Shown here piece by piece: positions 1 through 32,000 of a stretch of 32,000 nucleotides of DNA. The position numbers and the translations under genes were made by a program. This stretch comes from Pirellula staleyi DSM 6068. Its GTDB lineage: Bacteria; Planctomycetota; Planctomycetia; Pirellulales; Pirellulaceae. The stretch covers positions 4,770,001 to 4,802,000 of the forward strand of contig CP001848.1 of NCBI GenBank assembly GCA_000025185.1, in the 5' to 3' direction. Position 1 is the stretch's first letter. The number at the start of each line of letters is the position of its first letter. The notes below the pieces were generated by a model that had not been told where the DNA came from, made no database searches, and worked only from the letters and a program-made list of their open reading frames with translations.

Positions 1-628
1 CGGTTGTGGATGTAGTGCGCCGATCGCTGCCGGCCCCTGCTGCAATTCGTGTCAGCCCTGCTGCCGACCACTGCTGTCGATCGTACCCAACGCCATTCGT
101 GGGGTCGGACGCGTGCTCAGCTGCATTTTGCCCTGCAACAAATGCTGCCACGGTGGCTGTGGAATTGGGGGCTGCTCCAGTGGATGCTGCGATGCTGGCC
201 CTAGCTGTGGATGCTCGTCGGGTATGCCAACGATGATGCACAGCGATCCCTTCATGGACGATCCTGTTGCTCCGCCGATGCCACCCCGTGAAACCCGCGC
301 TGCTCCTTCACGCTACCCAAGCTACGTGTCGCCCAAAGTAGCGTCGCGCCCTGTCACCGCCCGCCCCACGACTCAGCAACGCACCACCACCATGAAGCCA
401 GCCGTGAGCAACGATAAAGTGGCTTCGCAGCCAACGTATTCGGGTGTCAGCCGCGCTGCCCACACCGACGAGAACGAGCGTTCGGTGCTGAAGACCGCTT
501 CTGCTGAAACGGAAGTTGCCGCTCCACGCAAAATCGTGGCTCCACCACTTTCGGCTCGTCGCATTTCGAGCAAGTCGGATGCCTCGCTCACGAACTTCGA
601 AGTTCCTGTGAATCCGCTTCGCAAGTAA
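1..628 (+). CDS. Cysteine-rich hypothetical protein, 5' end outside the window
   Basis: Frame 2 is open from base 2 to the TAA at 626-628; the ORF track lists it only from GTG-113. The first ~73 codons carry 17 Cys in CC/GC clusters (GCGCS..PCCNSCQPCC..CNKCCHGGCGIGGCSSGCCDAGPSCGC). The rest is P/S/T/A-rich low complexity. A strong terminator follows. No family recognised. Confidence 0.6.
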   Translation, partial: GCGCSAPIAAGPCCNSCQPCCRPLLSIVPNAIRGVGRVLSCILPCNKCCHGGCGIGGCSSGCCDAGPSCGCSSGMPTMMHSDPFMDDPVAPPMPPRETRAAPSRYPSYVSPKVASRPVTARPTTQQRTTTMKPAVSNDKVASQPTYSGVSRAAHTDENERSVLKTASAETEVAAPRKIVAPPLSARRISSKSDASLTNFEVPVNPLRK

Positions 629-672
629 CTCGAGAATAGCCACTAGCGTCTTGCGTTAGTTCGGCAAACGTC

Positions 673-725
673 AAAAAAAGAGCCGCGCGAAAGATTCAGT
701 CTCTCGCGCGGCTCTTCTCTTTTTC
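673..725. terminator. Bidirectional rho-independent terminator between convergent genes
   Basis: Perfect 13-bp stem (678-690 aagagccgcgcga / 704-716 tcgcgcggctctt) with a 13-nt loop. An A-run lies on the left and a T-rich run on the right. It sits between the stop codons at 626-628 (+) and 745-747 (-). Confidence 0.8.
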
Positions 726-744
726 TTGATGAACCAGCGTCTGC

Positions 745-1887
745 TTACGCATTCAGCGCTTGATCGAGATCGGCGATTAAGTCGTCCGCATCCTCGAGCC
801 CGACCGATAAGCGAATCAGTCCATCGGTGATTCCGTTAGCAGCCCGCGCTTCGGCGCTGTAGCTGGCGTGCGACATGCTGGCAGGCTGTTCGATCAGCGA
901 CTCCACAGCCCCCAGGCTCACCGCTAACTGGAACAACTGCGTGGCCTGACAAACGCGTTTAGTTTTTTCAAGATCGCCGCGTACTTCAAACGTGAGCATC
1001 GCGCCGAAACCGCCGGTCATCTGACGCGCGGCAATTTCGTGCCCCGGATGCCCCGGCAAGCCAGGGTACAGCACGCGAGAAATACGAGGATCAGCGAGCA
1101 ACCAATTCGCAATCTTCATAGCCGTACGCGACTGCTCGAGCACGCGTAGCTCGAGCGTTTTCAGCCCGCGGCTCGCGAGAAAACACTCGAGCGGCCCCAT
1201 GACGTTGCCAGTGGCGTTTTGCAAGAAGTAGAGCCGATCGAGGAGCGCCTTATCTTTCACCACCAGCACACCACCAAGCAAGTCGCTGTGACCGCCGATG
1301 TACTTTGTGGCCGAATGCATCACGATATCGGCCCCCAGTTCCAGCGGACGTGTCAGGACTGGCGTGGCAAATGTGCTATCGACCCCCACGAGTAATCCGC
1401 GCTCGTGGGCGAGTTTTGAAACGGCCTCGAGATCGGTGATCGACATCTGCGGATTGCCGGGCGACTCGAGCCACAGCATTTTGGTCTCGGGACGAATCGC
1501 GGCGGCGACAGCAGCCAGATCCGTGGTGTCGACGAGTGAAACTTTCACGTTGTAGCGATCGACCACGCGATGCAGCAGGCGATAGGTTCCGCCGTAAATA
1601 TCGCGCCCCGCCAGAATGTGATCGCCAGCGCTCAGCAGCATCACAGCGGTGTGAGTTGCTGCCATGCCCGAGGCGAAAGCGAGTCCTCCGATGCCCGACT
1701 CCAGCGAGGCAATCGTGGTCTCAAAACCTTTGCGAGTTGGATTGCCACTACGCGAGTAATCAAACTCGCCCCACACACCCGCGCCTGGTTGCACAAATGT
1801 TGACGCGAGATGAATCGGTGGAACCACGGCGCCGGTCGCTGCATCGCGATGCACTCCGACATGAATCGCGCGGGTACGAAATTTCAT
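745..1887 (-). CDS. Cys/Met-metabolism PLP-dependent enzyme, cystathionine beta-lyase/gamma-lyase-like
   Basis: Motifs YSRSGNPTR and the PLP-lysine motif HSATKYIGGHSD, with a C-terminal GLEDxxDLIADL signature of the transsulfuration family. The track start at 1902 is TTG; I prefer ATG at 1887 (MKFRTRAIHVG). Confidence 0.85.
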   Translation of the reverse strand: MKFRTRAIHVGVHRDAATGAVVPPIHLASTFVQPGAGVWGEFDYSRSGNPTRKGFETTIASLESGIGGLAFASGMAATHTAVMLLSAGDHILAGRDIYGGTYRLLHRVVDRYNVKVSLVDTTDLAAVAAAIRPETKMLWLESPGNPQMSITDLEAVSKLAHERGLLVGVDSTFATPVLTRPLELGADIVMHSATKYIGGHSDLLGGVLVVKDKALLDRLYFLQNATGNVMGPLECFLASRGLKTLELRVLEQSRTAMKIANWLLADPRISRVLYPGLPGHPGHEIAARQMTGGFGAMLTFEVRGDLEKTKRVCQATQLFQLAVSLGAVESLIEQPASMSHASYSAEARAANGITDGLIRLSVGLEDADDLIADLDQALNA

Positions 1888-1945
1888 AGCACTCTCACTC
1901 AATCTAGCCTCAAAATCGTCGACCGAAACACAGTCCCGCAGCTCG

Positions 1946-3151
1946 TTACGACTTCGGTCGAGCCTCTAGTGCTTGTGCAAGATCGGCAATCAGATCTTCA
2001 CTGTTCTCGATACCACAAGCCAGACGAATCATGTTGTCGTAAATCCCAAATCGCTTGCGATCTTCTGGCGGCACTTCAAAGTAGCTCATTACGAGCGGCT
2101 GTTCGATTAGCGACTCGGCCCCACCTAGACTCGGAGCAATCCGCGCGATCGTCGACGCATCGACAATGGCTGCCGTCTCCTTCCAGTCGGCATCCTTGAT
2201 CTCGAACGTAATCAGACCACCGAAACCGCGCATCTGCTTCCGCGCGATCTCGTAATAAGGATGCGTTTCGAGGCCAGGATAGTAGACCTTCGAAACACGC
2301 GGATGAGCCGCCAAGAACTTGGCCACGGCCAAACCGTTTTCGTTGTGCCTCTGCATGCGGAGTTCAAACGTCTTGAGGCCACGCTCGAGCAGGTACAAAT
2401 TGTGGGGCGAATTGATCGCACCCATGATACCGCGCAATTTGCGCACAGGATCGAGTTTTGCTTTGCACCCGGAGATCACGCCGGCGAGCAAGTCGTTGTG
2501 TCCACCGAGATATTTGGTGGCCGAGTGCAGCACGTAATCGACACCGTATTCAATCGGCCGAACATTCAGCGGTGTGGCAAGGGTTGCATCGATGAGAGTT
2601 TCAACACCATGCTGCTTACCAATCGCCGCGAACTTCTCCAGATCCACGACACTGAGATGCGGATTGGTAGGGGATTCGCTGACGAGCAGCTTTGTGTTTT
2701 TGTTTACCGCCGCGCTCATTGCGTCGTAGTCGCACGCCTTCACTTGACGCGTAACGACACCAAAACGCGAAAGTTGCTTGGTACAGAACTCGCGGCTGCG
2801 GTGATAACATTCGTCGAAGAAAACGACTTCGTCGCCAGCGCTCAATTTGGTCATCAGTAGACCGACGATGGCGGCCATGCCACTCGAATACACAATCGCA
2901 TCTTCTGCGCCATCGAGTGCGGCAAGTTTTCGCTCGACAACCCGCTCGTTGGGATTACCGTAGCGACCATATTCGCCGCGATCTTGCTTCTGCTGAATGA
3001 AATCGATCACCGCCTGGGTGTTGGTGAACGTGAAGGTCGACGCGCAAACGATTGCGTCGGTGATGGCGTGGCCAATTTTTTGACGATCTTCGCCCGCGTG
3101 AACGGCAAGAGTGCCGTCGCCAGGACGGGTACGATTTGGTTGCGAAGACAT
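1946..3151 (-). CDS. metB: Cystathionine gamma-synthase-like PLP enzyme (plant-type CGS resemblance)
   Basis: Motifs YGRYGNPN, HSATKYLGGHNDLLAGVISG (PLP lysine), YYPGLETHPYYEIARKQMRGFGG, APSLGGAESLIEQP and GIENSEDLIADL. By recollection, the pattern across the whole length resembles plant/bacterial cystathionine gamma-synthases. ATG at 3151. Confidence 0.8.
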   Translation of the reverse strand: MSSQPNRTRPGDGTLAVHAGEDRQKIGHAITDAIVCASTFTFTNTQAVIDFIQQKQDRGEYGRYGNPNERVVERKLAALDGAEDAIVYSSGMAAIVGLLMTKLSAGDEVVFFDECYHRSREFCTKQLSRFGVVTRQVKACDYDAMSAAVNKNTKLLVSESPTNPHLSVVDLEKFAAIGKQHGVETLIDATLATPLNVRPIEYGVDYVLHSATKYLGGHNDLLAGVISGCKAKLDPVRKLRGIMGAINSPHNLYLLERGLKTFELRMQRHNENGLAVAKFLAAHPRVSKVYYPGLETHPYYEIARKQMRGFGGLITFEIKDADWKETAAIVDASTIARIAPSLGGAESLIEQPLVMSYFEVPPEDRKRFGIYDNMIRLACGIENSEDLIADLAQALEARPKS

Positions 3152-3481
3152 GCTTAGCGAACTCCAGCAGTGGATCTGTGCAAACTTTCAAACTTGGTTT
3201 GCGGCGACAAGCGGTCGCAGATCCTTCACTGCCAGTGGTTCGTCTCTCAGGAGCCAAGTCGGGCTCGAAAAGAGAGTAACTCGGAGCCAAAAGGGGTCGA
3301 AACATCGACCCAAGCTGGCTTGGGGCATCGCTCTACGATCATCGCCTGAGGGGCAAAGTTCGCCGAGCAATCGTCGCTCAAGGTTCGAGCAGGGGGGAAC
3401 CCTTAGGTCGACGATGAAGTGGCTCTTTAGCAGTGGTAGGCTGCAAGCGGCCGCAAATCCCTAACGCAATTAATACTAGAT

Positions 3482-3520
3482 TGCCGCCCGATTCTTCACA
3501 AGTGGCAACTTCGGGCGGCA
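3482..3520 (-). terminator. Candidate intrinsic terminator after the DUF3500 gene
   Basis: 10-bp inverted repeat tgccgcccga (3482-3491) / tcgggcggca (3511-3520) with a 19-nt loop. It starts ~35 nt downstream of the stop at 3555. On the minus strand it is followed by the moderately U-rich tctagtattaatt. Confidence 0.45.
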
Positions 3521-3554
3521 GGTTCACGAAATTCGGGCAAAACCTTTTGAGGCA

Positions 3555-4616
3555 TTACTTTGCGGCGGATGCTTGGGAATCGATCGGCAGGGCAAAATCG
3601 CCCCGGACATCGCGCCACACACAGTGAATGTGATTGGCCGGATTACCAGCAGCGTCGGGCTGAATGTTGACAAACTCGATCTGGAAAGTAGGACCTTGCA
3701 CGAGGTAGTAGTGTCCTTCCCCGAGTTTCTGAGCTCCGGCCCAAGCGAAATAGATTTTGCCAAAGCCTGCTTCGTCGATCTCTTTCCAGCGACGAGCGGC
3801 GATGTCGTCGGAAACGGTATCGGTGTAGACCTTGATCAGCTTGCGGAGCAATTCTTGCTGCTCACCCGAGAGTTTTTCGGCGGCGATGCCAGCATCGGCC
3901 GTCACCATCGGCTGTGGCTTGCCAGCGTTGCGTACTTCCGAAGGACATTCTGGTGAAATCACAGCCACTTGCTTTTGTTCAGCCGACAGCGAGCCGAGTA
4001 GTTCGAAGGCCACTGCCTCTTCACCGGCCAGAATTTCATCTCCCTTTTTGAAGCCTTCGAGGTAATCTCCCATCAACTTCGCTGGATTGGCAGCGAGTGC
4101 GAGAGGGGACGACGAAATCACTTCCCCTTTGTCGATCACAAAGCTGAGGGACATGTGATGCCCCTCGATCGATAATCCCCAGCGGCCGTCGGCTGTCGGT
4201 TTCCCAAACAGCGTGAAGTAGTAACGTTCAGCATCGCGAAGCGGTGTGCCGGTTTTCTTCTTCTCGAGTTCCTTTAGCAGGTTTTCAGTCGCCATGATCC
4301 GAGTAGCTTTGGTGTAACCGATCTTGCTGAGTGCCGTGGCCAGCAACTTGTGAGCGGCTGCACGCTGAGCTTCATTCATCTCGCGAATCTGCAACCCTTT
4401 ACGCTCATTCTTGGGAATGAAGTGCCAGTCGACACGCGCTGGCGCATCGTAGTCCATGGCTGCTTTTTTCAGCTGACCTTCATCGAGCATCGCCAGAAAA
4501 GCCGCGCCACTGGCAGAAAGCTCTTCACCAGCACCAACGCGTCGCAGCGAACTCCAGGCGGTGGCACCCGCAAGCACAATGGCCAAGCATGTGATCAGCC
4601 GAATCGCATTGTTCAT
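3555..4616 (-). CDS. DUF3500-family secreted protein
   Basis: Signal peptide MNNAIRLITCLAIVLAGATAWS. Family-typical blocks are WHFIPKNERKGL, ERYYFTLFG, SIEGHHMSLSF, HYYLVQGPTFQIEF and NHIHCVWRDVRGDF. ATG at 4616 is preceded by aagga; the track start at 4631 is GTG. Confidence 0.8.
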   Translation of the reverse strand: MNNAIRLITCLAIVLAGATAWSSLRRVGAGEELSASGAAFLAMLDEGQLKKAAMDYDAPARVDWHFIPKNERKGLQIREMNEAQRAAAHKLLATALSKIGYTKATRIMATENLLKELEKKKTGTPLRDAERYYFTLFGKPTADGRWGLSIEGHHMSLSFVIDKGEVISSSPLALAANPAKLMGDYLEGFKKGDEILAGEEAVAFELLGSLSAEQKQVAVISPECPSEVRNAGKPQPMVTADAGIAAEKLSGEQQELLRKLIKVYTDTVSDDIAARRWKEIDEAGFGKIYFAWAGAQKLGEGHYYLVQGPTFQIEFVNIQPDAAGNPANHIHCVWRDVRGDFALPIDSQASAAK

Positions 4617-4788
4617 GACAAAATCCTTCACGCGGGAGAGTAGCGCGAGATTCGTTGTTCTGGAGGAAGGCGAAAGGGAAAGGACCTGGGGAGAATTTCG
4701 GCCTGATTACAGGGCCGAGGTGGGTTCCGAAGTATAGCCGACCCGCCGAGCATGTTCCACCAAGTTTCGGGAGATTTTGCCGACAAGA

Positions 4789-5550
4789 TTACTCCGGCAA
4801 ATGGGGCCCATGATCCTCTTTTTTCGGGTCCCGATCGTGATGCTGTTGATTCAAGTGCAAATGCAAATCGGGCCGCGTATCGACGAGCCACTCGATCTTG
4901 GCGTCGGAGAAGTTTCCACCATCCAGGTAGAGAGATTCCAGCTTCTCCAGTTTTGTAAATTTCTCGAGCGATGCATCGGTGATTGGCAAATCGATGAAGT
5001 GAATCCGTTTGAGCTTCGGAAACGTTGCGAGGAGGTCCATTGCCTCATCGTCGAGCAGGGGACTTGAGAGTCGCAGCTGAACCAGATTCGGGAGGGTCGC
5101 TAGTTTTTTGAGACCCGCTTGGGTGATGGTGGTTTGCGGAATATTGAGAATCACCAGCGACTTGATTTGCGAGATTTCATCAGCAGCTGCGTCGTCGATT
5201 AGTCCGCTGCGAATGCGGAGATGAATCAAGCTTGGAAGAGAGCGAAGCCCCTTTAATCCAGTCGCCGACAGACTGTTCTCTGCATGATCGAACTGCAGAA
5301 TCGCAATCTCGGGGGTCTTCAGCAGCGATTCGCAGGCGGCGTCGTCGACAGGCGTGCTTGTTAGTTGCACTTTGTCGCTCTTTCCCGAAACAACAGCCGC
5401 CAGTTGCTCAGCAAGTGTTGGCTCGGATGAAACCACAGCCGAGGAGCCCGGTAAATCGAGGTCAGCAGGCGTGTTGCTACAGCCTCCGCAGAGCAGATTA
5501 AGAGCGACCAGCATGCCGAGCTTCAACGGTGGGCAACATCGCAAAAACAT
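4789..5550 (-). CDS. Leucine-rich-repeat protein with lipoprotein-like signal peptide
   Basis: N-terminus MFLRCCPPLKLGMLVALNLLCGGCSN. The body has successive ~24-aa L-rich repeats (LPSLIHLRI, LKSLVILNI, LPNLVQLRL, FPKLKRIHF, LEKLESLYL). Confidence 0.7.
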   Translation of the reverse strand: MFLRCCPPLKLGMLVALNLLCGGCSNTPADLDLPGSSAVVSSEPTLAEQLAAVVSGKSDKVQLTSTPVDDAACESLLKTPEIAILQFDHAENSLSATGLKGLRSLPSLIHLRIRSGLIDDAAADEISQIKSLVILNIPQTTITQAGLKKLATLPNLVQLRLSSPLLDDEAMDLLATFPKLKRIHFIDLPITDASLEKFTKLEKLESLYLDGGNFSDAKIEWLVDTRPDLHLHLNQQHHDRDPKKEDHGPHLPE

Positions 5551-5582
5551 GAAAAACCAGTTCGCAATTTTTGGGTGAGTGG

Positions 5583-6569
5583 TTAGCCGAGCAATTTTAG
5601 TTCAACCGCCAGAGCCAGATCCGAGGTTCGCTCGATCGTAAACTCGCGCGAGGTGCCGCGGTAGTGAATCTCGACCACCGCTGGCAAATCTGCAGATTGC
5701 TTGGACGACTTAACAACAAGTTCAGCCGCTGCTCGATGCGCCCGCTCATCCAGCGATCGAACAAGTGCCATGGGCCCGACGAAGTTCCTGGGTGTAATCA
5801 AAACACAGTTTTGTGCGGCATCAGAATTGGCAAAGCGTGCGAGCCCTTCGTTTTCCACTTGCGAGCGGCCGAGAACGATCAGTTCGTGCGCCGGTGTCAC
5901 GAGTAGCTTCCCCGCCTCGAGCAATCGCAATTCATCAACCTCGATTGGCTGGGTCAACCGAAAGGCATGTAGCAGCCGCTCGACAAACACCTCGTCGTAA
6001 AGATTCGTCAGATGGCTTGGTCCGGGCATCGTAGTGAGGGCGAACCTTTCGGCCAGCGGCAACAGTTCTTTGCGAGTGCGACCACTGAGGCCGAGAAACT
6101 CCTCTCCTTGTATCCTTCTGTCGATCGCAGGGATCAGCGGCACTAGCAGTTTTGCCGAGAGGGGACGGAGCACTTGCCGCTCAAGTCTGGTATGACGATC
6201 GATGGTTTCAAAGGCAGCGATGGTCTGCGTTCCCTTGCGTTGTCCCGCAACTTCTCCCGTCACCAGTACGGCATCAGTTTCCAAATCGCTTAGCAACTTT
6301 TTCGCATTACGAAACATCGCCATACGAATGTCGAGCATGACGTTATCGTCGCCAAACCGGCGATGACGGAGGGAGTCGTAAAAAATGGCATCGGCGTCGA
6401 CAATCGAAAGGGGAACAGCGTGCCGCTGACAAAACGCGACAACTCGATCGGTGTGACGCGTGAAGAAACCAGCGAAATGGAGCGCCGTGAGTTCGATGCC
6501 AGCTTCTCGCGCCAGAAGCAGAGCGATTTGGCTATCGAGGCTGGCCGAAAGAAGAGCGATGCCACGCAT
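5583..6569 (-). CDS. PP-loop ATPase superfamily homolog (ThiI/MnmA-related) with degenerate motifs
   Basis: The N-terminus MRGIALLSASLDS aligns to the PP-loop SGGxDS. Downstream blocks VTGEVAGQR, LRPLSAKLL and LSGRTRKELLPLAERF match, by recollection, a ~330-aa PP-loop family. ATG at 6569 is preferred over the GTG at 6590. Confidence 0.5.
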   Translation of the reverse strand: MRGIALLSASLDSQIALLLAREAGIELTALHFAGFFTRHTDRVVAFCQRHAVPLSIVDADAIFYDSLRHRRFGDDNVMLDIRMAMFRNAKKLLSDLETDAVLVTGEVAGQRKGTQTIAAFETIDRHTRLERQVLRPLSAKLLVPLIPAIDRRIQGEEFLGLSGRTRKELLPLAERFALTTMPGPSHLTNLYDEVFVERLLHAFRLTQPIEVDELRLLEAGKLLVTPAHELIVLGRSQVENEGLARFANSDAAQNCVLITPRNFVGPMALVRSLDERAHRAAAELVVKSSKQSADLPAVVEIHYRGTSREFTIERTSDLALAVELKLLG

Positions 6570-6636
6570 CGGCGAAAAAGAAGCGGTCACGCAGCGTTTC
6601 CAAAGTGTTGTCCCGCCCGATCAGCCACCAGCAAAA

Positions 6637-7419
6637 TCAGTCGGATGGAAACGGGGCAGCTTCCCCTTTGATCTCGGCGAGGGCATTGTTCGCCGCTCGT
6701 TGCTCAGCTTCTTTTTTGTTCCGTCCCCAGGCTGCTTGATACTTTTTGCCACCCACCGAAGCGCTAATCTTAAAGCACTTGCTATGGTCGGGGCCTTTTT
6801 CGTCGAGCAAGTGATACGTGGGGGTATTGCCGCATTCGCGCTGAGCAAACTGCTGCAGTAGCGATTTGTAGTTGCCCCCCAGTTCGCCAGCTGCCGCGAG
6901 TTCGACCTCGGGACCGATATAGTTATTGATGAACTGCCGTGCTGCTTGTTCACCACCATCGAGATAGATCGCCGCGATGAGCGATTCGAAAACGTCGGCC
7001 AGCAGCGAAGGGGGAACGTTCGGGCTCGACGACATGCCTTTGCCAAGAATCAGGAACTCTTGCAAACCAAGCGCTTCACTCACCTTGGCACAGGTCTGGC
7101 GGCTGACGACCACCGACTTTACTTTAGTGAGATCCCCTTCGAGATAGTCGGGGAATTGGCGGTAGAGCATCTCGCAGACATAGACACCCAGGATCGCGTC
7201 GCCGAGAAACTCGAGACGCTCGTTGGAGGCGAGGCGATGTTCCGCACCACTGGCATGCGTTAAAGCACTTCGCAGCAGCGGTTTACTGTTGAAGACGTAG
7301 CCCAAACGACGCTCGCAACGGGCCAATCCCGACTCATCGACAGACGTTGCTGGCGCTTCGGGAGGAGCCGTAAGCTCAGCCGAAGTGGTGGCAGGGTCGT
7401 CGAGAAGTGGATCAGACAT
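6637..7419 (-). CDS. rnc: Ribonuclease III
   Basis: RNase III signature ERLEFLGDAILG. The C-terminal dsRBD reads PTYHLLDEKGPDHSKCFKISASVGGKKYQAAWGRNKKEAEQRAA. The track start at 7458 is GTG; ATG at 7419 (MSDPLLDD) is preferred. The exact start is uncertain. Confidence 0.9.
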   Translation of the reverse strand: MSDPLLDDPATTSAELTAPPEAPATSVDESGLARCERRLGYVFNSKPLLRSALTHASGAEHRLASNERLEFLGDAILGVYVCEMLYRQFPDYLEGDLTKVKSVVVSRQTCAKVSEALGLQEFLILGKGMSSSPNVPPSLLADVFESLIAAIYLDGGEQAARQFINNYIGPEVELAAAGELGGNYKSLLQQFAQRECGNTPTYHLLDEKGPDHSKCFKISASVGGKKYQAAWGRNKKEAEQRAANNALAEIKGEAAPFPSD

Positions 7420-7588
7420 GAGCCAGCGGTGGTTAGTGGTGCTTACAAGGTTCTTCACACAACCCTAAATTAGCAGGTGGGGTTTGTCAACGTAATCTCG
7501 CTGGTGGAAAGCACTTCAGCAAATGCGGCCACCCGCACTGCGTAGCGGTAATCCAGCGACCGAATCGACTTACGAAGAGAGATTTTTG

Positions 7589-8566
7589 ATGCGCATCGTG
7601 ATTTGTTACCCGGTCGAACAGCGACACTTAGACCAACTTCAGGCAGCCGCTCCGCACTGCGAGATATTCCTATCGTCGCAAGAAACGATTGCCCGCGACC
7701 TGTTTTTGGCCGACATCTTCTGCGGACATGCCAAAGTGCCGGTGCCATGGCCCGAAGTGGTGGCTCAAAACAAACTGCAGTGGATTCAGTCGTCGGCGGC
7801 TGGGCTCGACCATTGCCTCGTCCCCGAGGTGATTGCCTCGGAAATTGTGGTCACCAGCGCGTCGGGACTGTTTGCCGATCAAGTAGCCGAACAAGCACTC
7901 GCGCTCCTCCTGGGGCTACTCCGGTCGATGCCGGTTTTCTTTCGCGCTCAGCAGAAGAAAGAGTTCATCCGACGTCCTACTGGCGACCTCCACCACAAAA
8001 CGATCGGAATCGTGGGGCTCGGCGGAAACGGAACGCGGATGGCCGAAGTTTTGCGCCCCTGGAAAACGCGAATCATCGCCACCGATATGTTTGTGGACGA
8101 GAAGCCCGACTGCGTCGACGAACTTCGCCCCGCAGATCAACTCGACTGGCTCCTCGCTGAGTCCGACATCGTGATTTTGGCCATGCCACTCAATAGTCAA
8201 ACGCACGGCATGATCGGAAAGAAGGAATTTGCCACGATGAAAAAAGGGACCACGCTGATCAATGTTGCGCGCGGCCAGGTGGTGGTCGAATCGGAACTCG
8301 TAAGCGCGTTGGCTTCGGGGCATTTAGCTGGCGCAGGACTCGATGTGACCGAAGTCGAGCCTCTTCCCCTCGATAGCCCGCTCTGGGAGATGCCCCACGT
8401 GATGATCACCCCACATGTCGGCGCTCAAGCGAAACGGAGAGTTGACGACTCAACCAACCTGATTGCCGAAAACTTGCGACGTTATTTTGCAGGAGAAACA
8501 CTCATTAATCGTGTCGACAAAGTGCTTGGGTACCCAACACCTCGTGCACGCCATGGTCTTGAATAG
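7589..8566 (+). CDS. D-isomer-specific 2-hydroxyacid dehydrogenase family, NAD-binding
   Basis: Rossmann motif GIVGLGGNG. The catalytic triad context is NVARG, DVTEVEP and ITPHVG. ATG at 7589 (MRIVICYP) is preferred over the upstream ATG at 7523. Confidence 0.85.
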   Translation: MRIVICYPVEQRHLDQLQAAAPHCEIFLSSQETIARDLFLADIFCGHAKVPVPWPEVVAQNKLQWIQSSAAGLDHCLVPEVIASEIVVTSASGLFADQVAEQALALLLGLLRSMPVFFRAQQKKEFIRRPTGDLHHKTIGIVGLGGNGTRMAEVLRPWKTRIIATDMFVDEKPDCVDELRPADQLDWLLAESDIVILAMPLNSQTHGMIGKKEFATMKKGTTLINVARGQVVVESELVSALASGHLAGAGLDVTEVEPLPLDSPLWEMPHVMITPHVGAQAKRRVDDSTNLIAENLRRYFAGETLINRVDKVLGYPTPRARHGLE

Positions 8567-8592
8567 TATGAAGACCTTATAGCTCCATAAAA

Positions 8593-8630
8593 AAAGAACG
8601 GATAGAGTTTAAGAGCTCTATCCGTTCTTT
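8593..8630. terminator. Bidirectional rho-independent terminator between convergent genes
   Basis: Perfect 15-bp stem aaagaacggatagag (8593-8607) / ctctatccgttcttt (8616-8630) with an 8-nt loop. An A-run precedes it and a T-rich sequence follows. It lies between the stops at 8564-8566 (+) and 8695-8697 (-). Confidence 0.8.
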
Positions 8631-8694
8631 ATTGATAGTCCAACCAATACTCAGATCGTGGAGCCTATTAATGCACCACGATGAGAATATCAAC

Positions 8695-10503
8695 CTAGTC
8701 GAGTTGACGTTTCAGTGTGAAAGCACTGTAGTGCAACCCTGTTTCGTCACTCGTGGCCATGCCGCCACCGGGAGCGAGGTACTTGGAAATCGACGAGAAG
8801 GGAGGAATCGGATTCTCTTTCATGATTCCATCGACTCGCTTGAAGAATGGATTTTCGTTTTCCAGTCCACGATCGATGCGCGACTTCACAGCATCGCCGG
8901 TTGCCAGATCGTAGAGCATTCGCATCGATTCCTCGGGACGCGAAAACTGTAGCATTCCTGGTGCATTCCCACCATTTTGTCGCTTCACCTTGCTGGCGAT
9001 CAACTTGAAATCGGGCTGATCAGCGAGTCCTCTCGCAGGGTCAGTCGTGGCGAGTAGCGATGCTTCCAAAGCCTCGACGCTATCACAAATTAGCAAGTAA
9101 TCGCCCACGATTGCAAAGCAAGGGGTCGGTTGACGCGTGATGCGAGGACGCGGAGTGTCTCCCTCAGCTGGTGGCTGCTGGGGCGCTGGCCCTGGAATAA
9201 CGTGATAGGTGACACCTGCCATCGTTTTCTTTTCGAGGCGATCGGCAAACTTCTCGACGATCTTATTATGCACGTCCAAGAAGGAATTGGCGTCTTTCAA
9301 TTTCAATCCGACCATAATGCACTGACCATTAATGGTGGCTGGCTTTTGAATCCAGTTGGCAATAGAAATTCGACCATCCAGTGCTGGCACAATCTCTTTT
9401 TCAACATCGACACCGATACGATCGCTCAGACGAACCTTTACTTCGCGCTGGAACTCCCCCTCTTCCATGATGCTGTTATAAAGTTCTGCAGCAACCGAGT
9501 AGCTCTCTTGTACGTTCCAGTGGAGCGTGGTGTAGGCCGAAGACTCCGCGGGAACCCATGGCTCGGGCGTGGTGTCGCCAGCGCCGAAGGCGAGAACTTT
9601 CACGATCCCAGCGCGTGGCTCTTCGATCAGGATGTGGTAGTGAGCCACTTGGTCGAATTCACCCGTCGAGAAGGTGAGGCTGCCTCCCACACCTTTCACA
9701 CCATCGACGCCGAGCACAGGAAACAGGGCAACAGCTGTCTGTACGGCAAAGTTTCCACGGGCCGTAGCACGAACGATTTCGATCGGATCGACAAAGAAAG
9801 TGAATTGCGGTGGATCGTCGCTCGATCCGGCACAGCGGCTCATGATGGAGTTGAACTGATCGTTTTCAGCAAGTGATTTGATCTCGCTACCGTCCCACAG
9901 GTCCAGGACCTGCTCGGAGAGTGCTTCGCTCGTGGTGAAGACCAGCGTCCCTTCTTTTTCGAAGTAGACGATCTTGCCGCCGTCGGGACCTGTAACAAGC
10001 GTTGCCTCGACACCGGCGATTTTCACCGTTTCGACGTCGCCACCTTCTTGCTTAACAAACGTCTCACCATCCTCGAGCAGTTTGATCGCTGTGGGCAAAC
10101 GTTCCTTAACATCCATCAACATCACAACGCCGGTCGGCTGATCTCGAGCACTCACAAACCCCACGGCGATTTCACCTTGGGGAAGAACAATCAGGTCGTC
10201 GAGCGGCACGCTGATGCGGTCTTCGAGTGTGTTCCAGGCTTCCTGAATAGCAGCATAAGTGCTGGATACCAGGGGCTTTACATCTTCGTCGCCGGCAATT
10301 CGCCCCAGTGCAGTTTCCTTGAATCGCTCGCGCAGAAGCGGAGCATCGGTGATTCGGGCAAATGCTAAGGTATGCGTGGGCAACAACTTAGGAGCGCTCG
10401 GACGTTCCGCAAAAGCGGCCCCAGCGAGTGTCAAAGCGATGGCCAGGCTCGAACCAGCCCAGCGATAAGTGCGTCCCCAAAGGGAAAAGAGCCGACGTTG
10501 CAC
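8695..10503 (-). CDS. Large secreted hypothetical protein (602 aa)
   Basis: Long ORF with coding-like composition. GTG at 10503 is preceded by ggaga 7 nt upstream. This start gives a clean signal peptide, MQRRLFSLWGRTYRWAGSSLAIALTLAGAAFA/ERP. The track start at 10629 is TTG. No family confidently recognised. Confidence 0.65.
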   Translation of the reverse strand: MQRRLFSLWGRTYRWAGSSLAIALTLAGAAFAERPSAPKLLPTHTLAFARITDAPLLRERFKETALGRIAGDEDVKPLVSSTYAAIQEAWNTLEDRISVPLDDLIVLPQGEIAVGFVSARDQPTGVVMLMDVKERLPTAIKLLEDGETFVKQEGGDVETVKIAGVEATLVTGPDGGKIVYFEKEGTLVFTTSEALSEQVLDLWDGSEIKSLAENDQFNSIMSRCAGSSDDPPQFTFFVDPIEIVRATARGNFAVQTAVALFPVLGVDGVKGVGGSLTFSTGEFDQVAHYHILIEEPRAGIVKVLAFGAGDTTPEPWVPAESSAYTTLHWNVQESYSVAAELYNSIMEEGEFQREVKVRLSDRIGVDVEKEIVPALDGRISIANWIQKPATINGQCIMVGLKLKDANSFLDVHNKIVEKFADRLEKKTMAGVTYHVIPGPAPQQPPAEGDTPRPRITRQPTPCFAIVGDYLLICDSVEALEASLLATTDPARGLADQPDFKLIASKVKRQNGGNAPGMLQFSRPEESMRMLYDLATGDAVKSRIDRGLENENPFFKRVDGIMKENPIPPFSSISKYLAPGGGMATSDETGLHYSAFTLKRQLD

Positions 10504-10809
10504 AGAAAAGTCTCCGGTTGCGAAGAAAAACTCGCCAGAAGTGCGGTCGGCAGCAATACCCAGCGGAGGGATCGTGGGTTTCATCCAGATAGCGACAATC
10601 TGCCGAAGGTCCGCACCTGCGCGTAGCAAGTTTCATTGCTCCGGGCATGCTTGCACCCCTACAATCGGTAGTAGGTTGAACTTGGTCGCTTGGTTAGTCG
10701 GCAGTGGACGATGACAAACCAGCGCTTGCTCATCCGCTGAGAGAAGTTCTAAACCGAGCCACCCGCTCGATTTACTTGGTATACGCTCTGTTTGCTGGAA
10801 GGTCCGAAG

Positions 10810-11562
10810 ATGAAGAACACGCTGCTGATCGCCGCTTTGGCCACAGGTTTGCTCGCTTTGAGCGTGAGCGAGTCGCAGGCCCAGTATGGAGCGAGCGGAA
10901 CTTCGAGCAGCAGCAGCGGGCTGTTTGGCAGTCGCACGCAGGGAAGCGGCATCTCTTCCCGAAGTGGAGGGGGCACTAGCAGCGGTGGCACCGGGGGCCT
11001 GGGTGACGCTGGAGCCGTGCAAGGTGACGAGCGCTATGTCCGCGGCAATCGCGACGCTGGTTCGTTCGTTGGCTCCGACTCGGCCGATACAGCACCAGTC
11101 GGCGTCTCGCAATCGAGTGGCGGACGTGGTGCTGCTGGCGGTGGCATTCAAAGCCTGTTCGGTGGCAGCGGCGGTTTTGCCGACTTCGCTCGCCAAAATG
11201 GATTCAATCCCAATCAAGGGGGCGGCAATCAATCGCGCACCCAGCTCCGCATTCCAATTCGCCTCGGCTTCACACCCGAGCCCACCAACATGGCCGGGTT
11301 TCAAACAAAGTTCGAAACGCGGCTGACACGCATCCCAGCACTCAAGCGTCTGGGACCTATCGATGTCGAGATGCTCGGCAACACAGCTATCCTGCGGGGA
11401 GTAGTGGCATCTGCTGAAGATCGCCAACTGGCTGAAGATTTGGCGATGATGGAACCGGAAGTGGCTGACGTTGATAACGAGTTGATCGTGGGTCCGGTGG
11501 AGTCCAAGGGCGAGGAACTCCCTGTCCCAGCGCCGAGCGACGACCCACTGTTGAAGAACTAA
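10810..11562 (+). CDS. Secreted Gly/Ser-rich protein with C-terminal BON domain
   Basis: Signal peptide MKNTLLIAALATGLLALSVSESQA, followed by ~150 aa of G/S-rich low complexity. The BON-like C-terminus reads IDVEMLGNTAILRGVVASAEDRQLAEDLAMMEPEVADVDNELIV. Confidence 0.75.
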   Translation: MKNTLLIAALATGLLALSVSESQAQYGASGTSSSSSGLFGSRTQGSGISSRSGGGTSSGGTGGLGDAGAVQGDERYVRGNRDAGSFVGSDSADTAPVGVSQSSGGRGAAGGGIQSLFGGSGGFADFARQNGFNPNQGGGNQSRTQLRIPIRLGFTPEPTNMAGFQTKFETRLTRIPALKRLGPIDVEMLGNTAILRGVVASAEDRQLAEDLAMMEPEVADVDNELIVGPVESKGEELPVPAPSDDPLLKN

Positions 11563-12505
11563 GTGGCGAACGATTCTCCGTAGGCACTTGTGGAGTCATT
11601 TCGACTGCCACATTCGCACCGGTGGGTGGCATCACTTGCTGCTGCTGAAATGCCGGAGCTGTTGCCAACGTTTGCGTCCGGACTTGGCCGGTTGGCGCTA
11701 CAGCCATACGCTCGGCCAGCGAACTGGGGACATGAATCGAAGTCGCCCGCAAGCTCTTGGGTGGCGTGCTGGAAACAGTCGTGGGATTGGTCGTGCCCAG
11801 CAGTTGCTCGTGCACCGATCGCGAGTCCCCCGGCAATTCGTGCGTTACATTCACAGCCCCCATCATTTGCGTCGGAACTTGCTCTTCGTACGAGATCTGC
11901 TTCACCGACGAATCGCTGTAAACCTTGGGCAGATTTGTCAATTGTGGGGTAGGTGGTTCCGACTGTTTTTCCTCAGAACCTGGTAGCAGGTTACGCGACT
12001 GCTGAGCCATCACCACCTTGCCACTGGAAGCGGTGAAAACTGGCACAAGACTGATCTGCTTACGAATGCCACCCACTTCATCCCACGGCACCCACACACT
12101 GTAACTGGGGCCCAAATCGGTCGGAGCAAAGTGGCTGCTGAATGTCTCCTGAGGAAACGCATAGCGACGATCGGGCGCCTGACTTGCCTTCTGCTCGGAT
12201 TGCGAATCGTCGTAAGCGTTCACCACCAACTGACCTTCGACGGCAATCGGATTGTTCATCTTTCCGTAGAAGTAAATCCGCCCACCAAAACCACGTGTCG
12301 GCTTTTTACCTGGCTCGCTATACATCGCTGGGGACCAGATCACGACCATTCGCTCGGGCGATTCAAACTTGCTCTCGGTCACCTCAGGTTCGGATTTCCA
12401 AAGCTTGAAATCCTTCTTCCACAACTCAGCCGGAGAGACACATCCGGTCGCAGCTGTCGTCACGAGGATCGCCAGTACCATCGCAATTTGAAAGTTCGTT
12501 TTCAT
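11387..12505 (-). CDS. Lipoprotein with folded N-terminal domain and long P/Q/S/T-rich tail, last gene of the secretion cluster
   Basis: ATG at 12505 gives MKTNFQIAMVLAILVTTAATGC, with lipobox A-T-G-C. It starts 75 nt downstream of the secretin stop on the same strand. The C-terminal ~200 aa is low complexity. Confidence 0.7.
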   Translation of the reverse strand: MKTNFQIAMVLAILVTTAATGCVSPAELWKKDFKLWKSEPEVTESKFESPERMVVIWSPAMYSEPGKKPTRGFGGRIYFYGKMNNPIAVEGQLVVNAYDDSQSEQKASQAPDRRYAFPQETFSSHFAPTDLGPSYSVWVPWDEVGGIRKQISLVPVFTASSGKVVMAQQSRNLLPGSEEKQSEPPTPQLTNLPKVYSDSSVKQISYEEQVPTQMMGAVNVTHELPGDSRSVHEQLLGTTNPTTVSSTPPKSLRATSIHVPSSLAERMAVAPTGQVRTQTLATAPAFQQQQVMPPTGANVAVEMTPQVPTENRSPLSSSTVGRRSALGQGVPRPWTPPDPRSTRYQRQPLPVPSSPNLQPVGDLQQMPLLPAG

Positions 12506-12580
12506 AGCCCACCTGGCTGCCACTTCTAGGAACATCGTGTTCTTGGCTTCACTGGTTCGACCGACAAGCAAATCAAACGC

Positions 12581-15500
12581 TTATCGATACATGCCACTTA
12601 CTGGCTGATAGGTCTGCTGCGGAATCGCTGGCTGAGGCGAGTATGGCGGAGCAGCTTGCGGCTGATACATCGGCCCCTGAACAGGTCGCTGCGGTTGCTG
12701 CGGCGGCACTTGATAGGCACCTTGCTGCGGAACAAAAGCTGCAGGAGCCACCATGTTCGCGCTGGGTCCGCCCGGAGGTGCCGCAAAATTCGCGGGCATC
12801 ACTGGCCCTTGTTGCTGCGGCATGGGCTGCGGCATCATCGGTTGATATTGGGGTGGATACTGCGGTCCTTGATACGGCACGCCACCAGCGGGCTGCACAT
12901 ACTGTGGCCGATTCATCTGGGGAGGCTGCATGGAGTTGCGAGCATCGATGCTCACCGGAGCCACTGGCTGAATTTGCTGAGGACGCAACACACTTGGAGG
13001 TTGCATCCCATTGTTCGGCCCTGGCGGAGGCGAGTTCTGGCCCATGGAAGGTGTCGCAGGCGTTGGTGCTTGTGGATCATAGACACCCGGTGGTGTCAGC
13101 TGAGGTGCACTGGGGTTATTGTCGGGGAAGATCAGCGGCGAAGCTTCCGAAGCAGGAGCTTGCGGCCCCGATCCGAGCAGCACATCGCCATGGATGTTCA
13201 CCACGTCGGCCATGCACCAACTCATCCGTTCCGATTCACGCATGTTCATCCATTCGATGTCTTCGTCGTTCTGCATGATGAATGGGGTGAGAATGATCAG
13301 CAGTTCGCGACGTTCGTCCGACACCGAATCGAAGCGGAACAAGCGACCAAGCACCGGGATATCCCCAAGGTATGGAACGCGGCGAGTCGACTCTTGTTGG
13401 TTCTTGGTAATCAAACCACCGATGATCACCGTTTGACCACTGCGAGCACTCACAGTCGTTTGGGCGGTGGCAATGCGAATTTGTGGCGAACGAATCACGT
13501 CGCCGTTGCTGTTGATCGAGATCGGAATACCTTCCGCTTCGGGACCAAGCTCCGACTTCTCCGCATCGATTTCCATCACGATCATTCCGTCGGGAGCCGT
13601 GCGTGGTGTCACGCCGAGGATAATACCGACGTTTTCTAGCACCGTATTGTTGATCGTGCCGTTGACGGTGAGTTGCGACGACGTGATGCGCGGCACGCGA
13701 GCACCGACTTGCACGAATGCAGGTTGGTTGTCGAGCGTTTGCACTTGCGGCCGGCTGATCACTTGCAGACGGCGCGACTGCTGGAGAGCTCGCACCAGCA
13801 CACTCACACTTTCGCTACTGGCCGAGAGGACAAGGCCGCCGTAACCGAGAGTTGGATCGGTGCGGCCAACCCCGAACGACGACAAACCTTGACCAGCGAC
13901 ACTTTCGCGAGTCGCCAGCGAGGTGGCATCGCTGTTGTTGCCGAGTGCAACGTTGTTGAACGGGAAACCGACGCTGCCGATACCACGATCGAACAGCAGC
14001 GAGTCTTGAATACCAAGCTCCACGCCGAGCTGCTCGACATCCGACAGCAGCACTTCAGCGATCATCACTTGGATGATCACCATCGGTGGCCGACGATCGA
14101 GATCTTCCACCACCTTCTTAATCTCGTCGAAGTAGCGTGGAGTCGCACTCACGATCAGGCTGTTGCTCACGATTTCAGGAACCACGATCACTTCACGCTC
14201 GAACTGTTCGAACTGCGTCGTGAGTTCGGCATTCTGCTGGCTCAAGTCGCGCTGATTCGTCAGCAGTTCGTTAATCGCTGTTGCCACATCCGCTGCTGGC
14301 GAGTTTCGCAGGCGATAGACCGTTGTCACTCGCTGACGAATATCTCCCTCATCGAGGCGCACCAAAATCTGATACACCACGTTGAGATCGCCCGTCGTGC
14401 CCGATGCCACGATGCTATTGGTACGCGTGTCGACCGAGAAACGGAGGGGAACCAGCGAACTATCTCCAGCACCGGTTGCCGTTTGCAGTCCGAACTGGCC
14501 TTGGTTCTGACCACCACCCTGTTGTTGCTGTCCGAAGAGGTTCTGCAAGGTCTCCGCCAGCGCGGTAGCGTCGCCATTTTCGATCGTGAAGACCTTGATT
14601 TGAGCTTCCGTGGCTGGCAAGGCATCCATCTGCTCAATCAGAGCCTGCATCAGCGGCATGCTTTGCGTTGGACCGGTGACGACAATCGAATTGCCACGTG
14701 GGTCGGCCGTGATTCGCATGTCGGACAAGATGCCCGACTCGAGTACACCGCGACCTTCACTATCGACTCGTAGTAGCTGCAGGTTGGTTGAGCGACGGGT
14801 GGCCGTGGCTGGCGTTTGTGCCCCTTGACCACTTTGCCCCTGTTGTTGCTGCTGTTGCCCTTGTTGCTGGCCAGCCCCTTGAATCTGACCGGTCACCGCT
14901 TCTTGCAGCACAGGGGCGAGCTCTTCAGCAACGGCATTCTTCAGCTTGAATATGCGCACTTCATTGGCACTCTCCGACGCTGCCACATCGAGCGTATCGA
15001 GCAGTTTTTGAACCTCGAGCAGATCCCGCTGGCTGGCCTGCACGATGAGACTGTTGGTGCGATACTCGGCGATCGTCAGGACGCGAGTCCCCAGGCCAGT
15101 CCGTGGATCGGTACCAAAACCGGGGCGATCGACAAAAAAGTTCCGGACCGTTCGTTCAGCATCAATCGACGACATGAACTTCAGTCGAAACACCTTCAGC
15201 TGCGATTCGGGCGAAACGGTTTGATCGAGTTTTTGGAGCAGTTCGACCACTGGTGGAATCGCTTCAGCGCGGCCGATGAGCATCAGAGCATTCGGCTTCA
15301 CCAAGGGAGTGATCGTGACTCGGCTCTGACGCGCCGAGAAGACCTGATCATAAATCGTGGCGACCAGGTCCGACAAAGCGCGACCGTCGACGTTCTTGAG
15401 CGTATAGATTTCGACAACCGGTTTGGTCTCTTCGCTCTGACGTTCGATTTCGTCGATGATTTTCAGAACACGTTCGACATCGGCCTTCTTACCACGCACC

Positions 15501-16525
15501 ACCATCACGTCGAGCCCTTCGAGGAACTCGATTTGCACGTCGCCAATTCGGCCGAGGCCGTCGTCGGCTGCAGCACCTTCTTCAGGAGCAGCTTCGCCGC
15601 CTGGAACGGCAGGGGGTGGAACAGCAGGACCTTCTGCCGGTGGAGCAGCGGGTGGTGCGGCACCACCATCGGCACCGGGCTGAAAGATCATGGTCATGAA
15701 TTCGCCGATGTGCTCGCGCTTACCTTCGGCTGTCGTCGGCATTCCTGCCGCTTTGATCAGCGAAATGGCGCGAGCTACGGTCATGGGGTCCGCTTTTTCG
15801 AGTGGCACAACAGCCGCCTGATCCCGCACGAGATCGCGTGGCCAATCAAGCACGCCAAGCAGTTTTTCCCAAGCGCGCCCTTGTCCCTTCGGAGCACTCA
15901 CCTGTACTTCACCCGCACGGCGATCGACTTTCAATCGAACTGGGGGGAGTTTTGGCGAGCGAAGTTCATATTCCGAGCTGTTGGTCGAGCTAGCCGTCGT
16001 GACCACGCGACGGGCTCCCAAACGTGTCAGAAGTTGTTCGAAGTCGCTGGCACCGGTGTTCCTGAGGCGATACGAAACCAGTTCCCCCATCGAACTGTCG
16101 ACGCTCTCTTGCGGCAGGGGGGTGATGCGCGTGGTCAGACCGTTCTCGCTGGCCTGCTGCTGTGTCAGGCGAATCGTCGCAGGAAGATCGGCTACCCAGC
16201 GTTCCACTTGTTTGTGGACATCGGTTGGAGCGACCAGCACGATTTGACGGGTGCGAGGATCGGCAGCGACACGGACGTCGGAACGCGAACGATAGTCGGC
16301 CTGCAGCTGATCGAGCGCCCATTGCAGATCGGCGCTGCCCACCGAATAGCCCTTCACCTGCACATCGGCAGGCTTGGACTGAGCCACAGGGGCCGCGGGT
16401 GTTGGCATCGGCACTTGAGCCGTCGCAGTCTGCCAGCATGCCAGAGCGGAAAGCATACCAACGGCAGCTACGCGCAGGCGAGAGTTGCGTTTCCAAGGAC
16501 TAGCGATGAGTCGCAGTGCGTTCAT
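12581..16525 (-). CDS. gspD: Secretin (GspD/PilQ family), 1314 aa, expanded
   Basis: Signal peptide from ATG 16525: MNALRLIASPWKRNSRLRVAAVGMLSALACWQTATAQ. At least five Secretin_N-type modules are visible (VEIYTLKNVDG.., LKVFRLKFMSS.., VRIFKLKNAVA.., IKVFTIENGDA.., TTVYRLRNSPA..). The secretin core reads LQVISRPQVQTLDNQPAFVQVG ... VPYLGDIPVLGRLFR ... ELLIILTPFIM. Confidence 0.92.
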   Translation of the reverse strand: MNALRLIASPWKRNSRLRVAAVGMLSALACWQTATAQVPMPTPAAPVAQSKPADVQVKGYSVGSADLQWALDQLQADYRSRSDVRVAADPRTRQIVLVAPTDVHKQVERWVADLPATIRLTQQQASENGLTTRITPLPQESVDSSMGELVSYRLRNTGASDFEQLLTRLGARRVVTTASSTNSSEYELRSPKLPPVRLKVDRRAGEVQVSAPKGQGRAWEKLLGVLDWPRDLVRDQAAVVPLEKADPMTVARAISLIKAAGMPTTAEGKREHIGEFMTMIFQPGADGGAAPPAAPPAEGPAVPPPAVPGGEAAPEEGAAADDGLGRIGDVQIEFLEGLDVMVVRGKKADVERVLKIIDEIERQSEETKPVVEIYTLKNVDGRALSDLVATIYDQVFSARQSRVTITPLVKPNALMLIGRAEAIPPVVELLQKLDQTVSPESQLKVFRLKFMSSIDAERTVRNFFVDRPGFGTDPRTGLGTRVLTIAEYRTNSLIVQASQRDLLEVQKLLDTLDVAASESANEVRIFKLKNAVAEELAPVLQEAVTGQIQGAGQQQGQQQQQQGQSGQGAQTPATATRRSTNLQLLRVDSEGRGVLESGILSDMRITADPRGNSIVVTGPTQSMPLMQALIEQMDALPATEAQIKVFTIENGDATALAETLQNLFGQQQQGGGQNQGQFGLQTATGAGDSSLVPLRFSVDTRTNSIVASGTTGDLNVVYQILVRLDEGDIRQRVTTVYRLRNSPAADVATAINELLTNQRDLSQQNAELTTQFEQFEREVIVVPEIVSNSLIVSATPRYFDEIKKVVEDLDRRPPMVIIQVMIAEVLLSDVEQLGVELGIQDSLLFDRGIGSVGFPFNNVALGNNSDATSLATRESVAGQGLSSFGVGRTDPTLGYGGLVLSASSESVSVLVRALQQSRRLQVISRPQVQTLDNQPAFVQVGARVPRITSSQLTVNGTINNTVLENVGIILGVTPRTAPDGMIVMEIDAEKSELGPEAEGIPISINSNGDVIRSPQIRIATAQTTVSARSGQTVIIGGLITKNQQESTRRVPYLGDIPVLGRLFRFDSVSDERRELLIILTPFIMQNDEDIEWMNMRESERMSWCMADVVNIHGDVLLGSGPQAPASEASPLIFPDNNPSAPQLTPPGVYDPQAPTPATPSMGQNSPPPGPNNGMQPPSVLRPQQIQPVAPVSIDARNSMQPPQMNRPQYVQPAGGVPYQGPQYPPQYQPMMPQPMPQQQGPVMPANFAAPPGGPSANMVAPAAFVPQQGAYQVPPQQPQRPVQGPMYQPQAAPPYSPQPAIPQQTYQPVSGMYR
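12584..13168 (-). repeat. Low-complexity coding region: ~195-aa Pro/Gln-rich C-terminal tail of the secretin
   Basis: The translation is dominated by P and Q with recurring Y/M/G/A, e.g. PQYPPQYQPMMPQPMPQQQGPVMP and QVPPQQPQRPVQGPMYQPQAAPPYSPQPAIPQQTYQP. Confidence 0.85.
14818..14880 (-). repeat. Poly-Gln/Gly linker coding stretch inside the secretin (GAGQQQGQQQQQQGQSGQGAQ)
   Basis: Mixed CAA/CAG/GGN codon run seen directly. A second Q/G-rich linker (FGQQQQGGGQNQGQFG) lies near 14491-14536. Confidence 0.85.
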
Positions 16526-16665
16526 AACAAAGCTTTCCGAGTAGCAGACTTCGGCGCGCAGCAATCGAGGGGACCGCGCGTTAAGGTCGTCGTACACGGA
16601 ATAATCGGCAAAGTTTGCCAAAGAGATAAGCGGATGTGGCAACTTTGCTAGAAGATTCGACTCGT

Positions 16666-16694
16666 CGTAAACGCATGATAATGAAGCGTTTACG
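16666..16694. promoter_or_regulatory. Perfect 9-bp inverted repeat with AT-rich 11-nt spacer in the gap upstream of the secretin gene
   Basis: cgtaaacgc (16666-16674), atgataatgaa, gcgtttacg (16686-16694). It lies in the 254-nt non-coding gap between the GspM-like stop (16780) and the secretin ATG (16525). It could be an operator or an RNA hairpin; function unknown. Confidence 0.3.
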
Positions 16695-16779
16695 TTCCGA
16701 ATAGGCGTACACGCACAACGTGCACCGGGGGGCTAGAGGCCCTGAAAGCCCTCCAGCCTATCACCCTAGTCATCCCAAA

Positions 16780-17979
16780 CTACGGCAGCAGCTGAGCTTG
16801 CTCGAGAACATCGCCTTTGCCCAGTCGATGTGGCTTTCCCTCGCTCACAAAAACGAAGTCACTTTCGCCTATCGACTCGACCACCCCCTTCACGCTGCCA
16901 ACCTGGAACGTCTGTCCTTCGGTCAAGCGGAGGGTCTGATTGGTAGGTCGAACATGCAGCCAAACTTCCCCTTGGCCCGAAATGCTTAGCACGGCTGTGA
17001 GTACCGTGAACTTGGCATGATCAAAGGCCAGACGGGCAGTTGGAGGAGGAGTTGGCGGAACATACGGAGGAGGTGGTGGAGGATCGGTCACCGTCACTTT
17101 CATCTTCGACTTCACGGTGGCGACAGGGGCTCCATCATCGCTGGCGGCGATTTCAAATTCGTAGGTGCCGACCTTCGCCGGACGGAACGTGAATTTACCA
17201 GTAGCGGGGTCGATCTTCGCTCCTTCAACTGAAGCCGATGCCAGGGCATAGCTCACTTTGTCGAGCGGATCGGGATCCGCAGCTTTAGCAGTCACCTCGA
17301 CAGAACGACCGATCGCAACGCGCTGATCGGAAACCCCCGAGAGCTTGGGAGGATTGTTCGCTGGTCCAAACAAATTGCGGCCAACGATGGACGAGCGATA
17401 CTCGTCGAGCGACGACAGCATCATCCGATCGCCTGGATTGGTAGAGATCGACGAACTATCGGGGCCGCCAACCAAGGAAATCGCTTCCACCGTCATCTGA
17501 ATCGACAGATTCTTCGAATCCTTCACCGGGCGGATCGTCAGTTTGCTGACACGGTGGAGCAAGTCGACTTCATAAATCGAGTAGAGCAGTTGTACCAGCT
17601 GATCAATCGAACCTTTGCCAGCAATGGTGAAAGTGTGGAGCTCGCCAATATCATCGAGCGGGCGCCGAGTCACAAAAGCGACGTCTTGATCGGTCAGTTT
17701 TGCCTTTTGGACGAGCTGAAAGAGCCAATTCTTGTAGCCCACTTCTGCTTCCGAAGAGTTGCGAGGCAGCGAGCGAGCTGCTAGTTCTTCGAGACGTAGC
17801 TCGGCTTGACGACCTTGCAATACTTCACGCTTTTGGGCGCTGATTTGCGATTCCAGCTCATCGATCCGCTTGCGTTTCGAAGCAAAGCTGGCATCGATCG
17901 ACGTGTAGAAGTAATAGCCTACGATCAGTACGAGCATGCTGCCGACACCGATCGCGAGGAGACGTTCGTTCTGTTTCAC
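16780..17979 (-). CDS. GspM/PilO-like inner-membrane protein fused to an Ig-like domain, poly-Pro linker and PilP/GspC-HR-like C-terminal domain
   Basis: N-terminal TM LLAIGVGSMLVLIVGYYFY, then a coiled coil (RIDELESQISAQKREVLQGRQAELRLEEL). A PilO-like core spans aa ~75-170. The Ig/cadherin-like segment (aa ~210-299) reads AKAADPDPLDKVSYAL..IDPATGKFTFRP..GTYEFEIAASDDG, followed by DPPPPPPYVPPTPPP. The C-terminal ~85-aa beta-rich domain is GEVWLHVRPTNQTLRLTEGQTFQVGSVKGVVESIGESDFVFV. The GTG start overlaps the upstream stop (GTGA at 17976-17979). Confidence 0.7.
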   Translation of the reverse strand: MKQNERLLAIGVGSMLVLIVGYYFYTSIDASFASKRKRIDELESQISAQKREVLQGRQAELRLEELAARSLPRNSSEAEVGYKNWLFQLVQKAKLTDQDVAFVTRRPLDDIGELHTFTIAGKGSIDQLVQLLYSIYEVDLLHRVSKLTIRPVKDSKNLSIQMTVEAISLVGGPDSSSISTNPGDRMMLSSLDEYRSSIVGRNLFGPANNPPKLSGVSDQRVAIGRSVEVTAKAADPDPLDKVSYALASASVEGAKIDPATGKFTFRPAKVGTYEFEIAASDDGAPVATVKSKMKVTVTDPPPPPPYVPPTPPPTARLAFDHAKFTVLTAVLSISGQGEVWLHVRPTNQTLRLTEGQTFQVGSVKGVVESIGESDFVFVSEGKPHRLGKGDVLEQAQLLP

Positions 17980-19565
17980 TGAACACCTCCCTTAGCTGCA
18001 GCGGCTGGCTTGGCTGGGGCTGATACTGGTGTGCTGGCAGCAGGCTGCGACTTCTCTTGCTTCTCGGCTTTCGCCTTTTCCTCGGCAGCACGTTCGGCTG
18101 CGATCGCTTCCATTTGCTCGGGGAAGATCTTGAAATCCTCCTTAAACCGCCACTTTAAATCGGGCGATTCAGCGTCGTATTTGGCTCCACTTCCCGAAAC
18201 GTTGTAGCCGTGGCTGCGAGCCTGCACTTCCATCCGATTGATCACGCCCGTTTCGCTCGCGAGTCCTTGCACGATCAGCTGACCACCACCGGGACGTTCG
18301 CCAACCGGCTGAATCGATGTCGCGACCAACTCTTCTACGCGGGCCTCTTTGGAAGATGGCATCTTGCGTGAGAGTGCATCAAGAGCATCGAGCCAAGTGA
18401 TGTCTCCCACTTCAAATTTTTCGAGCTGCGCGACATCCTCGCGAGGCTTCTTAAGCTTAATGGCGTCGTCTTTGGTGCGCCGCAGTTCGTTGCTAAGCGA
18501 GCTGATCTTGGTGTCGAGGTTTCCCAGTTCCCAGTACAAAAACATTGCGAACGACGCGACCAGCGAAAGGATCGCCGCTGCGGCCAGCACATAGACTCGC
18601 CGCTTATTGGGTGGAATCGGCCGCTTGCGAGGCGAAAGGAAGTCGATTGTTTCGGCGGTCTGCGAGCATTCTCCTTCTAGCATGCCTAGCAGCGGCGCGA
18701 ATGTTCCCGGAAACTCGGGCATGCTCTTGAGCTCACTCGTCACTTCGACGAGCGAGAAAGGATCGAGAAGCTGAACTTCCAGCGAGAGCTCTTTTTCCAG
18801 TGTCCCCTTCACCGCAGCGTGGTGGAGACCATCGCCAAAAATGATCACTTCATCGACCCGACGACCACCGAGCTGATTTTGCGCGGCAATCATCGTGCGG
18901 CGAATTTCACCGACGAGCGACTTCGACTGGATCGCGGGATCGAGCGAGGCTGGGAGTCGCACGGTGCGTGGGAAAATCACCTGTGGACCGATGAGCACCG
19001 ACAGATCGGCGTCGCTCGGCAAGAGGTCGATGAGCATCCGGCAACGCTCGTCGGCATGACGCTTGGCCAGCAAGTTGGCAGCAGCGACTGGACGGAGCGC
19101 GACACGCTTGAGCGACAGTTGTGCCGCCTGACAAACCGATTGCGTTTGTTTCAGAATTTCGGGGGAGATGGCTGCGGCGAGCACATTGGTGCCACCATCG
19201 GTCCCTTTACCGAGTTCGATATAGTCGAGCGGCCAGTCGTCTCCCAGCGTGGTGAACTGACGCAGCGCTTGAAAGCGCACCAGATCGGCAAGTTCTTCGG
19301 GGGGAGCAGGGGGAGTCGAGAGGAACCGGAGTTCGATACTGGACCGGCCCACGGCGACCAGCGTTTCGCTGCGCGCGAGCCCTTCTTTTTGCACGAGCTC
19401 GCTGAGCTTCGTCGCCACTTCCGAATCGGAGACAGTGGTCGCTCCATCGGCGGGAAGCAAGCTGATCGTCCATGCACGATCGATCGCCACTCCGCGCGCT
19501 CGCTTTCGGCCAGCCAGCACACGCAGCTCTTTGGCATCCCATTCAATCGCAACTAGTCGAGACAT
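17976..19565 (-). CDS. GspL-like assembly protein: cytoplasmic PilM/actin-like domain + TM + PilN-like periplasmic domain
   Basis: The N-terminal ~320 aa resembles PilM/GspL-cyto (LVAIEWDAKELRVLAG.., DLLPSDADLSVLIG.., IIFGDG). A single TM (VYVLAAAAILSLVASFAMFLYW) sits at aa ~324-345. It is followed by a coiled coil and a small alpha/beta domain, ending in an Ala/Lys/Glu-rich tail. Confidence 0.75.
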   Translation of the reverse strand: MSRLVAIEWDAKELRVLAGRKRARGVAIDRAWTISLLPADGATTVSDSEVATKLSELVQKEGLARSETLVAVGRSSIELRFLSTPPAPPEELADLVRFQALRQFTTLGDDWPLDYIELGKGTDGGTNVLAAAISPEILKQTQSVCQAAQLSLKRVALRPVAAANLLAKRHADERCRMLIDLLPSDADLSVLIGPQVIFPRTVRLPASLDPAIQSKSLVGEIRRTMIAAQNQLGGRRVDEVIIFGDGLHHAAVKGTLEKELSLEVQLLDPFSLVEVTSELKSMPEFPGTFAPLLGMLEGECSQTAETIDFLSPRKRPIPPNKRRVYVLAAAAILSLVASFAMFLYWELGNLDTKISSLSNELRRTKDDAIKLKKPREDVAQLEKFEVGDITWLDALDALSRKMPSSKEARVEELVATSIQPVGERPGGGQLIVQGLASETGVINRMEVQARSHGYNVSGSGAKYDAESPDLKWRFKEDFKIFPEQMEAIAAERAAEEKAKAEKQEKSQPAASTPVSAPAKPAAAAKGGVQ

Positions 19566-19733
19566 GCGAAACGTATTTCTTTAGAGCGCGACATGTGAGG
19601 TTCGAGCCAATCCCTGCCGACGATCGGTCCGTAGGTAGTGCGCATCCATGTGCCACTAAGTTCCAACGCTCCCGAGCCAGCAAAGTTTCGCATGCTTACG
19701 CAAATTCTGCCACGAATTTATGCGTTCACGCCG

Positions 19734-21305
19734 CTATTGCTCGGTGTAATCGACCCCCAGGGTCTCGAGGGCGAACCCACGTCCCAGGTGGCTGATATCT
19801 CTCCAGAATACTAAGCGGGGGGCGGCAGTTGTAGCATCGAAAATCGCTTCGGCCCGACTTGCTGCCGATCCGCCCTGGAAATATCCCACCACCTGCGCCC
19901 GAAACACCTGTCCGCCACCACAAATGAAGGGTTGCAGCAGTTTCATCTCGTCGAGGGTCACCACCCCTTCGGCAAGCAGCCAGGTTTCATATTGCCGCCC
20001 CGGCTGGTCGGTTCCGGGATCAGCCGAACGCCGCGTGATGATTTGATTGACGATATCCTCGTCCATCCCCGGAATACCCCGCAGAATCGTTGCAGATGCT
20101 TGATTCACGTTAATCCGTCCCGGAATGGTGGTCGCCGGGTTGATCGTGGCCCCATCCATCAGCTGCGGGAGAAAAATGTTCATCGCGCCGATCTCGGCGG
20201 GAATCGGCGAATTGAGAACAACCGATGAGATCTCGCCCGAAAACCGAACGCGTGTTTTTGCTCCCACGAGATCGAGCAATTGCGACAAAGGGAAGCGGGC
20301 GGGGCGCGTCATGTCGAGCGTCCCTTGCGCGCCACTGGTGGCCTCTTGCGAGCCGGTGTAGGGACCATTCTGCCGGTAAGCGACGATGAAGGTCGCCCAT
20401 TCCGCAGGGAACTTTTCCGAGAGGCTGGTGTAGAGCGTGTTGAGGTCGTCGTTGTTGAGATAGATGCGGGGCGAACCATCGGCCGAGAGATTGCTTTCCA
20501 TGCTGTAGAGTGTCAGGTACGACGCCCAGCCACTTCCGGAATAGCTTCCGTCGTCAGCCACTCCTTGCGACGAGTTAGCACTTTCACCCTCTGCTTCGTG
20601 CGGATCGATTGTGCCGTTGCGATTCACATCAGCGCCAAACAGCAGTGCCGGAGTGACGCCGCGCACCAGTAGTAGTTCCTCGACCGTTTCCAGGGGGCCG
20701 TTCTTGCAAGCATAGGCCGGAGAAAGTCCGCTGTAGTAATCGATCTCGGCACCCAAATCACGCGCCTCGTCGTCTTCGTCAATCCAGTCGAGGATCGCAT
20801 CGGCAACATCTTCGGTCATCCCTGGCAAGGCCATGAGGAGGTTCTTCCCCGAGCCTTCCGACTGCGCTTCGAGTGCCAGCAGAGTGTTGAGATTCAGCCG
20901 CGTCGATTCATCCTCGAGTCCGTAGCGAAGGCCACCGTAGTTGCCAGAAGAATCGAGCGACGGTGCGACGACAGCAAAACTGCCGCGAAAATTTGGATCG
21001 GGATCGTCGATGACCGTGCGACCTTTGAACAGGGTCGGGTTATCGTAGATCCCTCCTTGTTCAAGACGAATATCGGGTGTGCTGAAGAGAAACAGCTTCA
21101 CACTATCAAGCCCCGAGTCGACGAGCGCCCGTGTTTGCGTTTGGCGAATCGAAAGCTCAGCCGACTCTTGATGGGCGAGCATCAGATCGCTGAAGGCATA
21201 GCTGCCGAGTGCCAAAAAGGCCACCACCACCAGCACCATGATCAGCACCATGGCCGATCGTTGCTTGGGGATCTTTCGACTAACCTGCGCGCGAGTGCCG
21301 GTCAT
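19734..21305 (-). CDS. gspK: Minor pseudopilin GspK-like (523 aa)
   Basis: The hydrophobic N-terminus lacks Glu+5 (SAMVLIMVLVVVAFLALGSYAF). GspK-typical blocks are RLNLNTLL, LPGMTEDVADAILDWIDEDDEARDLGAEIDYY and GRINVNQASATILRGIPGMDEDIVNQIITRR. The ATG overlaps the upstream stop (ATGA at 21302-21305). Confidence 0.85.
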   Translation of the reverse strand: MTGTRAQVSRKIPKQRSAMVLIMVLVVVAFLALGSYAFSDLMLAHQESAELSIRQTQTRALVDSGLDSVKLFLFSTPDIRLEQGGIYDNPTLFKGRTVIDDPDPNFRGSFAVVAPSLDSSGNYGGLRYGLEDESTRLNLNTLLALEAQSEGSGKNLLMALPGMTEDVADAILDWIDEDDEARDLGAEIDYYSGLSPAYACKNGPLETVEELLLVRGVTPALLFGADVNRNGTIDPHEAEGESANSSQGVADDGSYSGSGWASYLTLYSMESNLSADGSPRIYLNNDDLNTLYTSLSEKFPAEWATFIVAYRQNGPYTGSQEATSGAQGTLDMTRPARFPLSQLLDLVGAKTRVRFSGEISSVVLNSPIPAEIGAMNIFLPQLMDGATINPATTIPGRINVNQASATILRGIPGMDEDIVNQIITRRSADPGTDQPGRQYETWLLAEGVVTLDEMKLLQPFICGGGQVFRAQVVGYFQGGSAASRAEAIFDATTAAPRLVFWRDISHLGRGFALETLGVDYTEQ

Positions 21306-22462
21306 GGCGAGGCTCCCGAGGAAGCTGCCGCATCGGCGCTGCCAGAATTTGCGGCCGCTTCTTCTTCCGCCGCAGCGGTTGCTTCGCGCGTGGCAGCGGG
21401 AATGGCATGCGGCAAGTGCACGACCATGCGAAATTGACGCGTCGCATTGGCTGCGGCAATCAGCGATGGATTCTCTGAGTCTTCAGCCGTTTCTGGATCG
21501 ACACCGACGGTCGTCAGGACCAGTACAATTTCGACAGCCACTGGCAAGCCACCGGCAGAATCGCTATTCCATTCGGTCAGCCACTGCGAGCCATCAAAGT
21601 ACTGCACCTGCATCGACACCACTTCTTCGGCGAGCAACTTCGCGTCACTTGTCGAGACAGAGAGATCGCCGTTCATCTCGGCCCAAGTAGTGACCGCCCG
21701 ATCGAGTTCACGCCGCATGAGTCCACGCCCTTGCCCGGTGCTGCTCGGCTCGGCCTGAGAGGCACCACCCAGTGCGCTACTTGAAAGGCTGGCAGATTCC
21801 TCGCTCCGAACAAAATAAGTCACCGTCTTCACATCGCTCGGAATATCAACCACCCCCAAGTTGCTCGCGCTGTCGATGAGCGTTTGATACTGATCGACTC
21901 GTGGAAGCTTGCTCACATCGACTGAGAACTCGGTCGATGTTCCGTAGAGTCCGACAACAGGCAATGCCAGACCGGTATCTTCCGCTTCAGGATCGGTAGC
22001 GGCAGGGACCGCTTGCGGCGTAGCGCCACTCGCAGCATCTCCGGCCGAGTCACCCGAATCATCACTCCCGGTTCCTGTTCCGCCGCTGGTATTTGATCCC
22101 GAGTCGGCACCATCACCTGTGCCACTGTTGCTCGCTGAATTGGAAGCATTGGTCGCCGCTGTTTGTCCATTGGCTGCCACGAGCGCGAGCCCCGAAAGAT
22201 CGGGAGGGGAGTATTGCACGGCACTCTTCAGGTCGTCGGCCATGTGACGCAGCAGCGCGCGAGCGAGCTGCGCATCTTCCACATTGGTGCGCCGGGCGTC
22301 GAACATGCGAAAGTAGACATCAATCGCCATTCCGACCGCCGACAGCACCAGTACCGACAGTGCGAGCGCGAGAATGAGTTCGAGCAGCGTCATGGCGCGG
22401 CGAATGTTGCGCGAGCGATGGTGGCGGCTAAAGCAAAGGTGATTGTGCGAACTAAGAGCCAC
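21302..22462 (-). CDS. Minor pseudopilin (GspJ position) with prepilin-type N-terminal domain and G/S/T/D-rich insert
   Basis: Prepilin motif RRA/MTLLELILALALSVLVLSAV, with Glu at +5. The low-complexity insert reads NASNSASNSGTGDGADSGSNTSGGTGTGSDDSGDSAGD. The start is uncertain. GTG 22462 gives a 23-aa leader and an 11-nt overlap with the upstream gene. ATG 22393 would give no leader. The track start at 22657 lies inside the upstream gene. Confidence 0.7.
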   Translation of the reverse strand: MALSSHNHLCFSRHHRSRNIRRAMTLLELILALALSVLVLSAVGMAIDVYFRMFDARRTNVEDAQLARALLRHMADDLKSAVQYSPPDLSGLALVAANGQTAATNASNSASNSGTGDGADSGSNTSGGTGTGSDDSGDSAGDAASGATPQAVPAATDPEAEDTGLALPVVGLYGTSTEFSVDVSKLPRVDQYQTLIDSASNLGVVDIPSDVKTVTYFVRSEESASLSSSALGGASQAEPSSTGQGRGLMRRELDRAVTTWAEMNGDLSVSTSDAKLLAEEVVSMQVQYFDGSQWLTEWNSDSAGGLPVAVEIVLVLTTVGVDPETAEDSENPSLIAAANATRQFRMVVHLPHAIPAATREATAAAEEEAAANSGSADAAASSGASP

Positions 22463-23090
22463 GGCGACCTCCGCCGCCCGGAGGCGTTGAGAAATCGGGG
22501 ACCTGAGGAAGCGATGGTGTTCCGCCCCCGCCAGTATTGTTTCCGCCAGCACCGTTGCCGGTTCCACCTCCAGAACTGTTTCCTCCACCAGTGCCACCTG
22601 TTCCGCCTGTACCACTGTCACCCGTGTCGTCAGTGCCATCGCTTCCTGCCGAGGCACTTTGGCCCGACTGCGAAGCCGCGAGTGCAGCAGCTTCTTCCGC
22701 TGCGGCTTCAGCCGACTCTTGCACTGTGGGGTCGATCATCCAGCGCGACAGTGCAAACCTCACCGGTCGTCCAGCAGCGTCGGCACTTTGCTCGACTGTC
22801 ACCGTTACGGCGAGCAATCCCTCCTGCTCAGCCGCTGCAACTTCGACGCTGTAGAGCCATTCCCCCGAATCATCTATCGGCGAGGCGCTCACCGCTTCCG
22901 AGGGTTCGATGCCACTCGTTACTTCCGCCATCTTGGTTTCACACAAGATCTCGGCGGTGGTCAGATCACGTGCCCGTGCAGCTGATCGCGAACCGAGCCG
23001 AAGCAGCTCCCCCAGGACAGCCAGTGATCCACCGAGGATTGCAATCGCCAGCATCACCTCCAGCAGCGAGAGTGCTCGGCGGCTGTTCAT
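22452..23090 (-). CDS. Minor pseudopilin (GspI position) with ~80-aa Gly-rich C-terminal tail
   Basis: ATG 23090 gives MNSRRA/LSLLEVMLAIAILGGSLAVLG, a short basic leader with Glu at +5. The C-terminal tail reads GSDGTDDTGDSGTGGTGGTGGGNSSGGGTGNGAGGNNTGGGG..PPGGGGRRGS. An alternative ATG at 23186 would give a 38-aa His-rich leader. Confidence 0.75.
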   Translation of the reverse strand: MNSRRALSLLEVMLAIAILGGSLAVLGELLRLGSRSAARARDLTTAEILCETKMAEVTSGIEPSEAVSASPIDDSGEWLYSVEVAAAEQEGLLAVTVTVEQSADAAGRPVRFALSRWMIDPTVQESAEAAAEEAAALAASQSGQSASAGSDGTDDTGDSGTGGTGGTGGGNSSGGGTGNGAGGNNTGGGGTPSLPQVPDFSTPPGGGGRRGS

Positions 23091-23258
23091 AACCCAACGA
23101 GTGCGGCGCTTTGTTGCGTGGCTTGCCACGCGATTAGCGTGCCGATGGTGGTGGAAGATGAGTGGCATGATGACAACTGACTGCATTCGCTGCTTTAGAA
23201 TTCAATGTTCGATAAAATATTCTCGGCGATGTTATCCCCAGCGTTTTCTAGGGAAGAG

Positions 23259-23945
23259 CTACGGCATCAAATTCTCGACTTCACCGATATCGCTCACCAT
23301 GCTCGAACCGGTTAAGCCACGCAGCGATACTCGCATTCCCACGTTGCGTTCACCGGTCAGGATCACAAACGCATCGCTCGAACTCCCATCGGGATAGAAC
23401 AAAATCGGACGCGACCAATCGCTACGTCCAAATCCCGAAGTCTCCGCTTCCACAAGAGCCGAGCGGCCTTCGAGCACGGCATCGCCCCCTGCAAAAATAA
23501 CGCCATCGGGAAGAAGCGCGCCCCCAGCAGGAACCTCGGGCGAACTTTGTGCGGCGCCGCTGGTTAAAAACTGCGACTGAGCCATCTCTGCCTGGTTGCT
23601 TTCGATCGACTCATCGCCACTTGCCCAGGGAAGCACCTGATAACCGGAGCCCCCGAGTTGGTAGCGGAACATTTGAATCTGTCCCGAGCGCATCGCGCGG
23701 ACATGGGCGCGGGTAAACTCCGCGCGAACCTTGTCGGCCCCAGTACGGAGACGCTGATCCTTGAGAGCATTCAGCAGCGCCGGAGAAGCGATGGCGGCGA
23801 CTACAATCAAGATTGCCATCACCAGCAGGATTTCAACGAGCGTGAAACCAGTCCGCAACCCAGAGCTTCTCGGTTTTCGTACGCTCCTCGCGCGACGAAG
23901 CTGCGCCGCTTGCAGGAAAATCGCACTCCAACCGAGAAAGCACAT
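23259..23945 (-). CDS. Minor pseudopilin (GspH position), prepilin-type N-terminal methylation domain
   Basis: Motif LRTG/FTLVEILLVMAILIVVAAIASPALL, followed by a GspH-like segment (LRTGADKVRAEFTRAHVRAMRSGQ). ATG 23945 gives a 32-aa leader. An in-frame TTG four codons before the cleavage site is an alternative start. Confidence 0.75.
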   Translation of the reverse strand: MCFLGWSAIFLQAAQLRRARSVRKPRSSGLRTGFTLVEILLVMAILIVVAAIASPALLNALKDQRLRTGADKVRAEFTRAHVRAMRSGQIQMFRYQLGGSGYQVLPWASGDESIESNQAEMAQSQFLTSGAAQSSPEVPAGGALLPDGVIFAGGDAVLEGRSALVEAETSGFGRSDWSRPILFYPDGSSSDAFVILTGERNVGMRVSLRGLTGSSMVSDIGEVENLMP

Positions 23946-23978
23946 CGGGGATGATCTCCGTCGTTCCGCGCGATCCGC

Positions 23979-24407
23979 TTACGGATCGAGCATTACATCG
24001 TCGTCGGAACCACTATTGCCATCGGGACCACTCGACCAAATGCGATAGGTGTTGGCCGTCAGCTGTTCGTAGTTGTAAGGGTTGCTCCAAGGATCGAGAG
24101 GAATCTCTTTCTCGAGATAAGGCCCCGCCCATTTCGCAGGGTTCTTCAGGTCAGCAGGAGCATTCTTGAGCGCTTCAAAACCTTGCTGCGTTGTCGGAGC
24201 AGTGCCGATGTTTAGCGTGTAGGCATCGATTGCCGTCGAAAGGGCCTTGATTTGGTTCTTGGCACCATCGCGATTTGCGTTCTGCTGAATCCGAACGAAC
24301 GACACCGTTACGAGCGATCCCAGAATCACCAGGATGGCCATCACGAGGAGCACTTCCATCAGTGTAAAGCCAGCACGTTTACGACGGCGGTTCAAACGGT
24401 TGTACAT
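23979..24407 (-). CDS. gspG: Major pseudopilin GspG
   Basis: MYNRLNRRRKRAG/FTLMEVLLVMAILVILGSL, then GspG-typical blocks NQIKALSTAIDAYTL, WAGPYLEKEIPLDPWSNPYNY and SSGPDGNSGSDDD. ATG 24407 is preceded by aagga 8 nt upstream. The track start at 24461 adds 18 residues. Confidence 0.9.
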   Translation of the reverse strand: MYNRLNRRRKRAGFTLMEVLLVMAILVILGSLVTVSFVRIQQNANRDGAKNQIKALSTAIDAYTLNIGTAPTTQQGFEALKNAPADLKNPAKWAGPYLEKEIPLDPWSNPYNYEQLTANTYRIWSSGPDGNSGSDDDVMLDP

Positions 24408-24483
24408 CGATACGATCCTTCTGTTGAGAGTAACTGAATGTTGTGTTTTGTTGTGCTTCACTAGCGAAACATGACAGGGACGA

Positions 24484-25686
24484 TTAGAGCGAACTGCTCA
24501 TCGTGATCACCGGCACCAGCAGAGCGATCACGACAATCAAAATGATGAAAGCCAGGATCAGCAGCATCACCGGTTCGAGCAGTCGGACGAGCAAATCGAG
24601 CTGACGTGCTGTTCGTCGCTCGAGGCTGTCGGCAAGTTCAACGAGGACACGGTCGAGTGTGTTCGACTCTTCCGCGACCGAAATCATTTCCACCACCATC
24701 TTCGGAAAATGCCCGCTCGATGCCAAGGGTGCCGCGAGGGACTGTCCCGCCGAGATATTTTCAGAAGCGTCGGCGATGGCTTTCGAAAGGATGCGATTAC
24801 CGGCTGCTTCGCGGCTGATCTCGAGTGCCTTAAGGATCGGCACACCGTTGTGCAGCAGCGTTCCGAGCACACGGCAAAAACGGGCCACGGCGAAAGCCAA
24901 AAAAATGCTTCCCGCCATCGGGATGCGAATCTTCACGAGGTCGGCGAGTCGGCGTCCTTCCTCGGTCTGCAGCTTCATATAAAGCCAGACACCGATGGCA
25001 GCGAGCACGGCCACAATCACGAGGCCATAGTTGCGCAGTGTATCGCTTAGTTTCAGCAGCCAGTCGGTGAGCATCGGGAGCTGATTGTTGGCCTTGAGCC
25101 GCTCGAACATCGTGGCAAACTTCGGCACGAAGAAAACAATCAGTACGGTCACCACGGTCGTTCCCACACTCGCCAAAATTAGTGGGTAAGCAACGGCAGA
25201 AATCGTCCGACCTTTGAGTTCCTCTTGCGTCTCGGTGAACGATGCCACACGTTCGAGTGCATCTTCCAAAAAGCCACCTTCGCTACCGGCGCGAACCATG
25301 TTGATGGCCATATCGCTGAAGGCACGCGGAAAACGTGCCATCACATCACCCATGGGGGTACCATCTTCGACTTTGCGATAGAGCTCATCAAGAATCTCTT
25401 TAAGATTCGGATTGCTCGTTTGATCGCGAAGCACAGAAATGGAGCGGAGCAGGGGAACACCCGAGCGGAGCAGGGCGGCGAGCTGACTATACATCGTCGC
25501 CATCACCTGTCCCTTCACGCGAAGTGAAGAACCGGGCGCTGCGGCAGCTTTACCCGACTTCACTTCAATCGGAAAGAGATCACGCCCCGAGAGGAGTCCA
25601 ATCACTTCACGCTCGGTGTTCGCCGTCAGCGTTCCGGTGACCTTCTGTCCTTTTTGGTCGCGAGCGATGTAGGCAAAGTCGGGCAT
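24484..25686 (-). CDS. gspF: Type II secretion / type IV pilus platform protein GspF/PilC family
   Basis: 400 aa with two T2SSF-type repeats (LLRSGVPLLRSISVL and LLHNGVPILKALEIS) and three hydrophobic TM segments. It lies directly downstream of gspE. Confidence 0.9.
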   Translation of the reverse strand: MPDFAYIARDQKGQKVTGTLTANTEREVIGLLSGRDLFPIEVKSGKAAAAPGSSLRVKGQVMATMYSQLAALLRSGVPLLRSISVLRDQTSNPNLKEILDELYRKVEDGTPMGDVMARFPRAFSDMAINMVRAGSEGGFLEDALERVASFTETQEELKGRTISAVAYPLILASVGTTVVTVLIVFFVPKFATMFERLKANNQLPMLTDWLLKLSDTLRNYGLVIVAVLAAIGVWLYMKLQTEEGRRLADLVKIRIPMAGSIFLAFAVARFCRVLGTLLHNGVPILKALEISREAAGNRILSKAIADASENISAGQSLAAPLASSGHFPKMVVEMISVAEESNTLDRVLVELADSLERRTARQLDLLVRLLEPVMLLILAFIILIVVIALLVPVITMSSSL

Positions 25687-25817
25687 GACAGATTGAGAAC
25701 GTCTAAAGCGAGAGAAACCAAGGCAAAAGGACGGCTACTGAGTGAATGCTTGATGGTGAGGAAAGGGAGATAAGCTCAAGACCGCTAGGATCTACGTGGA
25801 ATCAGTGACAAAACTTA

Positions 25818-27539
25818 CTAGCCCCGGTTAATGAGCATCGTGTGATCGGCCTTGGCAGCGCGAGTCACTTCTTCCACGCTCGTTCCGCCGACCAACACTT
25901 TTTTCCATCCATCCTGACGCAGCGATCGCATTCCTTCTTTACTGGCAGCCTGCATGATTTTCCAGCTGCTGGCGCGGTCGCAGGCCAGTTGGCGAATCTC
26001 GTTCGTGGTGACGAGCAGTTCATAAATGCCCATACGCCCGCGATAGCCCGTGTTGCGACATTCGCGACATCCCACACCTTTGAAGAGGGGACGACTTTGC
26101 AAATCTTCCCAAGGGAAATCGCTCGGAACATCGTCGCGAACTGCGTCGTACGGCTGTTTGCAATGCTTGCAGAGTCGACGGACAAGACGCTGAGCCATCA
26201 CTGCTTCTACGGTGCTGGCCACCAAGAACGGCTCGACTCCCATATCGGTGAGTCGAGTGTAGGCGCTCGCGGCGTCGTTGGTGTGGAGCGTACTGAACAC
26301 CATGTGACCGGTGAGCGACGCTTGAATCGCATTTTCTGCAGTTTCCAGATCGCGAATTTCGCCGACGAGCACCACGTCAGGATCGTGACGCAAAATGCTG
26401 CGGAGCGAAGCAGCAAACGTCAAACCGATCTTGTGATGCACTTGAATTTGATTGATCCCTTCGAGCTGATATTCCACCGGATCTTCGGTGGTAATGATCT
26501 TCACGTCGGGCGTATTGATCTCGATGAGCGAGCTGTAAAGTGTCGTCGTTTTGCCGCTACCGGTCGGACCTGTGACCAGCACAATCCCGTGGGGCAGATC
26601 GATGAGTTCGCGATACACCTTGTAGGTGTCCGGCTCCATGCCGATCTTTTGCAGATCGAATACCATCGAGCCTTTATCGAGAATACGCATCACCAAACCT
26701 TCGCCGTGAATCATCGGGATGACCGAAACACGGACGTCGATTTCGCGACCTTTCACCTTCAGCTTCATGCGTCCATCTTGCGGCAGTCGCTTCTCCGCAA
26801 TGTTCAGACGCGACATGATTTTGAGGCGGCTGACAATCGCCGCTTCGAACCGATGAATCTCGGGCGGAATCGGCTGCGACTGCAGCATGCCGTCGACGCG
26901 GTAGCGAATCGCCAGCCCCGAAGGCTGCGACTCGATATGCACGTCGCTCGCGCGAAGTTCGATCGCCTCGAGCAAAATTTCGTTCACCAGCCGAACCACC
27001 GAGGCTTCCTGGGCCATTTCGGAAAGTTCGCTGCCGTCGGTTTCGATATCACCGACGAGTTCCAGCGCTGCCTCTTCTTGTGCTTGCGCGACCAGCCCTT
27101 CCACCGTTTCGCTACCGACACCGAGATGCCGCTTAATCAGCTTGGCAATTTCGGCTCGGGCGGCGAGGACTGGCATCACCGCAAGTCCGGTCGCGGCAGA
27201 GACTTCGTCGAGCGGATAGAGGTCAAAGGGATTGCTCGTCGCAACCACCAATTGGCCATCGGTTTTGCTGATCGGAAAGAGCGACTGACGGTGGATCAGC
27301 CGATGCGGGAAGATTTTTAGGAGCGATAGATCGATCTCGGCTTCGGTAAGATCGACGTACTCAATCCCCACTTCATCCCCAAGAGCGCGCAGCGCAGCTT
27401 CTTCACTCACAAACCCAAGCTGAATAGCAGCTTCAATTTGCCGGGCGCCATCGCCGTGGCCGTTAGCCTGGCCACGTGCCTGGTCGAGTTGGCGCTTGTC
27501 GATCAATCCGCGCCGAAGAAGGATTTCGCAGGCTTCCAT
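25818..27539 (-). CDS. gspE: Type II secretion ATPase GspE/PilB family
   Basis: Walker A GPTGSGKTT, Walker B/Asp box DPDVVLVGEIRD, His box TGHMVFSTLHTND and tetracysteine CKHCKQ..CRECRNTGYRGR. The N-terminus is a T2SSE_N-type domain. An in-frame stop two codons upstream fixes ATG 27539 as the start. Confidence 0.95.
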   Translation of the reverse strand: MEACEILLRRGLIDKRQLDQARGQANGHGDGARQIEAAIQLGFVSEEAALRALGDEVGIEYVDLTEAEIDLSLLKIFPHRLIHRQSLFPISKTDGQLVVATSNPFDLYPLDEVSAATGLAVMPVLAARAEIAKLIKRHLGVGSETVEGLVAQAQEEAALELVGDIETDGSELSEMAQEASVVRLVNEILLEAIELRASDVHIESQPSGLAIRYRVDGMLQSQPIPPEIHRFEAAIVSRLKIMSRLNIAEKRLPQDGRMKLKVKGREIDVRVSVIPMIHGEGLVMRILDKGSMVFDLQKIGMEPDTYKVYRELIDLPHGIVLVTGPTGSGKTTTLYSSLIEINTPDVKIITTEDPVEYQLEGINQIQVHHKIGLTFAASLRSILRHDPDVVLVGEIRDLETAENAIQASLTGHMVFSTLHTNDAASAYTRLTDMGVEPFLVASTVEAVMAQRLVRRLCKHCKQPYDAVRDDVPSDFPWEDLQSRPLFKGVGCRECRNTGYRGRMGIYELLVTTNEIRQLACDRASSWKIMQAASKEGMRSLRQDGWKKVLVGGTSVEEVTRAAKADHTMLINRG

Positions 27540-27607
27540 TCGTTACCAAGCTAGGGAGAGTAAGGGGGGAGAAACTGCGGATACGCAAGATTCATTTCTG
27601 TCAAAAT

Positions 27608-27649
27608 GAGAGCCGGAAACCCTAGGGGCTCCCGGCCTCGTGTTTTTTG
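27608..27649. terminator. GC-rich hairpin with flanking A6/T6 runs (terminator-like) between the LTxxQ gene and gspE
   Basis: gagagccgg (27608-27616) pairs with ccggcctc (27632-27639) with one bulge, plus an inner ccc-tag-ggg helix. On the plus strand tgtttttt (27641-27648) follows. On the minus strand A6 precedes and cattttga follows. It could terminate the upstream minus-strand gene or a plus-strand antisense transcript. Confidence 0.4.
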
Positions 27650-27680
27650 CCCGCTAAGGCAACCAATGTCGGCGACCAGG

Positions 27681-27707
27681 GTGGAACTAACACGGGGTTA
27701 GCTCCAC
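27681..27707. other. Strong hairpin in the gspE upstream region
   Basis: gtggaactaac (27681-27691) / gttagctccac (27697-27707): an 11-bp stem with one mismatch and a 5-nt loop. There is no U-run on either strand. Confidence 0.35.
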
Positions 27708-27806
27708 TCTAATCAGAAGTACCTCGGCGACGAGTCGTTGGTTTCTCAGAAACGGTAAACTATTTTCTGGTAAACAGTTCCGTCGCCTCAAAGGGACTTT
27801 TTGGAA

Positions 27807-28586
27807 CTAGTCACCACTGGCTGGACGTTCAGGACCACGCTGAGTTCCACCAGCAGCGCCAGGACCACGACCGCCAGCAGCGCCGCCAGGACCACGGCCA
27901 CCAGGACCACGACCTTGGCTGAACTCGATGGGGCTTCCCATCATCGTCTTGTACTTTTCGCGTTGTTCTGGAGTCAGAACTTCCAGCACCTTCTCGCGGG
28001 CATCGGTCCGGAGACGTTCGATTTCCTTGAGGAGTTCGGCTTGGACTTCTTGCTCTACTGCGCGGAGCTTTTCTTTCTGCTCGTCGGTGATGCCAAGTTC
28101 TTCAGCCAGCGTGCCACTCGTCAGAGCTTGCGAAGTACCTTGACCACGCATGCGGGCTTGGTTCTGAATCTGCTTCAGACGTTCCTTCTGGTGTGGCAGG
28201 AGAACTTCATCCACTTCCTTCTGAATTGGAGCCACAGCTTCTTCCACTTTGGTGCGGAACGAGTCGAACTGAGCACGACGCTCGTCTTCCGACAGGTCGC
28301 GCATGTTGCGGAAATCAGGGGCGTTATTGCGGAAGAAGTCACCCATCACTTCACGCATACGACCTTGGATTTCGGTCAGCTTTTCAACTTGCTCGTCGAC
28401 CAGTTCCAGGTCCTTGCGAACGTTTTCATCGCGGAGCAGATCGAGTCCGCCGCCACCGCCGCCCCCAAAGCCACCACCAAAACCGCCGCCAGGGCCTCCG
28501 AAACCGCCACCTGGTTGAGCAAAGGCAGCTGACGCACTAGCAGCCACAATGACTGCTACGGCAAGCGAGAGGAAAAACCGCTTCAT
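27807..28586 (-). CDS. Periplasmic Spy/CpxP-like LTxxQ-repeat protein with Gly-rich termini
   Basis: ATG 28586 has aaggag 7 nt upstream. Signal peptide MKRFFLSLAVAVIVAASASAAFA. Four LTxxQ-type motifs are present (LVDEQVEKL, LLPHQKERL, ITDEQKEKL, LTPEQREKY). The N-terminal Gly run is GGFGGPGGGFGGGFGGGGGGG and the C-terminal one is GRGPGGRGPGGAAGGRGPG. The track start at 28754 adds 56 non-signal residues. Confidence 0.75.
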   Translation of the reverse strand: MKRFFLSLAVAVIVAASASAAFAQPGGGFGGPGGGFGGGFGGGGGGGLDLLRDENVRKDLELVDEQVEKLTEIQGRMREVMGDFFRNNAPDFRNMRDLSEDERRAQFDSFRTKVEEAVAPIQKEVDEVLLPHQKERLKQIQNQARMRGQGTSQALTSGTLAEELGITDEQKEKLRAVEQEVQAELLKEIERLRTDAREKVLEVLTPEQREKYKTMMGSPIEFSQGRGPGGRGPGGAAGGRGPGAAGGTQRGPERPASGD

Positions 28587-29092
28587 ACCGAAACTCCTTC
28601 GAGAAGATAGATCCGGCACGACGCCGGGAGTAGTTTGCTTGTGGGGATGCAGGAAGCCGAGCGCATCGACCTGCCAGATGCGGGACGAAGGGCGACTTCG
28701 CGAGGACTGGAGGATGCCTATCGCTCCAAGACTTCGAGTCAGGCAAGCTCGCAACGAGCGCCGCGAGCGACTTGACTACTGGCATCTAACCCGACCGGCT
28801 GTGGGAGGTTTCGCCGCACTGTCCCGCATTTTTCAGAATTTCGACGAGAAACCAAGTTTTTTATCCGAGAAGACTTGGCTTACCCCCTCCAAGAAACGTT
28901 TTTAAGCACCACTCCAGCTGATCACTAGCCTCCCAAACCGATACAACTAGGGACATTAGGCCTTCACAAAAGCCGATTAGACACCAGCAAAGGCAATCTA
29001 AATGCCGCTAAGAGCCAGCGGTGAGTACTACCAGGAAACAGCCCGCTGAGCTGGTCGTTGGTGGAACTGCCATACCTCATGCTCCTACCTAA

Positions 29093-30967
29093 TTAATAGC
29101 GAAACGTCTCGGGAGGCTGCTTGGCCATGATCCGCTCGACATGGGCCGTGACCTCAGCCGGAGCTTCCGTCTCTTGGCGACGCCGCCCAATAGCAAACAG
29201 CCGATCGTTTTTCAGGAAGAGCGGACGTTCGGCGAGCACCACCACATCTGCTGGCAACCGCCCCTGCAGATCTTGCATCCCAGCGCGGTTCGTAATGAGA
29301 TAGGCACCTGCGGACTTCTCGAGGTGCTCAATCACTCGCGCGGCTGTCTCGGCCTCCGACTTTTTCGACTTCGCAGCGGGGGAATACTCTCGAACAGGCA
29401 TCCCGGCATAGAACACCCAGCTCGGTTCGAGCGTGCGGTAGGAAGCCAACTCCGGATGCTCGTGCTGTGCAAAGATCGCCGCCAAGATTTCGTGCGAACG
29501 CTGATGCTCATCGGCACGCTGCGCTCCCAGCGCAAAAATCGACATCACAATCAAAGCCGAGCCGCCAGCAAACCACGTCGCAGCCACCAGTCGCTGGCGC
29601 TGATAAGCCCAAACCGTTCCACCCGCGGCTGTCAGGATCGGTAGCAGCCCCAAAATACCGAGCCACTCTTCGCCGGGCAGATGCTCCTCAGCAATGGCTG
29701 GCACCGCCGCACCAAGCACGATTCCCACCACCACCAGCACACCCGCCGCAATGGCTGGCCAGAACTTGGCGATCAGCAGATCGTTACGAACCCAGCGATC
29801 GACCACATAGCCCACCAGCAGCGCGGCCCCGGGATAGCAGGGGGTGATGTAGCTTGGCAATTTCGTCTTCGCGATTGTGAACAAACCAATAAACACTCCC
29901 ACCCAAGCGATGGCGAAAACCAGCGAGCGCGACTGACCATCGCGATGCCTAAGTCTTGCCGAGACCTCCATCACCAGAGGAATCGCAATCACCGACCAGG
30001 GGAACATGCCGACCAGAATTGCTGCTGGATAAAACAGCACGTTGCCGCGATGTCCTTCCATGGCATTGGTTGCCCGCGACAAATTGTGATCGTAGAAGAA
30101 GCCCGTCAAAAACTCACCATCGGTGGCAATCCCTACGGCGACATACCAAGGCATAGCGATGGCCAGCGACACACACAGTGCCATCACTGGATTCATGTAC
30201 CAGCAGGTCCTAAGGAAGTGAACCGGATGAAACACAGCCCACACTTGAGCAGGAAATCGCTTCCACCACACAAGGTGCGAAACGTCGAGTGGCGGTAAGG
30301 TTTCGATGAGCAGGAACATCCCGATGCAGGCAGTGGGAATGATCAGCCCAATCGGCCCTTTCGCGAGCATGGCAAAACCCATAGCGCCGTACATCAGCAC
30401 CGCGGTCAGCAAATCGGGAAACAAAGAATGACGTCCCGTCGCAGGCTGTTCGGTTGCAACAGGAAAGGTTCGCAGCACATAAATAGCCAGCGACAAAGTG
30501 CTCCAAAAAATCAGCGTGGCATCGGGAGTGCAAGCGCGCCCCGCCATGACAAACAGAAGTGAACTACCGATAGCACAGCCAGCCCAGAGTCCCGCTGTTG
30601 CACCGAAGAGCCGCCGCCCCATAAGCCAAGTGAGGACCGCCGTTAAAATGGCATAGACCGCCGAAGGCAAGCGGGCCGAGAACTCGCTCACACCGAGGAG
30701 CGAATACGAAATCATGATGCTCCAGTACTGGAGCACCGGCTTATGGGTTCGCAGTTCAGCGTTGAAGGTCGGCACAATCCAGTCGCCACGCCCCAGCATC
30801 TCGAAGGCGCAATTGGCGTTGCGTGGCTCATCGCGATCCCACAACCGCGGCCCACCGAGGTTCGTGAGCATCACCACGCAACTCACCGCGAGCACCGTGG
30901 CCAAATGACGAAGCCATTGCGACTTCAGCCACGATTCCTTGCTCGTCAGGTTTTGATCCATGCTCAT
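29093..30967 (-). CDS. GT-C glycosyltransferase, family 39 / ArnT-PMT-like
   Basis: Polytopic membrane protein. The first-loop acidic motif is LWDRDEPRNANCAFEM, followed by THKPVLQYW and further GT39/ArnT-like TM blocks. ATG 30967 has aaggagg 6 nt upstream; the track start at 31189 is unlikely. Confidence 0.8.
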   Translation of the reverse strand: MSMDQNLTSKESWLKSQWLRHLATVLAVSCVVMLTNLGGPRLWDRDEPRNANCAFEMLGRGDWIVPTFNAELRTHKPVLQYWSIMISYSLLGVSEFSARLPSAVYAILTAVLTWLMGRRLFGATAGLWAGCAIGSSLLFVMAGRACTPDATLIFWSTLSLAIYVLRTFPVATEQPATGRHSLFPDLLTAVLMYGAMGFAMLAKGPIGLIIPTACIGMFLLIETLPPLDVSHLVWWKRFPAQVWAVFHPVHFLRTCWYMNPVMALCVSLAIAMPWYVAVGIATDGEFLTGFFYDHNLSRATNAMEGHRGNVLFYPAAILVGMFPWSVIAIPLVMEVSARLRHRDGQSRSLVFAIAWVGVFIGLFTIAKTKLPSYITPCYPGAALLVGYVVDRWVRNDLLIAKFWPAIAAGVLVVVGIVLGAAVPAIAEEHLPGEEWLGILGLLPILTAAGGTVWAYQRQRLVAATWFAGGSALIVMSIFALGAQRADEHQRSHEILAAIFAQHEHPELASYRTLEPSWVFYAGMPVREYSPAAKSKKSEAETAARVIEHLEKSAGAYLITNRAGMQDLQGRLPADVVVLAERPLFLKNDRLFAIGRRRQETEAPAEVTAHVERIMAKQPPETFRY

Positions 30968-31316
30968 TCGCGTCCTCCTTGACGCCAGACCGCCACTATC
31001 TATTCCCGCTACAAGCGTGCGAAGTATAGAGAGGCCAGATGCTGACGCAAACGTCAGTTGTCCAGCAATAAATTGTGCCTGCATGCGACGGACGCTAGCA
31101 CTCAGCAAGCCACATCTTTTGAAAATCTCTTCACAATTACCGAAAAGATGCGTTGCCTCGTTCGCTCCATTGCTGCTATTTTCCCGCACTGCAATCTCGG
31201 CGCGCGCCCCAGCCTCAAGTCTTCCTCATGAAGACATGAGACTAGCGAGCACGACACGCCCAATCACGGATGACTGGACAAAACCGAGAAGCAGACGCCT
31301 TGATGGCGAGGGAATC

Positions 31317-32000
31317 ATGAACGGACTGAGCCCGGTGCAAAAGAAACGAAGCTTCACGTTTTGCGACCTGCTGGCTGCCACTCGCACGCGAGTGATGGTG
31401 CTTGCCTTGTTGCTGCTCGTCGGCAAAGCATCGGCGCAAGATGCTCAGTGGATTTGGTCCCCCGCGCACGAGCCTGGGAGTGTCCCAGCCGACGCCGTGT
31501 GCCACTTCCGAAAAACGATCACGCTCGAATCTCCCGAACAAGGTTCGGTGAGTATCGCAGGCGACGACAATTACGAGCTCTACATCAACGGCCGGCGTGT
31601 CGGTGGTGGTTCCAGCACCGAAAAACTCCAAGACTTCGATGTCACGCGTTTTCTGGGACGCGGCAATAACGTGGTTGCAGTTCGCGCGACAAACAAATCG
31701 GGTGGCACAGCCGCTGTGGTTGTTCGCGTCACGATCAAAGAAAAAGAGGGGGACTGGCAAGCCTTCTCGAGCGACGACACCTGGCGCACCTCGGAACGTC
31801 CTCTCCCACTCTGGAATACCACAATCTACAACGATCGCAGCTGGGCACCTGCTCGCAAGCTCGGTCCTCTCGGCGAAACAGCCCCCTGGGATCGACGCGA
31901 AGATGTTCCTGTCGCTGCCGTCGAGAAAAGCAATCGCTTTGACATCAGCGACGAATTTGAAGTTCAGCAAGTGCTCGATGGTGGCGCTACTGGCTCGCTG
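31317..32000 (+). CDS. Secreted protein, N-terminal part only (runs off the 3' edge), galactose-binding-like beta-sandwich N-domain
   Basis: The frame is open from ATG 31317 to base 32000 (228 codons, no stop) and is absent from the ORF track. The signal peptide is ..RTRVMVLALLLLVGKASAQD, then QWIWSP. CHFRKTITL..IAGDDNYELYINGRRVG..FDVTRFLGRGNNVVAVRATN matches the jelly-roll pattern of rhamnosidase-N/GH2 sugar-binding domains. Alternative in-frame starts are at 31236 and 31395. Confidence 0.75.
   Translation, partial: MNGLSPVQKKRSFTFCDLLAATRTRVMVLALLLLVGKASAQDAQWIWSPAHEPGSVPADAVCHFRKTITLESPEQGSVSIAGDDNYELYINGRRVGGGSSTEKLQDFDVTRFLGRGNNVVAVRATNKSGGTAAVVVRVTIKEKEGDWQAFSSDDTWRTSERPLPLWNTTIYNDRSWAPARKLGPLGETAPWDRREDVPVAAVEKSNRFDISDEFEVQQVLDGGATGSL

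Follow-up and report, generated by a model that had tools for sequence, protein, structure and literature searches.

[quoted passage not shown] The cluster encodes an ATPase of the GspE type, the platform protein GspF, a bona fide GspG, a GspH-I-J-K tip set, two bitopic platform proteins, a secretin, and a lipoprotein. The machine belongs to a known kind, in an uncharacterised form, and is not a new kind of its own; a literature search found no functional study of the Pirellula system.

Operon organization and conservation

The M protein of the window is 100% identical to Psta_3665. Pfam and NCBIfam HMMs give the gene order GspE-F-G-H-I-J-K-L-M-secretin-lipoprotein, as proposed in a sequence-only reading of the window, all of whose gene-level assignments held. 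Its gene coordinates are retained in Table 1 except for J, whose listed ORF is most likely about 65 codons too long; GGAGG lies 6 nt upstream of GTG 22462, the likely start. The 4-base overlaps reported for J/K (ATGA, 21305-21302) and L/M (GTGA, 17979-17976) are both present, and the J start would overlap the I stop by 11 nt if J begins at GTG 22462. Two terminator-like hairpins, identified as pattern matches of a kind whose overall number is not above chance, may mark the 5′ and 3′ limits of the unit. About 14 Pirellula-clade genomes share this gene order, with protein identities of about 40-80%, and the cluster is therefore not a chance arrangement.

Table 1. Features of the gene cluster, with positions in the window
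Feature	Position	Strand	Basis
Terminator-like hairpin, 12-bp stem, between upstream LTXXQ gene and gspE start (putative 5′ limit)	27611..27637	-	Pattern match
gspE, assembly ATPase, 573 aa, N-terminal MshEN domain	25818..27539	-	Pfam, NCBIfam
gspF, polytopic inner-membrane platform protein, 400 aa	24484..25686	-	Pfam, NCBIfam
gspG, major pseudopilin, prepilin motif RAG/FTLMEV, SSGPDGNSGSDDD loop	23979..24461	-	HMM, translation
gspH-like minor pseudopilin, TG/FTLVEI	23259..23945	-	Weak HMM matches
gspI-like minor pseudopilin, RRA/LSLLEV, 95-residue Gly/Ser/Thr-rich tail	22452..23186	-	Weak HMM match
gspJ-like minor pseudopilin, RRA/MTLLEL, Ala/Gly/Ser/Asp-rich insert	21302..22462	-	Start reassigned (first listed as 21302-22657)
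gspK, large minor pseudopilin without Glu+5, QRS/AMVLI	19734..21305	-	HMM, translation
L: actin-fold cytoplasmic domain (aa 1-301), membrane helix/coiled coil (321-386), ferredoxin-like periplasmic domain (391-480), tail	17976..19565	-	AlphaFold, HMM
M, whole ORF	16780..17979	-	ORF list
M N-terminal half (aa 1-169): membrane helix, coiled coil, GspM/PilO-type ferredoxin-like domain	17473..17979	-	AlphaFold, HMM
M R-N-L-F-x-P motif (aa 201-206)	17362..17379	-	Alignment of 51 homologues
M cadherin-like Ig domain (aa 212-298)	17086..17346	-	Foldseek, subthreshold Pfam
M C-terminal 7-strand β-domain (aa 321-387), read as GspC/PilP-type HR	16819..17019	-	AlphaFold, profiles
Giant secretin, ORF of 1353 aa	12581..16642	-	Pfam, NCBIfam, fragment scan
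Lipoprotein, lipobox AATG/C, conserved ~200-aa N-terminal region, variable low-complexity tail	11387..12571	-	Translation, loci comparison
Terminator-like hairpin, ~50 nt past lipoprotein stop (putative 3′ limit)	11313..11337	-	Pattern match

ATPase, platform protein, and pseudopilins

GspE matches Pfam T2SSE (E 2.6e-138) and MshEN (E 7e-18), shares 50% identity with E. coli GspE across 386 aa, and has a CxxC...CxxC pattern visible in its translation. Its top-scoring model is TIGR02533 GspE, at 615.6 bits, just below the cut-off of 630. GspF contains two Pfam T2SSF stretches (E 3.7e-60), and TIGR02120 GspF is the best of six models at 332.7 bits.

The pseudopilins are T2SS-like, in keeping with the sequence-only reading. 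GspG, which probably starts at Met19, carries the loop given in Table 1, exceeds the TIGR01710 cut-off (117 bits; cut-off 88.85), matches Pfam T2SSG (E 2.5e-26) and N_methyl, and is 36% identical to E. coli GspG. The matches of H and I are weaker: H reaches 21.3 bits with N_methyl and stays below the cut-offs of TIGR01708 GspH (E 2e-8), XpsH (E 3e-8), and TIGR02596, Verru_Chthon cassette protein D (E 1.5e-8), while I stays below that of TIGR01707 GspI (E 1.6e-7, profile positions 2-98 of 101). J scores 29.3 bits with Pfam T2SSJ (gathering score 28). K matches Pfam T2SSK_1st at 64.2 bits, above the gathering score, as well as HHH_3 and NF037980 GspK (E 5e-22). In the translations, Glu+5 is present in G, H, I, and J (G/FTLME, G/FTLVE, A/LSLLE, A/MTLLE) and absent from K (S/AMVLI). 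Low-complexity extensions, described earlier for the cluster, are seen in I (Gly/Ser/Ala/Thr tail, residues 150-244), J (insert at residues 153-231, and tail), L, M, the secretin, and the lipoprotein.

The bitopic platform proteins L and M

L has the domain order of GspL, with a cytoplasmic domain that is PilM-like in sequence and modelled fold. In the AlphaFold model (pLDDT 86), the actin-like domain finds PilM as its best Foldseek match in the PDB (5eou/2ych, E 1e-18, TM 0.69-0.71), and the EpsL cytoplasmic domain (1yf5) is also matched (E 4e-10). PilM models match L in HMM scans and GspL models do not: the family consensus scores 35.8 bits with Pfam PilM_2, over the gathering score of 27, and E 7e-13 with TIGR01175 pilM. 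These matches, together with the modelled ferredoxin-like domain, agree with the earlier description of L as a PilM-PilN-type fusion. The tail (residues 473-529) is of low complexity, consisting of Ala/Lys/Glu/Pro, and the NCBI product name is 'Fimbrial assembly family protein'.

M is read here as a natural fusion of a GspM/PilO-type protein with a GspC/PilP-type HR domain, between which this clade carries a cadherin-like Ig domain and a proline linker. The AlphaFold model (pLDDT 88) gives the N-terminal half the secondary structure H3-69, H75-93, E, E, H125-137, E, E. NF040576 GspM_XpsM matches the window's M weakly (E 7.7e-4) and the family consensus at E 5e-9, and it matches the N-terminal half in 33 of 45 relatives without the Ig insert; the short-class consensus also matches PilO over profile positions 1-136 of 145. 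In the R-N-L-F-x-P motif, R201 is invariant among the 51 homologues, and conservation of N202, F204, and P206 is 90% or higher. This motif occupies the same place relative to the β-domain as RDPF in the PilP-type lipoprotein HofP of E. coli. The top PDB matches of the Ig domain in Foldseek are cadherins and protocadherins (E 1e-7), and He_PIG, Big_9, and Cadherin all match below threshold. Absent from the 300-335-aa class of the M family, the Ig domain is a Pirellula-clade-specific insertion. The low-complexity, proline-rich linker spans residues 280-330.

The C-terminal β-domain has seven strands (pLDDT ~90), and its profile retrieves 878 proteins and joins the Ig-bearing and Ig-less classes (E 1e-15 to 1e-20). 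The best NCBIfam match of the linker and β-region in the M family is the deltaproteobacterial/myxobacterial NF041515 GspC_delta, positions 27-172, which is about half of the 311-position model, at 15-30 bits against a cut-off of 150. This match is found in 19 of 45 Ig-less relatives (best E 2e-6) and in the short-class consensus (E 3.8e-7), and in the same register in the Ig-class consensus after deletion of the Ig domain in silico (E 0.0065). The window's own M gives no direct match to GspC_delta, even with the Ig domain deleted, and its HR assignment is thus transitive and based on sequence profiles. Fainter matches of the β-domain are to the GspC HR of PDB 3OSS chain C (E 0.25) and, for single members, to Pfam T2SSB (E 3.8e-4), T2SSC (E 0.029), and PilP (E 0.015). 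An Ig-less short-class member fills the M slot of an E-F-G-H-I-(J)-K-L-M cluster. GspC, GspB, and PilP have HR domains of one common fold, which are 10-17% identical and bind secretin N0 (PMC9239104; PMC3169554). The principle of such a fusion is not new, as PilO-PilP fusions have been noted in type IV pili, e.g., the natural fusion Q88CU9 of P. putida (PMC3169554). The sequence-only reading of M as a PilO-type protein joined to a PilP/HR-like domain therefore stands for the N-terminal half and, via relatives, for the β-domain, but it missed the Ig domain.

A GspM–GspC(HR) fusion would explain the absence of a separate gspC. As that reading had stated, Pfam scans of flanking ORFs found no gspC, gspN, or Peptidase_A24 in the window, and tblastn of the window with E. 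coli GspO and GspC found no gene; 28 related loci also contain no prepilin peptidase. L and M are not plain GspL and GspM, and no gspC lies nearby. PilT, PilA, and PilY1 are absent from the HMM matches of the cluster and flanking ORFs.

The label 'T2SS/T4P hybrid' overstates the case, because PilM and PilN together already correspond in structure to GspL, and because GspM and GspC models outscore PilO and PilP models on the two halves of M. In a first alternative, the machine would build a long non-retractile surface fibre (a T4P-like adhesin or planctomycete fibre) from the GspG-like subunit instead of a short pseudopilus. L resembles PilM more than GspL and weakly matches the Akkermansia Amuc_1101 PilM-like pilus family, and the ATPase scores 593 bits with PilB, near the 616 bits with GspE. 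T2SS pseudopilins (PulG) can also make surface fibres when overproduced, which counts for a fibre. However, the major subunit qualifies as a GspG by the equivalog cut-off and shows the GPDG...DDD loop typical of GspG, the H-I-J-K set, whose K lacks Glu, is the T2SS tip complex, and M matches GspM and GspC models in its two halves; a surface fibre is accordingly unlikely.

Secretin and lipoprotein

The secretin probably starts at Met40 (16525). Six Pfam Secretin_N stretches (E 1.7e-57) and a Secretin match (E 6.5e-42) were found, with the β-barrel domain at aa 952-1123, and a fragment scan resolved Secretin_N-type domains at aa 112-853, five of them solid and three weak, with inserts of poly-Gln/Gly. 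No N0/STN-type domain was found in the N-terminus. TIGR02517 GspD is the top-scoring model (350.1 bits), just below its cut-off of 351.35. Low-complexity Pro/Gln stretches cover residues 314-369, 569-626, 687-733, and 1188-1352, and the 223-aa tail is 23% Pro and 15% Gln. The lipoprotein, with a probable start at Met23 (12505), has no match in Pfam, NCBIfam, or the PDB. It lies directly 3′ of the secretin in 13 related loci (35-53% identity), a position that suggests a secretin partner or pilotin-like protein.

The holdfast with which P. staleyi attaches to surfaces counts for a second alternative, in which exopolysaccharide, slime, or holdfast material would leave the cell through the secretin and its platform as through a nozzle. 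The unusually large secretin with its Pro/Gln-rich regions and the match of the C-terminal half of M to a deltaproteobacterial-type GspC model would also fit. In cyanobacteria and myxobacteria, slime secretion needs T2SS-type secretins of the GspD/PilQ family, according to PMC12475490, but that study mentions neither Planctomycetes nor GspC, GspL, or GspM. Moreover, polysaccharide synthesis and export genes are absent from the operon, the sole glycosyltransferase gene, which is ArnT/PMT-like, lies 1.5 kb upstream and is separated from the operon by two other transcription units, and the conserved full pseudopilus set would be superfluous for a passive nozzle, which makes this reading quite improbable. 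A DNA-uptake (competence) pseudopilus is very improbable: components are generically related to Com and Hof systems and HofQ aligns with the secretin C-domain, but ComGA/ComGC models score far below Gsp models, ComEA, ComEC, and DprA genes are absent from the window, and the HHH motifs of K are T2SSK-family features.

Comparison with known systems

Against the T2SS assignment, GspE and GspD fall just short of their equivalog cut-offs, GspH and GspI are matched weakly, L matches PilM rather than GspL models, the cluster has no prepilin peptidase gene, and no substrate gene is evident. With the proteobacterial T2SS (Gsp/Pul/Eps/Xcp), the cluster shares GspE, GspF, GspG with its calcium-loop motif, the H-I-J-K tip with Glu-less K, bitopic proteins of the L/M type, an HR domain, a secretin of the GspD type, and the lack of a retraction ATPase. 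It differs in that the secretin gene comes last and its product, with 5-8 N domains and a Pro/Gln tail, is about twice as long as usual; that GspC is represented by a GspM-fused HR part only, without PDZ or coiled-coil; that L is PilM-like in sequence and M has the Ig insert; and that gspO, gspN, gspA/B, and a recognisable pilotin are missing from the cluster. Extra stacked N-domain rings also lengthen PilQ of Thermus thermophilus, a bacterium whose envelope is likewise wide; this secretin, however, belongs to a type IV pilus/DNA-uptake system, has no Pro/Gln tail, and is akin in sequence only at the secretin-family level.

The deltaproteobacterial/myxobacterial GspC is free-standing, whereas the Pirellula region is fused to GspM. 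The type IVa pilus PilM-N-O-P proteins resemble L and M in the actin-like PilM domain, the PilN/PilO-type ferredoxin-like domains on coiled coils, the secretin-reaching HR β-domain, and the RNLF/RDPF parallel; in contrast, the PilM- and PilN-like parts in Pirellula are fused, as in GspL, lipid-anchored PilP, PilA, PilT, and PilY1 are lacking, and the pilins are a GspG-K set. The chlamydial T2SS, from the same PVC superphylum, is likewise non-proteobacterial, T2SS-like, and classed as atypical or generic by standard models (PMC6668835; PMC4793230), but apparently lacks minor pseudopilins and GspL/M (PMC6668835), of which the Pirellula cluster has the full set.

Proposed mechanism

In a T2SS-class machine of this composition, a peptidase with its gene at another genomic site would cleave the prepilins, and GspE would power GspF so that GspG polymerises beneath the H-I-J-K tip and forms a short pseudopilus. 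In published work, C-L-M heterotrimers connect the ATPase to the secretin (bioRxiv 10.64898/2026.05.07.723501); in Pirellula, the HR domain of M would dock onto the secretin N-terminal domains, and the lipoprotein may assist or decorate the secretin. The pseudopilus would drive folded periplasmic proteins, most likely exoenzymes, out via the secretin. In a Pirellulaceae strain with external fucoidan degradation, 'Type II Secretion system' proteins are up-regulated (PMC11685898). The Ig spacer, the Pro/Gln linkers, and the 5-8 stacked N-domain rings may be longer periplasmic parts that allow the machine to span the enlarged planctomycete periplasm.

A Probable Planctomycete Type II Secretion System

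To our knowledge, the structure and mechanism of type II secretion systems (T2SS) have been worked out almost entirely in Proteobacteria. Planctomycete T2SS are missing from systematic surveys: TXSScan identified T2SS outside the Proteobacteria in one genome only (TXSScan 2016, PMC4793230), and a planctomycete T2SS is not taken up in the main text of the 2019 survey of type IV filaments (PMC6668835); the entry PIST001 in the supplement of that survey is a Tad system of P. staleyi, not this cluster. In automated annotation the products of the cluster already carry type II secretion or fimbrial assembly names. Our literature search found no description or functional study of the planctomycete system, of its M-C fusion or of its secretin, which agrees with the sequence-only reading that the planctomycete versions are not known to have an assigned substrate, fibre or structure. 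We describe the cluster as a complete, conserved T2SS of the PVC superphylum, with a GspM covalently joined to a GspC HR domain (an assignment that is transitive for the M protein of the window) and a PilM-like L. No new principle is involved. PilO-PilP fusions and multi-ring secretins have precedents; the former were noted in 2011, when they served as an argument that GspM and GspC occur in a 1:1 ratio (PMC3169554).

Operon Layout and Gene Identities

The cluster consists of eleven minus-strand ORFs arranged head to tail from 27539 to 11387, and the protein encoded by the M gene (16780-17979) is 100% identical to Psta_3665 of Pirellula staleyi DSM 6068. The ATGA and GTGA overlaps cited in the sequence-only reading are present (21305-21302 and 17979-17976). 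A third overlap lies at the probable J start, GTG 22462, 6 bases after a GGAGG, which overlaps the I stop by 11 nt; the given J ORF is therefore about 65 codons too long. The earlier set of 11 co-directional genes stands. Two terminator-like hairpins, pattern matches only, bracket the 11-gene unit. The reading as a pseudogene or relic cluster is rejected in view of the intact ORFs and the synteny across genomes.

Pfam and NCBIfam scans agree with the identities previously read for E to K and the secretin, with weak GspH and GspI matches, both below cut-off, for H and I. E matched T2SSE (E 2.6e-138) and MshEN in Pfam, and its top model was TIGR02533 GspE (615.6 bits, 15 below the equivalog cut-off), with PilB at 593 bits. 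F contains two T2SSF stretches and has TIGR02120 as its top model. G scored 117 bits with TIGR01710 GspG, above the equivalog cut-off of 88.85, and its translation includes the GPDG...DDD loop, read as SSGPDGNSGSDDD. Class III signal peptides with Glu+5 were read from the translations of G, H, I and J, and K lacks Glu+5; the pseudopilin set is T2SS-like, as had been proposed from these features of G and K. J reaches 29.3 bits with T2SSJ against a Pfam gathering score of 28, and K passes the Pfam threshold with T2SSK_1st (64 bits). The match of H (23259-23945) to TIGR02596, 'Verru_Chthon cassette protein D' (E 1.5e-8), is as good as its match to GspH and hints at a pseudopilin lineage common to the PVC superphylum.

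Matches of the flanking ORFs in the same scans are unrelated to T2SS; besides those in the table, the matches are to a dehydrogenase, RNase III, a ThiI-like protein, an LRR protein and DUF3500. The ArnT/PMT-like gene is not evidently part of the operon. The LTXXQ, BON and DUF3352 genes stay beside the cluster in about 10 Pirellula-clade genomes, and their products may be candidate accessory factors or substrates.

Features of the cluster, its proteins and its flanks (nucleotide positions in window coordinates; residues numbered within each protein)
Feature	Position	Strand	Basis or remark
Tandem Cys/Met-metabolism PLP-dependent enzyme genes (two)	745-3151	-	385 and 401 aa; unrelated to cluster
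DUF3352 protein	8695-10629	-	signal-peptide-like N-terminus
Gly-rich BON-domain protein	10792-11562	+	
Terminator-like hairpin	11337-11313		about 50 nt past last gene; pattern match only
Terminator-like hairpin	27637-27611		just before first gene; pattern match only
LTXXQ (Spy/CpxP-like) periplasmic protein	27807-28754	-	
ArnT/PMT_2-type glycosyltransferase	29093-31189	cluster's strand	698-aa ORF; 1.5 kb upstream
M: membrane helix and coiled coil	residues 3-69		model
M: ferredoxin-like domain	residues 75-169		model; α-β-β-α-β-β
M: short helix, then RNLF-x-P motif			motif in at least 90% of homologues
M: Ig-type β-sandwich	residues 212-298		PDB matches are cadherins
M: proline linker	between Ig domain and β-domain		
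M: seven-strand β-domain	residues 321-387		model
L: actin-like domain	residues 1-301		AlphaFold
L: long helix, membrane segment and coiled coil	residues 321-386		AlphaFold
L: ferredoxin-like domain	residues 391-480		AlphaFold
L: disordered tail, Ala/Lys/Glu/Pro			AlphaFold
Secretin: weaker Secretin_N domains (n=3)	residues 112-153, 190-269, 278-404		fragment scan
Secretin: solid Secretin_N domains (n=5)	residues 410-474, 483-556, 562-673, 683-765, 773-853		fragment scan
Secretin: β-barrel domain	residues 952-1123		

The M Protein

The AlphaFold model of M (pLDDT 88) includes an Ig-type domain that the sequence-only reading had overlooked. A profile of the last domain, run against 1.84 billion representative proteins, retrieved 878 proteins in two length classes, one of about 400 aa with the Ig domain and one of 300-335 aa without it; a short-class member occupies the matching position in an E-F-G-H-I-(J)-K-L-M cluster. 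With GspM model NF040576, window M gave E 7.7e-4 and the family consensus E 5e-9, all scores being below the equivalog cut-off of 60 bits. GspM_XpsM matches the N-terminal half in 33 of 45 short-class relatives, GspC_delta (NF041515, profile positions 27-172) matches 19 of the 45, and TIGR01713 GspC matches one additional protein. The GspC_delta match covers the linker and the β-domain in every member or consensus with coordinates examined, and the short-class consensus matches both GspM (E 8e-8) and GspC_delta (E 3.8e-7). After in silico removal of the Ig domain, matches to GspC_delta in the same register were obtained both for the consensus of the subfamily to which window M belongs (E 0.0065) and for a homologue with 49% identity (E 0.01); window M itself was unmatched by GspC_delta, even with the Ig domain removed. 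These matches in relatives support, transitively for window M, the earlier division of the protein into a PilO-type and a PilP/GspC-HR-like module. M therefore reads best as a fusion of GspM and GspC(HR) into which an Ig domain specific to the clade is inserted, its own HR assignment resting on that transitivity.

The HR superfamily of PilP, GspC and GspB is a β-sandwich of about 60-70 residues and six or seven strands, for which 3OSS chain C and 2IVW are references. Direct matches of the C-terminal domain of M to this superfamily were faint. Its profile reached the GspC HR of 3OSS chain C at E 1.6 among PDB sequences (E 0.25 with a broader profile), and the top matches there, designed β-propellers, were spurious. 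Pfam gave faint T2SSB, T2SSC and PilP matches only, for the domain, its consensus and the 45 relatives, and hhalign comparisons with individual GspC, HofP and GspB sequences from E. coli gave no informative result. A homologue search with E. coli HofP returned close enterobacterial HofP only, many with frameshifts, and the alignment built from these sequences yielded no match in hhalign. This faintness is explained by the divergence of the HR domains of GspC, GspB and PilP, which share one fold at only 10-17% identity and all bind secretin N0 (PMC9239104; PMC3169554). The RNLF of M lies at the position of RDPF in E. coli HofP, a PilP-type lipoprotein.

The L Protein

In an AlphaFold model from 51 homologues (pLDDT 86), L has the GspL architecture of an actin-like domain, a membrane helix and a periplasmic ferredoxin-like domain. 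GspL is the structural counterpart of PilM plus PilN. Foldseek against the PDB placed PilM first (5eou/2ych, E ~1e-18, TM 0.69-0.71), then FtsA, then the EpsL/GspL cytoplasmic domain (E 4e-10, TM 0.69). The family consensus exceeds the Pfam PilM_2 gathering score, and PilM HMMs alone match L, with zero matches from GspL HMMs. By model and by HMM, L appears to combine a GspL domain order with a sequence on the PilM side; "PilM fused to PilN" was a fair account of it, whereas the accompanying label "hybrid" adds little. L scores 61 bits against a cut-off of 650 with NF045709, the Amuc_1101 family of an Akkermansia PilM-like pilus complex, a score that makes this family a distant relative only.

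The first β-hairpin of L, AIEWDAKELR, lies within residues 1-18 (19512-19565), and its E8 and D10 are invariant in the 51 homologues. PilM and other actin-fold ATPases carry the phosphate-binding motif DxGxxxxK at this position, so L perhaps does not bind ATP. GspL does not bind ATP, and L may resemble it in this respect.

Secretin and Lipoprotein

Pfam recognised six Secretin_N stretches and a Secretin domain, and the top model was TIGR02517 GspD (350.1 bits against a cut-off of 351.35). Poly-Gln/Gly or Ala/Pro stretches interrupt several Secretin_N domains, and Pro makes up 23% and Gln 15% of the 223 C-terminal residues. The fragment scan and N-terminal searches recognised no N0/STN-type domain, and the N-terminal 400 residues had zero matches in the PDB, Pfam and NCBIfam, as did the lipoprotein. 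The translation of this last gene contains a lipobox, and in 13 related loci its first ~200 residues are conserved immediately after the secretin.

The lipoprotein ORF and the BON ORF converge and overlap by about 175 nt (11387-11562), so that the low-complexity tail of the lipoprotein is antisense to the BON-domain coding region. In tblastn alignments the overlap also occurs in L006 and L009, two of the related loci. This arrangement raises the possibility that the gene on the opposite strand shapes part of the "disordered tail".

Conservation and Absent Genes

Synteny mapping, which the sequence-only reading had suggested, revealed that the order (LTXXQ)-E-F-G-H-I-(J)-K-L-M-D-lipoprotein-BON-DUF3352 recurs in about 14 Pirellula-clade genomes at 40-80% protein identity. 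In eight other loci (L013, L015, L017, L019, L021, L027, L028 and L031), from Stieleria, Rubripirellula, Allorhodopirellula, a MAG labelled Rhodopirellula and other Pirellulaceae/Pirellulales, the G-to-M block is kept with no secretin next to it; several of these loci also lack neighbouring E and F genes. L031 encodes the short, Ig-less form of M.

E. coli GspO, GspC, GspL and HofM-P gave no tblastn match in the window, in keeping with the earlier statement that it contains neither a separate gspC nor a prepilin peptidase gene. M carries a fused domain assigned, transitively, to the HR type. Neither tblastn searches for E. coli GspO nor Pfam scans of the flanks revealed a prepilin peptidase (GspO/PilD) in the window or in 28 related loci.

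Proposed Mechanism and Alternatives

By analogy with established T2SS, a GspE hexamer would act via GspF to polymerise GspG under an H-I-J-K tip. L would bind the ATPase in the cytoplasm and, on the periplasmic side, pair with M's GspM module, while the HR domain of M would reach the secretin base. Given an HR domain within M, a two-chain unit would replace the C-L-M heterotrimer reported for E. coli (bioRxiv 10.64898/2026.05.07.723501). Folded periplasmic proteins would then be expelled via the secretin. The Ig spacer, linkers and extra secretin rings are plausibly adaptations to the enlarged periplasm of planctomycetes (PMC11131199). [quoted passage not shown]

Assembly of a surface fibre has less support. 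The cluster also differs from a type IVa pilus machine, with its separate PilM, N, O and P genes, PilT retraction ATPase, PilA-type major pilin and PilQ with AMIN domains: two genes encode the fused alignment proteins, the cluster's HMM matches include neither PilT nor a PilA-type pilin nor an AMIN domain, and scores with pilT_fam and PilA are far lower than with the Gsp models. A polysaccharide nozzle, of the kind outlined in PMC12475490, and DNA uptake likewise have less support than protein secretion. We consider it improbable that a visible planctomycete surface structure, either the crateriform pits or the pole-fibre base, has the giant secretin complex as its protein core, with the lengthened periplasmic parts (the M Ig spacer and proline linker, five to eight secretin N-rings with poly-Gln inserts, and the Pro/Gln tail) as a dedicated adaptation spanning the enlarged, variable planctomycete periplasm; a secretin with such a surface role would give long-unexplained pits and fibres a molecular identity.

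Implications

For the protein-secreting T2SS favoured here, the M-C fusion would provide independent evolutionary support for a 1:1 M:C stoichiometry and for the C-L-M unit as the link between ATPase and secretin, and structural studies would gain a simpler platform of two proteins. How such machines scale to a wide periplasm is suggested by the secretin of double size and by the spacer domains. Exoenzymes make the Pirellulaceae important degraders of algal polysaccharides, and the functional relevance of the cluster would lie in its being the obvious candidate route for their export.

Follow-up and report, generated by a model that had tools for sequence, protein, structure and literature searches.

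In the T2SS of Pirellulales, the GspM equivalent has probably assumed the part that GspC plays elsewhere in docking to the secretin, a reading to which we assign a probability of about 0.7. The protein concerned is encoded in Pirellula staleyi DSM 6068 between a GspL-like gene and the gene of a giant secretin, and it carries, behind a GspM-like part, an Ig-like domain, a Pro-rich linker, and a C-terminal domain whose predicted fold is that of the GspC homology region (HR) and of PilP. All positions are given in the numbering of the window, i.e., the whole stretch of DNA analyzed (CP001848.1, positions 4,770,001 to 4,802,000; 32,000 nt). The fusion is a widespread variant of a known machine and not a new kind of system.

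Architecture and distribution of the fusion protein

The original prediction, made from the letters of the window, had proposed that one gene at 16780-17979 encodes four consecutive parts. This gene is real and conserved, and both the AF2 model of the whole protein (57 homologs as input; mean pLDDT, 88.5) and the family alignments agree with the four-part layout, while the proposed borders of 210-299, 300-314, and 315-399 become 208-298, 299-314, and 315-399 (Table 1). Translation starts at a GTG, 5' of which lies AAGGGAGG (RBS), and in a 4-nt overlap, GTGA, the start runs into the stop codon (TGA) of the GspL-like gene upstream.

Table 1. Parts of the fusion protein and genes of the surrounding cluster in the window
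Feature	Positions	Strand	Description and basis
Fusion gene	16780..17979	minus	399 aa; GspM-like/Ig/Pro-linker/HR-like; ORF listing
Residues 1-69	17773..17979	minus	Short cytoplasmic N terminus, single transmembrane helix (~7-25), periplasmic coiled-coil helix
Residues 75-169	17473..17757	minus	Ferredoxin-like alpha-beta-beta x2 domain, GspM/PilO type
Residues 170-207	17359..17472	minus	Loop and conserved short helix, motif Y..I..RNLF
Residues 208-298	17086..17358	minus	Ig-like, probably He_PIG/cadherin type; lineage-specific insertion
Residues 299-314	17038..17085	minus	Pro-rich linker, DPPPPPPYVPPTPPPT
Residues 315-399	16783..17037	minus	Seven-strand beta domain, predicted GspC-HR/PilP fold
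Giant secretin (downstream)	12581..16525	minus	~1315 aa from MNALRL; at least 6 Secretin_N modules
GspL-like (upstream)	17976..19565	minus	PilM-like cytoplasmic domain, transmembrane helix, PilN-like periplasmic part
Rest of T2SS operon (GspE to GspK)	19734..27539	minus	Pfam and NCBIfam matches
GspK	19734-21305	minus	T2SSK_1st 2e-17; NF037980 5e-22
GspJ-like	21302-22657	minus	Pfam/NCBIfam
GspI-like	22452-23186	minus	Pfam/NCBIfam
GspH-like	23259-23945	minus	Pfam/NCBIfam
GspG	23979-24461	minus	TIGR01710, 117 bits (cutoff, 88.85)
GspF	24484-25686	minus	Pfam/NCBIfam
GspE	25818-27539	minus	Pfam/NCBIfam

A survey of the spread of the fusion, which the original prediction had called for, shows that it is widespread. 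Full-length homologs form at least 158 clusters in Pirellulales (37 to 70% identity), with the same domain order in Rhodopirellula, Rubripirellula, Stieleria, and Anatilimnocola, and a sister family without the Ig domain, which occurs in Thermoguttaceae among other groups, comprises at least 165 clusters. Gene order is kept in Anatilimnocola aggregata and in MAGs. Related loci were located by a profile of the C-terminal alignment; in L002, L003, L032, and L033, too, the fusion gene lies directly 3' of a gspL-like gene. In the databases the homologs appear as “Ig domain-containing,” “cadherin repeat,” or “hypothetical” proteins, some of them as PilO or PilN.

The N-terminal part is of GspM/PilO type, as had been proposed. 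A long helix (residues 3 to 69 in the AF2 model) contains the transmembrane stretch at about 7 to 25, which is the hydropathy maximum (mean Kyte-Doolittle value, 1.97), and is followed by two alpha-beta-beta units (H75-93, E96-108, E112-123, H125-137, E142-151, and E158-169) modeled with a pLDDT of about 90 or higher. NCBIfam GspM_XpsM (NF040576) matches residues 6 to 152 over model positions 1 to 153 of 180 (E = 7.7e-4), with 19.2 bits against a curated cutoff of 60. The same model matches 37 of the 57 family members (best E = 4.9e-9), and Pfam T2SSM matches 13 of them, all below threshold, while PilO matches 3. A profile search of PDB sequences with the N-terminal alignment returned no GspM and no PilO. 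Beyond the ferredoxin-like domain lies a short helix (residues 191 to 201) in or near which Y194, I198, R201, N202, and F204 are invariant or nearly so in the family alignment; Y194, I198, and R201 are also invariant in an eight-sequence alignment with relatives lacking the Ig domain, most of which keep N-L-F as well. The protein thus shares with GspM and PilO the transmembrane helix, the coiled coil, the fold of the following domain, and the place of its gene right after gspL, but it is about 230 residues longer at the C terminus (helix, Ig domain, linker, and HR-like domain). The GspL-like protein itself matches PilM models (TIGR01175 pilM, 3.2e-9; Amuc_1101_fam, 7e-17; PilM_2, weakly) and is the presumed partner of the GspM-like part.

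The Ig domain, too, is probably of the cadherin/He_PIG type that had been named for it. Its beta strands span residues 212 to 298 in the AF2 model; Pfam He_PIG matches residues 216 to 296 (E = 0.0024; 18.7 bits against a gathering cutoff of 24) and 39 of the 57 family members (best E = 2.9e-8), and cadherin EC domains dominate the Foldseek matches of the full model (E of about 1e-6). The string DPPPPPPYVPPTPPP (residues 299 to 313, nt 17041-17085) makes up nearly all of the linker, which has a pLDDT of 56 to 65 within a stretch of low confidence at 300 to 320. Across the family alignments the linker varies in length and keeps its Pro richness, and it is missing in some relatives without the Ig domain. 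When the protein is aligned with the sister family, the Ig domain stands out as a clean insertion. The existence of that sister family indicates that the core consists of the GspM-like and HR-like domains, to which the Ig domain and the linker add spacers; on the evidence of the alignments, both are shown to be optional and are best described as length modules. A function as a cadherin repeat protein or adhesin was considered and rejected, since this is a platform protein into which the Ig domain is only optionally inserted.

Fold of the C-terminal domain

The C-terminal domain had been likened to PilP and GspC-HR, and three kinds of comparison now point the same way. (i) The domain has seven strands at residues 325 to 387 in the AF2 model, and when modeled alone it reaches a pLDDT of 94.6. 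Foldseek searches of the PDB returned GspC-HR (3oss_C; query-/target-normalized TM score, 0.62/0.80; probability, 1.00) and PilP (2y4y_B, 0.59/0.66; 2ivw, 0.61/0.47; probability, 0.96 to 0.98). A TM score above 0.5 was found only for these three structures, the rest of the top 50 having query-normalized values of at most 0.43. The Foldseek E values for the domain are all above 0.1, because it is small. (ii) In a comparison set as a test beforehand, hhalign aligned the C-terminal alignment with a 27-sequence GspC-HR alignment in one register across the whole domain (81 columns; probability, 72%; P = 3.3e-5). The native score was 28.6, against 8.9 for a reversed control and 16.5 for the best of 20 block shuffles. 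The method was informative only once both alignments had been diversified: a homolog search with E. coli K-12 GspC returned a very narrow family, and a seven-sequence alignment of the E. coli type gave no match and was misregistered. (iii) The curated model GspC_delta matches residues 298 to 382 of one family member, P0117 (E = 2.8e-4), a single polypeptide in which GspM matches at 6 to 148. Together, the model and the profile comparisons support the assignment of a GspC-HR/PilP fold to the domain.

GspC_delta matches 4 of the 57 members, at best with 20.7 bits against a cutoff of 150; neither Pfam T2SSC nor NCBIfam GspC matches the fusion protein, and T2SSC matches 1 of the 57 members (E = 0.015). 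In the target protein and its relatives, no GspM or GspC model match attains its curated cutoff. Searches of the PDB sequence set by phmmer with the full protein and by profiles of the C-terminal and N-terminal alignments found none of GspC, PilP, GspM, and PilO. The “Pizza” propeller entries that did appear are artefacts, being sums of six subthreshold repeat matches; E. coli GspC gives similar “Cake” matches.

Another interpretation, which we consider unlikely, is that the domain is a generic small beta-barrel resembling SH3, Tudor, OB, cupin, or MscS-beta domains and unrelated to GspC-HR/PilP. It would then have some other role, such as substrate capture or binding to peptidoglycan or the envelope, and the protein would be an extended GspM. 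Consistent with such a barrel are the Foldseek E values, the presence of FABP, KOW, Tudor, and clathrin-propeller fragments among the matches, the weak Pfam matches to MS_channel_2nd (6 of 35 members), Cupin, Tudor, and RuvA_N, and a PDB sequence profile search that yields repeat-propeller artefacts only. However, the query-normalized TM scores of these alternatives stay at or below 0.43, compared with 0.59 to 0.62 for GspC-HR and PilP; the hhalign match to GspC-HR scores above the shuffles, it is this very region that a curated GspC model matches in P0117, and the genomic setting is that of a T2SS without gspC in the window.

If the domain does have the GspC-HR/PilP fold, its context is nevertheless not that of either namesake. 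GspC and the fusion protein have in common the HR fold, a remote profile similarity, and the presumed link between platform and secretin, but the fusion protein has no PDZ domain or coiled coil after the HR-like domain: the chain stops 9 to 12 residues past the last strand, and no PDZ match was found. Moreover, its anchor is a module of GspM type rather than GspC's own transmembrane helix. With PilP (2Y4Y and 2IVW) it shares the seven-strand beta-sandwich, whereas PilP is made separately, as a lipoprotein that has a signal peptide and binds PilN/PilO through a disordered N-terminal region. In the fusion protein, the domain is part of the same chain as a PilO/GspM homolog; it is internal to a transmembrane-anchored protein, in which no lipobox was found.

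Gene cluster and secretin

The genes form a cluster in the order gspEFGHIJKL-M*-D, M* being the fusion gene. The absence of a separate gspC or pilP, as originally claimed, holds within the window: scans with Pfam, NCBIfam, and a family-specific HMM found no gspC, no pilP, and no second HR-like ORF among the window ORFs scanned. Because a GspC-HR HMM run against all window ORFs gave zero matches and thus misses even the target domain, the result concerning a second HR-like ORF rests mainly on the family-specific HMM.

It is also conceivable, though quite improbable, that the product of the cluster is a type IV pilus (T4P) and that the protein is a PilO-PilP fusion serving pilus alignment as in Pseudomonas putida. 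Such fusions are documented in T4P systems in “a few cases,” e.g., P. putida Q88CU9 (Korotkov et al. 2011; PMC3169554). The PilM matches of the upstream gene would fit a pilus, as would the names PilO and PilN given to some homologs and the score of GspE, which reaches 593 bits on PilB and 616 on GspE, both under the cutoff. On the other hand, the major pilin exceeds the GspG equivalog cutoff, GspK and minor pseudopilins of GspH/I/J type are present, and no PilT-type retraction ATPase was found among the window ORFs scanned. The secretin scores best on gspD (TIGR02517; 350.1 bits, just under the cutoff of 351.35), compared with 182 bits for PilQ, and the N-terminal part of the family matches GspM far more often than PilO, as described above.

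We therefore regard the cluster as a T2SS and the protein as its GspM equivalent, related in design to the PilO-PilP fusions. By its description, Q88CU9 has the same order in one polypeptide, a transmembrane and ferredoxin-like module followed by a PilP/HR beta-sandwich, and its publication in 2011 makes the idea of such a fusion less novel than the original prediction implied. There are three differences. Q88CU9 lies in a T4P cluster, whereas the Pirellula gene lies in a T2SS cluster of GspG/GspK type; the Pirellula protein adds the Ig domain and the Pro-rich linker; and the Pirellula-type fusion is fixed across a whole order (at least 158 plus at least 165 clusters), as opposed to a few cases.

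The giant secretin, the presumed target of the HR-like domain, matches Pfam Secretin (6.5e-42) and, in six stretches, Secretin_N (1.7e-57); its N-terminal modules lie at about residues 50 to 440. No N0 domain, the partner of GspC-HR, was found in it by phmmer against the PDB, by Pfam at E values up to 10, or by a profile of its first module against the PDB; this first module resembles a Secretin_N module of the GspD N2/N3 type and not N0. In three loci, a conserved lipoprotein gene lies just 3' of the secretin gene, and its product could be another connector. In the window this gene is at 11387-12505.

The HR-like domain might also fall short of the secretin, either folding back on the periplasmic domains of GspL/GspM or binding the downstream lipoprotein, which would then be the real connector. 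The secretin without a detectable N0 would be in keeping with this, and so would the conserved lipoprotein gene and those relatives without the Ig domain that have almost no linker between their GspM-like and HR-like domains. We hold such an arrangement to be very improbable. To our knowledge, the HR/PilP-fold domains characterized so far (GspC, PilP, and OutB/GspB, and Thermus PilW by proposal) have the N-terminal domains of secretins as their known or proposed binding partners. Furthermore, in the lineage lacking the Ig domain neither a secretin gene nor a lipoprotein gene adjoins the fusion gene, yet the fusion is kept.

Proposed role and significance

As a platform protein that docks to the secretin, the fusion protein would act as follows. 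Its transmembrane helix, coiled coil, and ferredoxin-like domain anchor it in the inner membrane, where the GspM-like part would pair with the GspL-like protein through the latter's periplasmic part, by analogy with GspL-GspM and PilN-PilO. The chain then runs via the short helix, the Ig spacer, and the Pro-rich linker to the C-terminal beta-sandwich of predicted GspC-HR/PilP fold, which, as GspC-HR does with GspD-N0 and PilP with PilQ, may bind the giant secretin at its periplasmic base. Such binding would couple the inner membrane platform to the outer membrane pore and fix a 1:1 ratio of M to C, and the spacers may tune the reach across a wide periplasm.

A similar solution has been described for Thermus thermophilus PilW, a transmembrane protein in which a long stretch rich in Gly and Pro leads to an HR-like domain at the C terminus and which spans a 70-nm periplasm (PMC13039148). 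Like the fusion protein, PilW is membrane anchored and ends in a GspC-HR-like domain; its gene lies between pilO and pilQ, and it is a proposed bridge across a very wide periplasm to the secretin (PMC13039148). Unlike the fusion protein, it is separate from a stand-alone PilO, belongs to a T4P system, and has no ferredoxin-like or Ig domain.

A further-reaching proposal, which we put forward only tentatively, is that Pirellulales T2SSs lack any GspC and that the GspM-HR fusion is the sole link between platform and secretin, through a new interface on a secretin without N0. The spacers (none, a Pro-rich linker, or an Ig domain plus Pro-rich linker) would then be a natural ruler matching periplasm width and the number of secretin N modules.

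The fusion has consequences for annotation, as it explains the apparent lack of gspC in such T2SS clusters. In the T2SS model of MacSyFinder/TXSScan, gspC is mandatory (PMC6668835); together with the uninformative current names of the homologs, this makes it likely that planctomycetal T2SSs are under-called. Up-regulation of T2SS has been reported in marine Planctomycetota degrading fucoidan (PMC11685898).

With regard to stoichiometry, Korotkov et al. suggested a 1:1 ratio from a few PilO-PilP fusions (PMC3169554), and the fusion described here would add natural, order-wide evidence that the functions of GspM and GspC-HR act 1:1. Finally, the spacer series may serve as a natural system, parallel to Thermus PilW, for studying how a trans-envelope machine adapts to the width of the periplasm.

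A fusion gene within a type II secretion cluster

All same-strand neighbors of the gene encoding the fusion protein belong to a type II secretion (T2SS) cluster (see table). The GTG start codon is preceded by AAGGGAGG and shares GTGA with the TGA stop codon of the upstream gene, an overlap that suggests translational coupling. The order E-F-G-H-I-J-K-L-fusion-D recurs unchanged in Anatilimnocola aggregata ETAA8 and in contigs from metagenomes. The secretin scores 350.1 bits on TIGR02517 (gspD) against a cut-off of 351.35; its most N-terminal module matches Secretin_N domains of the GspD N2/N3 type, and sequence searches detected no N0 domain. As the original prediction had stated, a separate gspC or pilP is absent, at least from the 32-kb window: GspC and PilP models matched none of its ORFs, and an HMM specific to the C-terminal domain of this family found the fusion protein alone among the window ORFs.

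Features of the cluster and its flanks (window positions) and of the fusion protein (residues, AlphaFold2 model)
Feature	Position	Strand	Remarks
LTXXQ-motif protein	27807-28754	-	Spy/CpxP-like, periplasmic; just upstream of gspE
GspE	25818-27539	-	
GspF	24484-25686	-	
GspG	23979-24461	-	above TIGR01710 cut-off
GspH-like	23259-23945	-	228 aa
GspI-like	22452-23186	-	244 aa
GspJ-like	21302-22657	-	451 aa
GspK	19734-21305	-	523 aa
GspL-like	17976-19565	-	PilM-like domain, TM segment, periplasmic part
Fusion protein	16780-17979	-	399 aa
One long helix	residues 3-69		TM segment ~7-25
Ferredoxin-like domain	residues 75-169		helix, 2 strands, helix, 2 strands
Short helix	residues 191-201		near-invariant Y..I..RNLF motif
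Ig domain	residues 212-298		beta strands
Pro linker	residues 300-320		low-confidence stretch
C-terminal domain	residues 325-387		seven strands
Secretin ORF	12581-16642	-	1353 aa; at least six Secretin_N stretches
Secretin	12581-16525	-	unusually large, about 1315 aa
Lipoprotein	11387-12505	-	directly downstream of secretin; probable start MKTNFQ...
BON-domain ORF	10792-11562	+	signal peptide, Gly/Ser-rich region, C-terminal BON domain (E = 2.5e-6)
Overlapping ORF	10633-11427	-	264 aa; no family match
DUF3352 protein	8695-10629	-	644 aa; downstream of cluster

Within the first 357 aa of the secretin lie three further Secretin_N stretches; Gln/Gly-rich inserts separate the modules, and a Pro/Gln-rich tail of ~200 aa follows the secretin domain. 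The conserved lipoprotein, a candidate pilotin or secretin-associated factor, has a signal peptide with lipobox A-T-G-C and a well-conserved ~140-aa domain (RGFGGRIYFY...EGQ...SYSVW..WD.VGG...SRN.LPG) that precedes a Pro/Gln-rich tail. Pfam gave no match to it, even at E = 10, and orthologues occupy the same position in A. aggregata (L002, 15556-16770) and in a MAG (L003, 15248-16495). The BON-domain ORF is probably the real gene at its locus, and the ORF overlapping it looks spurious; a BON-domain gene follows the lipoprotein gene in A. aggregata too (L002, 16496-16939), and a DUF3352 gene follows the secretin-lipoprotein pair in the MAG (L003, 17248-19044). Because an LTXXQ gene has the same position in a cluster of the Ig-less type described below (L032, 1-743), it may be a conserved neighbor of T2SS operons with such a fusion.

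By ORF length, the minor pseudopilins (19734-23945, minus strand) are much larger than those of E. coli (L001). Since the GspJ-like and GspI-like ORFs overlap by ~200 nt and the GspJ-like prepilin motif lies at residues 84-108, the real GspJ-like start is probably further downstream than the ORF start. Weak matches of the GspL-like protein to the PilM-like family Amuc_1101 of Akkermansia (E = 7e-17) and of the secretin to the Amuc_1098 family hint that pilus and secretion clusters of the PVC superphylum are related.

Domain assignments

The four-part layout first read from the sequence (PilO/GspM-like part, Ig-like domain, poly-proline rod, and PilP/GspC homology region [HR]-like domain) holds, with the ORF confirmed and near-identical borders of the last three parts: residues 208-298, 299-314, and 315-399 from model and alignments, compared with 210-299, 300-314, and 315-399. 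The AlphaFold2 model (57-sequence alignment) has a mean pLDDT of 88.5; its interdomain geometry is uncertain because pTM is only 0.56. The 57 aligned family members share four conserved blocks, with a Pro-rich segment of variable length between them.

NCBIfam GspM_XpsM aligns to residues 6-152 (model positions 1-153 of 180), but its 19.2 bits fall short of the curated threshold of 60. The same model matches 37 of the 57 members (best E = 4.9e-9), and Pfam T2SSM, PilO, and T2SSM_b match 13, 3, and 1 of them, respectively; a profile of the N-terminal part found no match in the PDB sequence set. Taken together, the ferredoxin-like fold, the operon position, and these consistent weak matches support a divergent GspM, in agreement with the predicted PilO/GspM layout. 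The adjoining region (17359-17472, minus strand; residues 170-207) carries the short helix with the motif Y194..I198..R201-N202-L-F204. Y194, I198, and R201 are invariant in either family, with or without the Ig domain, and N-L-F hardly varies among the Ig-containing proteins; the helix may be a contact site for the GspL-like partner or a hinge.

He_PIG, Big_9, and Cadherin all match the middle part below cut-off. He_PIG matches 39/57 members (best E = 2.9e-8), and cadherin and protocadherin EC domains dominate the Foldseek matches of the full model (E ~1e-6), as anticipated for a cadherin/He_PIG-type Ig domain. This domain (17086-17358, minus strand; residues 208-298) has two groups of invariant acidic residues, D235, D237, and D240 (within "DPDxLD") and D281-D282 (within "DDG"). 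Because they resemble the motifs by which cadherin-like domains bind Ca2+, the spacer may be rigidified by calcium.

The C-terminal domain, modeled alone with a pLDDT of 94.6, was compared with the PDB by Foldseek. The only matches with TM scores >0.5 were ETEC GspC-HR (3oss_C; query/target TM 0.62/0.80, probability 1.00), Pseudomonas aeruginosa PilP (2y4y_B; 0.59/0.66, 0.98), and Neisseria meningitidis PilP (2ivw; 0.61/0.47, 0.96); the rest of the top 50 had query-normalized TM scores of ≤0.43. No E-value was <0.1, as expected for a query of only 86 residues. Starting from E. coli-type HR segments, an exhaustive profile search supplied 27 diverse sequences for a GspC-HR alignment. Against it, hhalign gave P = 4.5e-4 with strands in register for a 35-sequence planctomycete domain alignment, and a probability of 72.4%, P = 3.3e-5, and a score of 28.6 over 81 columns for 108 sequences below 70% identity that included Ig-less relatives; the reversed template scored 8.9 and twenty block-shuffled templates ≤16.5. 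Among curated models, NF041515 (GspC_delta) matches 4/57 members weakly, and Pfam T2SSC and T2SSB match one member each, also weakly. In one homologue (P0117), GspC_delta matches residues 298-382, linker and C-terminal domain (E = 2.8e-4), and GspM_XpsM matches residues 6-148. Structure, sequence profiles, and curated models thus point independently to a domain of HR/PilP type, the resemblance originally proposed, although no curated family threshold was passed in any of these three lines.

Distribution and modularity

At least 158 full-length homologue clusters exist (37-70% identity), and all named ones are from Pirellulaceae or Planctomycetales; their records read "Ig domain-containing," "cadherin repeat," or "hypothetical," and in occasional cases "PilO" or "PilN." When one genome per species was scanned, 27 loci proved to encode the C-terminal domain; all belong to planctomycetes of the Pirellulales type, among them Rubripirellula obstinata, Stieleria tagensis, and Rhodopirellula europaea. 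The four-part architecture is present in 12 of 13 translated ORFs, those three species included. The thirteenth (L020) lacks the Ig domain, and a search with its protein yielded at least 165 further clusters (295-350 aa; Thermoguttaceae and "Planctomycetia"). The genes for these Ig-less proteins close the same E-F-G-H-I-J-K-L operon, with no adjacent secretin. In alignments with them, the Ig domain (~residues 208-298) is a clean insertion, and the Pro-rich linker is also missing in some; by this comparison, therefore, the GspM-like and HR-like parts are the conserved core, and the Ig domain and linker are optional spacers.

Some family members, such as P0041 (648 aa) and P0106 (651 aa), extend ~250 aa past the HR-like domain, first with a Pro/Glu/Ala-rich stretch and then with an apparent additional globular domain. 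In many members of the Anatilimnocola type, an acidic low-complexity tail of 50-100 aa is present.

Proposed role and relation to known systems

GspL-GspM, PilN-PilO, GspC-HR/GspD-N0, and PilP/PilQ are established interactions (PMC13039148, PMC3169554). By analogy with the first two, the N-terminal module would be the inner-membrane partner of the GspL-like protein; like GspC-HR and PilP, the C-terminal domain would dock on the secretin at its periplasmic base. A single polypeptide would thus do the jobs of both GspM and GspC, at a fixed 1:1 stoichiometry. A weak point of the docking proposal is that the N0 domain bound by GspC-HR was not detected in this secretin. From standard values, we roughly estimate ~6 nm for the ~40 periplasmic helical residues, ~3 nm for the ferredoxin-like domain, ~4 nm for the Ig domain, ~4.5 nm for a 15-residue PPII helix, and ~3 nm for the HR domain, i.e., a maximal reach of ~20 nm, which could complement the length of a secretin whose N-modules number at least six.

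Korotkov et al. argued for a 1:1 GspM:GspC ratio from PilO-PilP fusions (PMC3169554), and the membrane-anchored Thermus PilW, in which a long Gly/Pro-rich region leads to an HR-like domain at the C-terminus, is proposed to bridge a periplasm of 70 nm (PMC13039148). The fusion was thus anticipated in principle. In the literature searched, coverage of which was incomplete, we found no description of a planctomycetal T2SS fusion or of any GspM-GspC fusion; new here is a GspM-HR fusion that is of T2SS type, order-wide, and variably equipped with Ig and Pro-rich spacers. The observation behind the original prediction is confirmed, and its interpretation is supported. Because gspC is mandatory in the MacSyFinder T2SS model (PMC6668835), clusters with this fusion may be under-called. 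The finding is useful for annotation and for questions of stoichiometry and of how the periplasm is spanned.
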